64,000 bases of DNA from Minisyncoccota bacterium. Lineage in GTDB: Bacteria; Patescibacteriota; Minisyncoccia; 2-02-FULL-40-12; GWA2-44-9. The notes under the pieces were generated by a model. It made no database searches and had not been told where the DNA came from. It saw only the letters and a list, made by a program, of their open reading frames with translations. Within the stretch, counting starts at the first letter, position 1, and every line of letters begins with the position of its first letter. Positions 1 through 64,000 of this stretch are shown in pieces. The DNA lies in assembly GCA_030583765.1 (NCBI GenBank), contig CP129474.1, forward strand, positions 201,709 through 265,708, given 5' to 3'. A program made the position numbers and the translations under genes.

Positions 1-1058
1 CGGCAGCGTCGATTGCGCTGTTCTACCTCTCTCCATTTTTTGAGATTACTCCAAAGACAAACCTGTTTCTCTTTATTACCATCGCGACGTGTCTTTTGAT
101 CACAGCGCGCATGATCGTCATCCGTGCCTCGGCTCGTATTGCACTTCGTACGCTGTTTATTGGCACAGACGCAGCAACCGAAGAAGTTATGGGAGCACTC
201 GTCGCAAACCCATATCTCGGATACATACCTCTGCGCATGCCCGAAGGCTTTGATATTCTCTCCGCCATCACGCACGGCGCATATGACATTATTGTCGTCG
301 GCCCACAAGCGCACACAACTCATCGCGTGCGCGATCTCTTTGCTGCATGCATGGAGCACAATGTGCGCTTTATGCGCTTGTCTGATTTTGCAGAAATGGC
401 ACTTGGAAAGGTGGTGCTCGGAGCCGTAGATAATGAGTGGGTTACCAGTAATATTCCTACGGCATCCCAACGTGGCTATGCGATTGCTAAGCGCGCCGTA
501 GATATTACATGCGCCGTAGTCCTTGGAATTCCGACGCTCCTTGCGCTTCCGCTCGTCGCAGGAGCGATTCGCCTCTCTTCTCCTGGTCCACTCTTATATC
601 GTCAAATGCGCATCGGAAAAGGACTCAAACCTTTCACACTGCTCAAATTCCGCTCTATGGTTGCAAATGCGGAGGCACACACAGGCGCCGTCTGGGCTCA
701 AAAAGAAGACCCTCGCGTTACGCGCTTTGGACGATTCATGCGCAAGACACGCATTGATGAGCTGCCTCAACTGTGGAATGTTTTGAAAGGCGAGCTTTCA
801 TTTGTTGGTCCGCGCGCCGAGCGTCCAGAATTCCATGGCATGCTCCGAGACGCAATCCCGTTCTACAATGAGCGCTACCTCGTAACGCCTGGGCTTACAG
901 GGCTTGCACAAATCTTGTACGACTATGGCGCCTCAGTGCGCGACGCCGCAGAAAAACTCCAGTACGATCTCTATTATATTAAACACCGCTCTCTCGTGCT
1001 CGATGTGAGTATTTTACTTCGTACCATTGCACTTGTTCTCTTTGGAAAAGGCCGCTAG
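1..1058 (+). CDS. Polyprenyl-phosphate sugar phosphotransferase (bacterial sugar transferase, WbaP/WcaJ-like), 5' partial
   Basis: The reading frame is open back to window base 3, so the gene starts upstream of the window. The C-terminal half carries the Bac_transf signature (KPFTLLKFRSM, DELPQLWNVLKGELSFVGPRAERP, TPGLTGLAQI). The N-terminus is hydrophobic. Confidence 0.85.
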   Translation, partial: AASIALFYLSPFFEITPKTNLFLFITIATCLLITARMIVIRASARIALRTLFIGTDAATEEVMGALVANPYLGYIPLRMPEGFDILSAITHGAYDIIVVGPQAHTTHRVRDLFAACMEHNVRFMRLSDFAEMALGKVVLGAVDNEWVTSNIPTASQRGYAIAKRAVDITCAVVLGIPTLLALPLVAGAIRLSSPGPLLYRQMRIGKGLKPFTLLKFRSMVANAEAHTGAVWAQKEDPRVTRFGRFMRKTRIDELPQLWNVLKGELSFVGPRAERPEFHGMLRDAIPFYNERYLVTPGLTGLAQILYDYGASVRDAAEKLQYDLYYIKHRSLVLDVSILLRTIALVLFGKGR

Positions 1059-3328
1059 AGTTCCCGCCCAAGACTCCGCGCGAACATGCGCGCTTCATCA
1101 ATAAGCTCCGGATTGATCTTCACTGCCTCACGTGCCGCTTGGAGCGCATCGTCGATTCGTCCAGCGCTCGCATACGCCGCAGAAAGTGAAACGCGATACT
1201 GAGCATCGGCTGGCTGAATTTTTACGAGCTCTTCAAAAATCTGCACAAGTCGCGTGTAGTTGTTAAATTCGTTATAGAGCGGCACCACCCGATTGTAGTC
1301 CACTTCTGTGCCGACATAGCCACGATCAAATGCTTCTTCGAAATAATCCATCGCAACTGCTTTGTTATTGCGCTCCAATTCAACGGCGCCAACATACCAG
1401 TAAGAAACTGCTACTTCTGGGTTGAGCTTCGCTGCCTTTTTAAACCAGGCAACGCCCGTTTCGTAATCGTTCTTATTGAGATACGCCTGACCGATCTCAT
1501 AGTATGTACGCACAAATGTTTCTGAAAGCTTGAGAGCGGCGGTTGCGTTTTCAAGCGCCTTATCGTTCCACGCAGATGTAGGATCATCTTTCCCAAGCGT
1601 CACATAGAGACGGGAGAGGTAGAGAAGTGGTAGATAGTCGTGCGGATTTTTAATTTTATTTTTTTCCACCTCTGCAATTGCATATTGCATCGCATCAGTA
1701 AACTGCACTCCCAGTGGCGCGAAGCGGCTCACGTCATCAAGGAGGAACTGCGCAAAGCGATGGCGATATTCATATAGCCCAATAGTGTTCTTTTCAATGC
1801 CTTCTTTAAACGAGCTCACCGCGCGAGGAAAATCATTATTCCATCCATACACGATGCCCCACGTAATGGCGCGGTTTGCCCTCGCCGGGATTACCGCAGT
1901 TGTCCAAATGAAGATGCACGCGATAATACTCAACGCAACGCCGATAGCTGGGGCAACCCAGCGGGCCGCGATCAGCCTCTGTGGAGCGGTGGCGCCTTGA
2001 CCAAAGCGCTCCCACGCAATGAAGGAAAAGATGGCAAAGAAAAGGAGCCAATTAGCCGTAGTATCAAAGATAAATGCATTGTGGATCATGTACGCCACTG
2101 TGCCACTCCCTAGTGCCCACGCCATGCGCCACGAAGCATCGTCGCGCTGAGAGATGCGGTAGAGAGCCCAAAATAGCGTAGCAAACAAGGCTACATAGCT
2201 CCCTAAGCCTAAAAGGCCCATGGTAACGAGCACCTCAACAAACATATTGTGCGCTCGATCAAAGAATGTTTCCGATCCATAACCACGGAAAAATTGTGGG
2301 TTGAAATGTTGTGCAAAAGGAATGTTGAAGTTTTCAGGTCCCCAACCAAGGAGCATCGTTTTTGGCGACTCCTGCCATCCACGCAAGCCAGCATCCCATG
2401 CCCAAAAACGCGTTTTCGCTGTGTAGGAATCAAATGATGTATCGGTGAGACGACGCATGAAGCGTGAGCCCTGAGCGATTGAGGAATCCTTTAACGCAGG
2501 GACCGAGATAAGAAGACCGAGAATCGCGGCAATCCCGAGCACACCAACAAGCGCATTGCGCGACCACGTTTCACGAAACTTCCACCACATGCCTGCCGTG
2601 AAGAGCAGCGCGCCAAGGCCCACACCAAGGAGCGAACCACGAACAACGGTCATAGTAACCGCCAAAAGACCAAGCCCGATCATAGCCTGATAGAGACGGC
2701 GCTCCCACGTAGAACCCTGTCCCCTCACCCATAGCGCAAGAGCTAAAAACACTACAGAGATCTGATACCCCGCAAACAGAGCCGCATTACCTATAGTACC
2801 AAAAATACGTTCACGGCCTCCGCCTCCGATAAACCACGATGACAGCGCACAAATACCCGAAGAGCCAGGTGTACACACGGGGAGCTTTTGGCCAAAACCA
2901 TACAGCGCCGAAAGCACTCCGCCAGCGACAAGAAGATTCAAAAAGAATATCCAGTGCGCTCGTTCACGAAGGACTGATGGCACAATGAGCGCAAACGCAG
3001 TGAAATGGAGGAAGCTAAAGAACCCACCCATTCGTTCAAGTGAGCCCCAAAAACTCGCCCATGGCACAATGCTTGTCGCCGTTGCGATACCGAATGCCGC
3101 AGTGAAGGTGAGCATGGCCACGGTGAGGCCGTGCATACGAGGCGCATAGGAGCGATCAACGATCACGAGCATACCATACACCACCACTAGAAGCTCTATG
3201 ATCGAACGAAAGATAATCGCCTTCCCAAAATGAAATGGGGAAATATACTGCGCAAAAATAATCAGCGGCACCACTGCCGTTGCATACACGAGAACGCGCG
3301 CGATCCGAGCCAGGGTCTGGGATTGCAT
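1055..3328 (-). CDS. O-antigen ligase / Wzy_C-family polytopic membrane protein fused to C-terminal TPR repeats (WaaL- or PglL-like)
   Basis: The N-terminal two-thirds is multi-TM. It carries the Wzy_C loop hallmark RAHNMFVEVLVTMGLLGLGSY (HN...E..G.hG). The C-terminal ~330 aa is TPR-like (AYLNKNDYETGVAWFKKAAKLNPE...). It overlaps the upstream convergent gene by 4 bp. Confidence 0.6.
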   Translation of the reverse strand: MQSQTLARIARVLVYATAVVPLIIFAQYISPFHFGKAIIFRSIIELLVVVYGMLVIVDRSYAPRMHGLTVAMLTFTAAFGIATATSIVPWASFWGSLERMGGFFSFLHFTAFALIVPSVLRERAHWIFFLNLLVAGGVLSALYGFGQKLPVCTPGSSGICALSSWFIGGGGRERIFGTIGNAALFAGYQISVVFLALALWVRGQGSTWERRLYQAMIGLGLLAVTMTVVRGSLLGVGLGALLFTAGMWWKFRETWSRNALVGVLGIAAILGLLISVPALKDSSIAQGSRFMRRLTDTSFDSYTAKTRFWAWDAGLRGWQESPKTMLLGWGPENFNIPFAQHFNPQFFRGYGSETFFDRAHNMFVEVLVTMGLLGLGSYVALFATLFWALYRISQRDDASWRMAWALGSGTVAYMIHNAFIFDTTANWLLFFAIFSFIAWERFGQGATAPQRLIAARWVAPAIGVALSIIACIFIWTTAVIPARANRAITWGIVYGWNNDFPRAVSSFKEGIEKNTIGLYEYRHRFAQFLLDDVSRFAPLGVQFTDAMQYAIAEVEKNKIKNPHDYLPLLYLSRLYVTLGKDDPTSAWNDKALENATAALKLSETFVRTYYEIGQAYLNKNDYETGVAWFKKAAKLNPEVAVSYWYVGAVELERNNKAVAMDYFEEAFDRGYVGTEVDYNRVVPLYNEFNNYTRLVQIFEELVKIQPADAQYRVSLSAAYASAGRIDDALQAAREAVKINPELIDEARMFARSLGREL

Positions 3329-3341
3329 AGCTTGTAGCAGT

Positions 3342-4721
3342 TTACGGAATTATCGGTGCTGTGGCAACGGCTATCCTTCGCGACATAATACGCCAGAGCA
3401 TAAGCCACGAGACTATGTGCGAGGCGCCATACCATACTGTCACCATCCCAATCGCGCCCAAAACTCCGAAATGCCCCATAGCCCACAAGCCTGTTGGGAT
3501 GCCGAGAGCGAGCACGCCGATATTGATGCCTATGGAATAGTGTACCGCATGGAGCGCGCGCCATAGGGGCCCCAACGCAACGCCAATGCCGTATACCACG
3601 CCATACCCAAACAAGAGCGCAACAAGGTGCGAGGCATCTGCGAACAGTTCGCCGTAGAGTATGGGAAATACCGTTGGAGCGATGAGCGCCAGTACGCCAG
3701 CGATAGCGGCTGTTATAACAACACCAACGGACGTAGCGCGCACAAAGGTGCGCCGTACGGCTGCAAGCCCAACAAGTTCAAGACGTGGGAATTCCCCATT
3801 CAATAGCGTGGAGAGCGGCCCAATCATGCCGACGCCAATATTGATAAAACCAAATGCGACCTTAAACGCTCCCACCTCTCCCGCAGTGACAAATGTACCC
3901 AAGAGGACCACGGGGAGCACCGCAAAAAGCGTACCGATGTTTCTATCAAATGCCACCAGGGCACTTGCGCGCATGTAGCGCGCAAGTGATACGCGAGCAA
4001 CGTGCGAAAGAATTTCTTCCCAGCTCGGCATGAGCGAATCTCTCACGTGAGTGCGCTGGAGAAGCCAAGCGCTCACAAGAGCAATGACACACGCACCTAC
4101 AAAGTGTCCCGCCATTGCACCGGCAACTCCAAATCCTAACAGAATAGCGCCGAGAGCAAGACCGTTGCGTACAAAGATATCGAGAAATACAAATGCAGAA
4201 AGCGAACGCACGCCGCCAGAAATCTGTAATGCAACACTCGCAAGCGCGAAGAAGAGAGTCGAGATCACCGACGCGCACACCACAACAAGCGCATACCATC
4301 CGATTGCGGAAGCACCGTACCACGCATGGGCGATCCACGGCGCCAGAGCCCCAATCGCAATACCACACATTCCAAGCATCAGCGAAGCCTTGAGCGCATA
4401 TGCAAAAAGAGAAACTACCTCCGCCCGATCACTGCTATGATACGCACGACCAACCATCGACGTTACTGACTCTTGTATACCGACGCCAAACACAATACTC
4501 ATCATGCCAGCCAGCCCCATCGCAAGTGCATAGATACCAAACGCTTCTGGTGCCAAAAGCCGCGCAATAAGAACGCCGGCAACTGCCTGGGTCAGAGTCG
4601 CCGCAACAGTACCAATTTGCAAAATTGCAACCCGCCGCACAAACCAGTGTTGCAGGACACGCCCTATGCGACCGCGAAGATGTGCGTACATTTTGCGTAT
4701 CATAACAACCCCGAAAAACAT
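3342..4721 (-). CDS. Wzx-like polysaccharide flippase (MOP/MATE superfamily polysaccharide biosynthesis protein)
   Basis: A roughly 12-TM protein with a polysaccharide-biosynthesis-protein-like N-terminus (LQIGTVAATLTQAVAGVLIARLLAPEAFGIYAL). I placed the start at the Met at 4721 (alternatives at 4703 or 4691) to avoid overlapping the divergent ABC gene at 4763. Confidence 0.65.
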   Translation of the reverse strand: MFFGVVMIRKMYAHLRGRIGRVLQHWFVRRVAILQIGTVAATLTQAVAGVLIARLLAPEAFGIYALAMGLAGMMSIVFGVGIQESVTSMVGRAYHSSDRAEVVSLFAYALKASLMLGMCGIAIGALAPWIAHAWYGASAIGWYALVVVCASVISTLFFALASVALQISGGVRSLSAFVFLDIFVRNGLALGAILLGFGVAGAMAGHFVGACVIALVSAWLLQRTHVRDSLMPSWEEILSHVARVSLARYMRASALVAFDRNIGTLFAVLPVVLLGTFVTAGEVGAFKVAFGFINIGVGMIGPLSTLLNGEFPRLELVGLAAVRRTFVRATSVGVVITAAIAGVLALIAPTVFPILYGELFADASHLVALLFGYGVVYGIGVALGPLWRALHAVHYSIGINIGVLALGIPTGLWAMGHFGVLGAIGMVTVWYGASHIVSWLMLWRIMSRRIAVATAPIIP

Positions 4722-4762
4722 TGTAAAATCAATAAAAATATGGTATGGTATAAGTCGCAAAT

Positions 4763-6553
4763 ATGGCACTCGTCCCAACAAAAAAACTAATCTCTATAGC
4801 GCAGCTCGTGCTCTTTGCGTTTCGAAAATATAAGCTGCAATTTGCCGGTCTCATCGGCCTTGGGTTCTTAGGCGGTCTTTCCGAAGCGGTTGGCATTAGC
4901 GCTGCGATCCCGCTTTTTTATCTGATGACGGGGCAGGATCTTCCATCCGCGAACATTATCACGGACTTTATTACTACAGCATTCAATGTTTTACACATAC
5001 CCGTCACACCACCGTTCCTACTTGGCTTTATCATTACCCTTTTCATTTTTAAAGCCGTAGTGCAATTTGCCGTGCGCTATATGAATGCCCTTACTGTAGC
5101 ACGCTTTGAGGAGCAGACACGAAACGACCTGCTTTCCAAGACGCTTCAGGCAACGTGGCCATATCTTCTCAATAAAAAAGCTGGGCATTTAGAAGCGGTC
5201 ATGATTATGGATGTGGAACGCGGCGCAATGGTATTTAACCAAGTAAGCGCTGTTGCTATTTTTCTCACCGGATTCATAACCTATGCCCTTGCCGCGCTCA
5301 GCATCTCAACGCCAATTACTCTTTTATCGATCGGTATTGGTGGAGCGATGTTTTTTCTCTTAAAGCCAGTTTTCTATCGCAGCCGCAAATTGATCGAAGA
5401 AGCTGCCACAAGCACACGAGATATACACCATTATCTCAGTGAGAGCTTTTTTGGCATTAAAGCTATTAAGGCCGCTGCGCGCGAACATCCTGTGCTCGAC
5501 ACGGGCAGACAATATTTCCGGAACCTGCGCAACGCGCGTGTCAAAACTTCTTTTTACAGACAGTCCGCGCTCGCGCTCATTGAGCCGGTGAGTTTCATTT
5601 TTATCAGTATACTTTTTGCCCTCTCATACACTGCACCAACATTTTCTATCGCATCATTTGTGGTGATCATGTATCTCATTCAAAAAATGTTTTCCTTTTT
5701 ACAATCAACACAGAGCAACCTCCATGCAATCAATGAATTTACTCCGCACCTAAAGAGCATACTCCGATATCGCAAAGAAATCGTAACACAACGGGAACAG
5801 AATACTGGCACTACGCCCTTCTCTTTCCAAAAAGAGCTCACGTTTGACAATGTAGACTTTGCTTACAATGAAACAAAGAAAATTCTTGTGAATGCGTCTT
5901 TCTCGGTGCCACGCGGATCATTTACCGCAATCGTTGGTCCTTCGGGCATTGGGAAAACAACCATCGGAGACATACTTCTACGACTTCTGACGCCTCAGGC
6001 TGGGCGTGTCACCATAGACGGACATGACATTTCTACTATTGATATGCATGAATGGCGCAAGCACATAGGATACGTGCCACAAGACCCGTTTCTACTCAAC
6101 GATACTATTGAAAACAATATCCGTTTTTTTGATAACGAGGTGACGCAGGAGCAGATCATACAAGCCGCAAAACGAGCGCATATATATGATACCGTTATGG
6201 AGCTCCCTGAGCAGTTCGCGACAAGAGTTGGCGATCGTGGATTAAAACTTTCTGGCGGGCAACGCCAACGCATAGTGCTTGCGCGCGCACTCGCACGCGA
6301 GCCAAGCATTCTTATCTTAGACGAGGCGACAAGCGCCGTAGATCATGAGTCAGAAGAGCTCATCCAAAAAGCACTGCAGAATCTTCGTGGAAAGACGACT
6401 GTCATCGCCATCACACATCGCATTGCGTCAATCCTTTCTTTTGACCAAATTATTGCCCTCGATCACGGAAAAGTTGTAGAAGCAGGCAACCCTCAAGACC
6501 TCCTTGGGCAAAAAGATTCTTATGTTGCCCGACTTTCATCGATACAATTATGA
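4763..6553 (+). CDS. ABC exporter, fused permease/ATP-binding (MsbA-like lipid/glycan exporter)
   Basis: An N-terminal 6-TM domain is followed by Walker A GPSGIGKTT, ABC signature LSGGQRQR, Walker B ILILDEATSAVD and an H-loop. Confidence 0.9.
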   Translation: MALVPTKKLISIAQLVLFAFRKYKLQFAGLIGLGFLGGLSEAVGISAAIPLFYLMTGQDLPSANIITDFITTAFNVLHIPVTPPFLLGFIITLFIFKAVVQFAVRYMNALTVARFEEQTRNDLLSKTLQATWPYLLNKKAGHLEAVMIMDVERGAMVFNQVSAVAIFLTGFITYALAALSISTPITLLSIGIGGAMFFLLKPVFYRSRKLIEEAATSTRDIHHYLSESFFGIKAIKAAAREHPVLDTGRQYFRNLRNARVKTSFYRQSALALIEPVSFIFISILFALSYTAPTFSIASFVVIMYLIQKMFSFLQSTQSNLHAINEFTPHLKSILRYRKEIVTQREQNTGTTPFSFQKELTFDNVDFAYNETKKILVNASFSVPRGSFTAIVGPSGIGKTTIGDILLRLLTPQAGRVTIDGHDISTIDMHEWRKHIGYVPQDPFLLNDTIENNIRFFDNEVTQEQIIQAAKRAHIYDTVMELPEQFATRVGDRGLKLSGGQRQRIVLARALAREPSILILDEATSAVDHESEELIQKALQNLRGKTTVIAITHRIASILSFDQIIALDHGKVVEAGNPQDLLGQKDSYVARLSSIQL

Positions 6554-7740
6554 AAAAAGCACGCTATCTCCTTGCGCACGGGCTTCGCAAACTCGCTTCG
6601 CGTATCATGCCGCGCGGGCACGCGCAGGGAATCACGTATCCAGACCTTGGTAGCGAGCGTCTTCCGAACGACGCGCCACGAGCACTGATTATTTATAGCG
6701 CAACCGGTATCGATCGCTACGTGCGCGGCGTGCCTCTCTCTGACCCTATTTTTAATAAGCACACCATTTACTGGGAATCAGTCAGGATGGTTCAAATCCT
6801 CAACGATGCCGGATATATCGTTGACTATTGCGATGTTTGGAAGCCATTCTCGGTCGATTGGAAGCGGTATGCCATTGTCATAGATAACCTCAACAATCTC
6901 AAAGATATACCCGAGGAACTCCCCATTAAGAAAGTATACTGGGCAACGAATAACCACTGGCTCACCTGGAATGCTGCCGAGCTACGGCGTCTTACGTGGT
7001 TCCGCGAGCGCACGGGCATAACAGTACCCATGGCGCGACAACTACCCAGCACACTCTCAGATGAGTATGCCGATCACCTCACCTATTTTGGCACCGCACT
7101 CCAACGAGATTCATTCAGCCAGCGCCCACGTGGTCATTGTATTCCTATAAGTAGCTGTGTACTCCCTCCATATAAGAAAAAAGATCTTTCAGTAGCTCGT
7201 AATAAATTTATATGGATGGGAGGTGGTGGTCTTGTACATAAAGGCTTAGACATTGTACTTGAAGCATTTTCGAGAATGCCACATGCAGAGCTGTACGTCG
7301 TGGGCAACATGCAAGAAGAGCCGCGGTTTTGGCAATGGGTACAACCGCTTATTGCAACTCATGCAAACATCCACCCACTAGGATGGATGGACCTTACATC
7401 AAAAGAGTTTTGTGATATCGCAGACCAATGCATCGCTACCGTATACGCAAGTGCGGCAGAGGGCGGTCCTGGCACTATTGCACGATTATTACATCACGGT
7501 ACGATACCTATCGTTACTCCAGAAAGCTTCGTGCGCGCAGAAGTGCACGGATTTCAAATCAACGGGTCAACAGATCAGGAGATGATCGCCTCCACCATGC
7601 ACCTCGTAGAGATGGTCATGCGCATGCCCGATGGCGAACTCCACAACGCCTCGGAGAAAGCCCGCGCATTTGCTAAAGACAACCATACCCGTCATGCGTT
7701 CGAAAAAAGCTTCGCATCATTCATTAAAGAAATAATGTAA
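6550..7740 (+). CDS. Glycosyltransferase, GT-B fold (GT4-like)
   Basis: C-terminal GT-B motifs are present (FIWMGGGGLVHKGLDIVLEAF, YASAAEGGPGTIARLLHHGTIPIV). There is a 4-bp overlap with the upstream ABC gene. Confidence 0.55.
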   Translation: MKKARYLLAHGLRKLASRIMPRGHAQGITYPDLGSERLPNDAPRALIIYSATGIDRYVRGVPLSDPIFNKHTIYWESVRMVQILNDAGYIVDYCDVWKPFSVDWKRYAIVIDNLNNLKDIPEELPIKKVYWATNNHWLTWNAAELRRLTWFRERTGITVPMARQLPSTLSDEYADHLTYFGTALQRDSFSQRPRGHCIPISSCVLPPYKKKDLSVARNKFIWMGGGGLVHKGLDIVLEAFSRMPHAELYVVGNMQEEPRFWQWVQPLIATHANIHPLGWMDLTSKEFCDIADQCIATVYASAAEGGPGTIARLLHHGTIPIVTPESFVRAEVHGFQINGSTDQEMIASTMHLVEMVMRMPDGELHNASEKARAFAKDNHTRHAFEKSFASFIKEIM

Positions 7741-8573
7741 TGTCTCATATCTACGTCACGGGGGCGCGCGGAAACATTGGCTCAATGCTCCTCCAATATA
7801 TGCCGCATGCAACCCCCGTATATGGCAACATACTCACCGAGCCATTGTTGGAAGACGCTTTTGAGCCCCATAGCATCCTTGTACACCTTGCGGGGAAATC
7901 TAATATTCAGGAAAGCTACACGAAGGAACTGGAATACCACAAAGTAAATGTCGCCGGTCTAGAGCGCATTGCACGCATGTGTTTGCAAAAAAATATAAAG
8001 ATGATATTCCCATCATCCATTCACATATACGGATCAAGCCCTCCCCCGCTTACAGAACGCGCCCTCCTACATGCGTATAGCCCCTATGGCGAAACAAAGA
8101 TACGCGGCGAGCACATACTGCACCAATGGGGGCGCGAAGGATTAAAATATGTCATCTTGCGGCCAGGTGGTATTTTTGGCTATTCTCCAGGCATGCATTT
8201 TGATACCACAGTTAATAAATTTACTTTTCAAGCATTTCAAAATGTGCCGCTCTCTATTTGGAAGGAGGCCCTTCATAAACGGCGAGGGCATCTATATGTT
8301 GGCGACGCAGTGCGAGCAATCGCGTTTTTTATAGAGCATGATATATTTACCAACGACGCCTATAACGTTATTACGGGCAATTTCACCACCAACGAGATAA
8401 TGCAAGCCATCCGAGAATACATACCCCATGTACAGACTACCTACAGGACAAGTATAGCCGCCAACACTCACCTCGAAATCAGCGATGAGAAGATAAGGAA
8501 TCTCGGGTTTGTCCCCACAGGCACCTTGAAGCAAGGAATCGGTGAAGTCATGCGCCACCTCCAAGCACTATGA
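7740..8573 (+). CDS. NAD-dependent epimerase/dehydratase family (SDR) sugar-nucleotide enzyme
   Basis: N-terminal Rossmann motif YVTGARGNIGSML. There is a YxxxK-like region (YSPYGETK). Length and context fit a nucleotide-sugar epimerase/reductase. Confidence 0.55.
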   Translation: MSHIYVTGARGNIGSMLLQYMPHATPVYGNILTEPLLEDAFEPHSILVHLAGKSNIQESYTKELEYHKVNVAGLERIARMCLQKNIKMIFPSSIHIYGSSPPPLTERALLHAYSPYGETKIRGEHILHQWGREGLKYVILRPGGIFGYSPGMHFDTTVNKFTFQAFQNVPLSIWKEALHKRRGHLYVGDAVRAIAFFIEHDIFTNDAYNVITGNFTTNEIMQAIREYIPHVQTTYRTSIAANTHLEISDEKIRNLGFVPTGTLKQGIGEVMRHLQAL

Positions 8574-9277
8574 AATATCTCGTAACAGGAAGCCATGGAA
8601 AGCTGGGCGCTGAATTGTGCCCCCTTATACCCTGCGTGACGCCAACTCATGCAGAAATGGATATTCTGAATCCCGATGCCGTGGAACGCTTCGTGTCTCG
8701 AGAGGATATAAACGCGGTCGTGCATCTTGCCGCAATCACAAGCCGCGCTGCAGCAGAAAAAGATAAGCTGCAATCATATAGAGTGAATGTACAGGGTACG
8801 CGCACGATCGCAACAGTCGCCGCGCGCCACCAAAAAAAGGTCATATATATTTCCACCGAGATCGTATTTCCAGGGTCTGAAGGAAATTATCGAGAAGACG
8901 ACACCCCATCACCTAAAGACTGGTACGGGTTCACAAAACTTGCAGGAGAGTTTGAAGTGCAAACTGCAACAGATGATCACCTCATCATCAGAACTACATT
9001 CCGCCCAAAGACATGGGAATTCCCAACAGCCTTTACGAATGTAGTGACCGTAGGAGACTATGTAGATATCATTGCGAAAGAGATCGCCCTCTGTCTCACT
9101 ATAAATCCCGTTGGGATCATTCACATTGGAACTCCAAAGAAAACTTTTTTTGAGCTCGCCAAACGAAGGAAGCCCGACATACAAGAGGAACTATTTCCAG
9201 ATAACACGTTCTTAAGGAGAGACCTTAATATTGAAAAGTGGGAGATGCTCAAAAAAGAGAGCGGTTCTCATATGTAG
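8570..9277 (+). CDS. RmlD-like (dTDP-4-dehydrorhamnose reductase family) short SDR reductase
   Basis: MKYLVTGSHGKLG Rossmann motif. DILNPDAV...VVHLAAITS and the YGFTKLAGE catalytic YxxxK resemble the RmlD substrate-binding-domain family. Confidence 0.5.
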   Translation: MKYLVTGSHGKLGAELCPLIPCVTPTHAEMDILNPDAVERFVSREDINAVVHLAAITSRAAAEKDKLQSYRVNVQGTRTIATVAARHQKKVIYISTEIVFPGSEGNYREDDTPSPKDWYGFTKLAGEFEVQTATDDHLIIRTTFRPKTWEFPTAFTNVVTVGDYVDIIAKEIALCLTINPVGIIHIGTPKKTFFELAKRRKPDIQEELFPDNTFLRRDLNIEKWEMLKKESGSHM

Positions 9278-9283
9278 ACCAAC

Positions 9284-9991
9284 ATGAACGAATATCAAAA
9301 GAACCATCTTGCCACGATCACTGAAACCACCATCCGTGGCATCGGAGATTCTGACCGACATGCGCTCACACTCTTTGGTATTGCCGCTGGCAGCAAGGGC
9401 AAGCTCTTCTTAGAGCTAGGCGTACGCAATGGTGATAGCACGTTGCCGCTTCTCCTGGCCGCTCATCTGGTTGGCGCCAAACTCATCTCCGTAGACATCC
9501 AGCAGACAACATTCACTCCGCCACCCGACCTTGCTCCACATTGGCAATTTATTCAGAGCGACGCGCTCGCCTATTTGAGTAACGTCCCGAATGATACCGT
9601 TTTTGATATTGTGTTTGTTGATGATTGGCATACATACCCGCATGTCAAAAAAGAACTAGAGCTACTCACGCGCCACGTTACACCACAGAGCATCGTCTGT
9701 CTCCATGATCTGATGTATGGGGGTACAGAGCCTCGCTATCATACAAATCCTGGCATGCATAAGGGTGAGTGGGCATACGGTGGGCCATATAGGGCCGTTG
9801 CGAACCTCAACGACTCGTGGGAGTGGGCAACGCTCCCTTGGCACAGCGGGTTGACCATCTTACGCAAGAAAGATAGCGTCTTTGCAGAAAGCCGCATTAA
9901 AATGTGGGCTAAGCGCACTATACGCCACTTAGTACCAAATCTATGGCAGAGGCTTCTCGCAATATACCGACACTTTAAAACATTATCATGA
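9284..9991 (+). CDS. Class I SAM-dependent methyltransferase (TylF/MycF / cephalosporin-hydroxylase-like O-methyltransferase fold)
   Basis: LELGVRNGDSTLPL (motif I-like) and DIVFVDDWHTYPHVKKELE (acidic motif) are typical of sugar O-methyltransferases. Confidence 0.5.
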   Translation: MNEYQKNHLATITETTIRGIGDSDRHALTLFGIAAGSKGKLFLELGVRNGDSTLPLLLAAHLVGAKLISVDIQQTTFTPPPDLAPHWQFIQSDALAYLSNVPNDTVFDIVFVDDWHTYPHVKKELELLTRHVTPQSIVCLHDLMYGGTEPRYHTNPGMHKGEWAYGGPYRAVANLNDSWEWATLPWHSGLTILRKKDSVFAESRIKMWAKRTIRHLVPNLWQRLLAIYRHFKTLS

Positions 9992-10965
9992 GTCCAAAGA
10001 TTTCATTCATCATGGCGGGGAGAAACGACGACTACGGCGGCAATTTCCTCAACCGCATGCATACATCGTTGCGCACACTACTCTATCTTGCAGAAAAGCA
10101 CGCCGCCCCTATTGAAGTGGTAGTTATAGATTATAATCCACCTATTGAAGTGCCCACACTTCGCGAGGCGCTAGGTCTTTCTGGCAACGCTTGGTGCACG
10201 CTCCGATTTATCTCTATCCCCGCAGAATTTCATGCGCGCGTCAGTAATGGCGGAAAGAACCCATTTCCTGAATACATCGCCAAAAACATCGGCATCCGCC
10301 GAGCGCGAGGCGAATACGTTGCTTCTGTAAATCCAGATATTATTTTTTCGGAAGCGTTCTTTTTGAGCATTGTAAAAGGAGATCTTCACCCCACATCGTT
10401 CTACCGCGCCAATCGCCACGACCTTGGCATTCGTGCCATCGACCCAACCATCTCCGTCCCCGATGTACTCCGCCTGTGCGCACAAAATACCGTGCGTATA
10501 TGGACGAATAACGGCTCACCTTACGTATCATGGAAACGATGGTTTAAGCGATTCCGTAAAAGTCCAAAACCCTATAACCTTTTCTTTGCGCCGATATTTA
10601 ACTTCCTCCATGACTGGAAGGTTGCGAAGAACCCAAATCGCCTCCACGATGCAGCATCTGGCGATTTTATGATGATGCATGCAACAGGATGGGCAACAAC
10701 GCGCGGATTTGATCAAGTCCCATTTCTTTCGTATGTGGACGGATACCATCTCCACCTTGCGCATTGTCTCGGCCTCTCACAGGTTATTCTTAAAGACCCG
10801 ATCTATCACGTTGACCACCGCACCAGTAACGGCACCCGCCCGAGCCTTGATCTACAAACATACCTTGATACCACGCAAAAAATGCTCACGACTGGTATCC
10901 CGTACAAAGAGTACGATGCCAACTGGGGATTCCCTGACACAACATTCAGCGAAACTACTGCGTAG
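9988..10965 (+). CDS. Putative GT-A fold glycosyltransferase (GT2-like)
   Basis: The N-terminus ISFIMAGRNDDYGGNF ... IEVVVIDYNPP resembles the GT2 NDP-sugar binding region. There are no TM segments. Confidence 0.4.
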   Translation: MSPKISFIMAGRNDDYGGNFLNRMHTSLRTLLYLAEKHAAPIEVVVIDYNPPIEVPTLREALGLSGNAWCTLRFISIPAEFHARVSNGGKNPFPEYIAKNIGIRRARGEYVASVNPDIIFSEAFFLSIVKGDLHPTSFYRANRHDLGIRAIDPTISVPDVLRLCAQNTVRIWTNNGSPYVSWKRWFKRFRKSPKPYNLFFAPIFNFLHDWKVAKNPNRLHDAASGDFMMMHATGWATTRGFDQVPFLSYVDGYHLHLAHCLGLSQVILKDPIYHVDHRTSNGTRPSLDLQTYLDTTQKMLTTGIPYKEYDANWGFPDTTFSETTA

Positions 10966-11302
10966 AAGGCCCATCAACTGCAACGCCCCAATATAAAAAA
11001 CGGTGAGGGGCTTCAAGCACATCCTGAAAGTGCCTTGTTTTCGGTGGCACCGCCACCACATCACCGGGTCGCACTTCGTGTATCGCATCTCCCACAACAT
11101 AGCGAGCCACGCCCGCAAGGATATAGTAGACCTCCCACATGGTTTCGTGTGCATGAGCGTACTGTTCCGTTGACCCAACGTTGACGATCTCTCCGTGCGC
11201 AACTTGGGTGAGGTGTGGCACGTCTCCGTTTTTGAGAAAAACCTTCTTCAAGCCCCCATGTGCGGTCTCAATGACCGGTGATGCATCTCCTTTAATAAGC
11301 AT
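10955..11302 (-). CDS. Cupin-domain protein (cupin_2; possible sugar isomerase/epimerase accessory)
   Basis: Two-His cupin motifs HAHETMWEVYYILAGVARY and GDVVAVPPKTRH. I chose the start at MLIKGD (11302) because the longer ORF would overlap the upstream methyltransferase. Confidence 0.55.
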   Translation of the reverse strand: MLIKGDASPVIETAHGGLKKVFLKNGDVPHLTQVAHGEIVNVGSTEQYAHAHETMWEVYYILAGVARYVVGDAIHEVRPGDVVAVPPKTRHFQDVLEAPHRFLYWGVAVDGPSTQ

Positions 11303-12035
11303 GGTCCGTATTTTTAGGCACCACCACCATGAGTCCCGCCGCAAAAAGGGAGGGCCATAGCTTATATAGTACCGGGACTCCGACATAGCCGATAACTTGT
11401 GCGTGCTGATACCCAATCGCATCGAGCCACCATCGCATATCTCTCAGCGTCCAAAAACGAACGTGCTCTGATGGATGCGCGCGCCATTGGAGCGGAAAGC
11501 GTCCCAATAGAAGCCGTAGTCGATGTGCAAAAAATCCTGTGTTGGGGACTGAAAAGACAACTGCTTTGCGGGCGTGCGCCATGCCCCACTCAAGGAGCTT
11601 CTCGGCGTGGGGCATATGCTCTAAAACTTCGAAGAAGGTTACATAGTCGTGCATATCGATCGCAGGTAGCGCATCTGGATCGGCAATATTTCCTTTAATG
11701 ACATCAATTCCATTACGCCGCGCAGCCTCTAGTGCGCTTTCTGCGATATCAACGCCTCGTAGCTCTCCAGTCTTCCCGTGCTCTTTCAAAAAAGCAAGCA
11801 TTGCCCCAGTGCCACATCCAACATCAAGCACCGAGCTTGATTGGCCTATGACACCACATAAAAACAGTGCACGCGCTCTTTGAAATGCGTTCAAGCGCAC
11901 TACGCCACGGGACTGCCAATAAGCTGCATAGTCAACGCTATGCTCGTTGTAGCGTGGATACTTAAATAAGTCACGGATATAGTGTTTTGTTGTGTTAAGA
12001 AAACTCATAGCGTTATACGTAATTGCTTTGCCCAC
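11292..12035 (-). CDS. Class I SAM-dependent methyltransferase
   Basis: Motif I VLDVGCGTGAMLAFL. A Methyltransf_11/23-like core follows (GVDIAESALEAARRNG, FEVLEHM). Confidence 0.75.
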   Translation of the reverse strand: MGKAITYNAMSFLNTTKHYIRDLFKYPRYNEHSVDYAAYWQSRGVVRLNAFQRARALFLCGVIGQSSSVLDVGCGTGAMLAFLKEHGKTGELRGVDIAESALEAARRNGIDVIKGNIADPDALPAIDMHDYVTFFEVLEHMPHAEKLLEWGMAHARKAVVFSVPNTGFFAHRLRLLLGRFPLQWRAHPSEHVRFWTLRDMRWWLDAIGYQHAQVIGYVGVPVLYKLWPSLFAAGLMVVVPKNTDHAY

Positions 12036-13861
12036 ATTTGAAATGTGAAAATAGGGAAGAATGCTTTGATGCTATTTTGAGAATGCGCCGATCCTGATGC
12101 GGTGTATGTTCGCAAAAGCTCGAAGTTAAAGAGCGGGGCTGTTTCATTGTAGAAGTTTGGCTCGAGCACCTCGCGTACCATATCACCAAATTGCGAACGC
12201 ATCCAGAGCGCTACTGGCGCAGTCCAGCCTGATTTATGCTTCTCCGTGACATAGGTAGGGAGCATGTCGTGATACGCCTTACGAATAAGACCCTTGGTCC
12301 CCGGCGCTTGTAATTTCTCCTCGGAAGAGATACGAGACGCGTAGTTAGTGACACGTGCATCAAGAAATGGAAAGCGTGCCTCCATACCAAAATGCATACC
12401 GATTTTATCTGTCATTGTAAGAGAGTCTTCGGGAAGCCAGAAAAGTCGGTCAAAATCTGCAACCGCATTACCAAAATCATATGATGGGCTTTGCACACAT
12501 GGCATGCTGATATGTTCCAGATGGGAGAGCGCACTGCTCACTTTGAATGGAAATGTGAAAAGGTTAGCGTGCCGCTGTGTGAGGAGCCGACTCACATACC
12601 ACCAGCGCGTTAAAGGCTCATTGAGGCGCAATGGCAATCCAAACGGCGCCTTACCCTGATACGCTTCTCGTAGGGAAAGTGCCGCATTAAGCACCCATGT
12701 GGGATAGCGCTGATAGAGCTTCGACAGCGCTGCGGAGCGGTAATACTTGGGGTAGCCCATGTATTGCTCGTCTCCGCCATCGCCCGTCAAAATAACAGTG
12801 CATGTCTTACTCGCCTCTTGCGCGAGAAGATAGTACGCGGGACGAGAAGAGTGGTAGCGAGGCTCTTCGATCACATCGATGGCTTTCAATGTTGCGTCAG
12901 TGAATGCCCTTTCGGTAATTAAAAGCTCGTCATGTTCTGCGCCATACTCTCTGCTTAGTCGCTGAGCGATATCAGCATCTTCATTAAACCGCGGATCGTT
13001 CGTATCAAATCGCGTGGTGAACGTGCGCGGTTTTTGTATGCCATGAGCAACAAGCTCGTGGAGTACGATCGATGAATCAAGACCGCCGCTGAGATACATC
13101 CCGAAAGGACGCAACCCCATCGTGTGATCAATAATCGCCCCTCCTAGTGTTTCACGGAACTGCTCCACGTCAAACGCCGTACGTTCATGATCATTACTGA
13201 GATCTTCTTGCCATCCAGTCTCTAAAAACTTCCGGTCTCGCAGAGAGAACACTTTATATTCTCCCGGCATCACCTTATGAACATCTTTGAGTAATGTCGC
13301 CGATCCGGGGAGATATCCGATGCTAAAAAATGCCGAAAGCACTTCATGCCGTAACGCCCGAGGCATTCCAGGATCTTCTAGCAGTCCTCGCAGCTCTGAA
13401 GCAAACGTAAGCACCCCGTCGCGCTCAACATAATAGAGCGGCTTCATGCCGGCTCGATCACGGGCAATCATGAGCATTTCTGCATCTCTGTCATACCAGG
13501 CAAGCGCAAACATGCCATTGAGGCGATGGAGAAAACGATACCCCTCGCGCCGCAAACCCGCAAAAAGTACTTCTGTATCACCGCGCGTATGGAATACCTC
13601 TCCGAGACGTTCGAGCTCGCGCTTGAGATCAAGATAGTTGTAGATTTCGCCGTTATATACGAGCGCGTAGCGTTTATCATCTGAAATCCATGGCTGAGAA
13701 CCGACGCTAGGAGTTTCTGTGATGGCAAGGAGGTTGTGCCCGAGACTCACTGAACGATCCATAAAAACGTGTGCCCCGTCAGGGCCACGGTGACGCAGCG
13801 CGTGTGTCATGCGATCAATGCGCTCTCTATCGGGAAATGTAAAGCCGCTAATGCCACACAT
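12005..13861 (-). CDS. Asparagine synthase (glutamine-hydrolysing) family amidotransferase (AsnB/WbpS-like)
   Basis: Starts MCGISG (Cys2 nucleophile of Ntn amidotransferases). The central PP-loop motif is YLSGGLDSS. Confidence 0.85.
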   Translation of the reverse strand: MCGISGFTFPDRERIDRMTHALRHRGPDGAHVFMDRSVSLGHNLLAITETPSVGSQPWISDDKRYALVYNGEIYNYLDLKRELERLGEVFHTRGDTEVLFAGLRREGYRFLHRLNGMFALAWYDRDAEMLMIARDRAGMKPLYYVERDGVLTFASELRGLLEDPGMPRALRHEVLSAFFSIGYLPGSATLLKDVHKVMPGEYKVFSLRDRKFLETGWQEDLSNDHERTAFDVEQFRETLGGAIIDHTMGLRPFGMYLSGGLDSSIVLHELVAHGIQKPRTFTTRFDTNDPRFNEDADIAQRLSREYGAEHDELLITERAFTDATLKAIDVIEEPRYHSSRPAYYLLAQEASKTCTVILTGDGGDEQYMGYPKYYRSAALSKLYQRYPTWVLNAALSLREAYQGKAPFGLPLRLNEPLTRWWYVSRLLTQRHANLFTFPFKVSSALSHLEHISMPCVQSPSYDFGNAVADFDRLFWLPEDSLTMTDKIGMHFGMEARFPFLDARVTNYASRISSEEKLQAPGTKGLIRKAYHDMLPTYVTEKHKSGWTAPVALWMRSQFGDMVREVLEPNFYNETAPLFNFELLRTYTASGSAHSQNSIKAFFPIFTFQMWAKQLRITL

Positions 13862-14660
13862 GTCGTATAATTTTATCCAAAAAACTCTCACGATATGCTC
13901 GAATATCAAACAATGGGTCCCTCACTTCTCCTATCACGTTAAAAAGTAGGCGTGGGAATCGCGTTACTGACCGAGGCGAGACGCCATGAATCGCATGAGG
14001 GGTATTGAGAAAAAAGACAAACGTATTATGAGTATATGGGATTGAAGTAATTTTCTCTACGAATCGATTCGCGATTAGACGTGGGCCGTGGAATCGAGGC
14101 TGGCGTTTGGCGCGATATATCTCTAAATCACCTCCCTGTGAGTCGTCGCGAGGGTCGCGCAGATATAAAAGTCCTGCAAAAAGCTCGCGCTCGTTATCAA
14201 TGTGGGAAATTTTTACAGACGAAGCCCGGTCAACAACGGGAGTATTAATGGAAATTTGGGCATCCAGTAAAATATCGCGATCTGTAAACGTATCCTTGTT
14301 GCGCATGCCCACGCGCCATGAGTCAACGCCCCCTATGTGCCCTGAGATGTTTGGATACTGTGCTTGCATATGCTCCTTAAAGCGAGAAAGCACCTCCCCA
14401 AAAAATGATTGGGACACATGATAGCTCACCATGTCACGCCATTCGCGCGAAAGGGATGCATTATCTAATGCCTCTGCTGCCGTATAGCTAAATCTCTGAT
14501 TTGATACATAGGGCTCGCCACCCGTGATAGCACTAAGAGGTGGAAAGGAACGCAAGAGCGCATCACACAAATCCGGGTCCAACGCATTGGGAATAACAAC
14601 ATAAGGGAAGGGGGCCTTATGAATCTGCGCTGACGTAATGCGTCCAAGAAGAGAGTGCAT
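13848..14660 (-). CDS. Hypothetical protein, possible 2OG-Fe(II) oxygenase superfamily
   Basis: An HxD...H arrangement (SHIDNE ... PHAIHGV) and the PFPYVVIPNALDPDLC N-terminus are reminiscent of PhyH/2OG oxygenases. The support is weak. Confidence 0.3.
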   Translation of the reverse strand: MHSLLGRITSAQIHKAPFPYVVIPNALDPDLCDALLRSFPPLSAITGGEPYVSNQRFSYTAAEALDNASLSREWRDMVSYHVSQSFFGEVLSRFKEHMQAQYPNISGHIGGVDSWRVGMRNKDTFTDRDILLDAQISINTPVVDRASSVKISHIDNERELFAGLLYLRDPRDDSQGGDLEIYRAKRQPRFHGPRLIANRFVEKITSIPYTHNTFVFFLNTPHAIHGVSPRSVTRFPRLLFNVIGEVRDPLFDIRAYRESFLDKIIRHVWH

Positions 14661-14664
14661 GTGC

Positions 14665-16128
14665 CTATGTTACTGTTTCTAAAATCTGAGGCAAGGTACT
14701 ATGAAGGTCGTCCACTGAGCGCAGCACGGAGCTGCGGCGCGCCAATACATCCTGAGGTAATTCCGCCAAGGCTCGTACTGTCGGTACAATATCTGACACG
14801 CTCACCAGCTGTGCTAATTCTGCTTCGACCAGATCCTGTGCTTGAGTGCTTTGCATTTGCAGAACGCCAACAGGCTTTTGGGCCTCAACCATTTCATATA
14901 AGAAGGTGGAGTAACTGCCCAATACAACATTAATCGTGGCGAGCGTTGCAGGCGTAAGTTGTTGTACACATGCAAAACGGGGATGCTGTGTTATGGCATC
15001 CGAAAGGCCACGTAACTGATCTTCTGCCGACGCATCAGGCCTCACTTTGAAATAAATGTGCGCCGCTGGGTCTTGGAGTAGCGCCAGTATGTATGAAGAA
15101 ACTTCTTTTCTATCAGCTTGTGGCTCAAACGGGATGAGAATATGCAACTCAGCGCCGTTCGTAGTGCCTGGCATTGGTACATAGTGCGTTTTGTGCGGGC
15201 TCCCTCCAATAAGAATGCGCTCAGCGTGCAATGCGAATAATGGACTCAGGGACATTAGTTGCTCCCGCCAAAACTGATTCCATACTACATAGCGATCCGG
15301 CATTACGCACAGGCGCGCATCAATGCCTACATAGCGCCACCCCACGAGGTGTCGATTAAAACGGCCGTGCTGAAATACTAGAGATGGAATGTGCGCACCG
15401 CGCGCGGCAGCAATAACTTCGTGAAAGTTTCGAATATCATCAATACTTAATACACGAACCGTCCCCACCATACGGAATACACGCTCTAAGAATAGTATGC
15501 GATAAACAGAAAGTTGCGCTTTCTGTTTATACGTCTGAATAAGATATGCAACGAGTGGGGTTTCTGACGCATTGAAACGCTCCGCATCAATAGGAATGTG
15601 AGGGAATTGTACTAGATTTAGAAGTCTAAAACTTTTTAACAAACCGAAGAGTATATCGATTCCTTCGAGATATATCACTGGACGCCGCCGAGAAAAAAAT
15701 CTCCGAATAAGCCCGCCGTTCATGCGGCCATGGATAATTTCGAAAAAAGACTCACGCTGCTTATACAAAACCTCATACACCTTGTGTAAGCGTGGGTCAT
15801 TCTTAAAATCGCCTACAGCAATATCAACCGTATAGAGGGCGTTGCGAGGACGTCTCAGAACAAGCCATGCACATGAGAACAAAGAAATGCATAGGGCAGC
15901 ATATCTCAAAAGCCAATCTTTTAAGCCCATGGACGGTGGCGTGCACTGCTTCTGCGGAGACCACGAACGGATTTCAGACCAAAGATGCTGCTGAAAAAAC
16001 GACCAGAGTGAGTATGTGCGGAATACAAAAACGTCGGTTAACGAGCCGGAGCCGACGCGCATCGTATTAAGCCGCTCAAGTAAATTCAGATGTTCTGCAA
16101 AGGAAAGCATACCGAGTATAGAGAGCAT
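14665..16128 (-). CDS. Hypothetical protein, possible GT-B fold transferase (TagF/KpsS-like)
   Basis: 487 aa with no TM segments. The C-terminal half has a GT-B-like architecture (HILIPFEP..., VLGSYSTFLYEMVEAQKPVGVLQ). The family could not be resolved. Confidence 0.3.
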   Translation of the reverse strand: MLSILGMLSFAEHLNLLERLNTMRVGSGSLTDVFVFRTYSLWSFFQQHLWSEIRSWSPQKQCTPPSMGLKDWLLRYAALCISLFSCAWLVLRRPRNALYTVDIAVGDFKNDPRLHKVYEVLYKQRESFFEIIHGRMNGGLIRRFFSRRRPVIYLEGIDILFGLLKSFRLLNLVQFPHIPIDAERFNASETPLVAYLIQTYKQKAQLSVYRILFLERVFRMVGTVRVLSIDDIRNFHEVIAAARGAHIPSLVFQHGRFNRHLVGWRYVGIDARLCVMPDRYVVWNQFWREQLMSLSPLFALHAERILIGGSPHKTHYVPMPGTTNGAELHILIPFEPQADRKEVSSYILALLQDPAAHIYFKVRPDASAEDQLRGLSDAITQHPRFACVQQLTPATLATINVVLGSYSTFLYEMVEAQKPVGVLQMQSTQAQDLVEAELAQLVSVSDIVPTVRALAELPQDVLARRSSVLRSVDDLHSTLPQILETVT

Positions 16129-16137
16129 AGCATCCTA

Positions 16138-16166
16138 TTGACATCGATACAACTAGACATTCTAAT
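16138..16166 (+). promoter_or_regulatory. Candidate sigma70 promoter for the radical SAM gene, within the divergent intergenic region
   Basis: TTGACA (16138-16143), a 17-nt spacer, then TCTAAT (16161-16166), about 50 nt upstream of the AAAGGAAATG start at 16216. Confidence 0.4.
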
Positions 16167-16215
16167 AACGTTTGCTATAGTGCTAAAAGTTCTTCTCACA
16201 ACGAAACGAAAGGAA

Positions 16216-17187
16216 ATGTACGTGGAAAGGATCACCGATCGGATCGATGCCATAACCAAGATCCCTGAAGCATATCGGACCACGACCCCACCGCCCCCCA
16301 AGAGCGTCAAGATCGAGCTGACGGGGCGATGCAATTACCGGTGCGGTTTTTGCGCTCTTCGCACGCGCGAAGCGCAACCAACGCAAGACATGTCCTGGGA
16401 CTTCTACGCATGCATCGTCAGCGAGATGCGCAATGCTGGCGTTCAGGAGCTTGGCGTTTTCTTCCTGGGGGAACCCTTCATGAATCCCGATCTCCTCGTG
16501 CGCGCCATCAGGTACGCCAAAAAGGAGGTTGGGTTCCCCTACGTCTTTCTCACCACGAACGGTTCGCTTGCGCAACCTGAGTACGTTCAGGCGTGCATCG
16601 AAGCGGGACTCAACTCTCTCAAATGGAGCCTGAACAACGCCGATCCAGAGCAGTTTGCTCGGGTGACCGGTGCACGCCCCTCCCTGTGGAACCGCGCCCT
16701 CCACAACATGGAGCACGCGAAGGCCATTCGTGATCGTATTCACGCCAAAACGGGCCACCGTTGCATCTTGTCGGCATCCAGCATTCAGTACGACGGGGAC
16801 CAGCAAAAAAAGATGCAGGCGCTCGTCGACGACATTCTGCCCTTCATTGACCAGCACTACTGGCTCCCCCTCTACTCGATGGGAAGCCTCGCCGCACAGA
16901 GGGAGAAGGAGCTTGGATATCGCCCGATTGCTGGCAACCAGGGGCGCATCGGCGCACTCCGAGATCCGCTGCCTTGCTGGTCGGCTTTCACCGAAGGACA
17001 CATTACCTCCAGTGGCAATTTGTCGGCATGCTGCTTTGATGCCGATGAACGCTGGGCGATGGCAGACCTCAATACGGTTGGGTTCATGGAGGGTTGGCAC
17101 AGTGCAGCCTTCCAAAAACTCCGCGCCGCACACCTGCAAAAAGACGTGCGCGGCACGGTGTGCCAGTTGTGCGTTGCATACACGTAA
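16216..17187 (+). CDS. Radical SAM enzyme with C-terminal SPASM/twitch-like Cys cluster
   Basis: CxxxCxxC motif in IELTGRCNYRCGFCALR. C-terminal Cys set SACCFD...GTVCQLCVAY. Start chosen at the Met with SD AAAGGAA (the longer ORF would overlap the divergent upstream gene). Confidence 0.8.
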   Translation: MYVERITDRIDAITKIPEAYRTTTPPPPKSVKIELTGRCNYRCGFCALRTREAQPTQDMSWDFYACIVSEMRNAGVQELGVFFLGEPFMNPDLLVRAIRYAKKEVGFPYVFLTTNGSLAQPEYVQACIEAGLNSLKWSLNNADPEQFARVTGARPSLWNRALHNMEHAKAIRDRIHAKTGHRCILSASSIQYDGDQQKKMQALVDDILPFIDQHYWLPLYSMGSLAAQREKELGYRPIAGNQGRIGALRDPLPCWSAFTEGHITSSGNLSACCFDADERWAMADLNTVGFMEGWHSAAFQKLRAAHLQKDVRGTVCQLCVAYT

Positions 17188-17234
17188 AGCACTTCCGTTC
17201 TCGCGTGCCCCCAAGTCTCATTGGGGGCACATTT

Positions 17235-18221
17235 TTATATAAACCCTCGCGACACAATATGATGCATGTGAATAATCCCTACCGGTAGACCGTCTGTGGT
17301 GACGAAGAGGGAGGTAATTTTAAATTTCTCCATATCATAGAGAGCCTCTTTGAGCGTACTTTCCTTACTCGTTGTTTTTGGATTCAAGGTCATGATATCT
17401 TTCGCCTGTAAATCTTTTGAAAACGTTTTTTGAGCAAGGGCGCGGCGCAAATCACCGTCAGTAATAACGCCACGCAGTAGACCATCGCGGGAAATAACAC
17501 CTGTCACGCCAAGCCCCCTTTTCGTGATCTCCTTCACAACCTTTGGAACTGCTTCATCAAGGTACACTAGTGGTAGGCGCGTTTTTCCATGCATGCGAGC
17601 GCTCACACGTGTAAGCTCTAATCCTAATGAGCCGCCAGGATGTGTCCGCGCAAAATCGTTTTTCGTTGTGCACGCATATGTGCTCAGACCAACCGCAAGC
17701 ATGTGACCAATACCGAGCGAAGCAACCGCACTAGCCATCGGAGCTAGGTTGAAAGGAGACCCCTCGGTAGGCGCAGAAAAGCAAAGAGCCACCTGGCTCA
17801 TCTTTACAAGTGGCGACTCTGCGCGCCCAGTGATTGCAATAACCGGCACCTTTATCCGACGCACATACGCCAGCGCATGTATTAATTCCTTTGTTGCTCC
17901 ACTCTGAGAAAGAGCTATCAGAACATCCCCTTTTTGTACCATTCCAAAATCACCATGCATTGCCTCTCCGGGGTGGAGCGGGGTCGCTGGAAATCCCAGA
18001 CTCGTCAAAGATGCAGCAATTTTTTGGCTGATATGCCACGACTTCCCAATGCCGCACACAATAATTTTGCCCCTTCTTTGCCTCAGGAGATCGAGGGCGC
18101 GCGAAAGAAGGCGTGGCGAAATGAGGGAAAGGCTTGCGATTGCTTCTTGCTCAGAAGCAATGAGGTACCTTACAGCTCGCATGATCTCATGTATTCCTTT
18201 CATATATAACGAGAAATGCAC
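17235..18221 (-). CDS. kpsF: Arabinose-5-phosphate isomerase KpsF/GutQ family (SIS domain + tandem CBS)
   Basis: SIS motif KIIVCGIGKSWHISQKIAASL...ALSQSGATKEL. Two C-terminal CBS domains (VYLDEAVPKVVKEI..., IMTLNPKTTSKESTLKEALYDM). Confidence 0.85.
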   Translation of the reverse strand: MHFSLYMKGIHEIMRAVRYLIASEQEAIASLSLISPRLLSRALDLLRQRRGKIIVCGIGKSWHISQKIAASLTSLGFPATPLHPGEAMHGDFGMVQKGDVLIALSQSGATKELIHALAYVRRIKVPVIAITGRAESPLVKMSQVALCFSAPTEGSPFNLAPMASAVASLGIGHMLAVGLSTYACTTKNDFARTHPGGSLGLELTRVSARMHGKTRLPLVYLDEAVPKVVKEITKRGLGVTGVISRDGLLRGVITDGDLRRALAQKTFSKDLQAKDIMTLNPKTTSKESTLKEALYDMEKFKITSLFVTTDGLPVGIIHMHHIVSRGFI

Positions 18222-19051
18222 TCCCAGAGGTCTTGCCGCACATGGCCTCGTTCTATTTCATGCTGGATCTCTGTTCTCGAAATAGTATTGGCTTGCAACG
18301 CCCGCGCAACAAGCTTGAAAAAGTATGCCTCAATCTCCGGGTCAGGATGGCGTTGATATGTCATATGGTATTTCCCTAATACACGCAACAGCGGCTCACG
18401 AGGAATGATTCCAAAAATCTTCGGCAATGGACGCCGTTTAAAATCTACAGGTAAGCCAGTTTTCCATGGTTGCGTAATACGATTCGTCGTGTGGAGCATG
18501 CGAGCACCTGGTGATAACACATCAAGGCTATTCCAATCTCGGGAGAGCTCCAAAACAGACCCCTCGCGCGCCAACGTCATAATTTCATCATAATCACGCT
18601 CGTGACTATAGAGATCATGGAGGAGATCTTTTATGCGCCAGTGCGACAATTGAGCACAGTCGAGCAGCATAACACTAGAATCCCAAGCGCCCTTCTTAGC
18701 ACATGCTGCAATTGCTCGCCCCTGCATATCTAAAGAAAAAAGTTCTCCAATATCGCTCAGGGCAAATATGTCAGGGTCAATCACAATCGCCCGCCCCTGA
18801 AATCCCATGAGCTCTGGAGGCATAAATCGGCTTAACGTAAACGACTGTAAGTCCGCCTCCGATGCGTCAATCAATTGCCCCCACCGCTTAAATGTCTTCC
18901 CGTGTACATGGGCAAAAGGTGATAAAGAGTCAACGTTTAATATTTCAATATGAAATGCACGCGCATCCTTTGCGGTCATTGTTAATGCGAATGCCGCGAG
19001 ACGCGCTCCAAACAGTTGTTTATTATTTGCCTGAATAAAAACTGTGTTCAT
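18200..19051 (-). CDS. Hypothetical protein, possible GT-A-like nucleotide-sugar transferase
   Basis: A DPD (DxD-like) motif in AIVIDPDIFAL. No TM segments and no confident family. Confidence 0.3.
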   Translation of the reverse strand: MNTVFIQANNKQLFGARLAAFALTMTAKDARAFHIEILNVDSLSPFAHVHGKTFKRWGQLIDASEADLQSFTLSRFMPPELMGFQGRAIVIDPDIFALSDIGELFSLDMQGRAIAACAKKGAWDSSVMLLDCAQLSHWRIKDLLHDLYSHERDYDEIMTLAREGSVLELSRDWNSLDVLSPGARMLHTTNRITQPWKTGLPVDFKRRPLPKIFGIIPREPLLRVLGKYHMTYQRHPDPEIEAYFFKLVARALQANTISRTEIQHEIERGHVRQDLWECISRYI

Positions 19052-21237
19052 GAAAGAATGCTCCTATAGAGGCCGCCGTATGCCGCCCGCGACCGTGCAG
19101 AATCGTGCGCGCGAGCATGCTGAACGCTAGCCACACCCATACTACGACGCCTCGCCTCATCCACCAAGAGTAACTGCATGGCATCGGCTAGCGCCTCAAT
19201 ATCGTTCTGAGGCACGAGAATCGCATTTTCTTCAGAGACCGCATCTTCCGCCCCAGTGCCTTGTGTTGCGATAATAGGCAATCCAGATGCGGCAGCTTCT
19301 ACACACACAATACCAAAGCCCTCAACATGGGCCCCACTATTCACTGAAGGGAATACAAATAGCGCCGCTCCTTTATACAGTTTTTTTAAGCGCTCAGAAG
19401 AAGCTAGGTTCTCAAAGAAGACGTGTGCATCTAATCCAAGTTCACGCACCAATGCTCGCACACGATGCATATATGCTACGTCTCTCTGATCGCCAACAAT
19501 AATATAGCGCGCATCCGGAGCAGCGGATCTCGCTTGAGCAAACGCGGGGATACTTATGTGATATCCCTTTCGCTCTTTGAGAGCACCGACACTTAATATG
19601 TACAGTGGATGCTCTTCTTCGTGGCGTTGCGTAAACTCTTCTATATGAACTGCTGGATGAATAACATCGATGACTCCGGAAGAATAGATGCCTCGGATAC
19701 GTCGCTGCATGAATGAGCTAATCGCGATTCGCGCGCGCGCACCCTTAAGCGCAAGACGTGCAATATACATTATTGGCCAATGCTGTAACGGACCGAGAGA
19801 ATACGTCCCTACAAGAGTTATGACATATTTTCGCCGCACCATACGTGCAAGCACCCATGCCACAATGCCTAAGGGGTTTATATCAATCGCATGTATAGAA
19901 ATACTTGCTCGAACTAGGGGCAGCGCCCTCCACATCCCCCAGAGCATCTCCTGACGTCGCCCAAAGAGTGGTAGCGCACCACCCTCTTGAAAGCCGGCCA
20001 TAGTGACAACCCCGACTCTATATTGAGCATCGCGAAGCCCTTGCACAATGTCGGCAGAAAGTCTCCCCCAACCTGATACCAATCGCGCATCCGGAGTCAG
20101 AAATGTGATGATGTGCTGTGAGTAAAAAAGGGCAATATTCTTCGCCCGTTGATCCCACGTCATTTTTTGCACTTCTGTATATGCTCGCTCAATCATTTCA
20201 GAAGCGCCTTCGCCAACTAACGCGCGCTGTAGGCAACGCATTAATGAGTTTGGATCATCGGGGACAAACCATAACGCGCTCTCGTCGCTCAAAACTTCGC
20301 GAAGCGCGGGCACATCTGACGCTACAATGACACGCCGAGAAGCCATATATTCGAAAACTTTCAGTGGTGAGGTAAGCGTCCTCGAGCTTTCATAGCGACC
20401 CGAATTGGGAATCACGAGCACGTCCGCCGCGCATAAGAACATGGGCATCTCGTGGTGTGGCCGATGACCTATTATGTGAATGTTGGGAAAGTTCTGATAC
20501 CGCTCCTGAGCACGCTGCACGTCTTGAGGCATGCCCCCTACAAAGACAAAGTGTGTGTGGGGCATCTGTGTCGCCGTCTCAAGAAGTGTGTCAGCTCCTT
20601 TGTGCGGAAAGAGTTGGCCAGTGTACATGATAAGACGTCCATCAATCGGGAGATCGAGCATAGATCGAGCATCGTGGCGAGATAGAGATGTCTGAAAAAG
20701 AGATACATCAACGCCGTCAGGCGCCGAAAGTATGAGAGCATCAAAAAAGCCATGATCCACAAAGGCTTTACGAATTGACTCATTAATAACTACAAGGCGA
20801 ACACCAGAACGACGAAGGTACCAATAGATAAAAGAGCGACGCTTTGAAAATGTGTGCGCTTCAAACACGATCCGCCGAGGAGAAATGATGGCAACACACA
20901 GTGCAACGAGCTCGTCGCGCGTATATACCAAATCAGCATCAGATCTCCACGCGTGCCACGCAAGAATGAGTCCTGAAAAAACCTGCTTACCCCAAAAGAG
21001 TAGTTTTTCTGGAAAAAATGGGTGTACCCATTCGGGTGCCCATACTCGCCTCACCGAAAAGACACGAGGCACATTATAGTAGGCGAAAATGTCCTCTCCA
21101 ACCCTTGGGTGCCGCGTTGGGATGAGCAGTTCAGTGGAGATGCCGCTCTGCCCAAACGCTTTACACATATGGGCAATCTGTACGCCGTACGCCTTTTCAG
21201 TGGGGAGACGCTGACTACTGATGTAGAGAAGCTTCAT
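19048..21237 (-). CDS. Tandem two-module GT4 glycosyltransferase (fused double GT-B)
   Basis: 729 aa with two GT4-like halves, each carrying an EGFGIV/E-x7-E-like C-terminal motif (first half ...FPSVNSGAHVEGFGIVCVEAAASGLPIIAT). Confidence 0.7.
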   Translation of the reverse strand: MKLLYISSQRLPTEKAYGVQIAHMCKAFGQSGISTELLIPTRHPRVGEDIFAYYNVPRVFSVRRVWAPEWVHPFFPEKLLFWGKQVFSGLILAWHAWRSDADLVYTRDELVALCVAIISPRRIVFEAHTFSKRRSFIYWYLRRSGVRLVVINESIRKAFVDHGFFDALILSAPDGVDVSLFQTSLSRHDARSMLDLPIDGRLIMYTGQLFPHKGADTLLETATQMPHTHFVFVGGMPQDVQRAQERYQNFPNIHIIGHRPHHEMPMFLCAADVLVIPNSGRYESSRTLTSPLKVFEYMASRRVIVASDVPALREVLSDESALWFVPDDPNSLMRCLQRALVGEGASEMIERAYTEVQKMTWDQRAKNIALFYSQHIITFLTPDARLVSGWGRLSADIVQGLRDAQYRVGVVTMAGFQEGGALPLFGRRQEMLWGMWRALPLVRASISIHAIDINPLGIVAWVLARMVRRKYVITLVGTYSLGPLQHWPIMYIARLALKGARARIAISSFMQRRIRGIYSSGVIDVIHPAVHIEEFTQRHEEEHPLYILSVGALKERKGYHISIPAFAQARSAAPDARYIIVGDQRDVAYMHRVRALVRELGLDAHVFFENLASSERLKKLYKGAALFVFPSVNSGAHVEGFGIVCVEAAASGLPIIATQGTGAEDAVSEENAILVPQNDIEALADAMQLLLVDEARRRSMGVASVQHARAHDSARSRAAYGGLYRSILS

Positions 21238-21302
21238 AGGAGTTCACGATACTCTACGAATAAATAGACGCGCGGTCAATTGCTTTTTAGCTGCAAAAAT
21301 AT

Positions 21303-22148
21303 ATGATGGTGCCAGATTTCTCCTTTATGATCACATTCCGCTCTCTTGGGCAACTAGGGCGATTCGGCAACCAGCTTTTTCAATATGCAGGGACGCGCCT
21401 CTATGCAGAAACCCACGGCTTCGCGCATGCATTCCCCACGTGGATAGGCGCTCAAGTATTCAATAATATTGCCACCTACACTCTCACAGAACAGCTTCTC
21501 GCAAGCATCCTGCCGACAATCCAACTCGATGATATCCAGTCGTATGGCGTCAAACAAAAGATTGCTTTCGCTCTTGGCCTCTCACCCTCACTGCCATACA
21601 CCGTCTCCCTATCAAGTCTCTACGCTCATCCGCGTGATCACAAAAATCTTTTTGGATATCTCCAAGATCACAAAAGTCTCTCCCTCTTAGCGCAGCACAA
21701 AGAAAAGGTGCGCACGTGGTTCTCGTTTCATGACAAGATAAGCTCCGCGTACACGAAAGCAACGCGCAATCTAAGCCCATGGATCGGCGTCCATGTGCGC
21801 AGAGGAGATCTCGTAAAGCGCGGCGTTACTGTGCCGCTGCACTCATTCTTAGAAAAGCTCGATAGCGTGCGAAACGGTCGGCCGGTTTTCGTTGCATCCG
21901 ACGACCCTAATATGCATTCCGAATTTGCACACTGTGATCCGATCCGCATACGCAACCCATTACCTGAAGTACCGCGAGAAATTTTCGATTTTTGGATGCT
22001 CACGCAGAGCCGTGCGATCATTGGTTGTGGATCAACATTCTCATGGTGGGCAGCATATATAAGTGGAACGCAAGAATACTACGCCCCGCTTCTTACGCAT
22101 CTCTGGCCCGCTGGATACATCCCCGTGCTTGAGCAACAATCAATATGA
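21303..22148 (+). CDS. GT11-family alpha-1,2-fucosyltransferase-like glycosyltransferase
   Basis: GT11 signature motifs GRFGNQLFQYA (motif I), HVRRGDLV and STFSWWAAY. Confidence 0.75.
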   Translation: MMVPDFSFMITFRSLGQLGRFGNQLFQYAGTRLYAETHGFAHAFPTWIGAQVFNNIATYTLTEQLLASILPTIQLDDIQSYGVKQKIAFALGLSPSLPYTVSLSSLYAHPRDHKNLFGYLQDHKSLSLLAQHKEKVRTWFSFHDKISSAYTKATRNLSPWIGVHVRRGDLVKRGVTVPLHSFLEKLDSVRNGRPVFVASDDPNMHSEFAHCDPIRIRNPLPEVPREIFDFWMLTQSRAIIGCGSTFSWWAAYISGTQEYYAPLLTHLWPAGYIPVLEQQSI

Positions 22149-23917
22149 TACGCCGCCTATTTAAACGCCTCTATCGAGCAGTATTCAAAAATCGATTCAT
22201 CACTCCACTGATAGAAGTGAGGCCGTTCAACGTATTCAATTATATCGCCTACGCTCTTGATTATGCGGTATACCGTCGCATGCTTGGAGCTCAACGCGAC
22301 AGCGTTTCACTGTGGCCACAACTTGGAGAAAAAACACCGCGCACATCAATTGATCCACACTATTTTCATCAGGGAGTATGGACTGCTCAAAAAATTGCAC
22401 ACGCGAAGCCGGGGCGACACGTAGATGTCGGGTCGCAGGCGGATCTGATCGGCTTTCTCACCACGCTTACGCATGTCACCTTCGTTGACCTTCGCCCATT
22501 GCCAGTGCGTATTGCTAATCTGGAAAATATAAAGGGAGATATTCTCCATCTTCCATTCTCGAATAATTCGGTTGACTCTCTTTCATGCCTCCATGTAGCT
22601 GAGCACGTGGGGCTTGGACGATATGGCGATCGCCTTGATCCCGATGGGACTATAAAAGCCTGCGCTGAGCTTTCTCGAGTACTTGCGCCAAATGGCAACC
22701 TCTATTTTTCGATACCGATCGGTTCACCGCGAACATTTTTTAATGCTCACCGCATACATGCACCCGAAACAATCCGGAGATATTTTAGTGAACTATCTCT
22801 GGTTGAATTTTCAGCAATCGATGATCGTGGCAACGTCATACGCAACGCAAACATGGAACAACTGCGCCACGCTAAATATGCCTGCGGACTCTTCCATTTT
22901 ACAAAGAAAGATCCGGCCCAAGTGCAAAATATCCTTATTATCAAAATGGGCGCTGCAGGAGATGTCGTCCGCACTACAGCACTACTGCCCGGCTTACAAG
23001 AGAAATATCGGGGAGCAACGATCGATTGGCTTACCCAGCCACGTATGGAACCCCTCCTGCGCGACAACCCGCACATCGATCGCATTCTTATAGCGCCGAC
23101 CGATGCGTGGCGCGAACGTGAATACCAACTGGTTATTAATCTCGATGAAGAAGAGGAGGCATGCCGCATTGCGTCGGCAGCAAGAACGCAACGTATTTTT
23201 GGCGCGTATATAGATGGTGACAAAATATCATACACTAATGATGCCGCGCCGTGGTTCGATATGGGCCTGATATCGAGATATGGAAAAACAAGGGCGGATG
23301 AATTGAAAAAACTAAACCGGAAAACATACCAGGAGCTTTGTTATGAAATGCTCGATATCCCCTATAGAAAGCAAGAGCCGCATTTCCCTCTCTCGGGCGT
23401 CGACACAGCATTTGCACAGCAATTTGCAGAAAGATACGGCATAAAAAAGAATACGCGCGTCATTGGCATAAATCCTGGCTCTAGTAAGCGATGGGTCGAC
23501 AAGCGCCTTCAGGTGCACGAGGCGCGGGCCCTTATAGCTGGACTCCGCGGGAAATATCCAGATGCGAAAATCATACTTTTTGGAGGACCAGAAGAGCGTG
23601 AATACATTAGCGCAATCATTGAAGCGACGCGAGATCTCAGTATTATCGACGCGGGAATTGAAAACTCCCTTGGGCAATTTGCGGGCCTTATTAATCTTTG
23701 CTCCGACGTCATCACTAGTGATAGCATGGCCCTCCACATTTCCACTGCGCTAAAGAAAAAAGTGGTCGCCTTCTTTGGCCCGACGTCACCATGGGAAATA
23801 GAGCTCTATAATCTCGGAACAAAAATACTCCCCGTACGTGGATGTCTAAGTTGCTATAATAAAAACTGTAACACACCTCCCGAATACGACATTGACGCTC
23901 TTATAAAAGAAGCCTAG
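22145..23917 (+). CDS. Bifunctional fusion: N-terminal SAM-dependent methyltransferase domain + C-terminal GT9 heptosyltransferase-like domain
   Basis: N-terminus HVDVGSQADLIGFL...DSLSCLHVAEHVG (Methyltransf_11/DUF268-like). C-terminus ILIIKMGAAGDVVRTTALLPGL...IDWLTQP (GT9 ADP-heptose transferase hallmark). Confidence 0.65.
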   Translation: MIRRLFKRLYRAVFKNRFITPLIEVRPFNVFNYIAYALDYAVYRRMLGAQRDSVSLWPQLGEKTPRTSIDPHYFHQGVWTAQKIAHAKPGRHVDVGSQADLIGFLTTLTHVTFVDLRPLPVRIANLENIKGDILHLPFSNNSVDSLSCLHVAEHVGLGRYGDRLDPDGTIKACAELSRVLAPNGNLYFSIPIGSPRTFFNAHRIHAPETIRRYFSELSLVEFSAIDDRGNVIRNANMEQLRHAKYACGLFHFTKKDPAQVQNILIIKMGAAGDVVRTTALLPGLQEKYRGATIDWLTQPRMEPLLRDNPHIDRILIAPTDAWREREYQLVINLDEEEEACRIASAARTQRIFGAYIDGDKISYTNDAAPWFDMGLISRYGKTRADELKKLNRKTYQELCYEMLDIPYRKQEPHFPLSGVDTAFAQQFAERYGIKKNTRVIGINPGSSKRWVDKRLQVHEARALIAGLRGKYPDAKIILFGGPEEREYISAIIEATRDLSIIDAGIENSLGQFAGLINLCSDVITSDSMALHISTALKKKVVAFFGPTSPWEIELYNLGTKILPVRGCLSCYNKNCNTPPEYDIDALIKEA

Positions 23918-23939
23918 TATTCTCTTTATCTAAAATACC

Positions 23940-24866
23940 ATGAATAAAGTACTTGTACTCGGTGGAACTGGATTCCTTGGCACTCAAGTTATGCGATTGG
24001 CTCGTGAGCAGGGGTATGATCCCGTATCTCTCTCTCGAGGCGAAGGGACGGATATTCGTAATTTCGACCAGCTCTCCGCACGACTAGCGGAAATCAAGCC
24101 GGACGTTATCCTTAACTGCGCTGGACACGTAGGGAATGTGCACTACGTAACAAAAATGGCCGGAGACGTTATTCATGATAACGTACAGATGGCCATTAAT
24201 CTTTACCGAGCAGTAAAAGATGTTGTGCCACATGCGAAGATTGTGAACCCCTTTGGCAACTGCTCCTACCCTGGAAGCGCTGACGTGCAGCGAGAAACGC
24301 AATGGCAAGATGGGCCCGTCCATGACTCCGTTCTTGCTTTCGGCTTTGTAAAGCGTGTCCAGCATACACTTGCCGAGTCATATCGAAAACAATACGGCAT
24401 TAAGACTGTAAACTGGCTCGTGTGCAATCCATATGGACCAGAAAACCATATCAATCTTGATAAAATGCACGCCCTGAACGGCATCATTATTCGCATGATG
24501 CGCGCTCAGCAAAATGGAGATAAGACTTTTGAGATTTGGGGAACGGGAACACCTATACGTGAATGGCTCTACATTACCGATGCAGCACGCATAATGGTTC
24601 ACTCCATTGAACACGTAGCCGAGCAAACGCACCCGGTCAACGTCGCCAAAAAACAGGGTTACTCGATTAAAGAAATTGCCGAACTCGTCTCGAAAATACT
24701 TGAATATCCAGTTGAATTCGTATACAAAACCGACATGCCTGACGGAGCTCCCGTAAAAATCATGGATGATGCACTGTTCCGATCAAAATACCCAGATTTT
24801 ACATTCACGAAATTAGAAGATGGCATTCGAGAGACAATAGCGCACTTTAAGCCAATGCTTGTATAA
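23940..24866 (+). CDS. fcl: GDP-L-fucose synthase (GDP-4-keto-6-deoxymannose 3,5-epimerase/4-reductase)
   Basis: VLVLGGTGFLG Rossmann motif. NPFGNCSYPG...YRKQYGIKTVNWLVCNPYGPENH and WGTGTPIREWLYITDAA align with Fcl motifs. Confidence 0.7.
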   Translation: MNKVLVLGGTGFLGTQVMRLAREQGYDPVSLSRGEGTDIRNFDQLSARLAEIKPDVILNCAGHVGNVHYVTKMAGDVIHDNVQMAINLYRAVKDVVPHAKIVNPFGNCSYPGSADVQRETQWQDGPVHDSVLAFGFVKRVQHTLAESYRKQYGIKTVNWLVCNPYGPENHINLDKMHALNGIIIRMMRAQQNGDKTFEIWGTGTPIREWLYITDAARIMVHSIEHVAEQTHPVNVAKKQGYSIKEIAELVSKILEYPVEFVYKTDMPDGAPVKIMDDALFRSKYPDFTFTKLEDGIRETIAHFKPMLV

Positions 24867-24872
24867 ATATTT

Positions 24873-25832
24873 ATGGATAATACACATATGAAAGTTCTTG
24901 TTACAGGTGGCGCAGGATATGTCGGCACAACGCTGGTGCCACAACTTCTAGAAAAAGGCTACGAGGTGACTGTTCTCGATCGCCTCATGTGGGGCGGTGC
25001 CGTTTTGATCCCATTCTTTAAACATCCCAATTTCCACTTCATTAAAGGAGATGTAAGGAATGAAGAGCTCATGAAAAAAGTGGTTGCTGATAAGGACGTT
25101 ATTATTCATTTAGCAGCAATAGTTGGATTTCCAGCATGTGACGCAAACCCTATCATGGCAGATACAACAAATGTTGAATCCTGCCGCATTCTCAGTAAAT
25201 TAGTGAGCAAAGGCCAGCATGTTATTTTTGCCTCCTCTGGATCTAACTACGGGCGCGTTGTCGGCCAAGTTTGCACAGAAGAAACACCAGTTAACCCTAT
25301 TAGCCGCTACAGCAGAAATAAGCTAGAAGGGGAGAAAATATTAATGGAGGGCACCACGTGCACCGCCCTACGACCTGGGACGGCATTTGGAGTTTCTCCT
25401 CGATTGCGCCTCGATCTCCTTCCTCACGAACTTACACTCCAAGCACTCAAAACAAAAAGCATTGTACTCTATGAAGCATGGGCGATTCGTCCCTTCATTC
25501 ATGTACACGACTTTGGGCGCGCATTCGTGTTCGCGGTTGAGCATAAAGATGCTATGAAAAATCAAATCTATAACCTCGGGGCGGACCCGCTCAACTACAC
25601 CAAGCGACAGATCGCGGATCTTGTTGCAACGCACACTGGCGCGACCGTTGAAGAATCAAATGCGTGGCAGGATCCAGATCAGCGCCACTATCAGGTCTCT
25701 TATAAGAAGCTGCATGACGTTGGGTATCGACACACGATTAGCATGGAAGACGGCATCAAAGAACTACTTCGCGTGCTCCCCGTAGCAACACTCTTCAACC
25801 CGTACTCAAACCAAAACGAAATGCTCGGTTAG
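24873..25832 (+). CDS. NAD-dependent epimerase/dehydratase family protein (GalE-like SDR)
   Basis: VLVTGGAGYVGTTLV, SSGSNYG and YSRNK (S/Y/K catalytic triad). It is not Gmd-like (the GxTGQDGSYLAE motif is absent). Confidence 0.65.
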   Translation: MDNTHMKVLVTGGAGYVGTTLVPQLLEKGYEVTVLDRLMWGGAVLIPFFKHPNFHFIKGDVRNEELMKKVVADKDVIIHLAAIVGFPACDANPIMADTTNVESCRILSKLVSKGQHVIFASSGSNYGRVVGQVCTEETPVNPISRYSRNKLEGEKILMEGTTCTALRPGTAFGVSPRLRLDLLPHELTLQALKTKSIVLYEAWAIRPFIHVHDFGRAFVFAVEHKDAMKNQIYNLGADPLNYTKRQIADLVATHTGATVEESNAWQDPDQRHYQVSYKKLHDVGYRHTISMEDGIKELLRVLPVATLFNPYSNQNEMLG

Positions 25833-26980
25833 GGCAGAAGAGATACGAAAAACTGAAAAAACCGCCGACGAACCTCTGTATACGCATAGTGGGCTTTAAT
25901 AAATGCCCGGCCCGCTACTCCGAAACGCTTTCGCTGAGCAGCATCTTGCGCCATTCTCACCATAGCATCCATAAGCGCATCACTATCCTGAGGCGGCACA
26001 AGCAATCCTGTCTCGCCATCACGAACTACTTCGCTCATAGAGCCGGAATGCGTTGCAATAACCGGCAGCTCCATAAGCGAAGCCTCGGCCATAGAATAAC
26101 CGAATTGTTCCTCCCACCCACCATACGGGATGCTCGGATAGACAAATACATCGGATCTATTCAGAATATCGCGCACGCTCTCGCGCGAAGTCCATGGAAT
26201 GCGCTCCACATATGCCTCTAGCCCACGTTCCACGATCGCGTTTTGTATGACAGATTCCTCTTCACCAGAACCAGCAAGAATAAATCTGACGTTTGTATGT
26301 CTACGGAGAACCTCAGATAATGCATCGAGTAGGTAGAGAAGCCCCTTGCGAACACCGATCGCCCCAATGAAGGTAAATGTACAGACATCGGCATGCCCCT
26401 CGTCCCGTGATGGCGCAAAGAAGGCATCGTCTACGCCGCTCATTGGAATGATGGCGGTGTGTTTAAAAAATGGAGCATGAATCCGCTCACTTTTCTCGTT
26501 GCCGCATACTATTCCGTGTGCGAGTAGTCCATGCACCCTAAGTAGGAGTTGCTTGATCGCAAGATGCACGCCCTTTAACTTTTGTTCATACGGAACATTC
26601 TCCCACGAAAAAAGCACGAGCCTTTTGCGCATGAGACGCGACCAGAGAGCAACATACAGCGTCGATAATAACGTGGGTTCGCCGCACCAATAGACAAGAT
26701 CGACTTTTCTCCGATGTCGGAACAGGAACAACGGAAAAAACGGCATCCATCCTTTCAGAAGGCCTCCAATAACTGGGTAGTGCGAGTGGTGAAAAAAGGT
26801 TGATGTTATATGCACGCCCTTCCACTGCGGAGGGGTATAGATGAATGCCCCTTGTTTGATGGGCCAGCGGGCGGGCAAGAGAAAGAGCATTCCATCATCC
26901 GCGGGATGCTCATTATCTAAGAAGAAAGTTTTTAGGTAGTTCTCCCGCACATAAGGAAAACCCGCAATGAGAATCTTCAT
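25829..26980 (-). CDS. GT4 glycosyltransferase
   Basis: C-terminal GT-B motif EEQFGYSMAEASLMELPVIATHSGSMSEVVRDGETGLL. Last gene of the minus-strand GT operon. Confidence 0.75.
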   Translation of the reverse strand: MKILIAGFPYVRENYLKTFFLDNEHPADDGMLFLLPARWPIKQGAFIYTPPQWKGVHITSTFFHHSHYPVIGGLLKGWMPFFPLFLFRHRRKVDLVYWCGEPTLLSTLYVALWSRLMRKRLVLFSWENVPYEQKLKGVHLAIKQLLLRVHGLLAHGIVCGNEKSERIHAPFFKHTAIIPMSGVDDAFFAPSRDEGHADVCTFTFIGAIGVRKGLLYLLDALSEVLRRHTNVRFILAGSGEEESVIQNAIVERGLEAYVERIPWTSRESVRDILNRSDVFVYPSIPYGGWEEQFGYSMAEASLMELPVIATHSGSMSEVVRDGETGLLVPPQDSDALMDAMVRMAQDAAQRKRFGVAGRAFIKAHYAYTEVRRRFFQFFVSLLP

Positions 26981-27642
26981 GGTGATATTTTGCGCGCACG
27001 GACAATAAATTGGAATGCGAAAAAGCTCGGGAAAAAACGCGCTACGAAAGCAAGCTTGCCGGGGAAAAGGATGTGTCTCTCCTTTTCTATGGTAAATCCA
27101 ACATCACGGAGCGCACGCTGAAGCGAAGCGTATGTAAACCATCGAATGTGGCCAAAATCAAACATTCCTTGATCTTGGTATTCGAAGAAGCCGAACATAA
27201 ATCGAATACGGTTTGTCCAAGTAAGGAAGTTAGGGGTGGTAAGAATAATAAACCCATCGTTTCGAAGAGCGCTATGGCACTGACGAAGGAACGGCTTTGG
27301 GTCAAAAAGATGTTCGATCACCTCTGACGCTATGATGCCGTCGAACGGCTGGCCTATCACTTCTCTGGGCCACTCTTTTTCGATATCGCACACCCATGCG
27401 CCATCAAGCACGTTGCGCGCCGCCTCAACCGCACGAGGAGAAATGTCGACACCGAAGACCGCATGCCCACGCTCTTTGGCGTGTGCGCCAAGACGACCTT
27501 GAGCGCACCCGATGTCCAGAATACGAGAGGGGTGCGATGGCAGGAGAGATAGTATGCGATCGCGCCGCGTATGGCTCATACCGTATTGAGGGGCTTTGTG
27601 AAGATAATAATCAGTAGGCATAAGAGGAGAGGATGTCGTCAA
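26977..27642 (-). CDS. Class I SAM-dependent methyltransferase
   Basis: Motif I ILDIGCAQGRLGAHAKERGHAVFGVDISPRAVEAARN. The start may be an internal Met (27621 or 27579) given the 32-bp overlap with the upstream gene. Confidence 0.7.
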   Translation of the reverse strand: MTTSSPLMPTDYYLHKAPQYGMSHTRRDRILSLLPSHPSRILDIGCAQGRLGAHAKERGHAVFGVDISPRAVEAARNVLDGAWVCDIEKEWPREVIGQPFDGIIASEVIEHLFDPKPFLRQCHSALRNDGFIILTTPNFLTWTNRIRFMFGFFEYQDQGMFDFGHIRWFTYASLQRALRDVGFTIEKERHILFPGKLAFVARFFPSFFAFQFIVRARKISP

Positions 27643-28660
27643 TCTCTATGGCAAGTTGGCGCGTAGATGCCTGACGTACATACTGCAAACGCGCACCTTC
27701 TCCGAGCATTGTACGCAGTCCATGGTTATCCGCAAGCGTTTGGATGGCATGAGCTAGCGCGCGGGCATCGCCAGCGGGGACATAATAAATCGCTTTATCA
27801 TCAAAGAGCTCTCTCATCGCAGGAGTATCGGCACTAATGATCGCCCTACCAGATGCCGCAGCCTCGAAAATTTTATTTGGTATTACAAGATCTGTCTTCT
27901 GACTTGTACCAAAAATACCCAAGCATATGTCAGAATTCGCTATGTATTCTGCTAAATTCTTATATGAAACGGAATCAATGAAAGTTATTGAGGGCACTTC
28001 ATGAGCCATTTCACGAACTCGCACATACGTCTGCCCTTTTCCTATGAGGATCGCGCGTACATGCGTCTGGGGGCGCAGCATACGCATGGCCTCAACGATA
28101 ACTTCCACTCCGTGAAGCGGAATAAAAGTACCGTGAAAATGTACCACGATCTCCGAATGGGGAGCGCTCGACGCGCGTGGAAAGAATACTGATTCGTCAG
28201 TACCAACAAATATACGGTGAAAAAGTTCCCGTGGCAGCTTAAACTCGCGCATGAAAAAATCGATATGCGCCTGGGTGTCCAAAAGTACTTTATGTGCGAG
28301 CTTGCACGACCACGTATCAAGAAATCTATACCACCATGCGCGAATACTTTTTGTCCCTGCTTTTTTGCGATCTAAAATATATCCACCGTAGTGGGATGTA
28401 AACGCATCGAAAATAATAGATCCCCTAAACAGTAGGCGGGCTAAGAACATAACTTTTTGGCCAGGGAAAAGCACAAGCATTATAGAGAACGCCTCCTTGC
28501 GGCGCATATATTGCACGCATAAATCGATGTAGCCGCGAAGCCCCTCGTGCTCTGTGCGCATATGCGTAATGCTATACCCCGCCATTAAGCACGCCTGCGC
28601 AAGCACCCTATTGCGCGCATAGAGAGGATCATATGTTCCAAAGAAGAGAATGTTCTTCAT
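27611..28660 (-). CDS. GT4 glycosyltransferase
   Basis: GT-B architecture with a C-terminal E-x7-E-like region (IPNKIFEAAASGRAIISADTPAMRELF). 4-bp overlap with the upstream gene. Confidence 0.7.
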   Translation of the reverse strand: MKNILFFGTYDPLYARNRVLAQACLMAGYSITHMRTEHEGLRGYIDLCVQYMRRKEAFSIMLVLFPGQKVMFLARLLFRGSIIFDAFTSHYGGYILDRKKAGTKSIRAWWYRFLDTWSCKLAHKVLLDTQAHIDFFMREFKLPRELFHRIFVGTDESVFFPRASSAPHSEIVVHFHGTFIPLHGVEVIVEAMRMLRPQTHVRAILIGKGQTYVRVREMAHEVPSITFIDSVSYKNLAEYIANSDICLGIFGTSQKTDLVIPNKIFEAAASGRAIISADTPAMRELFDDKAIYYVPAGDARALAHAIQTLADNHGLRTMLGEGARLQYVRQASTRQLAIEIDDILSSYAY

Positions 28661-29688
28661 GGTGTGCGGAATATGATAGAAAGGGCCTGTTGTATACGCA
28701 CACGCATGGTGTGATCGCGCAACACTCGGTTGCGCCCACGAGCGGCGATGGATTGACGCTCTACAGGATGAGCGAGCCAGTACATAACCTTAGGCTGCAG
28801 ATCGGATATGTGTGTAAATGTAGCAACTTCCTGCTCAATAGCAAAAACGTCTTTAAGACCAGCGCGCTCATCGGTAAGCTCAAACCCCCCTGCGGCAGGT
28901 ATCTCAAATGTCTTCACATTCACCCCGTGCGTTTCAGGGAGCAAATTCATATTGATACAAATCGCTGATCGCCGATATATCTCTGCGGCTTCCTCCGGAG
29001 TCACCGAGCCGCGATAAAACCTAGCAAGTGGCGTTGCGCGCCACCCTGACCACCCGAAAAGTCCAAGACGTATGTGCGGCAACGTAGTAAGAGTCATGAG
29101 AGCCTCCTGACGCTCGGGATATGGGGCGCCAATAAAACACACGTCGAATTCGGGCGCCGCGGGCATGGATCCATGGAATCTTTCAGGCACAAGCGCAAAG
29201 GGCAATACAAAGAAGCGATCTCGCCGTTCTTCCGGCATATACGTCACCGCGCTTGCATCAAATGAAAAAAATGTATCATACAATCCGGCAACCGAACGCA
29301 TCCATGATGCATAGGGTTCGTGGGCGACATTTTCCGGGCACCAGTGAGCTACGCGTACTCCGCGATCTTGTGCATAGCGTATAGTGTCTGGCTTTACTAA
29401 CAAACTCTTGTGCACAAAGAGAGCATCCGGCCGCCAAACGTCTATATGCTGCCGTATCATTGCGGCAAGGCGCTGGTTACTTATGCGGCGCAGCATGTGT
29501 ATGCGCCGAGTAGCGCGCCACACCCACCCACTCTGCAATAAGCTCCATGCAGGGAAAAGCCAGTTGAAGCGGTCATCGACCCAGCGCACATCGCAATCAT
29601 TCTCACGGAAGCCCTGCATCATCTGTTCCGTGAATGAGCCTCGTGGCGCGATAAGAAGAATGCGTTTTTTCGTCATAAGCCGACACAA
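28657..29688 (-). CDS. Putative glycosyltransferase, CgeB/DUF3880-like GT-B
   Basis: The C-terminal region (GLFGWSGW...INMNLLPETHGVNVKTFEIPAAGGFELTDE) resembles the CgeB-family glycosyltransferase C-terminus. Confidence 0.45.
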   Translation of the reverse strand: MCRLMTKKRILLIAPRGSFTEQMMQGFRENDCDVRWVDDRFNWLFPAWSLLQSGWVWRATRRIHMLRRISNQRLAAMIRQHIDVWRPDALFVHKSLLVKPDTIRYAQDRGVRVAHWCPENVAHEPYASWMRSVAGLYDTFFSFDASAVTYMPEERRDRFFVLPFALVPERFHGSMPAAPEFDVCFIGAPYPERQEALMTLTTLPHIRLGLFGWSGWRATPLARFYRGSVTPEEAAEIYRRSAICINMNLLPETHGVNVKTFEIPAAGGFELTDERAGLKDVFAIEQEVATFTHISDLQPKVMYWLAHPVERQSIAARGRNRVLRDHTMRVRIQQALSIIFRTP

Positions 29689-30716
29689 GTAAGAATGCGG
29701 GCGGTAACACCAAGTACCGAATGCCGCTCTCGCACACGACGCATCAAATAATCACGCATTTCTTCTCGCTCTGATGCACTGAGCACGAGTATCTGTTTGA
29801 TACGCTCCGCTACAGCGTGCTGTGGCAGAGATTCATCAAGTAAAAGAAGGTGTGCGTATGGCCCAAAATCATCGTGAAATATGTGGTTGGTTGTAATCGG
29901 AAGAACGCCATACGCCATCGCTTCCAGAACGGCCTTATCAAGCCCTCCCCGTGGCGCTAAATTCACCGCGATATCAGCCCATGCATAGTGTGCTGCGATC
30001 TCATTATGTGGCACCGAGCCTGCCCACTCGATATGAGCGGCGTGTTGTGCACGAGCATGAATGCTTCTAGCGTATTGCTCATCGCTCGGCATCATTGGAG
30101 AACCGACAACACGCAAGGTATGCGAAATACCTTCACGCATAAGCTGCAAGGACGCCTCAATAATTCGGTTAATGCGTTTTAAGGGCGTAATGCGAGCTAC
30201 GCTGATGATGTGAAGCCCCTCGTGCTCGTCTCGCGCCCGAGGGACATCGGGGATAGAAATACCGTGCCCAACGCTCACAATCTTTGAAGATGTGATGCGG
30301 AGACTGCGCGCATCGGCAGTAATTAAAGCATCGCTCAAGAAAAGAGCGAGGCGGAGACGAGTAGTAACCGACCGGTGTAAGTACCAAAGGAGTAGTTTTG
30401 TTTTCGAAAAAAGTGTCCACGGCCATGCGGTGATAGCGAAAATGGGCGACATGTGAGCCAGCACAGCGCGTGAACCGGGGATCAGCCGCGCAGTGAGTAT
30501 GAGATAGCGAAAAATCTGAACCAATTTAGACACACCCCGCTCTTTTCCAAGTGAATAGACGGATACATTGGATGGTAGTGAATAAGCGCCCTTTGCAAGC
30601 GTTATCACATCAACATGATCAACGCGATGCGCCAAAGCGCGGATCCACGCCACAAAAAATCCAAGCACATCACTACGCTCATCAACGCTCTGGGTTATGA
30701 TGACGATGCGCTTCAT
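29673..30716 (-). CDS. GT4 glycosyltransferase
   Basis: GT-B protein. C-terminus ...NLAPRGGLDKAVLEAMAYGVLPITTN is typical of GT1/GT4. Confidence 0.7.
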   Translation of the reverse strand: MKRIVIITQSVDERSDVLGFFVAWIRALAHRVDHVDVITLAKGAYSLPSNVSVYSLGKERGVSKLVQIFRYLILTARLIPGSRAVLAHMSPIFAITAWPWTLFSKTKLLLWYLHRSVTTRLRLALFLSDALITADARSLRITSSKIVSVGHGISIPDVPRARDEHEGLHIISVARITPLKRINRIIEASLQLMREGISHTLRVVGSPMMPSDEQYARSIHARAQHAAHIEWAGSVPHNEIAAHYAWADIAVNLAPRGGLDKAVLEAMAYGVLPITTNHIFHDDFGPYAHLLLLDESLPQHAVAERIKQILVLSASEREEMRDYLMRRVRERHSVLGVTARILTCVGL

Positions 30717-31825
30717 AGCTGAAAAATATTCTGGATGGCACGGGCAGAGGCGCTTATAACCTGTTCACGAGCATACCTTTCACGAATGTCGTGAGATCCT
30801 TTCTCTGCCCGAATCTGCCACGAAGGATCTTCGAGCACATCTCGCATCCCCTGCACAATATCGTCTAGCGACCAATGCACGATACGTACTGCTGCGCCCT
30901 CTTGTCCAAGGTCTTGGATAACCCCCACGGGAGTTGCGATCACTGGAATACCGCACGCGAGCGCCTCTACGGCAACGCGCGGACCCCCTTCACTGTCTGA
31001 CAACATCACCAAAGCCCGAGCTTCTCTTATTGCTTGTAATACCTCGGCCGCTGAATCGACCCACCCACTCCACGTTATACGGCTGCTCACTCCCTGTTGG
31101 CGTGCGTATTGCTGCGCCCAGTCCAAGAGAGATCCTGTACCAATAACACGCATCGTTGCGTGCTCAAGACGCGCAAGCGCCTCTATGGCACGCTGAATGC
31201 CTTTATTACGCTCTATACGCCCTACAAAAATAAAGTCGTGTGTCACGGGCATTTGAGGGGGCTCCTGCATCGTGGGGAGAAAGAGAGCGGGAATGAGATG
31301 GAGCTTCTCGCGAGCTACACCCCACGCTAAAAGACGCTTCCCCGTTTCACTCATATTCATCACACGAACGCCCGAAGCAATGCGCGCTTCGACGGGCACT
31401 ATAATCCGCGAGAGATACCGGTAGACCACCTCACGGAATGAGCCGGCCCGAGGGACTCCTGGAATATGAAAAATCTCGAGAAGCGCGGGAATACCCAAAC
31501 GTCTTGCAAGGAAAAGCCCCCCTATTCCATTGTAAAATGGTGGGTATTCATGGATGGTCATACCTCCGTATGTGCGCTCGCGCCCAAGGCGCATCCCCGT
31601 GCGAAAGATATGTAGCCACTGCATCAGGAGAGGAAGGCGGGATGCATGCACATATACATTAGGGAATGGATTCTGTCGTACCATACACCCTCGCGCTACT
31701 CGAGGCACAATAATATCAATACGGTCCCAGTGCTTATGGAACTCTGTGAGCATGTGAAAAAATGCTCCGTCCATACCCGCAGCAAGCATACGATCACCGC
31801 TCACCATGAGAAGTGTTTTATTCAT
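30713..31825 (-). CDS. GT4 glycosyltransferase
   Basis: MLSDSEGGPRVAVEALACGIPVIATPVG motif. Start chosen at MNKTLL (31825), which gives an ATGA 4-bp overlap with the upstream gene. Confidence 0.7.
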   Translation of the reverse strand: MNKTLLMVSGDRMLAAGMDGAFFHMLTEFHKHWDRIDIIVPRVARGCMVRQNPFPNVYVHASRLPLLMQWLHIFRTGMRLGRERTYGGMTIHEYPPFYNGIGGLFLARRLGIPALLEIFHIPGVPRAGSFREVVYRYLSRIIVPVEARIASGVRVMNMSETGKRLLAWGVAREKLHLIPALFLPTMQEPPQMPVTHDFIFVGRIERNKGIQRAIEALARLEHATMRVIGTGSLLDWAQQYARQQGVSSRITWSGWVDSAAEVLQAIREARALVMLSDSEGGPRVAVEALACGIPVIATPVGVIQDLGQEGAAVRIVHWSLDDIVQGMRDVLEDPSWQIRAEKGSHDIRERYAREQVISASARAIQNIFQL

Positions 31826-32979
31826 AGGTGTAGCGCCTTTATCCATGCCTCACGCATACGCGCCTCATCATACAAGCGAGCCGTTGCCTTTCCCGCCTCA
31901 CTCATGTGTGCGCGAAGCTCTGGCATATCCCATAGCGCACGAATGGCTTCGCGGAGATTGAATTCATCATTGTACTTTACCATCAAACCATTCTCTCCCT
32001 GCGAGATAATTTCGCGATTGCCGCCGGCCGTGGTCGTAATCACAGGAACGCCCGCAGCCATCGCCTCAATGATCTGATGCGAGAATCCTTCATATCCTGT
32101 GTTAAGCACGAAGAGATCTGCCGCAGCGAGATACGTCGGGAGCTCTTCATGGGACTTCGCTCCGACAATAAACACCTTCTTCTCCAAACCAAGATTTCTA
32201 GCCATGGTACGAAGTACATCGCGCTCAGGACCATCACCCACGATCACTAATCTGAAAAACTGATTAAGCTCGAGAAGTTGCGGCATGATTTTGATGAGCA
32301 TGCGAAATCCCTTCCAAGGAACTAACCGGCCGACCGAAACAATAAGTGTCCCCGGGATACCGATTCGCGTACGTGCATCTTGCTGCGAGATCTCTGATGG
32401 TGAAAATGTTACAGCGTTGGGCACAATCACGATACGCTCGGAATCGTACCCCCATCCCTGCACAATAGATTGTAGGTATTGAGATGGCACAACCACCTGA
32501 GCACTACGACGCACAACCCACCGCTGTATGCGGCGAAGCATACCCGCCCAACCACCTATCTGCACACCCTGAAAATCATCAATGAGAAGATGCGTGTGGC
32601 GCTTTTGTATTGCATATTCCCATGCATAGTCTCCAGCAATACGCACCGTTACTGGAATGCGCCGCAACATGCCCGCTATATGTGCGGCAATTCCAGGCGT
32701 TTTTCCCGAAAGCGCCAAGAGGTGGGTCGCTCCTGCACTTACCCACCACACCCGAAGCGCGTAGAGGATATGGCGCACCATCCAAGGCCACCAGCGCGAT
32801 ACACGATACACCTCAATACCCTGCTCCTGCTGACCCCGCCCAAATGCCACCACGCGCACGCGTACCCCACGCTCATGAAACGCACGCGCTACCGCATGCG
32901 CAACGGTTGCTGGGCCACCTATATCAGGGGGATAAATGCCAGTTGCGATAACAAGAAGTGGTTTCTGTTCGTTACTCAT
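31822..32979 (-). CDS. GT4 glycosyltransferase
   Basis: N-terminus LLVIATGIYPPDIGGPATVAH. C-terminus YEGFSHQIIEAMAAGVPVITTTAGGNREII. Start at MSNEQ (32979). Confidence 0.75.
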   Translation of the reverse strand: MSNEQKPLLVIATGIYPPDIGGPATVAHAVARAFHERGVRVRVVAFGRGQQEQGIEVYRVSRWWPWMVRHILYALRVWWVSAGATHLLALSGKTPGIAAHIAGMLRRIPVTVRIAGDYAWEYAIQKRHTHLLIDDFQGVQIGGWAGMLRRIQRWVVRRSAQVVVPSQYLQSIVQGWGYDSERIVIVPNAVTFSPSEISQQDARTRIGIPGTLIVSVGRLVPWKGFRMLIKIMPQLLELNQFFRLVIVGDGPERDVLRTMARNLGLEKKVFIVGAKSHEELPTYLAAADLFVLNTGYEGFSHQIIEAMAAGVPVITTTAGGNREIISQGENGLMVKYNDEFNLREAIRALWDMPELRAHMSEAGKATARLYDEARMREAWIKALHL

Positions 32980-33677
32980 GAAAAAAATGACGCACGAATG
33001 ATGTGCCATATTGCCGCGACACCGTCGGCCCATTGAATTTTCTTTCCTTCTGCATACGTGCGACCTCGATACGAAATCCCCACCTCATATATACGGAGTT
33101 TTTGCTGAGCTACCCGTGCTGTAATCTCCGGCTCAATGCCAAAACGAGCCGCGCTGAGATGTGGCAGAATGCGCATGAGTGCATCGCGCGTAAAGACTTT
33201 GTATCCCGTTTCCATATCAGAAAGATTGAGCCCCGTGCACATATTTGAGAGAAATGTGAGGAAGACGTTTGCAACATAGTGAGAGAAGTAGAGCGCACGA
33301 CGCGGGAATGCAGAAATAAATCTCGAGCCGTAGACCACATCTGCATCGCCAGCAAGAATGGGCTCAAGAAGGAGCGGGTACTCTTTGGGACTATATTCTA
33401 AATCTGCATCCTGAATGAGAATGACGTCTCCAGAAGCTTTTGCAAAACCAGTGCGGACCGCGGAGCCCTTCCCCAGATTCTGCGCGTGGCGCACCGTAAC
33501 CCATCCCGGACGCACATGATGTGCAATGACCCGAGCGGTGTCATCAGTTGACGCATCGTCAACAATCACAAGCTCCTTCTCCCATTCCGGCAGGACAACT
33601 GCATCAATGGCCGCAAAAAGCTTCGGCAATGTGGCGGCCTCATTAAATACGGGAATAATAATGGAGAGCTTTTTCAT
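32976..33677 (-). CDS. GT2 polyprenol-monophosphate hexose synthase (Dpm1/GtrB-like dolichol-/undecaprenyl-phosphate mannosyl- or glucosyltransferase)
   Basis: MKKLSIIIPVFNEAATLP...VIVDDASTDDTARV...ILIQDADLEYSP is the canonical Dpm1-like GT2 catalytic core. It is short and soluble, as Dpm1-type synthases are. Confidence 0.75.
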   Translation of the reverse strand: MKKLSIIIPVFNEAATLPKLFAAIDAVVLPEWEKELVIVDDASTDDTARVIAHHVRPGWVTVRHAQNLGKGSAVRTGFAKASGDVILIQDADLEYSPKEYPLLLEPILAGDADVVYGSRFISAFPRRALYFSHYVANVFLTFLSNMCTGLNLSDMETGYKVFTRDALMRILPHLSAARFGIEPEITARVAQQKLRIYEVGISYRGRTYAEGKKIQWADGVAAIWHIIRASFFS

Positions 33678-34795
33678 GCCAAAGTATCGTACACTGCAGC
33701 CATGCGCGGGGCAATAAGGCTCCAAAGATACTCTTGAGAGACCATGCGTTGTGCTGCAGACACAACAGCATCTCGCTCAGCGCCCGATTGCGCCGCACGC
33801 ACCAGAGCGCGCGCCACAGAGGGGATATCATCGGGATCACATACGAAGCCTGTCACGCCATCGTGCACAAAGTCGCGTAGCCCCCCACGTCGCGAGGCAA
33901 CGACAGGCACGCCCGCAGCCATCGCTTCAAGAAACGCGATGCCCTGTCCTTCAGATCGAGAAGGCCGCGCGTAAACATCTGCGGCCCCTAGTTCCTGGAG
34001 CACGTCACGGTGGCTCACGGGCCCGCGCCAGACGATGCGATCATGAAGGCCGAGACTTTTTGCCAACGTTTTCAGCGCGTGGGCATCCTCTCCAGTCCCG
34101 GCCAAAACAAGACGCCACGGAAAGGAAAGTGTTGCACACGCACGAATGAGAGCATCGATGCCATTCTTTGCGACAAGACGACTTGCGGAATATATGCACA
34201 CTTCATCAGCACGCACTCCCCACGACTCACGCAATTGAGCTCGCTCTTGAGCAGAGCACGTGGGCGCTGCGTCGACTCCATTAGGAATCAACACGACCTT
34301 TGCATCATGGCGCACGTGGCGTGCATAGGTCGCAAGAGGAGAGCTAATTGCCGTCACCACATCTGCATATCGTACCGCAAGCCATCGGCCAGCCCGGACA
34401 AGAAAAGATTGCCGGCGAAAATCGGCGCCCTCTTGGAGCGTGAGGACAAGTGGCGTGCCGGAAAAGAGCCGTACCACCAACGCCGCGAGAGCTGCATATG
34501 ACGCCTGGTACGCATGGAGTACCGAAGCGTGGCGCGCCTCCCAGAGACCCACAATCGCACCGAGCACCAAAAAGAGATACTTATCAAGCCACGCGATACC
34601 AAGACCGATGCGATAGATCCGCACATTGTCGTACGTTTCTCTAGCGGGAAATGTCAGCGAATGGCGCGGCGTGAGCACCACAAAAGAACGCTCAGACATA
34701 TGGCGCATAAATGCCTCGAGGGCCAATTCCGACCCGCCAATAAGGGGTCGGAAAGCAGGGGAAAAAACGAGAATATTGCTTGCTGAATGGGTCAC
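33674..34795 (-). CDS. GT4 glycosyltransferase
   Basis: SRSEGQGIAFLEAMAAGVPVVASRRGGLRDFV motif. First gene of the translationally coupled minus-strand GT operon. Confidence 0.75.
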   Translation of the reverse strand: MTHSASNILVFSPAFRPLIGGSELALEAFMRHMSERSFVVLTPRHSLTFPARETYDNVRIYRIGLGIAWLDKYLFLVLGAIVGLWEARHASVLHAYQASYAALAALVVRLFSGTPLVLTLQEGADFRRQSFLVRAGRWLAVRYADVVTAISSPLATYARHVRHDAKVVLIPNGVDAAPTCSAQERAQLRESWGVRADEVCIYSASRLVAKNGIDALIRACATLSFPWRLVLAGTGEDAHALKTLAKSLGLHDRIVWRGPVSHRDVLQELGAADVYARPSRSEGQGIAFLEAMAAGVPVVASRRGGLRDFVHDGVTGFVCDPDDIPSVARALVRAAQSGAERDAVVSAAQRMVSQEYLWSLIAPRMAAVYDTLA

Positions 34796-34842
34796 GGGTT
34801 GGTACTATCATAGCGCGCATAGCAACGTAAAACAACGCCCTT

Positions 34843-36039
34843 ATGCCCCACGAATCCTCGGCTTTAATCCGTATTCTGTGCATCATAACCCAGTCTGATA
34901 TGGGCGGAGCACAGCGTTTCATCAGCGAACTTGTGACGCATAGCGATGCACAGCGTTTCACATTCTCTGTTGCCGCAGGTCCTGATGGCAATCACGCATT
35001 GCGCAATGCGCTCCCAGAGCGCGTTGCGTATCGCCCCATTTCGTCTCTACGTCGCGCAATTGCGCCATGGCACGATCTACGTTGCATCCGAGATATCCGT
35101 GAACACATCCTCGCGGAGAAGCCTGACATCCTGTTCCTCAACAGCTCTAAGGCGGGTATTCTTGGTGCCATAGCGGCGCGCTCATGCAGAAAAGCCCTCC
35201 CTCACATGCGCATTGTGTATCGTATTGGTGGTTGGCAATTCCGAGATCCCATCCACCCGCTTCTCCAAACGACATACCGAACGCTTGAGCGTTGGTCTGC
35301 GCGCTGGAAAGACGTCATAGTCGTTAATAGTGAATCAGATCGCGACGCTGGCATCACTCACCACATCGCGCCACGAAGGGAGCTCATAGCCATTCACAAT
35401 GGCATTGATCCCTATCCAACAACGTATACGAGAGCAGAAGCCCGTGCGCACATTGCTGAAGCAATACAAATACCGATCTCGGATACCACAACTCTCATTG
35501 GCACGATTGCGAATGCGTATCCAGCAAAGGATCTGCCAACATATATTCGTGCCGCCCTCCACTTTAATCCTCAAGCGCACTGGATCATTGTCGGAGACGG
35601 ACCGGAACGCCCCGCGCTTGAACAACTCATACGCCGCTTAGATCTACAATCCCGCGTTCACATCATAGGCCAACGGCAAGATGCTAAAATGCTCATTCCC
35701 GCATTTGACGTTTTCGTGCTTGCCTCAGTGAAAGAAGGGTTTCCGTGGGCGCTCCTTGAAGCAATGGCTGCTAAAGTCCCCAGCGTTGCAACGCGTGTTG
35801 GTGGCATTCCGGAAATTATTACCGACGGCGAAGACGGCTTACTCGTTGAGCCACAAAATCCAGCAGCACTAGCGCAGCGCATACACACGCTCGTTGCAGA
35901 AGAGCGACTCGCCCACGATATTGTCATTGCCGCCCATCAGCGGATCGTCACGCGCTTTTCGCTCCAGAGCATGATCGCCGCGTACGAGCGCCTTTTTATA
36001 ACCCTTTTGCGCGAGCAATCTCCTGCGGGATCAAAATAA
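34843..36039 (+). CDS. GT4 glycosyltransferase
   Basis: N-terminus IRILCIITQSDMGGAQRF. C-terminus SVKEGFPWALLEAMAAKVPSVATRVGGIPEII. Confidence 0.75.
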   Translation: MPHESSALIRILCIITQSDMGGAQRFISELVTHSDAQRFTFSVAAGPDGNHALRNALPERVAYRPISSLRRAIAPWHDLRCIRDIREHILAEKPDILFLNSSKAGILGAIAARSCRKALPHMRIVYRIGGWQFRDPIHPLLQTTYRTLERWSARWKDVIVVNSESDRDAGITHHIAPRRELIAIHNGIDPYPTTYTRAEARAHIAEAIQIPISDTTTLIGTIANAYPAKDLPTYIRAALHFNPQAHWIIVGDGPERPALEQLIRRLDLQSRVHIIGQRQDAKMLIPAFDVFVLASVKEGFPWALLEAMAAKVPSVATRVGGIPEIITDGEDGLLVEPQNPAALAQRIHTLVAEERLAHDIVIAAHQRIVTRFSLQSMIAAYERLFITLLREQSPAGSK

Positions 36040-37462
36040 GCGTAGAGCTGTCACGAAATACTTCCTTCCAGCGCGTGTCGCTCGCCATGCGCTCTAAAAA
36101 TGTACGAGACCAAGGAGTGAGATCCCTGTGCGACCACACAATCATTTGGATATTCCAGCGAGCACGCTCCTCCTCCCACACCGCAGCATTTTCTTGCATG
36201 GGGATATACACTGACGACGCAAAGTCGGAAGGATATGCCTCTGGCCGCCCATCTACAAATACTTTTTCTTCAGGAAGCTTCCAAATTAAAAAGCTACCAA
36301 TATCAAAATTATTAAACAGAGGGCCCTTTAATTCATGAGCCCGAATAAAATCAACTGCCGCCTGCGCACCAACGGGCACATGCACACCGAATTGTTGCGG
36401 TAGACGGGCAAGCGGGAAGAACTGCCCACTGATAACGCTGATGCCTATAAGTATAATGAGCACTCCGGAAATCCAAAAGCCTTGGCGCAGCCGCACGGGA
36501 TGCTGTTGGGCAAGTGCTCCAAGCGCCGCAATCCCCGCGAGCCCAAAAATGGCATAGTTTCGGATCATGATCTGCGCGAATATAAACGTTATCACCGCTA
36601 AGGCTACTGGCCCCACAACATGGCGCACCCGACTGCCGGCAATAAGACTATAGATACATACGCAACTGGCAAGCACAAACAGCATCACCGTAGTAATCAT
36701 CGGATACCCCCACGCTAAAAGAAAGAACGGGCCCTTATTCTCAAGCACTGAGTAGCCATATCCGGACATGATCTGTAGCGGATAGAGAGCGCCAGAAAGC
36801 CCCCACGGATTTACCAGCAGAGCAAGCGCCAGCGCGATACCAAGAGGCAACCACTGGCGAACAGACTCACGCCACAAAGGAAAAGCACGCACCACATCAC
36901 CCATCACGATACAGAGATATATAAGGGGACCCATAAAGAATGTGATGTGTGTATTCACCCATACCGCCTGCACCAAGGGGAGCGTCCAGCGCAATGAACT
37001 CCGCGGATAACGCAGGAGCACAAACAAGAACCACCCCATAAAGAGGTAGCTAAATATCTCAGGCCGAACATCGGTTCGCTCTAACATAACCCCCCATGCC
37101 ACAAGGCCTGCGAAGCCCATGAGATACGCTCCGTCTCGTCGCCAGGCACTTGCTAATGCCAGCATAAAAGCAGTGGCCAGAATCAGGGCTTTTATGGGAA
37201 TGAGCCCCGGAACGCCGTTAATGCCCGAAAGCCAATATAAAAACACCTCACCCAGCCAGTGGTGATTAAGGAATGGCTGGTCGGGATGCGTGAAGGAAAA
37301 AAGGTTCGTCGCGGGAACCGAGCGAGTTGAAGTAATAATCTCTCCAAGACGAAGATGTCGCCCGATATCTTGATTGATCGAGGTGAGTGTATGAATGCTC
37401 GAGAGCGCCATGAGCGCCCCAAGTAAAAGAATCAATATGCTATAGCGAAGCTTTGACATCAT
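35996..37462 (-). CDS. Polytopic integral membrane protein, uncharacterized family (paralog A1 of 41602..43371); candidate membrane glycosyltransferase
   Basis: About 12 predicted TM helices plus a C-terminal soluble segment. It shares motifs with the gene at 41602..43371 (GRHLRLGE/FHLRIGE, NHHWL/NHEWL, VWVNTH/FWANTH). Confidence 0.45.
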   Translation of the reverse strand: MMSKLRYSILILLLGALMALSSIHTLTSINQDIGRHLRLGEIITSTRSVPATNLFSFTHPDQPFLNHHWLGEVFLYWLSGINGVPGLIPIKALILATAFMLALASAWRRDGAYLMGFAGLVAWGVMLERTDVRPEIFSYLFMGWFLFVLLRYPRSSLRWTLPLVQAVWVNTHITFFMGPLIYLCIVMGDVVRAFPLWRESVRQWLPLGIALALALLVNPWGLSGALYPLQIMSGYGYSVLENKGPFFLLAWGYPMITTVMLFVLASCVCIYSLIAGSRVRHVVGPVALAVITFIFAQIMIRNYAIFGLAGIAALGALAQQHPVRLRQGFWISGVLIILIGISVISGQFFPLARLPQQFGVHVPVGAQAAVDFIRAHELKGPLFNNFDIGSFLIWKLPEEKVFVDGRPEAYPSDFASSVYIPMQENAAVWEEERARWNIQMIVWSHRDLTPWSRTFLERMASDTRWKEVFRDSSTLILIPQEIARAKGL

Positions 37463-39216
37463 GGTTGCGGCAATACGTCCTCGAGCGCACGCTGCAATCG
37501 CGGCGTAGTGATGCCCGCCCCTAGCGCTCGCGCATCTTCAGTGCGACCTTCTGCGTGCGCGAGCAGCGCCCGTGCAAATGTAAGCTCGTCAGGGACCGCT
37601 CGCGCCGCGTGTGTATCTAATAATACACGCGCTGCATCAGTATCCCCAAGCGCAATGTGTACAAGGGAGAGGTACCACACTTCACTCCAACGTGGGTATA
37701 CGGCTAACGCATCGGAAAGCACCGCACGCGCGTCTACAAAATAACCCGCATCATAGTACAGCGCTCCAAGGCCACGATACGCATTGAGATAATCAGGACG
37801 AGCCTGTATCGCTCGCTTCCAGAACCCCTCAGCAGCCGTGTAGTCACCTTGGCGTTGCGCGATAGCGCCCGCAAGATTCAACGCTGGAGCATGCTCCGGA
37901 GCTTTAAGTAGTACCGCGTCAATACGCGAGCGTGCATTTGCAAGGCGCTCGTTTTTGAGATCGAGATACGCCATATTCGTTTGATTCACCACGCTCTCTG
38001 GCTGTGCAGCAAATGCGCTCTGGAATAATGCTTCTTCTGAAACCCATACACCCGAACGCTGGAAAGACACAATCGCATACACCGCTATCGCCGCGATTCC
38101 CCCAACCCGCACTATACGAGGCCATTGCTCATACATGCGCATACAGACGCCAGCGGCAAGAAGTGAAAGCCCAGCAGAGGGAATATACCACAGTCGCTCT
38201 GCGAAGATCGTACCAATAGGCACAATGATATTCGCCACAACGAGAAGAGGAAAAAGAAAGAGCGCGCCCGCATATCCATACAGCGTGTTTCGATAGCGCA
38301 CGACGGCAAGGATCGCACTCAATATAATAAGGGCACCTAGCAGGCTACCAAACCACGACAGCGATGAAAAGACGCTGTATGAATAGTCGGACGAAAGCGA
38401 GAAAGGCGCCCATACCCGCGCGAAACCCTCCCACACGACGCGCAGCGCCATAGCAACCCCAGTGAGCCATGAGGGCGCATGCGCAATTGCGTTATAAACC
38501 ATAGACGCATCAGTAGAAAAAGCATACTCACCTAACACCATAATGCGAATCCCCAGAAAGAGGGCGAGCGCGGCAACGTGCCAACGCATTGCCATCGCGA
38601 TATCCCTCATACCGACCCCCCGATACCACAGCATCACCCCAAGCACCGGGAGGACTGCAACAGCAGTTTCTTTGGATAAGAGCCCTGCAAGGAACAAGAG
38701 AGCAGAAAGAAAAGATTTTCTGGAAAGTCCCGCTATGATGGCGCCTAGAAAGCCAAGTGCCATCATGAGCTCCGCGCGCCCGACGATAGAAGCGACCGCT
38801 TCTACATGTATTGGCAATAGAGCGAAAAGGAGTGCCGTCGCCCCAGCAATGCGAGGTGTAGACAGCATACGAACAAGCACAAATACTGCGGTGATCACTC
38901 CTGCATGCAGTACAAGGTTCACTACGTGAAACGAAACAGGCCCATCCCCAAAGAGCCACGCATTCAACGCGTACGAAAGAATAGTCAGGGGCCTATAGAG
39001 TCCCGTGCGCGGTTGGTATGCATGGTATGAGGTACTAAAAATGCTTCCCACGTCAGGAACGCCTCCGATCAGAGGGTTGCCGACGATGACAATGCCGTCA
39101 TCAAATACAAATGCGCCGCCGATACTCGGCGCAAAGAGCACCACGGAAAGCGCAAGGGCTGTCAGAAAGACAGCCCAGGGGGTTCGTGCTACCAATGCGC
39201 GCTCAAAAAATGCCAT
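37459..39216 (-). CDS. PMT/TMTC-like GT-C-fold membrane protein with C-terminal TPR repeats (paralog B1)
   Basis: N-terminal multi-TM region with first-loop acidic motif AFVFDDGIVIVGNPL (compare the PMT VFDEVHF DE motif). The C-terminal ~200 aa is TPR (YRGLGALYYDAGYFVDARAVLSDALAVYP...). Confidence 0.55.
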   Translation of the reverse strand: MAFFERALVARTPWAVFLTALALSVVLFAPSIGGAFVFDDGIVIVGNPLIGGVPDVGSIFSTSYHAYQPRTGLYRPLTILSYALNAWLFGDGPVSFHVVNLVLHAGVITAVFVLVRMLSTPRIAGATALLFALLPIHVEAVASIVGRAELMMALGFLGAIIAGLSRKSFLSALLFLAGLLSKETAVAVLPVLGVMLWYRGVGMRDIAMAMRWHVAALALFLGIRIMVLGEYAFSTDASMVYNAIAHAPSWLTGVAMALRVVWEGFARVWAPFSLSSDYSYSVFSSLSWFGSLLGALIILSAILAVVRYRNTLYGYAGALFLFPLLVVANIIVPIGTIFAERLWYIPSAGLSLLAAGVCMRMYEQWPRIVRVGGIAAIAVYAIVSFQRSGVWVSEEALFQSAFAAQPESVVNQTNMAYLDLKNERLANARSRIDAVLLKAPEHAPALNLAGAIAQRQGDYTAAEGFWKRAIQARPDYLNAYRGLGALYYDAGYFVDARAVLSDALAVYPRWSEVWYLSLVHIALGDTDAARVLLDTHAARAVPDELTFARALLAHAEGRTEDARALGAGITTPRLQRALEDVLPQP

Positions 39217-39219
39217 AGG

Positions 39220-39786
39220 CTAAAACGCCACGTCGACAACAATCGAACCACTACACTTTGCCTGCTTCACCACCACGTTGCCATCAATAACCTGCCCGTA
39301 ACCAACCTCCGCTCCAAGTGTATAGCGCTTCGCAGGGTTTGCCGGAAGGGCCACAGTAATGTCAGATGACCCGCTCGGAAGATTAAGTGACTCAAAAATA
39401 TTAGGGCCAATGTTGAGCCCACCCGATGGAGTTGTCTTCCACACGATGTTGCGCCCTCGACTATCAATATTCTCCCAAGAGATGCGGGCATCTCTTAACT
39501 CGTACGTATCTTTGCTCAAAAACCGGACAGACCCCTCAAGTTTGCATGATGCTGGCGCCTTGAGTCCTGTTGGTCCAAAAAATGGAGTTGTCGTTGGACG
39601 CGGTTTTTCTGAGGGAGAGGGCGAGCTACTCGGCGACGGAAGAACGCTCGGACTTCCTGAAATGCTCGGCGATGGAGACGCTTCTATGCGAGCGTCATTC
39701 CAGCGTACAACCCCCCACGCGAGAGCAAGCACAGCCCCCGCAATAACCGAACCTACAATAAGTGATTTCTGCATATAAGGCATCAT
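39220..39786 (-). CDS. Small membrane-anchored secreted protein with a Ser/Pro-rich linker (candidate glycosylation substrate)
   Basis: An N-terminal TM anchor, then SPSPSISGSPSVLPSPSSSPSPSEKPRPTTTP, then a beta-rich ~120-aa domain. Confidence 0.45.
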   Translation of the reverse strand: MMPYMQKSLIVGSVIAGAVLALAWGVVRWNDARIEASPSPSISGSPSVLPSPSSSPSPSEKPRPTTTPFFGPTGLKAPASCKLEGSVRFLSKDTYELRDARISWENIDSRGRNIVWKTTPSGGLNIGPNIFESLNLPSGSSDITVALPANPAKRYTLGAEVGYGQVIDGNVVVKQAKCSGSIVVDVAF

Positions 39787-39795
39787 AGCAAGCTC

Positions 39796-41580
39796 CTAGA
39801 GAGAGCTCAACTCCTTCTCAATGAGGGCTCGAATCTCGCTCCCCGGCGCCGCTAGGGAGAGCCCCTTTTCTAATGCCGCGAGCGCCTCCGCCCTATTCCC
39901 GATCCTTGCCTCAATGCGCCCTAAATTCAGATATCCGATAGGATGGGAGGGAAGGAGTTCAACCCACTTTTGTATCATCGTGCGGGCAAGCGCCAAATCA
40001 CCCTCTTTTGCAGCAATGCTGGCGAGTCCCTCATATGCATAGGGAAAGGCGGGGTCAATGGCAACGGCCTTTTCAAATGCAGCTCGCGCGCCATAGATAT
40101 CGTTACGGGCCAAAAGAATACTCCCGATATTATAGTGTGGCTGTGGGAAGGTATCTTCGGCAGCAACCGCTTTCCAGTAGTACTCTTCAGCGCGCGCGTA
40201 TTCACCTCGATCGTAGTAGATGTTGCCGACATTGTTGTTAATGCGCGCACTCTGTGGCTCATAGCGAAGAATGTCTAGATAGAATGCGAGCGGATCTCCC
40301 CACAGACGATTGCGCTGGATCGAAAGTATGCTGAACACGATGACAGCCACCACAAACCCTGTAGCCATGAGTGGGCGCACCCACGTAAACATATTCCGTT
40401 CCCATATACGCCATGCGGCCCACGCGCCTGCGGTAAGTGGCCCCACCATCGCAAGGTAGAGCCAATGTTCATAGATCAGCGCGTTCACGGGCGTAATGCC
40501 CGAGGTCAACGCCATGCAGGAGAAGAACCACCCCAGCGCAAAAAACAAAAGGTGCGCGCTGTTCGGGCGGCCCTCCTCAACGGTTCGCAAGCGTCGCACC
40601 AATATGACACAGAGGCCAATAAGCGCACTCACAAAAAGTACCGGGATCAGGACGGGTAGCTGCAAAATGTGCGTGTAGACCACCGCGGAACGCTCCATGT
40701 GCAATCCAAGAGGCCACAAGAACATCGATGCATATTCGGTCAGCAGCGACGCAAAGGTCATGAGTCGGACAAACACACTCTCCGTATATGGATTGCTCTG
40801 CGCAAAGAAATTAAGTGTATTTTCAAAATTTAAAACCGTAAGGCGCAATATGCCGTACACCAACGAAATGCCGAAAAACGGCCAGAGGTAGCGCGCCACC
40901 CCCACAATCGCCTGTCGCACCGATCCCACCGCAACAAACGAAAGAAAATACACTGAAGCAAGGAGGGGGAAGATAACTGCGGTCTCCCTACTTAAGAGCG
41001 CAAGCACGCTTGCCACCATGGCGCCGATATACCAGCGTCGCGCATGTGTTTCACGGGCTTTCAGAAGCATCCAGAGCGCCGCAAGCATGCCGAAAACATG
41101 GAGAGGATCTCCGCGACCGGCAACGTATGTCACCGCCTCAGTTTGGAGCGGATGCAACCCAAATATCGCCGCAACAACAAAGGGGATAAAGCGCTTCTGA
41201 AAGGCGCGCTCTAGAAGCAAGAACACAAGCACTACATTCGCAATGTGGAGTACGTTGTTCACAAGGTGATACCCAAAAGGAGCCGCACCGTGGAGCACAT
41301 AATTTATGGCGAACGTAAAGAATAAGAAGGGGCGATAATAGTTGCTCTGCAGACCAATACCGGCAAGCGTATTGTGCGAAAACCAAAACGTAATAGTGTC
41401 CCACGAGATAGAGTGCACCGCGGGATTGTTGACGATCCAATCAGTATCATCCCAAAACAAGGGATTTTGTAAGTTTGTTGCGTATACAAAAAATACCGAA
41501 ATGCAAAGACCGAGAATCATGAGCATGCGGGTGCGTTGTTGTGCGGATGATCCCAACATAGGCAAAGATAAGTATGCCAA
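39796..41580 (-). CDS. PMT/TMTC-like GT-C-fold membrane protein with C-terminal TPR repeats (paralog B2)
   Basis: First-loop motif LQNPLFWDDTDWIVNNPAV parallels B1. Multi-TM core. C-terminal TPRs (NNNVGNIYYDRGEYARAEEYYWKAVAAEDTFPQPHYNIG...). Confidence 0.55.
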   Translation of the reverse strand: MAYLSLPMLGSSAQQRTRMLMILGLCISVFFVYATNLQNPLFWDDTDWIVNNPAVHSISWDTITFWFSHNTLAGIGLQSNYYRPFLFFTFAINYVLHGAAPFGYHLVNNVLHIANVVLVFLLLERAFQKRFIPFVVAAIFGLHPLQTEAVTYVAGRGDPLHVFGMLAALWMLLKARETHARRWYIGAMVASVLALLSRETAVIFPLLASVYFLSFVAVGSVRQAIVGVARYLWPFFGISLVYGILRLTVLNFENTLNFFAQSNPYTESVFVRLMTFASLLTEYASMFLWPLGLHMERSAVVYTHILQLPVLIPVLFVSALIGLCVILVRRLRTVEEGRPNSAHLLFFALGWFFSCMALTSGITPVNALIYEHWLYLAMVGPLTAGAWAAWRIWERNMFTWVRPLMATGFVVAVIVFSILSIQRNRLWGDPLAFYLDILRYEPQSARINNNVGNIYYDRGEYARAEEYYWKAVAAEDTFPQPHYNIGSILLARNDIYGARAAFEKAVAIDPAFPYAYEGLASIAAKEGDLALARTMIQKWVELLPSHPIGYLNLGRIEARIGNRAEALAALEKGLSLAAPGSEIRALIEKELSSL

Positions 41581-41601
41581 GCAACAAGCGTCAGCGCAAT
41601 C

Positions 41602-43371
41602 CTACGGACGACCGAGCCACAGTGCGCTCTGTCCAGCGTGTGTGTGGGCCATACGACGAGCATAATCGCGCGCAGCTGTATCCCCAAGCACGTCGTAACA
41701 TTCAGCAAGCTTCCGATACGCAACTCCTCGCGCAATGCTTGAACCCGTCAGCGGCAACCATGTGTCTCGCGCAAGGTCGCATCGCCCAAGTGCTTGGAAG
41801 AACATACCCAGACGCATACGCGGCAATACCGCATCCGGTGCTCGCTCGAGCACGCGTGTATATTCGCGTAAAAGCTCTGGAATACGTGCCTCGGGAATTT
41901 TACGAAGCGTTGCTTCAATGGTGTCATTGATGTGCGTAATGGAAAGCGCATAGCGTTCTATCAGCGTGGCATGCTCTGGAATGCGTTTTACAAAAATCAT
42001 GCCGAAATTATCCCAGTAGACAAGCGCCCAGTCTGCACGCGTCGAAAGCATATATGCGAGCGATTCCCACGGGCGCACGAGCGCGCTTGTGAACTGGTAG
42101 CGTTCCAATATTTCATCTACGCGCTCTCCTTGTGCGAACGCCACAGAGTCTTGAAGTGGGCCGTCGTAGAAACATTCGCACCCGCCCCATAAGAAGACGT
42201 TACGCTCGGGGTAGTGGGCGAGCATATAATTCCCCCATGTCATCGTGTGATACATGCGAGCATCTCCGGGCACATGAGTATCTGCGAAATGTATGAGATC
42301 TCGTGGCCACACGGCATAGGGATCTCGCAACCCCGCCCCTGCACGCCATCCGAAAAAGAGAACAACGCAGATCGCGCACGCAGCACACACCCACTCCCAT
42401 CGCACGAGCACGCGCAGGTGGGTCATCGCGCGAAGAGCCATAGGCAGCAGTACGAGCCACGCAAAAGGAATGTACTTCATGGACACCCACGGCATAAGCC
42501 AAAAACCAACTGACAGACCAAGCGTTCGGAATGCACGATTCTCAGAGCGAAAAGCATACCAGAGCGCAAGCGCCCCCAACACTATATGCATCACAAAAAT
42601 AAATACGCCCTGGCTCGTGCCCATATGGGCGGTAAGTGGCATTGTCTCAAGCAGTGCCGCAAATACACCGGTTTGTCGTAATGGTTGGAGGGCATACGTA
42701 TAGATCGAAGCGCCGAGAGGATTTGCAAGCGTCGCTAAAAATCCGACGCCCAAAGAAGAAAAGAGGATAGTCTTTGTCCGAGAAGATACATGGGACAAAT
42801 TCCCCCACACCGTATCAAGGATGAACGCTAGGCCAACTCCAAGCGCGAGAATGATCGAAGCATGCGTATTCGCCCAAAAGAAAAGCGTGCCCACAAGGAG
42901 CGCGCCCCATCGCCATGATGCATGCGCAAAGAGGCGCTCCAGCACAAAGAGCATCCCCGCCAATCCTAGGTATGCAAAAAGTTGCGGGCGGGGAGTGATA
43001 AAAGGCGTCAGCGCTCCGGCAACCAAAACAAAAAGAAGCGCCGTGTGTCCCGATAGTCGCCCGCCGCGCCATGAAAGCGCAAGAACCGCCGCGCCACAAA
43101 ATGCAGAAAACCACGCCACAAGAGGCCACTCGCCTATGCGCCACACCAACGCGGCAACGGCTTGGAATAACCACTCGTGGTTCTCCCATGCCGCACCAAA
43201 GCGCGAAAAAGAAAATGATTCAGTGCGTATAAAAGATCCTTGCTGAAGTAATTCTTCGCCAATACGGAGATGGAACCACGTATCAGCATCGGGGGCCACA
43301 GGAACAAGCATGGCTATAACCAGCAATGCGCCAACAACAGAGATCACGATGCGCTGACGTAACGAGATCAT
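41602..43371 (-). CDS. Polytopic integral membrane protein, uncharacterized family (paralog A2 of 35996..37462)
   Basis: Multi-TM with the same motif set as A1, plus a C-terminal soluble region with TPR-like helices. Confidence 0.45.
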   Translation of the reverse strand: MISLRQRIVISVVGALLVIAMLVPVAPDADTWFHLRIGEELLQQGSFIRTESFSFSRFGAAWENHEWLFQAVAALVWRIGEWPLVAWFSAFCGAAVLALSWRGGRLSGHTALLFVLVAGALTPFITPRPQLFAYLGLAGMLFVLERLFAHASWRWGALLVGTLFFWANTHASIILALGVGLAFILDTVWGNLSHVSSRTKTILFSSLGVGFLATLANPLGASIYTYALQPLRQTGVFAALLETMPLTAHMGTSQGVFIFVMHIVLGALALWYAFRSENRAFRTLGLSVGFWLMPWVSMKYIPFAWLVLLPMALRAMTHLRVLVRWEWVCAACAICVVLFFGWRAGAGLRDPYAVWPRDLIHFADTHVPGDARMYHTMTWGNYMLAHYPERNVFLWGGCECFYDGPLQDSVAFAQGERVDEILERYQFTSALVRPWESLAYMLSTRADWALVYWDNFGMIFVKRIPEHATLIERYALSITHINDTIEATLRKIPEARIPELLREYTRVLERAPDAVLPRMRLGMFFQALGRCDLARDTWLPLTGSSIARGVAYRKLAECYDVLGDTAARDYARRMAHTHAGQSALWLGRP

Positions 43372-44639
43372 GATTGCGGAGCAACGCGCCAGATAGCACC
43401 AGCGGCATCGTCAGAAATATACAGCGCACCATCGGGACCAAACTTGAGATCAACGGGCCTCCCAAAGAGCTTGCCGTCACGCAACCACCCGGTAATAAAG
43501 TCACCGGAATCACTCACGTTACCTTTCGCATCCACGGCGAAGCGCACCACCTTATACCCTGTGGGCGTACTCCGATTCCATGAGCCGTGATATGCCACCA
43601 GTAATTGCCCGCCGAGTGAGCCCCAGCCCTTCGCCGGAACAAATGCAATACCCAAAGGCGCTGAATGCGCAGGAAGCTCAATCGCCGCGGGAATAGTTTT
43701 TGCACAATCAGTTTGAATATCCGTTCGCGAGAATCTCCCTGGGTTAAACTTCGTATCACGCACCCGATCACCATAACAAAACGGCCATCCATAGCTCTGC
43801 TCTGAACGAATAATGTTTACTTCGTCAGGCGGAAGATCGTCTCCCAAGTTGTCGCGACCCATATCGGTGCCCCATATTTCTTTCGTTATGGGGTGAAATG
43901 TAAAAAAGACCGTATTCCGCAAACCGCCCGCAAACTCTGCAGTATACGTGCCCTCAGGGTCCGCTTCGAGTAATGACCCGTATTTCCACGTCGCCTCTTC
44001 AACGCACACATCACACGAAGAGCCGACCGTTGCATAGAGCTTTGTCTCACTCAAAAATCCTGAAAGTTTTGGCGCTCCAGGGCCACTCACGATCTCATTT
44101 TTACGTAGCTTTGGCCCAAAGGCGATTGTGCGCGTCACGTGCCTCCCGCCAACAGGAAATGACATGATCTGCTCTCGCTTCGCAGTGTTGGTAATACTGC
44201 CCGTTGCGAGATCATAGGGATACCGCCACACACCACGCTCCTCCGCAATGTAGATAAAAGTCTTTTTTGCGTCGTTCGTATAAAACGCAATCCCGTGGGG
44301 ATTCGTAAGGCCAGCCATAAGCACCGTGCGGGCCTCAGCGCTCCCATCGCGATTTGTATCATCAAGGCGCGTGATGCGTCCTGCTTTCATCTCACTTACC
44401 ACCATGCGGCCGCGCGGATCAAACGCAATGGCGCGTGGTCCTTCAAGACCCTGCGCAAATGCGCGTGCGCCAACAGTTGGAGGAAGCGTGAGGAAATCAG
44501 CAGAGCCGTCGGCAGGAATTGGTGTCGGTTCTGGCACCCGATACCCGACCCAATAAGCGATACGCATTGGTCCAACGATAAAAATAGCGGCAATGAGCAC
44601 CGCAACAATGCCGACACCTATAAGAAGCTTTTTATGCAT
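43368..44639 (-). CDS. PQQ-dependent sugar dehydrogenase (GSDH/YliI/sorbosone dehydrogenase family beta-propeller), N-terminally membrane anchored
   Basis: N-terminal TM segment. GSDH hallmarks HSAPLGIAF, VAYHGSWNRSTPTGYKVVRF, GRPVDLKFGPDGALYISDDAAGAIWRV. Confidence 0.75.
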   Translation of the reverse strand: MHKKLLIGVGIVAVLIAAIFIVGPMRIAYWVGYRVPEPTPIPADGSADFLTLPPTVGARAFAQGLEGPRAIAFDPRGRMVVSEMKAGRITRLDDTNRDGSAEARTVLMAGLTNPHGIAFYTNDAKKTFIYIAEERGVWRYPYDLATGSITNTAKREQIMSFPVGGRHVTRTIAFGPKLRKNEIVSGPGAPKLSGFLSETKLYATVGSSCDVCVEEATWKYGSLLEADPEGTYTAEFAGGLRNTVFFTFHPITKEIWGTDMGRDNLGDDLPPDEVNIIRSEQSYGWPFCYGDRVRDTKFNPGRFSRTDIQTDCAKTIPAAIELPAHSAPLGIAFVPAKGWGSLGGQLLVAYHGSWNRSTPTGYKVVRFAVDAKGNVSDSGDFITGWLRDGKLFGRPVDLKFGPDGALYISDDAAGAIWRVAPQS

Positions 44640-44667
44640 ATCGCCATTCTATGCAAAGACTAGGACC

Positions 44668-44705
44668 GATGCAACAAAAACCAAACCCCGCCCTTTCAGG
44701 CGGGG
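44668..44705 (-). terminator. Rho-independent terminator downstream of the giant surface-protein gene
   Basis: On the minus strand: CCCCGCC-TGAAAGG-GCGGGG stem-loop followed by TTTGGTTTTTGTT, 40 nt after the stop at 44746. Confidence 0.6.
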
Positions 44706-44745
44706 TTGGCTCTTGATGAGTGCTCGTGAGAGCGCTCATTTCAGA

Positions 44746-47700
44746 TTACTGCGCGGTGAACTGGTAGCCACTCATCGGCAGGTTGCGCAAGAAGCCTTGC
44801 GTCGACGCAACGTCAGCATCCGAAGATGAGTTCGTTGAGTTATCAACCCACTGAATCAAGCTGTCCTCGTTGTCACGCAATACGAGCTGGAAGTAGTCCG
44901 ATGCAACGCCAGAGCTGGTGTTGGTCGGCGTGTTGAAGCCCGTGATGGTGTCCAAGTAGACCCTGAGGGTCTTCGAGGTACCGCCCGTGATTTCAACGTC
45001 CTGGCTCGAGAAGTCGATCGTCATGCTTGCACCCACGGATGGGTTCGAAGCATTCGTGATCGTACCGGTATCAACAATCGTTCCAACTTCATCGCGAACG
45101 GTGAAGGTGGGACTTGCGGTACCAGTGGCACCAGATGCAACGGTATCGAATTTAATCGAACCGGATGCAGTTGCGGTGTTGTCGAAGAACAAGCGGGAGT
45201 CCGAGAGACCCTTTGCCGTGATGGTAAAGGTCAAGACTGGATCAACCGTTGAGAGCTTCGTTGCGGTTGGAGCAACAAGTGCAAATTCTGGGAATACGCG
45301 GTAGATACGCGTACTGCGGCCGGCGTCTGCCAAGTCGCGATTTACAATGTTGGAATCCGAAGCATCAATCGTGACACCGGATTCGCCGGTTGCCTTGAAG
45401 ATGCTTGTCGCGCTTACACCCGCCCCATGGTCACCAATGAAGGCGAGATCCCAAACTTTGCCGGAGGTTGCACCCTCAGCCTTAGTCATGTAATCCACCT
45501 TAAGGATGATATCGAGCGAGCTGTCTTTCGCAACATACGGACGATCATTGTCAGCGAAGCCGCTGAATGACGCTGTTGCGAGAGCACCATTGGATGATTT
45601 CGTGATCTCAGAGCCAGCCTTGTTCTTGTACGTGATGTACATATTCTTTGCGTTTTGGGCAAAGTCGGTCTTCTGAGTTCCGTGGTCATCTTCACCAAAT
45701 GTGATGGTGTCGATGTAGTAGCCTTCGTTTGCCGCTGTAAAGCGCCATACGCCTGCTACATCACCATTTTGACCCCAGTACACAGAGTGCTTCTGTGGAG
45801 AGTCGGCTGTGTTTGTAGCAACTGTTAGAGAACCTGAGTTCTTGACAGTCACTATTGTGGTCGGTGACGTACCACCATTTGGATCAGCATTGCCTGCGTT
45901 TACCTGGCGAGATGAATCATCAAGCGCGGTAACATCAGTCGTTGCATCGATGTCGAACGAGAAGTAGTCACTGCCTGATGCGCTCGTTGCATTCGCGCCA
46001 AGGTTGACACGAACTAAGAGCGTCTTTGTTGCACCAGCTGGGATATTCCAGTTCATGTTATTGAACGAGACCTTACCAGTGGTCGCTGAGAGCGAGGATG
46101 CCACACCCGAAGCGATCGGGTTCGTCATGTTTTCGCTATCGTAGAGAGCAACCGAGCTAACGAGGTTAGCAATAGTGATCCCCGTATCAGGCGCTGGAGC
46201 AGTGCCTGCCCCGAAGGTACCAGCAACGCCAGAGTCAGAAACATAGCCCGTGAGGGAGATGTCCGTCACCTTAAGCGCTGAAGCCTGGGAGGCCTTGAAT
46301 GTGATGCCGACGGCGTCAACATTACTGGTTCTGCGTACAAACGTCTGACTATTTACTGAGCCGAGACCAAGCGTCAGTGAAGAAGCCTGGATCGTCAGCG
46401 CTGGACCCGCCATATCAGATTGCGGAACGATGTCTGCATCTGCTACCGCGGTGTTGGTGCCCGCATACTTCATGACAGTGATGTCAGGAGTATCGTCGGT
46501 GAAGTTGTCCAAGAATACCTGGATTGCATCACCAGCTGCGAGCGCAGTACCGGAGCGGCTGTTTGCCGTCTTGATGTCTGCAGTGACCTTGAAGTTGTAG
46601 GTTTTGCCTGCAACGAGATCGTAGGTGTCAGTAAAGGTCTTCTGTGCACCCGTTGCGCTATCTTCACACGTGCCCGAATCGGACGTGGTGAAGGCCGAGC
46701 CATCCTGAGGACCCATAACCGTTACGCCGGTGTCCTTGTTGACGACCTTGAAGTCATCGAGGTCTGCCCAACCGTTGGTGGTGTCTGCCGCGTTTGCGTA
46801 AGAACCATCAGCACCAGGATCATGACAGAGCGTGAACTCCGTCTTGCGAACTTCGATGTTGCTTGCGGCAGTCATCGAGTACTCAAGCAAGGTGGTGTCG
46901 GCTGTATCCGTACCAATGTTTGCTGAGCTCAACGAAGACGAAACAATCGTAAGAACGCCACCCTGGAGGGTTACGTCGAACGCTTCCGCTGCGGAGTCCA
47001 TGTCGGAGATCGTTGCGGCCATACCAAAGCCGTACTGATCACCGATCGCAAGGATATCGGTCGAATTTTCGAAGTAGAGGTTTACGTCCTCATCTTTGCG
47101 CCCGCCAAGATCTGCATAGACCTTGAAGACCTGCTCACCACCCTTCACGATAGAGAAGCCAGAACCAAGATCAAACACGAGATAGCTGTCGCTCGTCATT
47201 GAGCCAGACCATTCGTTCGTGCCTGCCTTGAGCTTGATGTTCGTGATGTCAGACGGCTTGACCGTGCCACCCTGGAACATCGTGATGCGCTTCACGGAAG
47301 CTGCTTCGGTGTTTGCCGTAAGCTTGAATTCCGAGATCTGTGCGCCCTTCTGACCAACCGTCGGGTTCGGGATCGAACCAACCTTGTTCATCGTGATGCC
47401 ACCGCTGTCTGAACCAGAGATGGACATTGTGTTGCCCGTGACTGGCAAACCGCCGACAGAACCCGATGCGAGCATTGCGCCCTTGAGCTCAAAGTAGTTG
47501 ACGTTACCGCCCGTTGCCGAGAGGTCACCAACCAATGAGAGTTCGCGAGTACCGCTCACCGAAAGGTTGAGGTTCGCAAACGTCACTTCACCCGTGGAAG
47601 ATGAGAGCGACTTGCCTGAGGTCAAACGGCGTGCACCTTCGTACACGTACAGGTTGTCGAAATCGTCGGTGGAACCTGCACCCAAGCGCTTGAACGTTAC

Positions 47701-48405
47701 TTCGCTCAATGTGCCCGTGCCCATAACCTTAAAGCGGAGGAACTCAACACCCTGTGCGTTCTTGGTGAGAGTTGCTGATGCTGGGTTGTTCGAAGACAAG
47801 CTGAAGTTTACCGATCCAGAAACTGGAGAGGATGACGGGCTTGCTACGCCACCGCGGGTGTATGCAGGAACCTGCAACACAGAGGAAAATTCTGCACCCT
47901 TGTTGTAAGAGTTGAATTCAGCTGTGTTGATGCAGAAGACCTTCGCAAAGAAGTTCGGGTCATCTGCGACTGCCTGCGCACCGGAGGTGTTTACCCAACG
48001 GAGAACTGCGGTGTCTTCACCAGTAACATCGATACCGTACACCTTCTGATCGCCTGCTTCACAGTTGCGGAAGAGGCCAGAGGTGCCGAATGCATCGCGG
48101 GTTGCTGGCGTGACTGACTTCACATTGGCGAAACCGCCAAGGTGACCGTACATGTTGAAGATTGCTGGGTTCAAGAACAAACGCTTGTACCCGTGCTCAT
48201 TCACAATGTACACGTCCGGATCCGAAGATCCAGCAGCGCTGATAGTGTCGCCTTCCTTAAGACCATAGTCTGACGGCTTTGCAGCCGCGAGTGCTACGCC
48301 AGAGGAAAGGACCAGCGCCATGCCCGTGAACGACAATACTGTCGCTACGGTTGTGAGACCTGCGACAACTCGCTTGAGTGTCACAAGGTTTTTTGAAGTT
48401 AACAT
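44746..48405 (-). CDS. Giant (1219 aa) secreted cell-surface protein, Thr/Ser/Gly-rich with Ig-like/beta-sandwich repeats (S-layer-like/adhesin-like)
   Basis: An N-terminal signal/TM segment (VVAGLTTVATVLSFTGMALVLSSGVALAAA) is followed by ~1150 aa of low-complexity beta-rich sequence rich in T/S/G/V/N. No enzymatic motifs and no obvious sortase or lipobox anchor. Confidence 0.7.
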   Translation of the reverse strand: MLTSKNLVTLKRVVAGLTTVATVLSFTGMALVLSSGVALAAAKPSDYGLKEGDTISAAGSSDPDVYIVNEHGYKRLFLNPAIFNMYGHLGGFANVKSVTPATRDAFGTSGLFRNCEAGDQKVYGIDVTGEDTAVLRWVNTSGAQAVADDPNFFAKVFCINTAEFNSYNKGAEFSSVLQVPAYTRGGVASPSSSPVSGSVNFSLSSNNPASATLTKNAQGVEFLRFKVMGTGTLSEVTFKRLGAGSTDDFDNLYVYEGARRLTSGKSLSSSTGEVTFANLNLSVSGTRELSLVGDLSATGGNVNYFELKGAMLASGSVGGLPVTGNTMSISGSDSGGITMNKVGSIPNPTVGQKGAQISEFKLTANTEAASVKRITMFQGGTVKPSDITNIKLKAGTNEWSGSMTSDSYLVFDLGSGFSIVKGGEQVFKVYADLGGRKDEDVNLYFENSTDILAIGDQYGFGMAATISDMDSAAEAFDVTLQGGVLTIVSSSLSSANIGTDTADTTLLEYSMTAASNIEVRKTEFTLCHDPGADGSYANAADTTNGWADLDDFKVVNKDTGVTVMGPQDGSAFTTSDSGTCEDSATGAQKTFTDTYDLVAGKTYNFKVTADIKTANSRSGTALAAGDAIQVFLDNFTDDTPDITVMKYAGTNTAVADADIVPQSDMAGPALTIQASSLTLGLGSVNSQTFVRRTSNVDAVGITFKASQASALKVTDISLTGYVSDSGVAGTFGAGTAPAPDTGITIANLVSSVALYDSENMTNPIASGVASSLSATTGKVSFNNMNWNIPAGATKTLLVRVNLGANATSASGSDYFSFDIDATTDVTALDDSSRQVNAGNADPNGGTSPTTIVTVKNSGSLTVATNTADSPQKHSVYWGQNGDVAGVWRFTAANEGYYIDTITFGEDDHGTQKTDFAQNAKNMYITYKNKAGSEITKSSNGALATASFSGFADNDRPYVAKDSSLDIILKVDYMTKAEGATSGKVWDLAFIGDHGAGVSATSIFKATGESGVTIDASDSNIVNRDLADAGRSTRIYRVFPEFALVAPTATKLSTVDPVLTFTITAKGLSDSRLFFDNTATASGSIKFDTVASGATGTASPTFTVRDEVGTIVDTGTITNASNPSVGASMTIDFSSQDVEITGGTSKTLRVYLDTITGFNTPTNTSSGVASDYFQLVLRDNEDSLIQWVDNSTNSSSDADVASTQGFLRNLPMSGYQFTAQ

Positions 48406-48802
48406 GGCTTAAACCTTTCAGAACCACACTTCACGTCATACGCCGCCAAACGGTGGAGTATATACGCGAGCAGTGGTAGTAATACGAACACTAACAATTG
48501 CCCTGTATAGGGCGAGGCCTTGATTGATTCTGCTCCTCCTCCAGCGGGAGGGAATTTCCGCTAGGTGCGTTGTGCTCGTTCTTTCGACCGAACACGCAGC
48601 TGGAGCGAATCTTCGACGCCAAGACCTTTTATGAATGCGAACTGACCGTTGCAATGGAAAATGGGGAATGCACCGTTCGTCTCTATCATCTCTTTAGCCA
48701 TTGCTTTCGTTCGTGGTTGTCAACGATCTTTTCTGCACTCCCTCCCGCTACGTGTCACCAGGGGGGTGGCATCGTAAGGGGAGAGGGTTCAGACGGCAAA
48801 AC

Positions 48803-48834
48803 GCAACCATGGGCATGGTTGCTCGTTTTTTCCT
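48803..48834 (+). terminator. Orphan intrinsic terminator-like hairpin within a 640-bp noncoding region
   Basis: GCAACCATG-GGC-CATGGTTGC perfect 9-bp stem followed by TCGTTTTTTCC on the plus strand. An A-tract lies upstream, so it could act bidirectionally. Confidence 0.5.
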
Positions 48835-49048
48835 GCTATGTGTAGATAGTTCCCATTGCGTGAGGTTGCGCATTCCACGGGTGCGCTTCCCTATGCTTCG
48901 GGCCGACTTACCGCCTTATATGATAGCAAAAAGGCTGGAAAAGTCAACATTTTCCCGACATTCGTCCCCGACGGTTTTCAGGAGCGAATACCTACAGTAT
49001 AGAGCTTGCAGAGAGGGAAGCAACAGAAAAGATGTGGATATGCCCATA

Positions 49049-50017
49049 TTACCTCATTTTTGGGCTTCCCAGCACTGGATTTCCACCCCCATCCAGCCCC
49101 TGCCCCGGGCCAGAATACGTGCGCCATGAAGACCCCTGCGAGCCGTCTAAAGCGCCCGAAATACGCTCCATAGAAGCATACGTGGCCGCATTGCCCGCAA
49201 ACCACCCAGAAGAGCAATCTACGGCGTCTTTTTCGCTTCCGTCGGGCCCAATAAGTACGATACGCTCCCCGTTATTCTTAATACCGCCACGGCCAAAGCT
49301 CGTTGCGAGATCAGCCACAACGTCTGGTAGGGCGTTGTCATCAACGGTCCGCTCTATGAGAAACGTTCCACGGGCAGGAATGGTGCCAGAAAGTGCAATA
49401 TCTGGGCTTCCGTCATCAGATCTCAGGCGCCAGCCCTCAAGCGACACGGGGGAGTCGCCATCATTCCCTAGCTCGATCCATTCATCAGAAGCAGAGTGTC
49501 GCGTCCCCGCCCAAGCAATTTCAGAGATAAACACGCGTTCACGAGATGGCGTCGGTTCAGGTGTTACGGATAGCGTAGGTGTCACCGAAGGTGTACTGAT
49601 TGGTGTCACGGTAGGTGTCACGGATGTCTTTGGTGTCACCAATGGTGGCGTAGGTGTCACGAGTCTTGGAGTTAGTGTCACGGTAGGTGACACGCGTGGC
49701 GATGACGTTATAGTTGGCGTAATATATTGTGTTTTTTGCGTAGGTGTCACCGAAGGTGTACTGATTGGTGTCACGGTAGGTGTCACGGTTGTCTTTGGTG
49801 ACACCAATGGTGTCACCAAAGGTGGCGTAGGTGTCACGAGTCTTGGAGTTGGTGTCACGGTAGGTGACACGCGTGGCGATGACGTGTCACCTACCGCCTC
49901 CTGAAACAAAAACGCGGTACCGTCAGTAGGTACCGCGTTTTGGCGCGACGACCACATGCCACCAAGTACAATGGCAATGCCAGATACACCAACCATGAGA
50001 ACGGGGTAGCGGCCCAT
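49049..50017 (-). CDS. Lamin-tail-domain (LTD) protein with N-terminal TM anchor and Thr/Pro-rich repeat linker
   Basis: LTD hallmark ISEIAWAGT...DEWIELGNDGDSPVSLEGWRL...GTIPARGTFLIER. The linker is TPTPRLVTPTPPLVTP...TPTVTPISTPSVTPT, present twice. Confidence 0.8.
   Translation of the reverse strand: MGRYPVLMVGVSGIAIVLGGMWSSRQNAVPTDGTAFLFQEAVGDTSSPRVSPTVTPTPRLVTPTPPLVTPLVSPKTTVTPTVTPISTPSVTPTQKTQYITPTITSSPRVSPTVTLTPRLVTPTPPLVTPKTSVTPTVTPISTPSVTPTLSVTPEPTPSRERVFISEIAWAGTRHSASDEWIELGNDGDSPVSLEGWRLRSDDGSPDIALSGTIPARGTFLIERTVDDNALPDVVADLATSFGRGGIKNNGERIVLIGPDGSEKDAVDCSSGWFAGNAATYASMERISGALDGSQGSSWRTYSGPGQGLDGGGNPVLGSPKMR
49576..49905. repeat. Two-copy ~165-177 bp tandem direct repeat inside the LTD gene, encoding the TP-rich linker
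   Basis: Unit 1 (49576-49740) and unit 2 (49741-49905) are ~90% identical: TAGGTGTCACCGAAGGTGTACTGATTGGTGTCACGGTAGGTGTCACGG.... Unit 2 has a 12-nt insertion. GGTGTCAC sub-repeats are present. Confidence 0.8.
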
Positions 50018-50148
50018 ACTTCAGACAGGAGCTTTCGCCTACCACCTAGACCGTGCATTCAGGAGGGATGCGAATTCACGAGGTGATAGGAAAAAGCCCC
50101 CGTACGTACCTAGAGAGCATACCGTATCAGACCAACCACATGCAAGAA

Positions 50149-50739
50149 CTATCGCGCGGCGTACGTGACGCTCCTTCCATCGACGATGCGCTTGACGACG
50201 CGCCCCCTTACCAAAAACTGTACGGCTCGCTGAACGGTTCGCCGAGAGTGCTCTGGAAATGCTTGGATCACCTCGTTCAGCGCCACATTGGGATGCGTAC
50301 GAATAAAACCGAGCACATCTCCGTATCTTTGCTCCCCGTTACTTTCGTGCGATGCGGGTACGGCGTGGGTTGGCGCGCTCTGCGTCCGCTCAACTCGCGC
50401 ACGCTTCGGTGCCACCCGTTTTGTTGGCTGCGCATCACGTGAAATCAACTCAAGCGCTCGTACACGAAGCAAGAGAACCGTACGAGCCTGACGAGTCGCA
50501 TCGATAGACGTGCAAAACCCCGATGCTTCACAGAGCGCTATGCGTTCAAGCATCTCCTGCACCGCACGGGCGCAGAAGGAGTATGAATCTTGAGTAGGAT
50601 GATGGGCATGAGCAGTAACGCTTTGAGCAAGTCTCTGGCTTGGCTCTTGGAGTAGTCGCGCAGCTCGCGCATCGCGCGTGAGCGCTCCAAGAGCGATAAG
50701 CGCATCGGTAAGCTCACAAATAAGCGGAGAAGAGGCCAT
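50149..50739 (-). CDS. Hypothetical protein with C-terminal winged-helix-like segment (weak)
   Basis: The C-terminus LNEVIQAFPEHSRRTVQRAVQFLVRGRVVKRI resembles an HTH. The start was moved to MASSPL (50739) because the full ORF would include the upstream terminator hairpin. No SD. The ORF could be spurious. Confidence 0.3.
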   Translation of the reverse strand: MASSPLICELTDALIALGALTRDARAARLLQEPSQRLAQSVTAHAHHPTQDSYSFCARAVQEMLERIALCEASGFCTSIDATRQARTVLLLRVRALELISRDAQPTKRVAPKRARVERTQSAPTHAVPASHESNGEQRYGDVLGFIRTHPNVALNEVIQAFPEHSRRTVQRAVQFLVRGRVVKRIVDGRSVTYAAR

Positions 50740-50854
50740 GGGTAATACGGAAACAAAGAAACACTCTGTAATGGGCCGGAACGTATCACGTTTGCAAAAA
50801 AACAGCAACGCAAGCACAAGAGCGAGCGAAAGAATGCGCAGCGTACAAAAACGC

Positions 50855-50899
50855 ACACACGCCACACGATAGTGCTCGTGTGGCGTGTGTTTTTGTGTG
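50855..50899 (-). terminator. Bidirectional rho-independent terminator downstream of the FKBP gene
   Basis: 14-bp perfect stem ACACACGCCACACG / CGTGTGGCGTGTGT with an 8-nt loop. T-runs are on both sides (TTTTTGTGTG on plus; GCGTTTTTGTACGC on minus). Confidence 0.6.
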
Positions 50900-51001
50900 A
50901 TGAGTGGCTATGAAACTGTCTTTTCGACTCTAATATTGTGCGACGTTAGAGGATGGGGAAACAAAAGTTATCCACAGGTTATATACATCTATCAAGGTTG
51001 C

Positions 51002-51517
51002 CTATTTTGCTTGCGGAGCAACGCCTACAAGCTCAACCTCAAAGCGGAGATCGGCATTCGGTGGAATTACATCCCCCGCTCCCCGCGCACCATACCCCAA
51101 CGCTGAAGGAATAACGAGTACACGCTTCCCTCCTACGCGCATGCCAGCGATACCGAGATCCCAGCCACGAATCACCTGACCAGCGCCGAGCGTGAACGAG
51201 AACGGCTGTCCACGATTATACGAGCTATCGAATTCTGTTCCGTTCATGAGTGTCCCGCGGTAATGCGCAGTCACTACCATACCAGGCTGTGCTTCCGCGC
51301 CCTTTCCGACAACATAATCCTGTACCTGCAAACCGCCTTCGAGCGTACGGATTTCTGGTGTGACGAGCGGCGCATCCGCTCCCGGTGCAACGCTTACCGT
51401 TGGTGTATCAGTGGACATAGGCTCCAGTGGCGCATCATTTTTGAGCGAGAACAGCCACGCGGCAGTACCGACAGCAAGAATGACGACAAGAAAAATAAAG
51501 AATGTTTTAGTGTGCAT
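51002..51517 (-). CDS. FKBP-type peptidyl-prolyl cis-trans isomerase, membrane-anchored/secreted
   Basis: FKBP_C motifs FDSSYNRGQPFSFTLGAGQVIRGWDLGIAGMRVGGKRVLVIPSALGYG and LRFEVELVGV. N-terminal TM/signal. Confidence 0.85.
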   Translation of the reverse strand: MHTKTFFIFLVVILAVGTAAWLFSLKNDAPLEPMSTDTPTVSVAPGADAPLVTPEIRTLEGGLQVQDYVVGKGAEAQPGMVVTAHYRGTLMNGTEFDSSYNRGQPFSFTLGAGQVIRGWDLGIAGMRVGGKRVLVIPSALGYGARGAGDVIPPNADLRFEVELVGVAPQAK

Positions 51518-51523
51518 GATTCG

Positions 51524-52441
51524 TTAGCGGTTCTTTAGGGGTGGATAGAGGTCGGGATCAATAGTGCGCTCAAAGCATGTCCGCTCTGCACCATGTTCCC
51601 ATGATTCGTTTTTCTCCATCGGATACGCAAGTGACTGCTGGCTACCAATTGTGTCGGTTGCAAACGTAGCGCAAAGCTCAAAAGAACGAGCGCCGGTGAC
51701 ACGATATTCATATGCCATTTTGGTCACTGGGTCAGTGGGCACCAAAAAGCCAGAAAGCTCATTGTTGAGCACTTCAAGATTTGCAGGGAGTGCATTTTTT
51801 GCCTGCCAATATTGAATAATCTGCCACTGAATCGCGCTCAGATCGCCTATGCGGCGGTCGTCGAGGCGGACGAGACGTTGTGACTGTGGTGTACCGGCGA
51901 TAACAAGACCGGCAACAAGCGCCGCCACTACAAAACCCATTGCACCAGCCTCAACTGCGCGGTGAACGCTCGTGCGCACGCCATTCAACTCGGAGCGATA
52001 CACGGACATAATAACCCCTGCGATGAGAAGCACCGAGAGCGCCTTTAAGAGAAAGCGCAACGACAGATCACCCTGCAAATATGCATGGAGTACGGTAACA
52101 AGATCGCCAATAGCTACCAGTCCTGCGACAAAAAGCGTGAAATACAAGAGCCAGCGACGTACACGCATGTCGCGCTTTTCTGGGAATGCGGCGACGTCTC
52201 TGCGCAAGAAGCGAAGCGTCCAGAGCAGCGCAGGGAATGTGATCACGAGCACCGCGATCGCCCAGCGCATCAGGCTACGAGTCACTTCTCCACTCCATGC
52301 CCCGTCCAGAAATGGATCAGGAATACCAATATTCACCAGCTGGAATGCGAGCATGCCAACGTGGATCGAAACGAACGCAAGCAAAATGGTTGACAAGATG
52401 TATAAAAATACATCCCGTGGAAGATTTTTTGAATCAGACAT
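51524..52441 (-). CDS. Hypothetical integral membrane protein
   Basis: Four or more predicted TM helices and a C-terminal soluble ~120 aa. No recognizable family. Confidence 0.45.
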   Translation of the reverse strand: MSDSKNLPRDVFLYILSTILLAFVSIHVGMLAFQLVNIGIPDPFLDGAWSGEVTRSLMRWAIAVLVITFPALLWTLRFLRRDVAAFPEKRDMRVRRWLLYFTLFVAGLVAIGDLVTVLHAYLQGDLSLRFLLKALSVLLIAGVIMSVYRSELNGVRTSVHRAVEAGAMGFVVAALVAGLVIAGTPQSQRLVRLDDRRIGDLSAIQWQIIQYWQAKNALPANLEVLNNELSGFLVPTDPVTKMAYEYRVTGARSFELCATFATDTIGSQQSLAYPMEKNESWEHGAERTCFERTIDPDLYPPLKNR

Positions 52442-52523
52442 GTTGCTATACTAGCACACTCTAGATCGCAAACAACGTTAGGACAATCACATAGCAAGAA
52501 GACCGGTATGTCTATATTCCGGA

Positions 52524-53039
52524 TCACTCAGAGAGCTTATCATTACGAGATTTCTTCATTATTGGGATAAGTATAGCAAGCAATGTCCAAACCCCAAAAG
52601 TTGGCACAAGTACTCTCATTAAAATATTGCCGTGCTGAGCAAGATTGATAGCTTCCCAAGTGAATACAATATAAAGACTCGCAAAGATATAAAACATGTA
52701 TTCTTCAATGGGAAGTCCTAAAAATTTAATACCTAACGTTTCGTTGAAGTTGAATTGCCACAGCCAGCCTGAATCTTTTCTACCGTGACGGGTTGCCCAA
52801 ATATCCCAGATACTTCCCAATAACAAGATTCCGAATACAAAACTTACTAGATTTACAACATTGATCCTATCAATTAAGAGATACCCCTCAATGAAGGCAG
52901 GGATACCGAAAGCAAATAATAATGTGAGTAAGTAATAAAACTTTTTTGAGATAATCCCCATGAGATAGTAAGTACGGTAAAATATACCAAAATTCGAAGT
53001 AGTACGCAAAAAGCGATGGGGTGTCCTTCTGAAGACCAT
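52524..53039 (-). CDS. Hypothetical small integral membrane protein in an AT-rich segment
   Basis: Multi-TM (LLTLLFAFGIPAFIEGYLLI..., VSFVFGILLLGSIWDIW...). Local GC is about 38%, against 55-60% in the flanks. Confidence 0.4.
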   Translation of the reverse strand: MVFRRTPHRFLRTTSNFGIFYRTYYLMGIISKKFYYLLTLLFAFGIPAFIEGYLLIDRINVVNLVSFVFGILLLGSIWDIWATRHGRKDSGWLWQFNFNETLGIKFLGLPIEEYMFYIFASLYIVFTWEAINLAQHGNILMRVLVPTFGVWTLLAILIPIMKKSRNDKLSE

Positions 53040-53061
53040 TCGGAGCCCGAGCGGGCAGGGT

Positions 53062-53148
53062 GTGCAAATAAAAAGAGTGGGGTTAGGCCACTCTTTTTAT
53101 TTGCACGAGCGAGGGCGAGTGAGACCGCGCAGTCCCGCTGGGACTGCG
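53062..53148 (-). terminator. Stacked hairpins downstream of the peroxiredoxin gene (a 19-bp perfect inverted repeat plus a 9-bp GC hairpin)
   Basis: GTGCAAATAAAAAGAGTGG-GGTTAGG-CCACTCTTTTTATTTGCAC (53062-53106) and CGCAGTCCC-GCT-GGGACTGCG (53128-53148). On the minus strand they lie 3' of the gene ending at 53182. Confidence 0.5.
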
Positions 53149-53181
53149 ACGGGAGTCGGAAGAAGGATACCCAGAGCGCGC

Positions 53182-53700
53182 CTACTTCCCCAGCGTCTTT
53201 TCGCCCGGATTCCATTCAACAGGGCAAAGCTCCCCTGTTTGCAGCGCCTGTAGTGCGCGGTGTACCTCTTTTACCGAACGGCCAACCGAGTTGTCGGAGA
53301 CCATCATCCATCGAAGCGTACCCTCTGGATCAATGATGAAAGTGCCGCGCTGGCTCGCGCCATCAGAGCCGAGCACATTGTATTCCTGTGAGATGATCTG
53401 CGTCGTATCTGCGAGAATAGGATACTTCACTTCGGGTAGATCGCGCTCAAACCATGCCTTGTGAGAATGTTCACTGTCCGTTGATGCGCCGAGAATAACC
53501 GCGTTGCATTCTTCAAATTCTTTCTCAAGGCGCGAAAATTCTTTAATTTCCGTGGGACATACGAATGTAAAGTCACGTGGATAGAAAAAGAGCACTACCC
53601 AACGGCCGCGATAATCTTCGAGCCCAACCTTCACGAACTGCCCCGCATGATACGCCTGTACGTGTGAAAACGACGGCGCTCGTTCTCCAATTTTTACCAT
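53182..53700 (-). CDS. Peroxiredoxin (AhpC/TSA family, 2-Cys-like)
   Basis: WVVLFFYPRDFTFVCPTEI peroxidatic Cys motif. Start at MVKIGERAPSF (53700). Confidence 0.9.
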   Translation of the reverse strand: MVKIGERAPSFSHVQAYHAGQFVKVGLEDYRGRWVVLFFYPRDFTFVCPTEIKEFSRLEKEFEECNAVILGASTDSEHSHKAWFERDLPEVKYPILADTTQIISQEYNVLGSDGASQRGTFIIDPEGTLRWMMVSDNSVGRSVKEVHRALQALQTGELCPVEWNPGEKTLGK

Positions 53701-53888
53701 AGATATGACTCGCCTATCGGCCACCAGCGCGCAGCGTGCGCGCATGGAGAACATGAGACGAGGTATTGCCGAGTTAGTATACCCAACAAAAGCAAAGAGC
53801 GCGATATTGACTTAGCGTCAAAAAATCAGCAAAATGCGAAAAGCGGTATGGCACATTAACAATTTCATACCCTGTTAAGGAGGTTCTT

Positions 53889-54359
53889 GTGAGTATCGAC
53901 CGCTTGATTGACCTCGCACGTCGCTTTTTCGAAGATGTGCAAAAGCGCGCTCCAGGAAGCGCGGCGCGCACCGTCGGCATGGGCATCAACGCCTTTTCGG
54001 AGCCCTTCTACGATCACCTCGTTGGGAGTACGAAGCTCGGTGAGCGCCTGCGAGCTCTGGGGCCCGAAAAAACGTTTGCACTTCTTGGGATGCTGTACTT
54101 CGCGTATTCGAGCATCCCCAAGACGTCGCCGTTCGCACAGCTCCTCGATGAGCTGTTCAGTAACGCACCGTCGGAGATCTTGGCGAGACTCATGCGCCAC
54201 CACGATGCACGGTCGCTTCTCGAGGCACTCTTCGCACGCATCCGCCAGGAAAAGGGGTTCGAGCACGTGACACAGCAAGACATCGCCGATCTCATGGCGG
54301 CCCTCTGGCGCAAACAGCGCAACGAAAACTCGGCGGCTTTCAAGCCACTTCTTCCCTAA
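53889..54359 (+). CDS. Hypothetical soluble alpha-helical protein (GTG start, strong SD), in a GC3-rich island
   Basis: AAGGAGG is 5 nt upstream of GTG at 53889. GC3 is very high relative to the rest of the window. The opposite-strand ORF 53865..54602 is Arg-rich antisense noise. Confidence 0.55.
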   Translation: MSIDRLIDLARRFFEDVQKRAPGSAARTVGMGINAFSEPFYDHLVGSTKLGERLRALGPEKTFALLGMLYFAYSSIPKTSPFAQLLDELFSNAPSEILARLMRHHDARSLLEALFARIRQEKGFEHVTQQDIADLMAALWRKQRNENSAAFKPLLP

Positions 54360-54369
54360 AGGAGAACCC

Positions 54370-55965
54370 ATGATGACGCCCATTCGCCTCGTGCCAGCGC
54401 ACGAAGTTCCGTGGCGTAACGCGTTTCTGGCGCTCTTCGGAGCGCTTCTTGCCGGAACGATCGCGTGGCCGATCTTGTTCATGATCGGAATTGCGATGGA
54501 TAGCGGCGGCCTGCTCCTGTTCACGCTTGCTCTCGGAGCCGCCTTGACCATCGCATGGTCCGTCGCGATCTCTCCGGCACTTCTGTTCGCATGGGTCCTC
54601 ACCTACATTCCGGGTGCGGGACGCATCGTCACCGGCATCGGAACAGCTGGAGTATTTCTCGTGACATCGACGACCCTCGCGTGGGTCTTCGGTTTCGCAC
54701 AAAAGCCCAGCGTGCTCGCTACGTACACCGTGGTCACCATCGTCGTCGCGTGCCTCTTGGTGCTCTTCGGCGAGGAGTCGACGTTCACATGGATTCGCGA
54801 GTTCTTCTTCAAAAGACTTGCGGTTCTATGGTGTCTCCTTACCCTACTCGGCCCCGCCTACATGATCGTCGGCGACATTCCTCTAGCCGTGCGCGATCGA
54901 GCAAGAGCGAACGCCGCGCGCACCGCGGCGAACATCCGCAAGGGTGAGATGCAACGAATCACATACGCAACGCGAGCCGACCTCGGAAAGATCCAGTTCT
55001 TCGATTCTGAACTCCTGGATGGTCAGACCGTGCCGCGGCCTCTCGTTTGGAAAGGGTGCGCAGATCCCACAACAGGGCTCGTGCGCCTTTTCTACAACGG
55101 AGAAGGACGCGTGGACGGCAACTGCGGCAAGCCGCTCTCCAGCACCGGCCCAGATGATCCCGAGCTGCTCGCTGGCATCACGGCACACCAGGAAAAACTG
55201 GCTGAAGCAGCCGCCCAACAAGCAGCTGCTCGACCAACGCCAACCGTGGAAGCCACACCAGAGCCAACGGCTACCCCGAGTCCGCCTTCCACACCAACAC
55301 CTGAACCGACCGCGGAACCGATGACCACCGCGCAAGTGCTCGCACAGGCGCACGAGCTTCGCGAACGCGAGCGTAAGAGACAGGAGGAGGCCTATGGTGC
55401 GCCGACCACAACATTACCGACGTGGTATCGCGCGACACCCACACCAACTCCCGCCCCTACGCGAGAGCCAGACTTCATCCGAGAAGGTACGGAGCTGGAC
55501 ATCACCATCAGCGAAGACTTCAACCTCTCTCTGCGCGAGCGCGCAATTTCCTTCTCGTGCGTCGTACGAACTGAAGTGCGCACGACGCACGGAACAGTCG
55601 CCATCCCCAAAAACTCCCCGTGCCGCGGACGCGTATCGCGCCTCTGGGAGGAGGACGGCACCATGCAGGCCGTGCTCTCCATCGTACAGGCTGGCACCAT
55701 CAGCGTTGCCGAAGAGCAGATCGCCACGCGCGCGAGCTCCAAAGGCCAAAACACCAAAAAGCGCAGCATCGTCGGAGCCATCATCGGCGGAGCTGTCGGC
55801 GGCGCAGCCGGCGCCGTCGCTGACGGCGAGCGTGGCGCAAAACGCGGCGCCGCCGGAGGTGCCGGCGCTGGCCTTGCCGTAGGCATCGCCACCAGTAAAG
55901 GCCCTCACATCAAGAAGGGCACGGCGATCACGTTTTCGTTCTGGAGCAGCGTCTCTCTCTACTAG
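54370..55965 (+). CDS. Membrane protein with Pro/Thr-rich linker and C-terminal glycine-zipper segment, in the GC3-rich island
   Basis: SD AAGGAG before the ATG. N-terminal ~5 TM helices. Linker AARPTPTVEATPEPTATPSPPSTPTPEPTAEP. C-terminus GAIIGGAVGGAAGAVADGERGAKRGAAGGAGAGLAVGIA (glycine zipper). Confidence 0.6.
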   Translation: MMTPIRLVPAHEVPWRNAFLALFGALLAGTIAWPILFMIGIAMDSGGLLLFTLALGAALTIAWSVAISPALLFAWVLTYIPGAGRIVTGIGTAGVFLVTSTTLAWVFGFAQKPSVLATYTVVTIVVACLLVLFGEESTFTWIREFFFKRLAVLWCLLTLLGPAYMIVGDIPLAVRDRARANAARTAANIRKGEMQRITYATRADLGKIQFFDSELLDGQTVPRPLVWKGCADPTTGLVRLFYNGEGRVDGNCGKPLSSTGPDDPELLAGITAHQEKLAEAAAQQAAARPTPTVEATPEPTATPSPPSTPTPEPTAEPMTTAQVLAQAHELRERERKRQEEAYGAPTTTLPTWYRATPTPTPAPTREPDFIREGTELDITISEDFNLSLRERAISFSCVVRTEVRTTHGTVAIPKNSPCRGRVSRLWEEDGTMQAVLSIVQAGTISVAEEQIATRASSKGQNTKKRSIVGAIIGGAVGGAAGAVADGERGAKRGAAGGAGAGLAVGIATSKGPHIKKGTAITFSFWSSVSLY

Positions 55966-56045
55966 GGACGGGCGCGCTCACCACTCCCCACGTTGTCATA
56001 AACAGCGTGGGGAGATTTTTTATGCAATGTGCTACACTAGCGCGC

Positions 56046-56823
56046 ATGGATATATTGCACGCGCTCATTCTTGGCGCCATACAAGGGCTCACCGAATTTC
56101 TCCCTATTTCATCATCAGGCCATCTCATCCTCGTCCCCCGCTTCCTTGGCTGGGAGGATCAGGGTCTTGCATTTGATACCGCCGTACACCTTGGCACTCT
56201 TGTTGCGGGTCGTGTGGGCATTCCGCACACGCATTCTTTCATTCATCAAAACGGTGGGCGGTCTTCTCGTGAAGAACAAAAGCTCGCTCAATATATTGTA
56301 CTCGCCACTATCCCCGCCGGCGTAGCCGGCCTCGCATTCGGAGACGTGATAGAAAACACGCTCCGCTCCCCGCTCATTGTGGGCGCTTCGCTGATCTTTT
56401 GGGGCGTCATACTGTGGTGGGTTGATCGCGGCAGTAGCAATACACCGTCACACGCGCCCGACAATGCGCACGTGGCTCTTTGTGGGCTTTGCACAAGCAC
56501 TTGCGCTGATCCCTGGAACATCTCGTTCGGGAATTACCGTTACTGCTGGTCTTGCCAAAAACATGTCCCCGAGCCCAAGCAGTAGAGCTCTCATTCCTTC
56601 TTTCTATCCCTATCATTGCCGCGGCGGGCATTTCACAGATTATAGACGTGGGCATCGCCTCCCTCCTTACCGCACCCATGATGCTCGGCATTCTCTCAGC
56701 GGCGGGTTTCAGGTTTTTCTCGCTATTCGCATCCTCGAGCACATCGCACGCACACGATCTCTGGCACCATTCGCCTACTATCGCATTATCCTTGGCGCAG
56801 TCGTACTCGTCCTGTTTTGGTAA
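56046..56823 (+). pseudogene. uppP: Undecaprenyl-diphosphatase (UppP/BacA) pseudogene disrupted by multiple frameshifts
   Basis: UppP-like segments are spread over three frames. Frame 0: MDILHALILGAIQGLTEFLPISSSGHLIL...HLGTLVA. Frame +1: VVWAFRTRILSFIK. Frame 0: QKLAQYIVLATIPAGVAGLAF. Frame +1: FAQALALIPGTSRSGITVTAGLA. Frame +2: ELSFLLSIPIIAAAG...MMLGILSAAGF. Frame +1: FQVFLAIRILEHIARTRSLAPFAYYRIILGAVVLVLFW. That implies at least 5 frame changes. Confidence 0.7.
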
Positions 56824-57078
56824 TTGCTCCTTCTTTGCGTAAAAAGTGCTTCTTTCGCACGCGCACCCTTATTATAGCCTCCAAGCGAGCCGTCGGAACG
56901 AATCACCCGATGGCACGGGATTTCTTTATTCGTATTCTTGTTGAGCGCGCTCCCTACGGCGCGTACCGCTTGTGGATTGCCAATCTTCTGCGCAACTGGC
57001 CGCATACGTCATCACTGATCCTCGCGGAATTTTTTGTACCACTGCATATACCTTTTCTGTGAACGAAAGAGATTTCTT
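56778..57078 (-). pseudogene. MGMT/Ogt-family (methylated-DNA-protein-cysteine methyltransferase DNA-binding domain) gene with a frameshift
   Basis: The annotated 75-aa ORF carries IGNPQAVRAVG...IPCHRVIRSDGSLGGY (PCHR active site). The upstream helix motif FTEKVYAVVQKIPRGSVMTYAA is encoded in a different minus-strand frame just 5' of it, so there is an indel near 57000-57010. Confidence 0.5.
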
Positions 57079-57957
57079 TCATGTGAGAACAATAGAATTT
57101 TTTATTCGTTTTATGAAGCCCTCTTGTTGGAGAGCAGAAAGCGCACGAGTAAAGTGCATATGCATATGATCGTTGAGTTCATGGTGCAAAGCTTGTATCG
57201 ATAACGACCGCCGCTCGGTCATGAGTCTCAATATTTTCCCGCGCATTTCACGCAAAGAACCGCGAAATGGTTTTTGTATCACATAGCCTGCGCTCCGCTT
57301 ATTCGGATTGTCGATACTACGCGCCAAAAAAGCTCCATAATCCATGAGCGCAGCAAACCACTCGTGGGGACGGCGCGTGCTCATGGTCTGCTCAATCACC
57401 GGCAACAGCTCACGGTCAGGAACCCCCATGCGCCCAGAGAAAAAATGGTGCATATACACGCGACGAATATTCGTCTCGATCATTGGATGCGCCTGCTGAA
57501 ACGCAAAAACACACACCGCCCGTGCCGTATAAGGACCAACGCCTGATAACTGCGTGAGAATTTCTGGGTCTTCGGGAACAACACCAGCGTGACGCTCCAC
57601 AAGCTCTCTCGCACACGCATGCAGCATGCGCGCACGACGATTATATCCAAGCCCTTGCCACGCCTTTAGCACGTCTCCGAGAGATGCCCGCGCAAGAGCG
57701 CGTACCGTTGGAAATGTTTTTAAAAATGCCCCGAACTTTGGGACAACGCGATCAGTTTGCGTTTGCTGCAGCATCACTTCGGAAACCAAGATAGCATATG
57801 GGTCTCGCGTAGTGCGCCACGGAAAATCTCGACGATTCTTGCGCCAAAATGACCATATAGTACGGCGAAATGCGCGCGTTTTGCTATCCGAGATCCGCAA
57901 GAGGGCACGCACTGTGCTTGTGCTTTTTCGCTTGGCAATACGCTCTTCCATAATCAA
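57079..57957 (-). CDS. MutY-like HhH-GPD DNA glycosylase lacking the 4Fe-4S cluster loop (cluster-less adenine glycosylase-like)
   Basis: MutY catalytic-domain signature FPWRTTRDPYAILVSEVMLQQTQ...W.GLGYNRRARML...LSGVGPYTARAV. No Cys-x6-Cys-x2-Cys-x5-Cys motif. The C-terminus looks wHTH-like rather than NUDIX-like. Confidence 0.7.
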   Translation of the reverse strand: MIMEERIAKRKSTSTVRALLRISDSKTRAFRRTIWSFWRKNRRDFPWRTTRDPYAILVSEVMLQQTQTDRVVPKFGAFLKTFPTVRALARASLGDVLKAWQGLGYNRRARMLHACARELVERHAGVVPEDPEILTQLSGVGPYTARAVCVFAFQQAHPMIETNIRRVYMHHFFSGRMGVPDRELLPVIEQTMSTRRPHEWFAALMDYGAFLARSIDNPNKRSAGYVIQKPFRGSLREMRGKILRLMTERRSLSIQALHHELNDHMHMHFTRALSALQQEGFIKRIKNSIVLT

Positions 57958-58525
57958 TAATTTTATATGTCAGATCGAACCATCTGGCGCGAGGGAAGAG
58001 TTCCATGAGATCGCGCTCAATGCGCACGGGGTCGCTCTGCTGTGTAAGTCCCCACCGACGCGCAAGGCGCTTTACGTGCGTGTCAACGGCGATGCCCTCA
58101 ACAACGCCATATGCATTCCCGAGCACGACATTGGCGGTCTTCCGCGCAACACCGGGCAGCTTCAGGATGTCTTCCATGGTGTTTGGCACAACACCTCCGA
58201 ACACATCGCGCACCATGCGTGCCGCTGCGAGGATATTTTTCGCCTTCTGTTTATAGAACCCCGTAGAGAAGATGGCTTTTTCAAACGCACGCGGCGATGC
58301 ATTACAGTAATCGTCGAGCGTCCGGTACTCGCGAAAGAGTTTCTCCGTCACCTCGTTTACCTTTTTGTCCGTGCACTGCGCAGAAAGTTGCACCGCAACG
58401 ACCAGTTCCCACGGGTTGCTGTAGCGCAATATCATGCCCGCCTTTGGAAAAAGCTTGGAAAGCACGCGCCACACACGACGAGCGCGCTCTTTTTGAGAAA
58501 GCGTTTTGCGAAGCGCGGTCTTCAT
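57884..58525 (-). CDS. nth: Endonuclease III (Nth) family HhH-GPD DNA glycosylase/AP lyase, with degenerate C-terminal Fe-S motif
   Basis: LVVAVQLSAQCTDKKVN, LPGVARKTANVVLG and IAVDTHVKRLARR. The C-terminus is YCQAKKHKHSACPLADLG-stop, with only 2 of the 4 expected Cys. It overlaps the downstream mutY-like ORF by 74 bp. Confidence 0.8.
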   Translation of the reverse strand: MKTALRKTLSQKERARRVWRVLSKLFPKAGMILRYSNPWELVVAVQLSAQCTDKKVNEVTEKLFREYRTLDDYCNASPRAFEKAIFSTGFYKQKAKNILAAARMVRDVFGGVVPNTMEDILKLPGVARKTANVVLGNAYGVVEGIAVDTHVKRLARRWGLTQQSDPVRIERDLMELFPRARWFDLTYKIIDYGRAYCQAKKHKHSACPLADLG

Positions 58526-58531
58526 AGCGTG

Positions 58532-58873
58532 CTATTTAACACCACTCCCTGCGGGCACGGGCGTAAGTGGGGTGAGAATAACAGGACCTTCTGCATCGCT
58601 CGCGGCAAGAAGCATGCCCTGGCTTTCTATGCCCATGAGAGCACGCGGCTCAAGGTTCGCGACGACCACAATTTGCACGCCAACAAGCGTCTCGGGTGCG
58701 TAACGCTTTCCGATCCCCGCAAGGATTTGACGATACACCACCTCCCCCGCCTCAGATCGCTCTCCTAAGTCAACAGAGAGTTTTACAAGCTTCTCTGAAC
58801 CCTCGACGCGCTCCGCACTTTTCACCGTCCCTACCTTTAATTCTGTCTGTGCAAAAATATCATACGAAATCAT
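58532..58873 (-). CDS. csaA: tRNA-binding protein (CsaA/Trbp111-like EMAP/OB-fold domain)
   Basis: ELKVGTVKSAERVEGSEKLVKLSVDLGE...VGVQIVVVANLEPRALMGIESQGMLLAA. Start at MISYD (58873). Confidence 0.75.
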   Translation of the reverse strand: MISYDIFAQTELKVGTVKSAERVEGSEKLVKLSVDLGERSEAGEVVYRQILAGIGKRYAPETLVGVQIVVVANLEPRALMGIESQGMLLAASDAEGPVILTPLTPVPAGSGVK

Positions 58874-58907
58874 GCCCCTAGAGTAGCACGGCCACATGAC
58901 ACAGCAA

Positions 58908-58935
58908 TTGACTTGTTGATAAAATAGTGTATAAT
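58908..58935 (+). promoter_or_regulatory. Near-consensus sigma70 promoter (TTGACT-N16-TATAAT)
   Basis: TTGACT at 58908-58913, a 16-nt spacer, then TATAAT at 58930-58935. It sits 24 nt upstream of SD AAAGGAG and the GTG at 58965. Confidence 0.5.
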
Positions 58936-58964
58936 TATATTTCGTTCTTTTGAAAGGAGTGTGC

Positions 58965-59459
58965 GTGGAACAGGTGATTAAGTTAGGGTCGGGACTCCAA
59001 AAGATCGGGGTCACTCCTCATCTGCGGCGTCGTGTCGCAGTGCTTCGTCTCTGCGACGGCATCCGCCCAGAAACTGTAGAGGTGCCGTACGGACACTTTC
59101 TTGATGACTTCATCCACATCCTGGAGATTGTGCTGCTAGAGGTTACGTCGCGCAGCAGGCTGCGAGCCATCGTTGCTGAAATCGCATCACGACTCACTGC
59201 GCCAGACCCCCAGGCGCACCTCTTGTACCACAGACAGGACGCCAAGCGTATCTGCAAGGAGTTGCGTCGCGGCAACGCCGTCCGAGCGATCGTTGCAGAT
59301 GAGCTCATCTGCGAGATCACTCTCGTGGGGAGGAAGACTGTCCTGGACTTCCACCACAAATCACGCCTGTCGGTGCGCAGCCTCGTGCGCCTTTCAGCTT
59401 CGGTAGAGGGGTTGCGGGGACTCCTCCGCGCCCTCAAGGCACTCCGCGTCTCTCCCTAA
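58965..59459 (+). CDS. Hypothetical protein (GTG start), GC3-rich, no recognizable domain
   Basis: SD AAAGGAG is 5 nt before the GTG. High GC3 favours this strand over the antisense ORF 59018..59437. Followed by a strong terminator. Confidence 0.45.
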   Translation: MEQVIKLGSGLQKIGVTPHLRRRVAVLRLCDGIRPETVEVPYGHFLDDFIHILEIVLLEVTSRSRLRAIVAEIASRLTAPDPQAHLLYHRQDAKRICKELRRGNAVRAIVADELICEITLVGRKTVLDFHHKSRLSVRSLVRLSASVEGLRGLLRALKALRVSP

Positions 59460-59468
59460 AAACCCAAC

Positions 59469-59505
59469 GGCCCCGTGCACAGTGTGCGCGGGGCCATTCT
59501 TTTTA
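59469..59505. terminator. Bidirectional rho-independent terminator between convergent genes
   Basis: GGCCCCGTGCA-CAGTG-TGCGCGGGGCC (11-bp stem with one G-U pair) followed by ATTCTTTTTA on the plus strand and GTTGGGTTTTTAG on the minus strand. Confidence 0.6.
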
Positions 59506-59517
59506 TACAGATCACAC

Positions 59518-59805
59518 CTACTTTGAAAGCTCGCAGACGGGGGCGCAAACTGCAGCGCACACTTCAGCGCCGGGAGCGCAGAGTGAGCCGCACGGATTAA
59601 ACTTCCCGCCACGGTTTAGGCAGTGACGCGCGTACATTTCTTCATTCGATCCATCCATCATTTCATACACGATCCTGTTGCGATCCTCACGCTGGATAGA
59701 AACACCACGAGGCACCTGCATGTACCAGTACATGCCAGCAAGACTCACTACAAACAGCAAGACCAGCAGAACCTGCGGTGATGAGAAAAGATGTTTCAGC
59801 TTCAT
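59518..59805 (-). CDS. Small membrane-anchored Cys-rich protein (hypothetical)
   Basis: N-terminal TM helix VLLVLLFVVSLAGMYWYM. C-terminus CLNRGGKFNPCGSLCAPGAEVCAAVCAPVCE with 7 Cys. Confidence 0.4.
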   Translation of the reverse strand: MKLKHLFSSPQVLLVLLFVVSLAGMYWYMQVPRGVSIQREDRNRIVYEMMDGSNEEMYARHCLNRGGKFNPCGSLCAPGAEVCAAVCAPVCELSK

Positions 59806-59810
59806 AACGC

Positions 59811-60104
59811 TTACTGCAATTCTTTTTCAGCAGACTCTAGGCTACTCATCTCAGCATCGAGATCACCGAGATCAAGATTTTGTAACTCTGCTTCACGTGC
59901 GCGGGAAAGTGCCTTAGCGCGAACCATGGCCATGACGTTTGCTGTATATGCTTCGTCATAGTCCGTGGCGAGCTCTTGTCCTTCAAGCCAAACCGCGTTC
60001 ACGGCAAAGGCCGCGACGAGTACCGACAAGGAAAGATAAAAAGCGCCCTTATCGCTTGCTGAAAACTCTGAAAACAATGTTTGTAGTGAATTCTGTTCTT
60101 GCAT
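59811..60104 (-). CDS. Small membrane protein (hypothetical)
   Basis: Start at MQEQ (60104). One TM helix (AFYLSLSVLVAAFAVNAVWL) and an acidic C-terminal helix. The stop is 6 nt from the next gene's start. Confidence 0.35.
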   Translation of the reverse strand: MQEQNSLQTLFSEFSASDKGAFYLSLSVLVAAFAVNAVWLEGQELATDYDEAYTANVMAMVRAKALSRAREAELQNLDLGDLDAEMSSLESAEKELQ

Positions 60105-60211
60105 ATAGAGCAAGTATACCAGCGAATTGCCTATAAGACATAGGGGCTTCTGTTGATAGAAAAAGGCCGCGTGCTTCATGCACACGGCCTCGGAAAGAAC
60201 GTCTTTGCGCC

Positions 60212-60457
60212 TTACGGCGCCGCAACCGCCTCTGACTCGGCGATCTCGATCTGGAGCAGTGCCATCTCAACGGAGATGCACTGCCCGTCGTACATCTGGA
60301 AACCGAGTTCGACGAACCCGTTTTCTTCCAGCGCCTTACGCAGATGGTACCGAGCTTCCTCGGTCATCACACAGGCGCACGCGAGCGGGCCCAGTCTGAA
60401 CCGCTGCGCCACCTTCTCGATTGCGGCCCGAGCCCCGCTGTAGTTTTTCTCGGCCAC
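60212..60457 (-). CDS. Hypothetical 81-aa soluble protein
   Basis: An intact ORF 2 nt downstream of the preceding small gene. No recognizable motif. Confidence 0.35.
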   Translation of the reverse strand: MAEKNYSGARAAIEKVAQRFRLGPLACACVMTEEARYHLRKALEENGFVELGFQMYDGQCISVEMALLQIEIAESEAVAAP

Positions 60458-60459
60458 GG

Positions 60460-60627
60460 CTAGCTCCTCCTCTCCTCTGCCTGATGGCGACGGCCACCAC
60501 GATAGCGGTTCACGAGCTGACGCGCTTCGCCAGAGACCACCAGCAGAGCCAAAGGCACGCCGATGAGTGGCAACAGGAACAAAGCGCCCGCCACCGCATA
60601 GCGAGCACCGCGCACAACCTTCTCCAT
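60460..60627 (-). CDS. Small (55 aa) single-TM protein with a basic tail
   Basis: Strong SD AGGAGGTGGGGGC before the ATG at 60627. Sequence MEKVVRGARYAVAGALFLLPLIGVPLALLVVSGEARQLVNRYRGGRRHQAEERRS. Confidence 0.4.
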   Translation of the reverse strand: MEKVVRGARYAVAGALFLLPLIGVPLALLVVSGEARQLVNRYRGGRRHQAEERRS

Positions 60628-60725
60628 GCCCCCACCTCCTGAAATCCTATTATACCACAAAAATAGAATAGACTCAATATACTTATCCCTAGGGGCTTCT
60701 GGGGAGTGTTGCGTATACTCGAGAG

Positions 60726-62045
60726 ATGATTCGCCCCACACTCATAAGCCTCGTGCGCTCCCCCGTTCGCATTACCCTCATCGCAGTCGCCGCCTTGAGT
60801 ATTGCTGGTGGCGTCTATCTATCACAGCGGGCGGAAATAAACGATTCAGCTGCCGCCACTCTGCAAGAGCCGCGAACCGCGTTCATTCTTGAGGTGTTCG
60901 ACACCATCCTCTCCTCACATTGGGAAAAACTCGAGCCCCAAGCCCTCGCAGAGCTCATGGAGAAAGGCATCGAAAAACTCACTGAAAAAGACTGGGCGCT
61001 TGCGACCCCCGACCGCGCAGGTGCAGAAAAGCTGTTTACCGAAGCACTCGCCTCGATCCCCGCCGAAAAACAGAACGAATTCACTGCGACGCTCGGCGAC
61101 ATTATGCTCGCCAATCTGAAACCGTTCGGACGAAGTCGCCTGTATAGCAAAAAAGAAGAGCAGAAACTGCGTGATACCGTCCTCAATAAAGATACGGGAG
61201 CAAACCTGTACACCTCACTCGGCGTAGACAAATCTGCATCTACAGCAGAGGTCGCAAAGGCATATGAAGCCAAGCAAGCGCAGCTTGCCGCGCAACCCGC
61301 GACACCAGAGACACAAGAGGCAAAAGTAGAGCTCGAGCGGGCCTTCACGGCTCTTCAAGACGAAAATCGCCGCGCACGCTATGATGAACATGGCGTTGAG
61401 CCAACGGTAACCGCCAAGGCAGTAGCAGATACTGTAGGCCTCGTCCGCATAACGCAAGTGTCTCCGCTTTCGTTTGAAGAATTTAAAACAGAAATGGCAG
61501 CGCTCTCAAAAAATAAAAGGCTCAGCTCGCTCATTATTGACCTGCGCGGCAACATTGGCGGTGCCGTCGACACTCTCCAATACTTCCTCGGCCCATTTAT
61601 CGGCGCGGGACAATATGCATACGATTTCTTCCACCAAGGAGAACCTATGCCATTTCGCACGCGTACCGGGTGGCTTGAAAGCCTTGTACAGTACAAACGC
61701 GTCGTTGTACTCATCGATAGCAACACGCAATCTTCAGGAGAAGTGATGGCCGCAACGCTAAAAAAATATAATGTTGGCGTCTTGGTGGGAGTCCCCACAA
61801 AGGGCTGGGGCACCATTGAACAGGTGATGCCACTAAAAAATCAGTTCTCTGAGACGGAGACATATTCACTCTTCCTCGTACACAGCCTCACGCTGCGCGA
61901 AGACAATGAGCCTATTGAGGGTCGTGGCGTGGATCCAATGATAGACATCCGCACAAAGGGATGGGAGAAAGAGCTGGCACTCCACTGGAATGACTCTCAG
62001 CTCGTCCGCGCAGTACAGAATCTCATCGCAGGCAAAGATCGCTAG
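60726..62045 (+). CDS. S41-family C-terminal processing peptidase, membrane-anchored
   Basis: LIIDLRGNIGG motif, TQSSGEVMA (Ser nucleophile region) and VGVPTKGWG. N-terminal TM helix. Confidence 0.8.
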   Translation: MIRPTLISLVRSPVRITLIAVAALSIAGGVYLSQRAEINDSAAATLQEPRTAFILEVFDTILSSHWEKLEPQALAELMEKGIEKLTEKDWALATPDRAGAEKLFTEALASIPAEKQNEFTATLGDIMLANLKPFGRSRLYSKKEEQKLRDTVLNKDTGANLYTSLGVDKSASTAEVAKAYEAKQAQLAAQPATPETQEAKVELERAFTALQDENRRARYDEHGVEPTVTAKAVADTVGLVRITQVSPLSFEEFKTEMAALSKNKRLSSLIIDLRGNIGGAVDTLQYFLGPFIGAGQYAYDFFHQGEPMPFRTRTGWLESLVQYKRVVVLIDSNTQSSGEVMAATLKKYNVGVLVGVPTKGWGTIEQVMPLKNQFSETETYSLFLVHSLTLREDNEPIEGRGVDPMIDIRTKGWEKELALHWNDSQLVRAVQNLIAGKDR

Positions 62046-62308
62046 AGTGGCCTTTGCATCTCCTTTTCAAGATCTCGAAATTCGTTCTCGATATCAGTAA
62101 TGCGCCCGCGGATGCTCGAGATAAGCTCCGCGCCTTGGCGCGTTTTTTTCAGAGCCTCCTCCAAGTCCACTGTGTCTTGGGCGCTAAACCACTGGACAAT
62201 CTCTTCCAGTGTCGCAAGCGACGTTGCGAGAGAGTCTTTGTCTGCAGATTGCTTCTTTTTTGATGATGGCGACATAGGTAGTGCGTAGTGTACCGTGACC
62301 GTGCTCAA
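62042..62308 (-). CDS. xseB: Exodeoxyribonuclease VII small subunit
   Basis: LATLEEIVQWFSAQDTVDLEEALKKTRQGAELISSIRGRI matches the XseB coiled-coil. 4-bp overlap with xseA. Confidence 0.75.
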   Translation of the reverse strand: MSTVTVHYALPMSPSSKKKQSADKDSLATSLATLEEIVQWFSAQDTVDLEEALKKTRQGAELISSIRGRITDIENEFRDLEKEMQRPL

Positions 62309-63438
62309 GATTCAATCTTGGCATCGCGCGAACCATCGCGCATGCGAATGCGTACCTTGTCGCCAGGCGCAACATCACGCGTCGTGCGGACAACACCATG
62401 AGGCACCCGCGTCACGACACTATAGCCACGCTCCAGCACGCGCTGAGGATCAGCGCTCTCAAGCAACAGCGCAAGTGAAGCAACGCGATCATGTGAGCGA
62501 GCCAGTGCAGTTCTCACGTGCGCCAAGAGCGGGGCCGCGTCGACCAGCGCTCGAGCACGATGTAAGGCGGTATCAGTTGCCCGTATCAACTGCTCCCGCA
62601 GACGTTCTACAGAAACAACAAACGGCTCCCACGATTGCGCAACCGCCATTGCAGCTGCGGTAGGAGTTGAGGTGGCAACATCAGCGGCTAGACACGCCAG
62701 CGGAACGTCGCGGTCATGCCCAATCGCACAAATAACAGGTATGGAGAGGCTGTGAATAGCGCGCACGACGCCTTCGGTATTAAACGCTTGGAGATCTTCG
62801 AGGCTACCACCGCCACGCATCACGGCGATAACATCAAAGTCATCGGCATGGTCCTGCATCCATGCACATGCATGAATAATCTCTTCCGGAGCGCGAGCTC
62901 CCTCAACGCGGACGCTGTAGAGAGATAGCGACATACCGCGCTGTGGAAGATTCTTCCGAAAATCATCAATAACTGCCCCCGTACGAGACGTGATGATGCC
63001 GATCCGCGAAATACGCTGTGGAAGTGGTCGCTTGCGAGCAAATAAGCCCTCGCGCTCCAATTGCTCCTTCAGCAATAGGTACGCGCGCTGGAGCGACCCT
63101 TCCCCAAGCGGCTCAAGATATTCAACGCGCAATGAGAAGCGTCCTTTTGGCTTATAGATGCTTGCGTTGCCTGCAACCTTTACCCGCATGCCGTCTTCTA
63201 GCGTTGACGCCATCATGCGCGCGGCATAGGGATTCATGTAGCAGTCTAAGAGGCTCCCGTCTTCGGGGTCCTTGAGTGAAAAGTAAAGTCCGCTGGGATG
63301 GTGGTGGACACCCGTTGTTTCGCCAAACACAAGAGCTGGCGCCTCTGCCAATACTGCATTGACGCCATCAAGAAATGCACTCACAGAGACCATGAGCGCC
63401 TCCTCGGCGGCTTTCGTCACCCGATTCGATGCAGTCAT
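62305..63438 (-). CDS. xseA: Exodeoxyribonuclease VII large subunit
   Basis: N-terminal OB-fold (VFGETTGVHHHPSGLYFSLKD) and the central catalytic region IITSRTGAVIDDF...VMRGGGSLEDLQAFN. Confidence 0.85.
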   Translation of the reverse strand: MTASNRVTKAAEEALMVSVSAFLDGVNAVLAEAPALVFGETTGVHHHPSGLYFSLKDPEDGSLLDCYMNPYAARMMASTLEDGMRVKVAGNASIYKPKGRFSLRVEYLEPLGEGSLQRAYLLLKEQLEREGLFARKRPLPQRISRIGIITSRTGAVIDDFRKNLPQRGMSLSLYSVRVEGARAPEEIIHACAWMQDHADDFDVIAVMRGGGSLEDLQAFNTEGVVRAIHSLSIPVICAIGHDRDVPLACLAADVATSTPTAAAMAVAQSWEPFVVSVERLREQLIRATDTALHRARALVDAAPLLAHVRTALARSHDRVASLALLLESADPQRVLERGYSVVTRVPHGVVRTTRDVAPGDKVRIRMRDGSRDAKIES

Positions 63439-63450
63439 GACCCTATGGTA

Positions 63451-64000
63451 TTAGAGTGTTTGCACAAGAACAAGGTTTGTTGTGCCCGTTGTGCCAAATT
63501 GGTCGCGGCCGGCAACCACAATATACCGCTCTCCTTTTTTCGCATATGCCTTCGCATGAGCTCGCGCCTCAGGGATTGCGGCGTCAAATGAGGCAATCTT
63601 CCCCGCCGCTACACCGGCAACGCCCCACGAGAAGTTCAGACGTCGCGCAATGGTCGCGGATGGCGTCAATGCAACGATGTGCTGATCATGACGGTATCGA
63701 GCAATGCGCTGTGCAGTGCGCCCCGTTTCAGTAAACGAAATGATCGCGCGCGCATCGAGCTGGTCAGCCATGTGTACCGCAGACGCTGCGACCGCATCGG
63801 CAATAAATGTATTCTCTGGGAATGTCTGCGGCATCACGTCTACTTGGGCACGCGTGATAATCCGCACCATGGTGCGGATGACCTCTTCTGGATATGCGCC
63901 ACGAGCCGTTTCTCCTGAAAGCATAACCGCGTCGGTACCATCTAAAATAGCGTTGGCGACATCAGTTACTTCTGCACGCGTCGGCAAGTGATTTGCGGTC
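63451..64000 (-). CDS. pyk: Pyruvate kinase, 3' portion (the gene continues beyond the window end)
   Basis: [40 protein letters not shown] is the canonical pyruvate kinase motif. The ORF is open to the window edge. Confidence 0.85.

Follow-up and report, generated by a model that had tools for sequence, protein, structure and literature searches.

The window, by which we mean the whole 64,000-nucleotide stretch of DNA analysed, opens inside a gene for an initiating polyprenyl-phosphate sugar-1-phosphate transferase (PGT; 1..1058, + strand), with matches to Bac_transf (E 1.6e-61) and TIGR03025 (315 bits, cut-off 296). An earlier sequence-only reading had seen that this gene is cut by the window start, and its C-terminal 351 aa do lie inside, the full-length protein being 432 aa on two contigs of the same organism (L004 and L006). 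On the opposite strand, a gene at 1055..3328 (- strand) encodes a conserved 757 aa protein, referred to here as Wzy_C-TPR, that combines a WaaL-like 12-TM core, an extra helix (TM13) and eight TPR repeats (Pfam, AF2 and Foldseek). Beyond it are a Wzx-type flippase (3342..4691, - strand; Polysacc_synt and Polysacc_synt_3; 449 aa as called on L004/L006) and an ABC exporter with fused TMD and NBD (4763..6553, + strand; ABC_membrane and ABC_tran). The exporter is HepA/MsbA/PglK-like, with best NCBIfam matches to HepA_fam (322 bits), MsbA (285 bits) and PglK (202 bits), all under their own cut-offs, and is a possible second flippase for a lipid-linked glycan.

Pfam and NCBIfam scans, which took in window ORFs of at least 150 aa, assign most of the following genes to glycan synthesis and modification. 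A cassette at 6550..10965 (+ strand) contains a glycosyltransferase-like ORF (396 aa), two NAD-dependent epimerase/reductases, a Methyltransf_24 protein and a 325 aa protein, and is followed by a tailoring block (10955..18221, - strand) with a cupin, a methyltransferase, an AsnB-like amidotransferase, a 2OG-Fe(II) oxygenase and a 487 aa protein. A radical-SAM/SPASM protein (16090..17187, + strand) is encoded inside this block, as is a KpsF/KdsD-family sugar-phosphate isomerase (17235..18221, - strand; TIGR00393 kpsF, 228 bits, above cut-off). The glycosyltransferase-rich block (18200..36039) encodes a GT8, a double GT4 (729 aa), a GT11, a methyltransferase+GT9 fusion (22145..23917), two epimerases, a methyltransferase, seven GT4/GT1-like enzymes, a Glyco_trans_1_2-only glycosyltransferase and a GT2. 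In all, 14 ORFs in 1..36039 have glycosyltransferase Pfam matches (13 above the gathering score), in agreement with the earlier count of at least 14, and these start at 6550 (weak, 24 bits, below cut-off), 18200 (GT8), 19048 (double GT4), 21303 (GT11), 22145 (methyltransferase and GT9), 25829, 27611, 28657, 29673, 30713, 31822, 32976 (GT2), 33674 and 34843. Tailoring genes in the same interval amount to four epimerase/reductases, three methyltransferases besides the GT9 fusion, and those for the amidotransferase, oxygenase, radical-SAM/SPASM protein, cupin and KpsF-family isomerase. PDB sequence searches returned nothing useful for the ORFs at 9988..10965 and 14665..16128, or for a 1219 aa protein described below. 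The Wzx, the Wzy_C-TPR protein with its loop motif, the ABC exporter and the many tailoring enzymes previously described for 1..36039 were all found, and the content of that glycan cluster is real; its bounds were wrong, as the functional unit extends upstream beyond the window start and downstream to about 48.4 kb (~48405).

The downstream part, entirely on the - strand, begins with a 488 aa polytopic membrane protein of no family (35996..37462), which lacks a Pfam, NCBIfam or PDB match and is a paralogue (23% identical) of a 589 aa polytopic membrane protein, also of no family in Pfam and NCBIfam scans, at 41602..43371. We probed both as hidden Wzy, Wzy_C or PMT relatives and obtained no signal. 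Between them are a polytopic membrane protein with a C-terminal TPR Pfam match (37459..39216), a small membrane-anchored protein of 188 aa (39220..39786), and a 594 aa PMT_2 (GT-C) membrane glycosyltransferase, also with TPR (39796..41580; PMT_2 26.5 bits, cut-off 26.1), whose orthologues are 44–46% identical. The first of these shares 24% identity with the PMT_2-TPR protein, its paralogue, and has an orthologue at locus L087 with a weak TMTC_DUF1736 match. The 188 aa protein has a Ser/Pro-rich linker (nt 39613-39687, by low-complexity scan), making it a candidate O-glycosylation target; three secreted or anchored proteins encoded close by have Ser/Thr/Pro-rich linkers. A membrane-anchored GSDH/TrAA12-like beta-propeller protein (423 aa; 43368..44639; Pfam) is followed by a large secreted protein of 1219 aa (44746..48405), recognised by its signal peptide and composition, with a pI of 4.5 and 22% Ser+Thr. 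It has 390 homologues of about 1200–1250 aa, nearly all of those listed being without a Pfam domain. Its sequence suggests a major surface protein, perhaps of the S-layer, and we take it as the candidate acceptor. A domain of ~110 aa is common to this protein and to U577, a conserved secreted HExxH protein (E 3e-11).

Wzy_C-TPR belongs to a family of 3453 clusters at E<=1e-30, and nearly all of the best 150 of these are 720–830 aa, enough length for the C-terminal domain. Identity is 45–50% across a class-level clade, and the order Wzx–Wzy_C-TPR–PGT–U577–HPF–SecA recurs in about 50 of the 83 loci, among them the contigs of the source organism itself. In close pairs of loci, Wzy_C-TPR is 81–87% identical, PGT 76–88% and SecA 88–96%, while in the same pairs identity is down to 38–40% for Wzx and the two sets of glycan genes have no relation to each other. 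The distant locus L001 presents the converse, with a cassette running from the ABC exporter to the 325 aa protein (in part 6550..10965) at 53–80% identity and core genes at just 46–47%. As judged from these sequence comparisons, Wzy_C-TPR follows vertical descent, and it is Wzx and the glycan cassette that are exchanged.

A paralogous Wzy_C-TPR clade (class B) is monophyletic, and its members are flanked by PMT/TMTC-TPR genes, the GSDH propeller gene (directly upstream in many loci) and orthologues of the 1219 aa surface protein. The 188 aa protein has an orthologue kept in class-B loci, and the 488 aa protein is 42% identical to its own orthologue adjoining a class-B gene. In a distant member of the family, genes for LTD and TIG surface proteins follow directly. 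The sequence-only reading had placed an en-bloc route in parallel with a sequential PMT-like route downstream, and a link between the two is borne out by these paralogues and distant members, which adjoin both surface-protein genes and PMT-like TPR enzymes; the window's own Wzy_C-TPR gene lies ~41 kb from the gene for the 1219 aa candidate. Since ArnT, which modifies lipid A, is also a PMT_2-family enzyme, the presence of GT-C genes downstream does not prove that proteins are glycosylated.

Of the related loci, we retained 80 from species genomes; every one belongs to a MAG titled either as Patescibacteria-type or as an unclassified 'bacterium', and the named relatives are Patescibacteria in every case; the source organism is a Patescibacterium, Yanofskybacteria/Paceibacterota-like. 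A true LPS ligase of a diderm was rejected on this taxonomy. Patescibacteria are described as a monoderm phylum (PMC11665869), so lipid A-core is an improbable acceptor, and an acceptor other than LPS, which fits a monoderm host, is the most likely class. No lpx, kdsA/B or lpt genes were found among the scanned window ORFs of at least 150 aa, as the earlier remark that LPS machinery is apparently absent would have it, but that remark needs qualification, since the cluster does hold two families usually tied to LPS core or capsule, namely the KpsF/KdsD isomerase (17235..18221) and the GT9 domain (22145..23917).

We examined the Wzy_C-TPR protein itself by profile and structure comparison. The Wzy_C domain occupies residues 217-378 (47.7–48.8 bits against a cut-off of 31.7; 50–65 bits in seven further family members) and TPR matches lie at residues 597-741 (Pfam). 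An AF2 model of the full protein has a pLDDT of 85 and a pTM of 0.80, and a model of the N-terminal part a pTM of 0.86. With the latter, the sole Foldseek match for the TM domain at E<=0.001 is WaaL from Cupriavidus metallidurans (7tpg_B; E 2.7e-7, TM-score 0.68 over 455 columns), and WaaL 7TPG is likewise the sole, although marginal, match of the N-terminal profile to PDB sequences (E 0.004). The full-length protein matches TPR proteins only among PDB sequences, and Foldseek with the full model gives mostly TPR matches (CTPR, OGT and SPY TPR domains). On the modelled structure, Wzy_C-TPR has the WaaL fold.

Three residues, R230, R307 and H360, are invariant in 36 sequences and align with R191, R265 and H313 of the Cupriavidus enzyme. 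They also correspond to R215, R288 and H338 of E. coli WaaL in an hhalign comparison that was used solely for reading residue correspondence, since neither this alignment of the family profile (E 0.12) nor that with WbbH (E 0.6), each against the single sequence, is significant. The large extracytoplasmic catalytic loop (residues 276-361; 2246..2503, - strand), with invariant R293, R307, D357, R358 and H360, is the best-conserved part of the protein at 63% identity, and the motif DRAHNMFVEVLVTMGLLGLG noted earlier corresponds to residues 357-376 (nt 2201-2260). TM13 (residues 455-496; 1841..1966, - strand) is seen in the AF2 secondary structure, and the positive-inside pattern across 36 homologues agrees with a topology of 12 TM helices plus TM13. 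TM13 is therefore predicted, from the model and this pattern, to place the eight TPR repeats (residues 500-757; 1058..1831, - strand; TPR Pfam matches and Foldseek) outside the membrane as a superhelix beside the catalytic loop. Conservation of the TPR domain (46% identity) is on a par with that of the TM core (48%).

The likeness to WaaL (CAZy GT121) extends over the common Wzy_C domain, the 12-TM GT-C(B) fold with a large outer loop in the predicted model, the two Arg that bind undecaprenyl diphosphate (Und-PP) together with the acceptor-activating His, and the conservation of the enzyme amid variable donor glycan genes. The differences are that a lipid A-core is not expected in the monoderm host, and that TM13 and the ~260 aa external TPR domain are found only on the Patescibacteria protein, the similarity itself being marginal by profile.

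A Wzy-type polymerase would instead join the flipped units into a long capsule or wall polysaccharide to be attached by a separate enzyme, with the TPR domain built in to serve as its co-polymerase or as a scaffold for export. Such a role would suit a gene that adjoins Wzx and PGT genes in the classic Wzx/Wzy trio, in a cluster with no second recognisable Wzy; the Wzy_C Pfam family has polymerase members, and TPR domains are also found in polysaccharide-export and secretion scaffolds, so the TPR domain does not prove protein binding. Wzy polymerases are, however, repeat-unit specific and normally exchanged together with Wzx, whereas Wzy_C-TPR stays 81–87% identical while Wzx and the whole glycan cassette are replaced, and Wzy proteins are usually more diverse than its 45–50% identity over a class-level clade. 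Neither Wzz/PCP (Wzz/GNVR) nor LCP genes were found among window ORFs of at least 150 aa. Moreover, the acceptor-activating residue is typically His in ligases but Asp/Glu in related inverting polymerase families of clan GT-C1 (PMC10920833), and at this position the family has the invariant H360. In view of the His base and of its independence from the glycan cassette, we regard Wzy_C-TPR as a donor-promiscuous en-bloc ligase; it is probably a ligase rather than a polymerase, and the polymerase explanation appears distinctly unlikely.

The sequence-only reading had gone further and suggested a PglL-like O-oligosaccharyltransferase. The ligase/oligosaccharyltransferase type is supported, with the WaaL fold and the Arg/Arg/His set, but membership of the PglL family proper is not, as PglL_A (PF15864) and Wzy_C_2 (PF11846) give zero matches in eight family members even at E<=10, no NCBIfam ligase model is matched, and the nearest solved relative is WaaL. 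Absence of the PglL motifs is not decisive, because the O-oligosaccharyltransferases TfpO and TfpM also lack them (PMC12645811). WaaL and PglL are not separable by simple sequence comparison (PMC3643930), so a WaaL/PglL phylogeny is in principle a weak test. In common with PglL, PilO (TfpO), PglS and TfpM, Wzy_C-TPR has a Wzy_C domain with conserved Arg/Arg/His (PMC3643930), and the way these enzymes work, moving whole glycans off Und-PP with relaxed demands on the glycan, is what we propose here. Their substrate genes are often adjacent (PMC12645811), which may be compared with the surroundings of the Wzy_C-TPR paralogues and distant member, but in this window there is no adjacent pilin gene, and phylum and envelope both differ, the PglL group being Gram-negative.

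A closer parallel in envelope type is provided by WsfB and WsaB, from the monoderm Firmicutes Paenibacillus alvei and Geobacillus stearothermophilus, both predicted to be O-oligosaccharyltransferases for S-layer proteins. WsfB has the same architecture of Wzy_C and C-terminal TPR, as compared by description only, and WsaB has a TPR neighbour (PMC2943079), a TPR protein being encoded alongside in WsaA/WsaB where Wzy_C-TPR has it fused. Their clusters also include a WbaP-like PGT, an ABC or Wzx export step and an asparagine-synthase homologue, as here (PMC2943079), and their presumed acceptor is a large surface protein, for which the 1219 aa protein is the candidate counterpart. They differ in that the Patescibacteria family occupies a core-genome position beside secA. 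For the downstream genes (37459..41580) the comparison is with TfpW, a GT-C enzyme with periplasmic TPR that glycosylates pilin (bioRxiv 10.1101/2020.04.19.049825), and with eukaryotic TMTC/PMT, which are membrane glycosyltransferases with non-cytoplasmic TPR acting on proteins; the downstream genes are of this type. These belong to another catalytic family than Wzy_C-TPR, and add sugars singly from polyprenyl monophosphate rather than an Und-PP-glycan en bloc.

We propose, tentatively and at a little short of an even chance, that Wzy_C-TPR acts in a monoderm as an en-bloc ligase of WaaL type, serving a hypervariable glycan locus and using a protein acceptor, as for WsfB or PglL. The PGT would prime undecaprenyl phosphate, up to ~14 cytoplasmic glycosyltransferases and the tailoring enzymes would assemble one or two lipid-linked glycans, and Wzx and/or the ABC exporter would flip these over the membrane. 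At the outer face, undecaprenyl diphosphate would be held by R230 and R307 and the acceptor hydroxyl activated by H360, with the glycan moved in a single step to an acceptor recruited by the TPR superhelix, kept outside by TM13 beside the catalytic loop. The acceptors we have in mind are surface proteins, whether secreted or anchored, for example the acidic Ser/Thr-rich 1219 aa protein and the proteins with Ser/Thr/Pro linkers, to which the downstream PMT/TMTC-like TPR enzymes might add further sugars, and Wzy_C-TPR would then work as a protein O-oligosaccharyltransferase like Paenibacillus WsfB or PglL. That the acceptor is a protein we infer only weakly.

A serious rival is a glycolipid acceptor, in which case a TacL/WaaL-like enzyme would take the glycan, once flipped, off undecaprenyl diphosphate and join it to a glycolipid anchor in the membrane, so building a lipoteichoic-acid-like lipoglycan coat; the TPR domain would then be a scaffold, chain-length or partner-binding module. 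The only solved relative, WaaL, uses a lipid acceptor and its catalytic residues are matched exactly, and a pattern of conserved acceptor and variable donor suits a lipid anchor as well as a protein. TacL, the Streptococcus pneumoniae lipoteichoic acid ligase, is a monoderm Wzy_C protein that joins an Und-PP-linked polymer to a non-LPS, glycolipid anchor (PMC5727136), and agrees with Wzy_C-TPR in domain and envelope type. However, TacL (397 aa) and WaaL are proteins of ~400 aa that lack the TM13 and TPR of the 757 aa Wzy_C-TPR, TacL is not found beside surface-protein genes, and the recurrent proximity to such genes and to PMT/TMTC-like TPR enzymes is left unexplained; nor did Pfam scans recognise a glycolipid-anchor synthase in the window. 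On balance we consider a glycolipid acceptor unlikely. Less probable still, and to our minds very improbable, is transfer to peptidoglycan or another wall polymer, for example a secondary wall polymer anchoring surface proteins. The host is a monoderm, the peptidoglycan genes MurT/GatD adjoin the locus in two relatives (L091 and L092), the scanned window ORFs include no LCP gene, and the ~110 aa domain of the 1219 aa protein and U577 could be a wall-glycan-binding anchor. Gene context offers no specific support, though, and transfer to peptidoglycan is the job of LCP phosphotransferases, one that Wzy_C-family enzymes are not known to perform.

Returning to the protein acceptor, a broader version, somewhat unlikely as it stands, is that the Wzy_C-TM13-TPR family is a general protein O-oligosaccharyltransferase of Paceibacteria/Yanofskybacteria-type Patescibacteria, loading the glycans of swapped strain-specific cassettes onto a conserved S-layer-like protein. 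The PGT and ligase pair beside secA would then be vertical and the glycan cassettes exchanged horizontally, with the duplicated ligase dedicated to the PMT/TMTC-like module. These ultrasmall, host-dependent bacteria would in effect have serotypes set by an 'O-antigen' that is carried on protein. A sizeable part of bacterial diversity is made up of Patescibacteria, whose cultivated members grow attached to host cells and whose surface chemistry has hardly been described. In this locus, a glycan cassette that is exchanged between lineages is joined to a conserved pair, ligase and initiating transferase, beside secA; this is the genetic logic of O-antigen loci without LPS, and if the 1200 aa surface protein is the acceptor, the strain-specific coat met by hosts and phages would be a glycoprotein. 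The family would in that case also be a new source of donor-promiscuous O-oligosaccharyltransferases, and the enzyme is accessible to test in glyco-engineered E. coli with no culture of the source organism needed. At present its thousands of sequence clusters are annotated simply as 'O-antigen ligase family protein'.

The gene content that the sequence-only reading had assigned to the glycan cluster was borne out by an ORF listing (at least 150 aa) together with Pfam and NCBIfam scans of the window. The window begins within the gene for a Bac_transf phosphoglycosyl transferase (PGT; 3..1058, above the TIGR03025 cut-off), which is 432 aa when complete, as read from contigs of the same organism. 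It is followed by the 757-aa Wzy_C-TPR protein (1058..3328, minus strand), with the motif DRAHNMFVE...GLLG at residues 357-376, a Wzx flippase (3342..4691, minus strand), and a divergent ABC exporter (4763..6553) whose nearest NCBIfam families, HepA, MsbA and PglK, are each matched below cut-off. Fourteen ORFs have glycosyltransferase matches, among them one weak match, one double GT4 and one methyltransferase-GT9 fusion. The tailoring set comprises four epimerase/reductases, three further methyltransferases, an AsnB-like amidotransferase, a 2OG oxygenase, a radical-SAM/SPASM protein, a cupin and a KpsF-family isomerase. An antisense 343-aa ORF without a family match (16183..17214, minus strand) covers nearly all of the radical-SAM/SPASM ORF (16090..17187, plus strand), and by its Pfam match the plus-strand ORF is the real gene.

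The N-terminal profile of the Wzy_C-TPR family has a single match among PDB sequences, the O-antigen ligase WaaL 7TPG (E 0.004). AlphaFold models are confident (pLDDT 85 and pTM 0.80 at full length, pTM 0.86 for the N-terminal 500 aa), and WaaL 7tpg_B was the sole Foldseek match for the TM domain at E<=0.001 (E 2.7e-7, TM-score 0.68). Counting through the HMMER alignment, R230, R307 and H360 correspond to R191, R265 and H313 of CmWaaL, and hhalign gives R215, R288 and H338 as the counterparts in E. coli WaaL. All three are invariant across 36 homologues; in ligases these positions are the arginine pair that binds Und-PP and the histidine that activates the acceptor. PglL conserves the same Arg/Arg/His residues (PMC3643930). 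Related inverting Wzy polymerase families have Asp or Glu in place of the ligase His (PMC10920833), and the invariance of H360 thus argues against a Wzy-type polymerase. PglL_A and Wzy_C_2, which mark PglL and PglS, have no match in eight family members even at E<=10; the TfpO and TfpM O-OTases lack them as well (PMC12645811). The protein belongs to the WaaL/Wzy_C superfamily but falls outside the PglL family proper.

Beyond the twelfth helix, the model shows one extra long TM helix (455-496) and then the TPR domain of sixteen helices (500-757). The positive-inside rule alternates cleanly over all loops of the family alignment, a pattern that places the TPR domain, by prediction, outside the membrane, where the catalytic loop also lies. 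Conservation is highest in the catalytic loop (63%), with 48% in the TM core and 46% in the TPR domain. At E<=1e-30 the N-terminal profile recovers 3453 clusters (50% identity), and nearly all of the 150 best matches listed are 720-830 aa long, leaving room for a C-terminal domain.

The order Wzx, Wzy_C-TPR, PGT, U577, HPF, SecA is found in contigs of the same organism and in distant genomes, and by tblastn the Wzx-to-SecA arrangement is present in about 50 of 83 loci. On the Wzx side the glycan genes vary by genome, with an ABC exporter, an ABC-2 pair, a second Wzx or different glycosyltransferases. Three pairs of loci from close relatives illustrate this: identities for Wzy_C-TPR, PGT, SecA and Wzx are 87, 88, 96 and 40% (L006 of the same organism with L007), 81, 76, 88 and 38% (L051 with L054), and 72, 78, 85 and 44% (L052 with L079), and L006 and L007 have no further glycan gene in common within 10 kb. 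The reverse is seen in the distant locus L001, where Wzy_C-TPR and PGT are 47% and 46% identical, yet a cassette of ABC exporter, GT-like ORF, two epimerase/reductases, methyltransferase and unknown 325-aa protein (window 6550-10965, L001:149-8586) is 53-80% identical. Parts of the cluster have a G+C of only 47-49%, as against 53-55% in the flanks. Together, the opposed identities point to horizontal exchange of glycan cassettes, flippase included, between Patescibacteria, with ligase and PGT inherited vertically. Such swapping is the pattern of a donor-promiscuous ligase whose acceptor stays constant, not of a repeat-unit-specific polymerase. Since ligase and PGT stay similar while Wzx and glycan genes change, and in view of H360, the enzyme is probably of the en-bloc ligase type, and we consider a Wzy-type polymerase, third in our ranking, improbable. 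No Wzz/PCP or LCP genes were found among the window ORFs scanned.

U577, a conserved secreted protein of 577 aa that has an HEFQH (HExxH) motif but no Pfam match, lies between PGT and HPF/SecA in most loci of this arrangement (class A); here its gene is just upstream of window position 1 (L004:13645-15378, on a contig of the same organism). The last ~110 aa of U577 are similar to residues 60-175 of the 1219-aa surface protein encoded in the window (E 3e-11), and the common region may be a surface- or wall-anchoring domain.

No lpx, kdsA/B or lpt genes are present among the window ORFs scanned, in keeping with the suggested absence of LPS machinery, although two matches qualify it: the KpsF/KdsD-family arabinose-5-phosphate isomerase (17235-18221, above the TIGR00393 cut-off) and the methyltransferase-GT9 (heptosyltransferase family) fusion (22145-23917) are the only LPS-flavoured items in the cluster, and the window showed neither KdsA nor KdsB nor any heptose pathway gene. 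More than 670 Wzy_C-TPR homologues (~745 aa, 45-50% identity) all have source names of Patescibacteria, Paceibacterota, Parcubacteria or Yanofskybacteria MAGs. A scan taking one genome per species gave 196 relatives, and the 80 loci retained belong to MAGs that are Patescibacteria-type or carry the bare title 'bacterium'; certain TPA assemblies labelled 'Saccharibacteria' group among Yanofskybacteria in the tree. Patescibacteria are described as monoderms (PMC11665869), which makes lipid A-core an unlikely acceptor. A TacL-like glycolipid ligase (PMC5727136) ranks second among the readings and, though less likely than a protein-directed ligase, deserves to be taken seriously.

A second type of ligase copy (class B) occurs in about 20 loci and forms one clade nested within class A in a neighbour-joining tree; some genomes carry both (L016/L031 and L042/L060, each pair from one assembly). 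The class-B order is large surface protein, small anchored protein, PMT/TMTC-like TPR membrane enzymes, GSDH-like propeller, Wzy_C-TPR, polytopic membrane protein and GT4, and these neighbours are orthologous (31-52% identity) to window genes 34843..48405. The en-bloc and PMT-like modules proposed as parallel routes thus belong together: in the window they flank one 35-kb glycan block with a single ligase, which appears to serve a fused supercluster in this genome.

The 1219-aa protein (44746..48405) has a signal peptide, a pI of 4.5, 22% Ser+Thr and four Cys, and nearly all of those listed among its 390 homologues (~1200-1250 aa) lack a Pfam domain. Between near-identical strains, the best homologue of the ligase is 99% identical and that of the 1219-aa protein only 92%, both being recorded on contigs of 109,029 nt, which suggests that the latter is evolving faster, as expected of a surface-exposed protein. 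Ser/Thr/Pro-rich linkers occur in three nearby anchored or secreted proteins; just past the 1219-aa gene, a Lamin-tail-domain (LTD) protein (49049-50017) has a Thr/Pro/Val-rich linker (49739-49813), and at L092, a distant locus, the ligase gene has genes for LTD and TIG surface proteins directly after it. The enzyme resembles WsfB, a Wzy_C protein with C-terminal TPR from a monoderm S-layer glycosylation cluster that includes an AsnB homologue (PMC2943079), both in architecture and in the AsnB-type gene of its cluster. We rank protein first as acceptor, albeit tentatively, because the TPR domain is conserved and predicted to be external, because the ligase is linked to surface-protein genes, and because WsfB and TfpW offer precedents; a wall ligase ranks last and seems the least probable of these readings.

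The kind of enzyme is already known, and so is its architecture (WsfB); here they occur in a family of Patescibacteria that is large and uncharacterised. The genomic logic of this family is clear: ligase and PGT stay fixed next to secA, the glycan cassettes can be swapped, and a duplicate of the ligase belongs to a PMT-like/surface-protein module; we found no earlier description of this logic in the literature.

Two polytopic membrane proteins of the window (35996-37462, 488 aa; 41602-43371, 589 aa) are paralogues with 23% identity, and neither is matched by Pfam, NCBIfam or PDB. They share the pattern D..W.HL..GE...HxWL, conserved in the first loop, and an orthologue directly adjoins the class-B ligase; the two could represent a GT-C-like or polymerase family not yet described. 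At 56007-56585, 8 kb off the glycan cluster, is a homologue of BacA/UppP (undecaprenyl-diphosphate phosphatase); the ORF as listed covers no more than the first ~154 of the 257 positions of the profile, and may be truncated or have a mis-set start. Several long ORFs overlap on both strands at 54370-55965, so that the coding frame there is uncertain; the 531-aa ORF, without a Pfam match, lies in a patch of 61% G+C (window average ~51%) and contains a Thr/Pro-rich stretch at 55228-55302.

Follow-up and report, generated by a model that had tools for sequence, protein, structure and literature searches.

A conserved KpsF/GT-B gene neighbourhood points to a candidate ulosonic-acid module, overlapped by a horizontally acquired radical SAM gene, in a CPR glycan locus

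The window analysed here is a 64-kb stretch of a Candidatus Paceibacterota (CPR) genome, of which positions 96 to about 36000 form a Wzx/Wzy-type glycan locus encoding Bac_transf, Wzy_C-TPR, a flippase, an ABC transporter, more than ten GT4 proteins, as well as GT2, GT9 and GT11. The features considered in this study are the following:

11292-12035, minus strand: MetW-like SAM methyltransferase (Methyltransf_23, 70 bits)
12005-13909, minus strand: AsnB-type glutamine amidotransferase (Asn_synthase, 207 bits; GATase_7, 128 bits)
13848-14660, minus strand: 2OG-Fe(II) oxygenase-like protein, 270 aa (PF13640, 28.5 bits)
14665-16128, minus strand: GTB487, a membrane-anchored GT-B protein of a family without name, candidate CMP-Kdo/ulosonate transferase, 487 aa
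16129-16215: divergent intergenic region between the GTB487 and radical SAM genes, 87 bp
16216-17187, plus strand: radical SAM enzyme with a twitch-like auxiliary-cluster domain, horizontally acquired, 323 aa
17235-18221, minus strand: KpsF/GutQ-family arabinose-5-phosphate isomerase (SIS + CBS), 328 aa
18200-19051, minus strand: divergent GT8-family glycosyltransferase, 283 aa (PF01501, 26.6 bits, cut-off 24.3)
22145-23917: GT9 fusion gene

The first-pass annotation had singled out three of these genes, encoding KpsF, the radical SAM enzyme and the 487-aa protein, and all three were confirmed as real ORFs. The radical SAM gene is divergent from the GTB487 gene and convergent with the KpsF gene, and is therefore not co-transcribed with either of them. 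Its true start is the ATG at 16216, which matches NCBI protein P0007 of a Candidatus Paceibacterota MAG (100% identity) and at which homologue alignments begin; an ORF of 365 aa, counted from 16090, is thus too long. On the other strand, the GT8 gene overlaps the start of the KpsF gene, and the 2OG-Fe(II) oxygenase-like gene lies directly downstream of the GTB487 gene. The AsnB-type amidotransferase may amidate a sugar carboxylate. No kdsA, kdsB or kdsC was found within the 64-kb window and, as had been noted at first, the window contains no sulfatase.

The identification of KpsF is upheld by a score of 228 bits against NCBIfam TIGR00393 (KpsF/GutQ; cut-off 203.7) and by Pfam matches to SIS (85 bits) and CBS (50 bits). 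When the protein is aligned with 2xhz, all five catalytic residues of A5P isomerases, K59, H88, E111, E152 and H193 in E. coli KdsD numbering, are kept, together with the HPGG motif. Identity of the window KpsF is 36% to that of E. coli CFT073, and 46-47% to those encoded within bona fide KdsA/KdsB operons in loci L019 and L022 (see below).

The sequence of GTB487 has no match in Pfam, NCBIfam or the PDB, and neither a Pfam search of 37 family members nor a PDB profile search returned any match. Its AlphaFold2 model (pLDDT 81.6) has a GT-B fold, and Foldseek with this model retrieves generic GT-B proteins (GT1, GT4, UDP-GlcNAc 2-epimerase) at query-normalised TM scores of at most 0.48. The GT-B-like transferase initially proposed thus stands at the level of the fold, but no likeness to KpsS, KpsC or TagF is detectable: hhalign probabilities against KpsC, KpsS, WaaA and TagF are 0.2-7.9%, and none of these is present in the Foldseek top 50. 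Weak motif echoes are seen, as FK-x-RPD aligns to KVHPD of KpsC and GTYSTFLYD to DYSS of TagF-type enzymes. The protein had also been described as soluble, which is contradicted by a hydrophobic, predicted TM helix at residues 73-91 (Kyte-Doolittle mean 1.92). The family comprises 318 cluster representatives at E<1e-30 and, among 37 sequences, D102, D111, R113, D230, Q253-H254-G255, W287, E335, K361, R363, Q371, G404, L410 and Y411 are invariant.

A KpsF, KdsA, KdsB or KdsC gene is found beside the GTB487 homologue in 13 of 21 distinct loci (KpsF in nine, KdsB-like in six). Because Kdo-pathway genes adjoin it in these 13 loci, GTB487 can be read as a candidate new family of CMP-Kdo/ulosonate transferases, the link to Kdo being one of gene neighbourhood. 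The ulosonic-acid branch suspected in the first-pass annotation thus draws its support from this comparative context, and none from the window itself. In L022, GT8, KdsB (282 bits, cut-off 234), a histidine phosphatase, KpsF (276 bits), KdsA (374 bits, cut-off 242) and a GTB487 homologue are encoded in a tight, same-strand operon whose genes overlap or are separated by at most 9 nt, and L019 has the same gene set. The GTB487 homologue is preceded by genes for a DAHPS-type synthase, a KdsB-like and a KdsC-like protein in L024, L025 and L026, whereas the order is KdsB-like, GTB487 homologue and MetW-like methyltransferase in L203, and GT8, KpsF, GTB487 homologue and methyltransferase in L205, L015 and L018. 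These last three are minimal CPR modules in which no nucleotidyltransferase is found. CPR loci with KpsF have no KdsA or KdsB within 10 kb, and those with KdsB have no KpsF; KdsB-like genes are common across CPR genomes. The taxonomic labels of MAG loci are uncertain, since L025 and L026 are labelled Paceibacter and Gammaproteobacteria despite near-identical genes (91% for KdsA-like, 96% for KdsB).

The other genes of the region recur as well. Of the 19 GT-B loci examined first (16 in addition to the window, L005 and L010), 12 have a GT8 orthologue of 46-60% identity and 14 the MetW-like methyltransferase, the most constant companion of GTB487; this methyltransferase, also found in L203 and L205, is often translationally coupled to the GTB487 homologue. 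A 2OG oxygenase orthologue (48% identity) occupies the same position in L010, and a second 2OG subfamily adjoins GTB487 homologues in L017, L020, L021 and L024-26. The AsnB-type amidotransferase recurs with the GTB487 homologue in L005, L010, L013, L017, L021, L203 and L205.

The radical SAM enzyme carries, as first noticed, the CX3CX2C motif (C39/C43/C46), which is invariant. It matches Pfam Radical_SAM (PF04055, 61 bits) and SPASM (PF13186, 34 bits) above their cut-offs, and no NCBIfam model attains its own. The SPASM-like auxiliary domain initially reported is thus matched by the Pfam model, but its five invariant Cys (C254, C272, C273, C316 and C319) fit a twitch-like domain rather than a full seven-Cys SPASM, as judged from the sequence, because five suffice for one fully ligated auxiliary cluster. 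The family is 60-74% identical across phages, Proteobacteria and CPR. SuiB is its best Foldseek match; viperin, MoaA, BlsE, BtrN and DesII are also retrieved, all six at query-normalised TM scores of at most 0.59, and anSME, SkfB and EpeE are among the matches.

With a GC content of 58.1%, compared to 46.7-50.4% in neighbouring genes, the radical SAM gene is a compositional outlier and is horizontally acquired. It is present in just four of the 21 GTB487 loci and missing from the syntenic L010, and it occurs in glycan loci of unrelated lineages (CPR L005, L014 and L027; Elusimicrobia L008; L115). Relatives are encoded in 171 viral stretches. Of 65 viral loci with room on both sides, 42 have a GT8-like gene no further than 1.2 kb from the radical SAM gene. 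This phage GT8-like gene is small and often 1-27 nt away; L115, L119 and L003/L004 show this pairing too. The viral cassettes also encode GDP-mannose 4,6-dehydratase, DegT aminotransferase and methyltransferase. In the window, the GT8 gene is one gene away from the radical SAM gene, and its product is 26% identical (E=1e-7) to the phage radical-SAM-coupled GT8-like protein. GT8 is thus a recurrent partner of both the GTB487 and the radical SAM families. A functional pairing of KpsF with the radical SAM enzyme is not supported, given the opposite strands, the GC anomaly, the four loci out of 21 and the GT8-like gene as recurrent partner. The likeliest role of the radical SAM enzyme is the tailoring of a sugar or nucleotide-sugar for GT8.

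One reading of all these results, to which we give an even chance, is that a conserved ulosonic-acid module (A) is overlapped by a horizontally inserted, twitch-type radical SAM gene (B). Module A would consist of GT8, KpsF, GTB487, the 2OG oxygenase, the AsnB-type amidotransferase and the MetW-like methyltransferase. KpsF would convert ribulose-5-P to arabinose-5-P, the Kdo precursor, and GTB487, held by its single helix 73-91, would transfer a CMP-activated ulosonic acid, its putative donor, to the growing lipid-linked glycan. Judging from other CMP-dependent GT-Bs, K361-x-R363-P-D365 and G404-x-Y-S-T in the C-terminal Rossmann domain could hold the phosphate and ribose of CMP, and catalysis in the cleft might involve H254 and D230/D231. 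GT8 would add a hexose, and the oxygenase, amidotransferase and methyltransferase would tailor the product. The radical SAM enzyme most probably abstracts an H atom from a sugar or nucleotide-sugar, its presumed substrate, with its single auxiliary cluster as the likely electron acceptor, in what could be a BtrN-like oxidation, an epimerisation or a dehydration. Its product would be either the donor of GT8 or a modification on the residue that GT8 installs.

It is possible, though we find it unlikely, that KpsF does not feed Kdo synthesis. Arabinose-5-P, or another aldose-phosphate if specificity has drifted (e.g., GmhA-like, on sedoheptulose-7-P), would then enter D-arabinose or heptose, and GTB487 would be a transferase of that sugar, or of a sugar- or polyol-phosphate. 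Heptose genes (GT9, heptose-7-P kinase, HAD) are indeed present in GTB487-type loci, so that a donor other than Kdo is possible: the window has the GT9 fusion gene, L005 and L115 have PfkB, HAD and GT9, and L010 has a heptose-7-P kinase (338.5 bits, cut-off 345) at the very position taken by KpsF and the radical SAM gene in the window. The window without kdsA, kdsB and kdsC, the minimal CPR modules without nucleotidyltransferase and the weak resemblance of GxYST to the TagF-type DYSS point in the same direction. Kdo synthesis is nevertheless favoured by the intact catalytic residues and family score of KpsF, by its identity to KpsF of true Kdo operons, and by the six loci in which a KdsB-like gene directly adjoins the GTB487 homologue, some of them without KpsF and heptose genes; GmhA proper is, moreover, of the short SIS_2 kind, of which L117 offers an example.

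As for the radical SAM gene, its strand, its GC content and its absence from L010 and 17 of the 21 GTB487 loci would also suit a mobile passenger, an enzyme that serves anaerobic or microaerobic metabolism on its own and was inserted by chance, without any role in the glycan. Most cellular homologues do occur singly, with genes of anaerobic respiration around them (NarI/NarJ, CcoN, cytochrome c peroxidase, Usp, FNR/Crp, HemN), and have neither glycan context nor conserved operon partner. This explanation is improbable in our view, to the same degree as the previous one, as it is opposed by the recurrence of the gene in glycan loci of unrelated lineages, by its tight coupling to the GT8-like gene in viruses and by the nearby GT8 of the window. 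A good deal less probable is that the enzyme is the oxygen-independent counterpart of the 2OG-Fe(II) oxygenase, both performing the same ulosonic-acid tailoring under anoxic and oxic conditions, respectively, as compared to KdoO, which hydroxylates Kdo. Both are near-exclusive in GTB487 loci, with radical SAM only in L005, L014 and L027 and 2OG only in L010, L017, L020, L021 and L024-26, and Proteobacterial radical SAM homologues lie in FNR/HemN/cbb3/nar neighbourhoods. However, this exclusivity concerns few loci, the window carries both genes, phage cassettes display no such alternation, neither the solved KdoO nor any other PDB entry shows detectable similarity to the 2OG protein, and hydroxylation by a radical SAM enzyme is chemically unusual. 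Finally, the Pfam SPASM match and the Foldseek matches to SuiB, anSME, SkfB and EpeE could suggest a peptide- or protein-modifying maturase, of RiPP or anSME-like type, which we regard as very improbable. The first-pass annotation had named a grouping with peptide-modifying SPASM enzymes that have a precursor peptide nearby as one finding that would speak against a sugar branch. There is no room for such a peptide, because the 87-bp gap contains no free-standing ORF of at least 20 aa; no small ORF is found in the 87-nt and 47-nt gaps flanking the gene, nor a conserved small-ORF neighbour in 63 metagenome and 80 viral loci. The missing sulfatase, the five rather than seven C-terminal Cys and the lack of any NCBIfam maturase model near its cut-off also argue against a maturase.

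The preferred reading, module A overlapped by the radical SAM gene, can be compared with known systems. In region 1/3 of the E. coli group 2 capsule locus, kpsF-kpsU(kdsB)-kpsC-kpsS ensures CMP-Kdo supply and beta-Kdo transfer. As in this system (CFT073 layout), a surface-glycan locus includes a gene for a dedicated KpsF-type A5P isomerase, with that of a GT-B-like transferase next to it, and a KdsB paralogue exists in the related loci L019, L022 and L203. Unlike it, the window lacks KpsU/KdsB, KpsC, KpsS and ABC-type KpsMT export genes, GTB487 is not a GT107 (hhalign 7.9% with KpsC, 3.7% with KpsS), and assembly looks Wzx/Wzy-dependent. For the window organism, neither LPS nor an outer membrane is expected.

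GTB487 shares with the Kdo transferases of GT30 (WaaA), GT99 (WbbB), GT107 (KpsC/KpsS) and GT140 (KrkA) a two-Rossmann, GT-B-type architecture and, as a family, a genomic association with CMP-Kdo synthesis genes. In a weak alignment with KpsC, its C-terminal K-x-R-P-D falls at the HP(D) motif of retaining beta-Kdo transferases, albeit with Arg in place of His. It differs from them by its N-terminal ~95 residues, including the TM helix, and has no significant sequence, profile or top-50 fold match to these four families; work on KrkA shows that Kdo transferases can have a common fold with negligible sequence similarity (PMC12887879). TagF-like CDP-glycerol/ribitol phosphotransferases also have a GT-B-like fold, and their [TS]-D-Y-S-S-x-x-F-D is echoed by G-x-Y-S-T-F-L-Y-[DE], but hhalign gives 2.4%, PF04464 is found in none of 37 members and CDP-polyol synthesis genes are not nearby.

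BtrN, a radical SAM dehydrogenase with a twitch domain, has an aminocyclitol as its substrate, and its auxiliary-cluster Cys, which we take to be C169/C188/C232/C235, have a spacing resembling the C-x17/18-C(C)-x42/43-C-x2-C of our enzyme. Both combine a radical SAM core and a short C-terminal part whose Cys suffice for a single four-Cys auxiliary cluster (PMC9012708), both have a small-molecule, carbohydrate-type context, and BtrN is among the Foldseek matches. Unlike BtrN (14% identity, query-normalised TM 0.50, phmmer match limited to the N-terminal core), the radical SAM family is paired with a GT8-like gene and is far more conserved. Viperin, MoaA, BlsE and DesII are radical SAM enzymes acting on nucleotides or nucleotide-sugars. 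Although identity to them does not exceed 20%, no substrate-binding motif common to them and our enzyme was established and none of the NCBIfam models reaches its cut-off, query-normalised TM scores rise up to 0.59, and viperin and MoaA are the best PDB sequence matches, over the SAM-binding core.

The three genes called in the flagged interval by the first-pass annotation, a KpsF isomerase, a radical SAM enzyme and a GT-B-like transferase, are all borne out, with corrections to strand, start codon, radical SAM class (twitch versus SPASM) and, for the transferase, a membrane anchor. They are arranged with their neighbours as follows:

11292-12035, minus strand: MetW-like methyltransferase (Pfam), after the 487-aa gene on the same strand
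12005-13909, minus strand: AsnB-type amidotransferase (Pfam), likewise after the 487-aa gene
13848-14660, minus strand: 2OG-Fe(II) oxygenase-like gene (Pfam), likewise after the 487-aa gene
14665-16128, minus strand: GT-B protein of 487 aa (ORF call)
16216-17187, plus strand: radical SAM enzyme of 323 aa, starting at the ATG at 16216
17235-18221, minus strand: KpsF-like protein of 328 aa (ORF call)
18200-19051, minus strand: GT8 gene, upstream of the KpsF gene, which overlaps its end

The radical SAM start at 16090 given by the mechanical ORF call was dropped, as the homologue alignments and an NCBI protein 100% identical to the window enzyme (P0007) both begin at the ATG at 16216. The gene is thus divergent from the 487-aa gene (87-bp gap) and convergent with the KpsF gene (47-bp gap), and neither gap contains a small free-standing ORF. 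P0007 originates from a Candidatus Paceibacterota MAG, which places the host among the CPR/Patescibacteria.

These genes belong to a large glycan locus (96 to about 36000) that also encodes an initiating sugar-phosphate transferase, a Wzy_C-TPR protein, a flippase, an ABC transporter, many GT4, GT2 and GT11 proteins, a methyltransferase-GT9 fusion and several SDR epimerases/reductases. In the Wzy_C-TPR protein (1055-3328, minus strand), an O-antigen ligase/polymerase-like Wzy_C domain is followed by C-terminal TPR repeats. In many CPR loci this fusion recurs beside the GT-B/GT8/methyltransferase module, mostly accompanied by a flippase followed by SecA (L014:13485-15665, L015:7426-9464, L018:13469-15634, L020:5023-7257, L021:14882-17056 and L027:13666-15849). 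Two other fusions of the window, a tandem double GT4 (19048-21237, minus strand) and a DUF268/Methyltransf_11 domain joined to a GT9 (heptosyltransferase-family) domain (22145-23917, plus strand), correspond to separate genes in L010, a syntenic locus. L010 also encodes a relative (18254-19240, 48% identity) of a 325-aa protein without Pfam or NCBIfam family (9988-10965, plus strand), which is adjoined in both loci by a small cupin and a methyltransferase. Outside the glycan locus, a 1219-aa ORF without Pfam family (44746-48405, minus strand) is located downstream of a series of TPR, PMT_2-like and glucose/sorbosone-dehydrogenase-like genes (37459-44639). Within a local GC peak at 54001-56000 (0.614 versus about 0.52 for the window), long ORFs of both strands overlap; one of them, of 531 aa (54370-55965), has no Pfam match. 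An rRNA gene was ruled out there, Rfam having no match anywhere in the window, and no tRNA genes were found in the window either.

The KpsF assignment holds. The protein scores 228.2 bits against TIGR00393 (KpsF/GutQ family; cut-off 203.7) and is composed of an N-terminal SIS domain (Pfam, residues 46-177) followed by a C-terminal CBS pair (Pfam CBS, 273-324), residues 186-323 of which match the CBS-pair structures 3k2v and 3fna. It keeps all five of the residues that we take to be catalytic in E. coli KdsD: K59, H88, E111 and E152, as aligned to 2xhz, the SIS-domain structure of that enzyme, and H193 (KdsD numbering), located within an HPGG motif. It is accordingly a member of the family, yet an orthologue of KdsD is ruled out, as it reaches 235.5 bits where the equivalog NF008141 (LPS housekeeping A5P isomerase) demands 505, and it also falls far under the GutQ equivalog cut-off. 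It is 36% identical to KpsF of E. coli CFT073 and 46-47% identical to the KpsF proteins encoded inside the KdsA/KdsB operons of two loci described below, L019 and L022. We accept it as a putative arabinose-5-phosphate isomerase, its Ru5P/A5P activity being predicted from sequence.

The 487-aa protein has no relative by sequence in Pfam, in NCBIfam or, by phmmer, in the PDB. A word-indexed search returned six homologues only; an exhaustive profile search retrieved 1397 cluster representatives at E<=1e-3, of which 318, nearly all full length (about 485 aa), are found at E<=1e-30. The family is absent from the viral contigs scanned. Modelled by AlphaFold2 from seven sequences (pLDDT 81.6, pTM 0.79), the protein displays the GT-B fold, with two Rossmann-like domains and an interdomain cleft. 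Against the PDB, Foldseek gave generic GT-B matches only, to GT1 enzymes (CalG/OleD), GT4 enzymes and UDP-GlcNAc 2-epimerases, with a probability of 1.0, identities of 10-14%, and TM-scores of at most 0.48 when normalised to the query and up to 0.60 when normalised to the target. The fold expected by the first-pass annotation is therefore retained in the model, whereas the likeness to KpsC, KpsS or TagF that it had proposed finds no support from Pfam, PDB profile, hhalign or Foldseek searches. The protein had also been described as soluble; it is instead predicted to be membrane-anchored, residues 73-91 forming a hydrophobic helix (Kyte-Doolittle mean 1.92).

Membership of the Kdo-transferase and TagF-like families compared here was rejected. 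A profile of 37 members has no match in the PDB at E<=10, and the Pfam scan of these members yielded weak GT4 N-domain matches in six and nothing else, with PF05159 (KpsC/KpsS) in none of the 37 and PF04464 (TagF) likewise in none. The family profile was then aligned by hhalign with E. coli proteins taken from annotated genomes, and the probabilities were all non-significant: 0.2% for WaaA, 7.9% for KpsC, 3.7% for KpsS and 2.4% for a TagF-like K2 polymerase. KpsC, WbbB, WaaA and TagF are all missing from the Foldseek top 50. Membership of GT30 (WaaA, PF04413) is thus rejected on its hhalign value and on the lack of any Pfam or PDB match. The same is true of the retaining beta-Kdo transferases of GT107 (KpsC/KpsS) and GT99/GT140, for lack of a PF05159, profile or Foldseek top-50 match, and of a TagF-like glycerophosphotransferase, to which the only likeness is a local DYSS-like motif. 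In the local hhalign pairings, the invariant FK-x-RPD is placed against KVHPD of KpsC, so that RPD stands where the retaining beta-Kdo transferases have HPD, and GTYSTFLYD is placed against SQYGFE of KpsC and DYSS of TagF. At the level of sequence, these pairings may be taken as a lead, nothing more.

Twenty-one distinct GT-B loci (the window, L005, L010, sixteen genome loci, L203 and L205) were compared by tblastn and blastp clustering, and companions were counted in the first 19. A MetW-like methyltransferase is present in 14 of these 19 (and in L203 and L205), a divergent GT8 in 12 (and in L205) and KpsF in eight (and in L205, hence 9/21). In five loci (L019, L022 and L024-L026), the NCBIfam check revealed both a cytidylyltransferase and a DAHP-synthase-family gene. 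In L022, GT8, KdsB (282 bits, cut-off 234), a histidine phosphatase, KpsF (276 bits), KdsA (374 bits, cut-off 242) and GT-B form, in this order, a tight same-strand operon whose genes overlap or are separated by at most 9 nt; L019 carries the same gene set. In loci labelled CPR, at L024:452-2074, L025:820-2454 and L026:4975-7263, a type-Iβ DAHP-synthase-like gene is immediately followed by a KdsB-like gene (242 bits, cut-off 193) and a KdsC-like phosphatase gene (95 bits, below the cut-off of 107); next comes a distant homologue of GT-B. The DAHP-synthase-like protein belongs to the DAHPS subfamily NF006421 (423 bits, cut-off 335) and not to the KdsA equivalog, and the end product of this set could be, in place of Kdo, a 3-deoxy-heptulosonate of seven carbons activated with CMP. 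KpsF is absent from these three loci. L203 shows the order KdsB-like, GT-B, methyltransferase.

Altogether, at least one Kdo-pathway gene lies within 10 kb of GT-B in 13 of the 21 loci, and GT-B is the sole gene to neighbour the cytidylyltransferase in every case where the latter is present. The association is consistent over Saccharibacteria, Paceibacteria, Parcubacteria and MAGs labelled Gammaproteobacteria, labels that are shaky, as L025 and L026 bear different ones despite near-identical genes (91% for KdsA-like, 96% for KdsB). KdsB-like genes with a CMP-Kdo synthetase annotation are common among Paceibacterota, Parcubacteria and Zambryskibacteria. Because GT-B always adjoins the cytidylyltransferase and the association recurs across lineages, we consider the family a candidate transferase for CMP-Kdo or, in a wider sense, for CMP-ulosonates, an assignment made by gene neighbourhood. 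The ulosonic-acid branch suggested from the window sequence is in this way supported through comparative context. The window itself has no kdsA, kdsB or kdsC (tblastn over 64 kb, best E=0.2), nor does it have waaA, kpsC or kpsS, and KpsF and KdsB were never found together within 10 kb in the CPR loci examined. The loci also have heptose genes in common (GT9, a heptose-7-P kinase and HAD), which suggests an LPS-inner-core-like Kdo/heptose glycan, although GT-B may use another donor.

As for the radical SAM enzyme, it scores 60.9 bits against PF04055 (gathering threshold 29.5) and 34 bits, also above cut-off, against the SPASM model PF13186. Alignments of 19-21 homologues reveal as invariant the C39-x3-C43-x2-C46 motif (CX3CX2C) together with C254, C272, C273, C316 and C319. 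The spacing of these C-terminal cysteines presumably matches that of BtrN. Five invariant C-terminal cysteines are enough for a single, fully ligated four-Cys auxiliary cluster but too few for two, so that the enzyme is of twitch type, as defined for proteins such as BtrN with four Cys ligands to the auxiliary cluster (PMC9012708). The SPASM-like cluster initially proposed has thus to be reread as twitch-like, the seven-Cys motif (AuxI plus AuxII) being absent. All NCBIfam models stay well short of their cut-offs, and the best partial matches (MoaA, viperin, PqqE, tungsten-cofactor maturase) cover the N-terminal core only, as do the PDB sequence matches (viperin, MoaA, BtrN). The AlphaFold2 model (pLDDT 78.7) has no close structural relative: Foldseek retrieved SuiB, viperin, MoaA, BlsE, BtrN, DesII, anSME and EpeE, with a query-normalised TM of at most 0.59 and an identity of at most 20%. 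The family is very large, with more than 4500 database matches, and unusually conserved: identities are 62-74% among the matches listed, from Rhodocyclales, Hydrogenophilales, Elusimicrobia and CPR, and 60-74% over phages, Proteobacteria, Elusimicrobia and CPR. The literature search found no described family for it.

Several functions familiar for such enzymes can be set aside. The first-pass annotation had noted the lack of a sulfatase partner and this holds among the window ORFs scanned; together with a query-normalised Foldseek TM to anSME of 0.44-0.49, it leads us to reject an anSME, a model that is also absent among the best 25 of the 45 NCBIfam matches. A RiPP maturase is rejected as no small ORF flanks the gene and maturase models remain far below their cut-offs; across 143 further loci, no small gene is conserved beside it either. 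A B12-dependent methyltransferase is rejected as Radical_SAM and SPASM are the only domains, with the core beginning at residue 30 of 323, and there is no N-terminal cobalamin-binding domain.

The pairing of KpsF with the radical SAM enzyme put forward earlier is not supported by the comparison. Of the 21 GT-B loci, just four have the latter (the window, L005, where the module is rearranged, L014 and L027). In the window, its gene lies on the other strand and has a GC content of 58.1% versus 46.7-50.4% for its neighbours. A functional pair is set aside on this low co-occurrence, the opposite strands and the GC outlier, and the last two argue for horizontal insertion of the radical SAM gene. 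In L010, the syntenic order is GT4-GT4-[x]-GT8-GT-B-2OG-AsnB-methyltransferase, and the slot between the GT4s and GT8 is filled by a gene with a D-glycero-beta-D-manno-heptose-7-phosphate kinase domain (8109-9044; TIGR02198, 338.5 bits, just below the cut-off of 345), while the window carries KpsF and the radical SAM gene (17235-17187 region) one position further. The GT-B module appears to exchange its accessory sugar-precursor genes.

The conserved partner of the radical SAM enzyme is found elsewhere. A scan of IMG/VR identified 171 viral stretches encoding relatives. Where there was room on both sides, a GT8-like gene lies within 1.2 kb in 42 of 65 viral loci, typically 1-27 nt downstream or directly upstream, compared with just 5 of 42 loci from cellular metagenomes. 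This coupling designates a GT8-like transferase, and not KpsF, as the conserved partner. The phage protein is a distant homologue of the window GT8 (26% identity, E=1e-7), from which the window radical SAM gene is one gene away. The viral cassettes also contain a TPR protein (23 loci), a protein of about 252 aa of unknown function (16), a methyltransferase (15), GDP-mannose 4,6-dehydratase and a DegT aminotransferase (14 each) and a GT29/MptE-like protein (12). They adjoin T4-type terminase, P22-type portal and SU10-type capsid genes on uncultivated podophage-like contigs (L121-L200, for example L199:150-4564 and L141:5251-10448) and may serve virion glycosylation or host-surface modification. 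No close homologue was found in GenBank phages. Besides the radical SAM enzyme, the phage contig represented by L117 and L118 codes for another, unrelated radical SAM/SPASM protein of 344 aa with 24% identity (L117:9143-10177 and L118:9069-10103), for UDP-galactopyranose mutase and for a complete heptose-nucleotide set (GmhA-type SIS_2, PfkB, CTP_transf_like and epimerase).

Among 63 cellular metagenome loci, the radical SAM gene has no conserved partner, no neighbour family occurring in more than seven; NarI/NarJ, CcoN, cytochrome c peroxidase, ferritin-like and hemerythrin genes are loosely enriched. Betaproteobacterial homologues occur singly, next to Usp, NMO, cbb3-oxidase, FNR/Crp and HemN genes. 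The closest relatives of the window enzyme are nevertheless in glycan or mobile contexts. In L115, the gene precedes a GT8 53% identical to that of the window, with transaldolase, PfkB, nucleotidyltransferase, HAD and GT9 nearby; in L003 and L004, a GT8-like gene 15 nt downstream is followed by genes for a transposase and a PemK toxin. The relative in L005 belongs to the rearranged module, that in L008 to a glycan locus of Elusimicrobia, and those in L117 and L119 to phage contigs.

In the pathway that we propose, KpsF would supply arabinose-5-P, which would be converted to CMP-Kdo by KdsA, KdsC and KdsB putatively encoded outside the window. GT-B would then add Kdo at the membrane and GT8 would add a hexose, and the product could be tailored by the 2OG oxygenase, the methyltransferase and the AsnB-type amidotransferase, the last of which may amidate the carboxylate. 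The twitch radical SAM enzyme would act by hydrogen abstraction, leading to oxidation, epimerisation or dehydration of a sugar or nucleotide-sugar at the GT8 step. Alternatively, this enzyme and the 2OG oxygenase might be the anoxic and oxic solutions for one same step, as they are nearly exclusive among the GT-B loci; however, the window carries both, and the numbers are small. A bolder reading would be that the 487-aa protein founds a new GT family, which would transfer 3-deoxy-ulosonic acids from their CMP-activated form (Kdo, or a C7 analogue produced by a DAHP-synthase-type enzyme) and build LPS-inner-core-like Kdo/heptose glycans on CPR without outer membrane. Separately, the radical SAM/GT8-like pair would be a hitherto unrecognised unit for radical tailoring of sugars, carried mainly by uncultivated podophages and now and then acquired by cellular glycan loci such as that of the window. 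Taken as a whole this reading is tentative, and we hold it as somewhat doubtful.

Kdo is a hallmark of Gram-negative LPS and capsules. The GT-B family numbers several hundred sequence clusters, has its centre in CPR/Patescibacteria and is linked to dedicated KpsF, KdsA, KdsB and KdsC genes. If it is a further Kdo-transferase family, ultra-small episymbionts would carry inner-core-type acidic sugars on their surface. The family would then open a way into the surface chemistry of CPR, presumably the mediator of host attachment, and supply one more fold-divergent enzyme for comparison of mechanisms. The tight coupling to a GT8-like gene in phage glycan cassettes makes the radical SAM chemistry directly testable.

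Compared with GT107, GT30 and TagF, the window transferase fails every homology test. To the Kdo-transferase families GT30, GT99 and GT107, GT140 was added in 2026, with a shared fold and negligible sequence similarity (PMC12887879), a precedent that makes a further divergent family plausible. At the system level, the nearest analogue of the arrangement described here is kpsF-kpsU-kpsC-kpsS of E. coli.

Follow-up and report, generated by a model that had tools for sequence, protein, structure and literature searches.

The capsular heptose module of Campylobacter jejuni NCTC 11168 (HS:2) is encoded by Cj1423–Cj1431, with Cj1426 coding for a heptose 6-O-methyltransferase, Cj1427 for a heptose C4-dehydrogenase (PMC10680097), Cj1428 for an Fcl-like C4-reductase, Cj1430 for an epimerase, and Cj1431 for a heptosyltransferase. 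Its product is a methylated heptose, remodelled at C3, C4, and C5, on the surface polysaccharide. In WsaE of Geobacillus stearothermophilus NRS 2004/3a, an S-layer glycan O-methyltransferase/rhamnosyltransferase, an N-terminal O-methyltransferase and two rhamnosyltransferase domains form one polypeptide. WsaE belongs to a monoderm host, where it acts on a lipid-linked surface glycan, uses dTDP-rhamnose as the donor, and methylates the sugar type it adds; the methyl group is a chain-terminating cap tied to Wzm/Wzt export. The GT9 glycosyltransferases are represented by WaaC (HepI) and WaaF (HepII) of the LPS core and by the structural-genomics protein 3TOV.

The locus described here lies in a 64,000-nucleotide stretch of DNA, the whole of which was analysed and is called the window below. 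It resembles the Campylobacter module in clustering a heptose-type transferase, a methyltransferase, an Fcl-like SDR, and an SDR 43% identical to the protein of PDB 6VO6, which we take to be C. jejuni Cj1427, an NDP-heptose (GDP-heptose) C4-dehydrogenase. Unlike in Campylobacter, the transferase and the methyltransferase are a single polypeptide; the former belongs to GT9 and the latter is of the DUF268 type, and they are likened to Cj1431 and Cj1426 by activity. A separate gene for a C3/C5 epimerase was not observed, and the Fcl-like enzyme would carry out both steps. In contrast to the GDP-route HddA/HddC of Campylobacter, an ADP-route HldE-type kinase and an adenylyltransferase are carried by sister loci, and the host, as judged from its XseA, is a monoderm CPR bacterium and not a diderm pathogen. 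With WsaE the fusion shares an N-terminal O-methyltransferase joined to a glycosyltransferase domain, a likeness of architecture; WsaE has no GT9 domain, and action of the fusion on a surface glycan is what we infer from the surrounding island. With WaaC, WaaF, and 3TOV it shares the CAZy/Pfam family, collinearity over the full length, and equivalents of HepI D13 and D261. It differs from WaaC and WaaF in scores far below the cutoffs, in a monoderm host with no lipid A-Kdo acceptor, in belonging to a clade found in glycan islands of Patescibacteria and DPANN, and in the extra methyltransferase domain.

The fusion protein and its two halves

The ORF and its parts are as follows:
22145..23917, + strand: MT-GT9 fusion ORF (DUF268 methyltransferase plus GT9 glycosyltransferase), 590 aa, complete, stop codon included
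22145..22906, + strand: N-terminal domain (aa 1-254), a class I SAM-methyltransferase core of the DUF268 type preceded by a basic helical extension (aa 1 to ~87)
22907..22927, + strand: linker, aa 255-261 (KDPAQVQ), ~7 residues, from match boundaries and the ortholog alignment
22928..23914, + strand: C-terminal GT9 domain (predicted GT-B fold), aa 262-590, from Pfam, NCBIfam, and PDB alignments

The ORF starts with ATG and has no internal stops in the translation of the window. In a search of 1.84 billion representatives, stand-alone DUF268 matches end with their own C-terminus at query position ~254-255, and stand-alone GT9 matches begin with their own residue 2 at query position 262.

In the N-terminal half Pfam finds DUF268 (PF03269; aa 142-210, E 5.6e-10, 39.8 bits against a cutoff of 25) and Methyltransf_11 (PF08241; aa 108-188, 31.1 bits against 21.2). 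The family-invariant residues in an alignment of 60 sequences (A3) are D94, S97, S147, E153, G156, G158, R159, Y160, G161, D162, G184, and P191. H92-V-D94-V-G96-S97 and D115, invariant or at least 90% conserved among the 60 homologs, probably represent SAM-binding motif I and the acidic residue ending strand 2, respectively. The AlphaFold model of the domain (pLDDT 90.7, pTM 0.87) gave 904 Foldseek matches in the PDB at E<=1e-3, and each of the 50 matches listed is either a SAM methyltransferase or a protein of methyltransferase fold (probability 1.00). The methyltransferase fold recognized by the sequence-only reading of this DNA is thus upheld by Pfam and by AlphaFold/Foldseek alike, and is that of a class I SAM methyltransferase.

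DUF268 is a family common to bacteria and nematodes, located in 'glycoclusters' in C. elegans, and no characterised member was found in the papers examined. Elsewhere it is fused to GT2, GT11 (e.g., P0107), FkbM methyltransferase, and sulfotransferase domains; such partners, together with GT9, suggest that it acts on glycan substrates, and sugar O-methyltransferase activity is predicted. This provides a concrete, testable functional hypothesis for an uncharacterised methyltransferase family.

The C-terminal half contains Glyco_transf_9 (PF01075; aa 389-576, E 9.4e-18, 64.9 bits against a cutoff of 22). NCBIfam heptosyltransferase models align over aa 262-575, TIGR02195 with its positions 1-314 of 339, and collinear PDB alignments were obtained with 3tov (E 4e-13, aa 263-555), WaaF 1psw (9e-8, aa 473-549), and WaaC 2gt1 (3e-4, aa 262-556). 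The GT9 motif pointed out earlier, ILIIKMGAAGDVVRTTALLPGL, was confirmed at aa 263-284 of the fusion protein within a full-length GT9 domain, and profile searches agreed with the proposed pair of domains, DUF268/Methyltransf_11 and a complete GT9, each above its Pfam cutoff. D273 aligns with D13 and D526 with D261 of E. coli HepI; D13 (catalytic), K192, and D261 are catalytic/substrate residues of that enzyme. Among 53 clade members, D273, D526, and W450 are each kept in 53/53 and position 449 (R449 in the fusion) is R or K in 53/53; the adjoining K448, aligned to HepI K192, is variable. A model of the full-length fusion built on a three-row alignment had a pLDDT of 50.

The glycan island and its sister loci

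The fusion gene is situated within a ~45-kb lipid-linked glycan island, comprising:
1..6553, no single strand: left end of the island, four genes, given singly in the next four lines
cut by the window start, ends 1058, + strand: initiating phosphoglycosyl transferase (Bac_transf)
1055-3328, - strand: Wzy_C/O-antigen-ligase-like protein with TPR
3342-4781, - strand: Wzx-like flippase
4763-6553, + strand: MsbA/PglK-type ABC exporter
17235..18221, - strand: SIS + CBS sugar-phosphate isomerase of the KpsF/GutQ family, conserved in sister locus L001
19048..21237, - strand: tandem double GT4 glycosyltransferase, 729 aa, oriented divergently to the GT11-like/fusion operon and likewise conserved in L001
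21303..22148, + strand: GT11-like glycosyltransferase, 281 aa (Pfam PF01531, E 9e-8)
23940..24866, + strand: SDR 1, 308 aa, GDP-L-fucose-synthase-like by NCBIfam and PDB matches, predicted 3,5-epimerase/4-reductase
24873..25832, + strand: SDR 2, 319 aa, full-length homolog of PDB 6VO6/6VO8 (43% identity)
25829..44639, no strand assigned: right part of the island, with eight GT4-type/GT1-like glycosyltransferase genes, one GT2, and one Methyltransf_23

In L094 the Bac_transf gene is complete and is preceded on the left by SecA and HPF. The right part of the island also codes for PMT_2/TPR GT-C-like proteins, along with several that match no known domain. The SIS gene was considered as a candidate for gmhA and rejected, being of the KpsF type (TIGR00393 228 bits, above the cutoff of 203.7; gmhA 32.8 against 209).

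The stop codon of the GT11-like gene, which is syntenic in all three fusion lineages, overlaps the start codon of the fusion (ATGA), and this implies translational coupling of the two. The same two SDRs lie directly downstream in all fusion loci and in L086/87 and L088, with 64-88% identity: for SDR 1 the figures are 82% and 74% in the two other fusion lineages and 68% beside the stand-alone GT9 of L088, and for SDR 2 they are 88%, 83%, and 64%. The nearest homologs of the GT9 half, 48-50% identical, are the stand-alone ones of L086/87 and L088. SDR 2 matches 6vo6/6vo8 with E 3.8e-77 and 43% identity over 311 aa. SDR 1 is hit by NCBIfam GDPFucSynFcl (E 4e-42, below cutoff) and by 4b8w (2e-33), 1bsv (6e-23), and MlghC 7anh (4e-19) in the PDB; its similarity to the heptose reductases MlghC/DdahC is lower than that to genuine GDP-fucose synthases, an observation that runs against a heptose substrate.

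Heptose-activation genes were found in sister loci. In L002 an HldE-domain-I heptose-7-P kinase abuts the operon (rfaE_dom_I, 341.5 bits against a cutoff of 345), and L001 carries an rfaE-domain-II-like adenylyltransferase (93 against 181.5) fused to GmhB (164.5 against 178; TIGR01656 131, above 84). In L086-L088 the SDR pair follows GT9, the GT11-like gene is absent, and a PfkB gene of the heptose-7-P-kinase type adjoins GT9. The earlier idea of a heptose-like sugar gains support from context, that is, from the 6VO6-like and Fcl-like SDRs downstream and from the kinase and adenylyltransferase/GmhB of the sister loci. The search for gmhA, hldE, and gmhB proposed along with it was negative for this genome's own island, as no heptose kinase, nucleotidyltransferase, GmhB, or GmhA occurs in the window or in the 5 kb to its left (~69 kb inspected). 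The L002 kinase and the L001 adenylyltransferase/GmhB, used as queries, gave no tblastn match in the 64-kb window, and none of the best 120 matches of the kinase search falls on a 615,149-bp contig. Around four more stand-alone relatives of the GT9 clade (L089-L093) there are no heptose genes within 6-8 kb. The nucleotides differ as well: Cj1427 uses GDP-alpha-heptose, and GT9 together with the HldE-type genes of the sister loci points to ADP-beta-heptose.

Predicted function and competing explanations

The reading favoured here, at a probability of roughly 55%, is that of a bifunctional enzyme which adds a remodelled heptose to a glycan and O-methylates that glycan, in a lipid-linked surface-glycan pathway of a monoderm Paceibacterota. 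Glycan synthesis would be started by the phosphoglycosyl transferase of the island and continued by GT4, GT2, and GT11-like enzymes. The fusion would be a cytoplasmic enzyme of this pathway, its GT9 domain passing to the growing glycan a nucleotide-activated heptose, most likely one that the pair of SDRs encoded just behind the fusion had remodelled at C3/C4/C5, with SDR 2 responsible for a C4-dehydrogenase step (6VO6-like) and SDR 1 for an Fcl-like epimerase/reductase step. The DUF268 domain, on its tether of ~7 residues, would O-methylate the same glycan, the likely target being either the heptose just added or the residue contributed by the coupled GT11-like enzyme. Besides the heptose context, this reading draws on the recurrent DUF268-GT9 gene pairs of other phyla, on the fusion partners of DUF268, on the make-up of the island, and on the Campylobacter and WsaE precedents; the low identity (22-25%) between the GT9 of those pairs and the GT9 half counts against it, as do the lack of heptose-activation genes in the ~69 kb and the nucleotide mismatch. 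We infer the donor sugar, the acceptor, the methylation site, and the coupling of both reactions; the 'channelled' transfer and methylation of one sugar, as the sequence-only reading had it, is conjectural.

A fuller version of the bifunctional heptose reading, put forward tentatively and rather unlikely to hold in every step, is that some CPR (Paceibacterota) bacteria, monoderm and devoid of LPS, make ADP-heptose by the beta-route (HldE-type kinase, adenylyltransferase, GmhB), that it is remodelled to an L-configured heptose by a C4-dehydrogenase resembling Cj1427 and by one Fcl-like enzyme acting as both 3,5-epimerase and 4-reductase, and that one fusion enzyme transfers this heptose to a surface glycan and O-methylates it there. 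To our knowledge, no ADP-linked heptose remodelling pathway of such a kind has been described. If the ADP-heptose reading is true, it would give DUF268 its first functional assignment, as a glycan O-methyltransferase. If a heptose is involved, methylated heptoses would be displayed on the surface of CPR episymbionts, which would be relevant to attachment to host cells, to recognition by phages, and to ADP-heptose as an innate-immune signal beyond Gram-negative bacteria. A natural transferase-methyltransferase fusion also lends itself to studies of how glycan elongation and modification are coupled. The arrangement is rare. Since its parts belong to known families and its function is predicted, the novelty is incremental rather than categorical.

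The leading alternative, which we regard as unlikely, is that GT9 transfers a hexose, a 6-deoxyhexose, or another sugar, with the SDRs making a fucose-like 6-deoxy or L-configured hexose for the GT11-like enzyme and/or GT9, and with the methyltransferase acting on that sugar. The best PDB matches of SDR 1 are true GDP-L-fucose synthases and the gene adjacent to the fusion, translationally coupled to it, is of the GT11 (fucosyltransferase) family, so the SDRs could serve a fucose-like pathway; a DUF268+GT11 fusion exists in P0107, and GT11 genes recur near DUF268/GT9 pairs. The ~69 kb inspected of this genome, in which no heptose-activation gene was found, the surroundings of the L089-L093 relatives, devoid of heptose genes, and the scores of every heptosyltransferase equivalog model, all far below cutoff, favour it too. 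Against it, the SDR pair of L086-L088 follows GT9 with no GT11-like gene and with a heptose-7-P-kinase-type PfkB adjoining, the L002 kinase is essentially at the equivalog cutoff and L001 adds adenylyltransferase and GmhB, the sole strong solved homolog of SDR 2 is 6VO6, presumably a heptose-specific dehydrogenase, and the 4,6-dehydratase needed for a fucose-type route was not identified beside the SDRs.

The bifunctional heptose reading could also take a narrower form, in which GT9 adds the last sugar and the methyltransferase methylates the non-reducing end, stopping elongation and marking the chain for export as in WsaE or E. coli O8/O9, with no internal decoration. This is a refinement and not an exclusive alternative, and it seems improbable. 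The methyl cap that ends S-layer glycan growth is the work of a protein of the same layout, DUF268 is often fused or adjacent to terminal-modification domains such as FkbM methyltransferase and sulfotransferase, and the island includes an ABC exporter, a recurrent neighbour of DUF268/GT9 pairs. That exporter, however, is of the fused MsbA/PglK type and differs from a Wzm/Wzt pair equipped with a cap-binding module, and the Wzx-like flippase and the Wzy_C-like protein in the same island suggest a block-assembly route; the data give no sign of a repeat-unit polymer.

Host, integrity, and distribution of the fusion

XseA of the host is 100% identical to a protein of a Candidatus Paceibacterota MAG, with its nearest relatives in Patescibacteria, and by this similarity the host is a Candidatus Paceibacterota (CPR) bacterium. 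CPR have been described as a monoderm group. The remark made earlier, that a GT9 is notable in an organism apparently lacking LPS, stands as regards the host but not as regards its novelty, as 'LPS-type' genes in CPR genomes were already remarked on in 2018.

An ordinary inner-core heptosyltransferase of a diderm, similar to WaaC/WaaF/WaaQ and carrying an extra domain, is very improbable. Its case is made by the best NCBIfam matches, which are the heptosyltransferase I/II/III models over aa 262-575, and by the automatic JGI name of the protein, 'ADP-heptose:LPS heptosyltransferase'. The scores are nevertheless far under the equivalog cutoffs (TIGR02195 65.9 against 134.6, TIGR02193 53.6 against 185.3, TIGR02201 52.5 against 170.2, PRK10916 47 against 569), and the GT9 domain is therefore taken not to be an LPS core enzyme; moreover, the host belongs to a monoderm group, no waaA, lpx, or kds gene is among the annotated genes of the 64-kb window, and the closest GT9 relatives come from Patescibacteria and DPANN archaea. 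A 'heptosyltransferase' clade of GT9 is thus placed in a setting other than LPS, namely the surface-glycan islands of DPANN archaea and monoderm CPR bacteria, and is linked to homologs of the Campylobacter enzymes of capsular heptose remodelling.

Three independent Logan assemblies (SRR26372210, SRR26372209, and SRR24881069) encode the identical 590-aa protein. The same fusion, sought in other genomes, is present in two diverged orthologs from two other metagenomes, P0002 (65% identity) and P0003 (61%), each encoded by one ORF in which the short linker is retained and aligned, with 66-70% identity in the methyltransferase half and 59-60% in the GT9 half. A missed stop or frameshift merging two neighbouring genes, suggested by the adjacent, sometimes overlapping, separate genes of both families in other phyla, has a negligible chance in view of the three assemblies and of the single ORFs, aligned linker, and conserved halves of the orthologs. 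The fusion in one uninterrupted ORF, as claimed from the letters, is genuine and conserved, and no sequencing or assembly artefact. Its supposed rarity was borne out by an exhaustive search of 1.84 billion representatives, in which a single 50%-identity cluster spans both halves and no further protein covers the methyltransferase and GT9.

The pairing of DUF268 with GT9 is not unique, only the fusion is, since separate adjacent genes exist in several Gram-negative phyla. At least 10 genomes, from Pseudomonadota, Geobacteraceae, and Verrucomicrobia, have a bona fide GT9 gene immediately preceded by a DUF268 methyltransferase gene, the DUF268-MT/(FkbM MT)/GT9 loci being L003, L012, L017, L022, L026, L038, L041, L047, L067, and L080 of Gallionellaceae, Geobacteraceae, Nitrosomonadales, and Verrucomicrobia. 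Like the fusion, they keep the order of methyltransferase before GT9, with 50-56% identity of the methyltransferase, and they are located in polysaccharide clusters with GT11, GT4, GT2, and an MsbA-like exporter. Unlike the fusion, they have a GT9 of a different subfamily (22-25% identity) and diderm hosts, and their GT9 genes are found without the Cj1427-like/Fcl-like SDR pair.

A methyltransferase and a glycosyltransferase in one ORF

The gene at 22145-23917 (plus strand) is a single ORF of 590 aa that starts with ATG and contains no internal stops, and three Pfam families are found in its product, all above the curated cutoffs:

aa 108-188: Methyltransf_11 (E 3.8e-7)
aa 142-210: DUF268 (E 5.6e-10)
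aa 389-576: Glyco_transf_9 (E 9.4e-18)

One polypeptide carries both a SAM-dependent methyltransferase (MT) domain and a GT9 domain, each intact, joined by a minimal linker. A missed stop or frameshift is ruled out, because the identical protein was called in three independent assemblies and the orthologs, at 65% and 61% identity in two further metagenomes, are likewise single ORFs with an aligned linker of 6-7 residues; both halves are kept in them (66-70% identity in the MT half and 59-60% in the GT9 half). The same observations effectively exclude an assembly artefact. The junction is end-to-start: stand-alone DUF268 proteins stop at about residue 254 of the query, and stand-alone GT9 relatives start at residue 262.

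The sequence-only reading had called such a fusion rare, and the searches agree. Only three full-length relatives, P0001 (99% identity), P0002, and P0003, came out of a word-index search across 5.8 billion clusters, while in an exhaustive phmmer search of 1.84 billion 50%-identity representatives a single representative spanned both halves, the rest of the best 150 matches covering aa ~30-255 alone or aa ~262-580 alone. DUF268 and this GT9 clade are each common singly, and the latter has fusions with GT2 or GT4 as well; the combination of DUF268 with GT9 is novel and exceedingly rare. All parts of the fusion come from known families, both bifunctional MT-glycosyltransferase enzymes and methylated capsular heptoses are already known, and the function of the protein rests on its context.

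A full-length AlphaFold model based on a three-sequence alignment (A1) had a pLDDT of 50 and was too poor for use. When aa 1-263 were modelled with 60 DUF268 homologs, the result reached a pLDDT of 90.7 and a pTM of 0.87. This model matched 904 PDB chains at E<=1e-3, those listed being all class I SAM methyltransferases or proteins of methyltransferase fold, among them NodS and AtmM, which modify sugars; the methyltransferase fold proposed for the N-terminal half is thereby upheld. In the 60 homologs, H92-V-D94-V-G96-S97, read as motif I, and D115, read as the acidic residue that follows strand 2, show little or no variation, and the DUF268 signature S147-C-L-H-V-A-E153-H-x-G-L-G-R-Y-G-D162 is nearly invariant. 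The signature (aa 147-162, within 22145-22906) holds an H-x-x-E-H arrangement, which, judging by the sequence, could be a putative metal- or substrate-binding site.

The C-terminal half holds the whole of a GT9 domain and not a fragment, because the NCBIfam heptosyltransferase models align over aa 262-575; by membership the protein is a GT9 plus a DUF268/class I methyltransferase. The GT9 half is collinear with the solved GT9 structure 3TOV (E 4e-13), WaaF, and WaaC, and by counting in the alignment D273, K448, and D526 correspond to D13, K192, and D261, which are catalytic or substrate residues in HepI (E. coli WaaC). D273, D526, position 449 (R/K), and W450 are kept in all members of the GT9 clade (53/53) and K448 in 8 of the 53; the counts come from the 53 GT9 rows of a 68-sequence MAFFT alignment (A2), the rows of MT-only proteins, forced onto GT9 columns at 15% identity, being left out. 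A C567-x2-C570-x4-C575 motif (aa 567-575, at 23843-23869) occurs in the 3 fusions and in 22/53 clade members; C567 and C570 are equally frequent in the clade, with D/S in the remaining members, and the motif may be a subclade-specific, putative metal or disulfide site.

The glycan island and the operon core

The fusion gene sits in a ~45-kb island for lipid-linked glycan assembly in a monoderm CPR bacterium. Among its annotated genes are:

an initiating phosphoglycosyl transferase, a Wzy_C-like/TPR protein, and a Wzx-like flippase
an MsbA/PglK-type ABC exporter
nine genes with GT4-type (Glycos_transf_1 family) domains, one of them a 729-aa tandem double GT4
GT2, a GT8-like gene, and GT-C (PMT_2)/TPR proteins
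four further methyltransferases
AsnB-like, 2OG-oxygenase, and radical-SAM/SPASM genes

Its core has the following order, syntenic in 3/3 fusion lineages:

21303-22148: GT11-like gene
22145-23917, plus strand: DUF268-GT9 fusion
23940-24866: SDR1 (308 aa)
24873-25832: SDR2 (319 aa)

The stop codon of the GT11-like gene overlaps the start codon of the fusion gene (ATGA), which implies that the two genes are translationally coupled. SDR1 resembles GDP-L-fucose synthases (4b8w, 2e-33) and, more weakly, the Campylobacter heptose C4-reductases MlghC and DdahC. Among solved structures a single homolog of SDR2 stands out, 6VO6/6VO8 (E 3.8e-77, 43% identity over the full length); 6VO6 is presumably Cj1427 of Campylobacter jejuni. 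The synteny of the fusion with a 6VO6-like and a Fcl-like SDR is obligate.

The XseA protein of the window is 100% identical to that of an NCBI MAG labelled 'Candidatus Paceibacterota bacterium', and its next relatives are from Patescibacteria. CPR bacteria have been described as monoderm with an S-layer, and the occurrence of 'LPS-type' proteins in CPR MAGs is mentioned in the same paper; a literature search for GT9 or heptosyltransferases in CPR/Patescibacteria found nothing specific. Among the three fusion-bearing genomes, identity rises from 47-50% for the housekeeping protein XseA (62305-63438) through 61-65% for the fusion to 74-88% for SDR1/SDR2 (23940-25832), a gap that suggests either that the operon has moved laterally among Paceibacterota or that it is under an unusually strong constraint.

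Elsewhere in the island, the minus-strand gene at 19048-21237 codes for the 729-aa protein with two tandem GT4 modules, and has a 727-aa counterpart in L001, a locus of a diverged fusion lineage. Long ORFs at 16090-17187 (plus strand, with Radical_SAM and SPASM domains) and 16183-17214 (minus strand) overlap antisense; a radical-SAM/SPASM gene occupies the syntenic place in L086, while the public gene call on a Logan contig (L083 4039-4956) is a domain-less minus-strand ORF, probably on the wrong strand. The segment 35996-48405 codes for large proteins without a Pfam family (488, 589, and 1219 aa), situated between PMT_2/TPR proteins and adjoined by a GSDH/beta-propeller protein and a Lamin-tail-domain protein (49049-50017). 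On the plus strand a strongly positive AT skew is seen at 36-44 kb (0.19-0.24) and at 2-4 kb (0.30).

Heptose-related neighbours and the proposed function

The stand-alone GT9 proteins nearest to this one (L086/87 and L088, 48-50% identity) lie in the same module devoid of the methyltransferase: beside a divergently oriented PfkB kinase gene stands GT9, followed by an SDR1 ortholog (68%) and an SDR2 ortholog (64%), and the flanks are syntenic to the left arm of the window. The kinase beside the operon in L002, the second diverged fusion lineage, scores 341.5 bits against the cutoff of 345 for the HldE-domain-I heptose-7-phosphate kinase equivalog, and 7 kb upstream in L001 an HldE-domain-II-like adenylyltransferase is fused to GmhB. 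In L001 (1652-3300) this fusion and an AAA_33 kinase-like gene stand between cupin and Methyltransf_23 genes; the syntenic segment of the window, 10955-12035, has neither of the two. The GT9 gene of L086 is also flanked by an AAA_33 and a HAD gene. In L088 (9434-13526) the GT9/SDR module is accompanied by NeuB, a Hydrolase_3 phosphatase, a CTP_transf_3 cytidylyltransferase, and a Glyphos_transf gene, the first three forming a nonulosonic-acid or Kdo-type pathway.

The reading that best fits this context, with a probability of roughly 0.55, is that an SDR-remodelled heptose is transferred by the GT9 domain and the glycan is O-methylated by the DUF268 domain. SDR2 would oxidise a nucleotide-heptose at C4, and SDR1 would epimerise and reduce the product to an L-configured heptose, which the GT9 domain would transfer to the lipid-linked glycan at the cytoplasmic face; the tethered DUF268 domain would then O-methylate the new residue or its GT11-added neighbour. 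By analogy, the module would work most like that of C. jejuni HS:2, in which Cj1426 (heptose 6-O-methyltransferase), Cj1427, Cj1428, Cj1430, and Cj1431 (heptosyltransferase) produce the capsular 3,6-di-O-methyl-D-glycero-L-gluco-heptose. It is doubtful, though conceivable, that CPR bacteria, free of LPS, remodel an ADP-linked heptose with the enzymes of this operon and that DUF268 thereby gains its first functional handle.

The sequence-only reading was largely right in that the fusion is real, with both domains and the methyltransferase fold confirmed, but the heptose-activation genes gmhA, hldE, and gmhB, which it had proposed to look for, are missing from the island. Heptose-activation genes gave no tblastn match in the 64-kb window, whose SIS+CBS gene belongs to the KpsF/GutQ family and not to GmhA; the 5 kb to the left, which hold SecA, HPF, and the beginning of the island, lack them as well. 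The best 120 matches of a heptose-kinase search included none on the genome's own contig. The absence from the island, together with the fucose-like flavour of SDR1 and GT11, speaks for a non-heptose sugar as the GT9 donor, an alternative regarded as unlikely beside the near-cutoff kinase of L002 and the 6VO6-like SDR2. Four further relatives of the GT9 clade (Woesearchaeota, Nanoarchaeota, and others), in which GT9 pairs with GT2 and GT-C enzymes, have no heptose genes within 6-8 kb, and therefore the heptose link holds for the Paceibacterota sub-clade and not demonstrably for the whole clade.

Less likely still is a chain-terminating cap, a role compatible with the heptose scheme and modelled on WsaE of Geobacillus stearothermophilus, whose architecture is alike (an N-terminal O-methyltransferase fused to glycosyltransferase domains) and which acts on the S-layer glycan. 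A role in the LPS core is effectively excluded, as the fusion is not a WaaC, WaaF, or WaaQ equivalog, its scores being far under the cutoffs.

DUF268 and GT9 in other phyla, and other features of the window

In a genome scan, members of Gallionella, Ca. Ferrigenium, Nitrosomonadales, Geobacteraceae, and Verrucomicrobia had a DUF268 MT gene immediately 5' of a GT9 gene, some of them with an FkbM methyltransferase gene in between; the clusters repeatedly hold GT11 genes and an MsbA-like exporter. Their GT9 proteins are genuine PF01075 members (E ~1e-35) of 22-25% identity to the GT9 half of the fusion (half-by-half tblastn and blastp). Scan hits spanning residues 23-576 were for that reason rejected as split (Rosetta-stone) orthologs, and the claim was reduced to a family-level association. 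The two families have thus become, or stayed, associated through different GT9 subfamilies, which supports a functional link, although the gene pairs are not orthologous split versions of the fusion. The commonest fusion partner of DUF268 is the FkbM methyltransferase, the others being GT2, GT11, and sulfotransferase domains. FkbM is also most often the fused or adjacent family in L022, L038, and L047 (a gene between MT and GT9) and in the hits P0032-P0062, which suggests that in many polysaccharide clusters of bacteria methylation proceeds in paired steps.

No tRNA or tmRNA genes and no Rfam families at the gathering threshold were found in the whole 64 kb (1-64000). The G+C content jumps to 0.61 at 54001-56000 (~0.50 elsewhere), where a 531-aa ORF without a Pfam match and several long overlapping ORFs on both strands are located. 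At 60726-62045 (plus strand) a DnaJ (J) domain and a Peptidase_S41 (tail-specific protease) domain are combined, unusually, in one 439-aa protein; in L091 the gene immediately before the stand-alone GT9 also codes for a DnaJ-domain protein.
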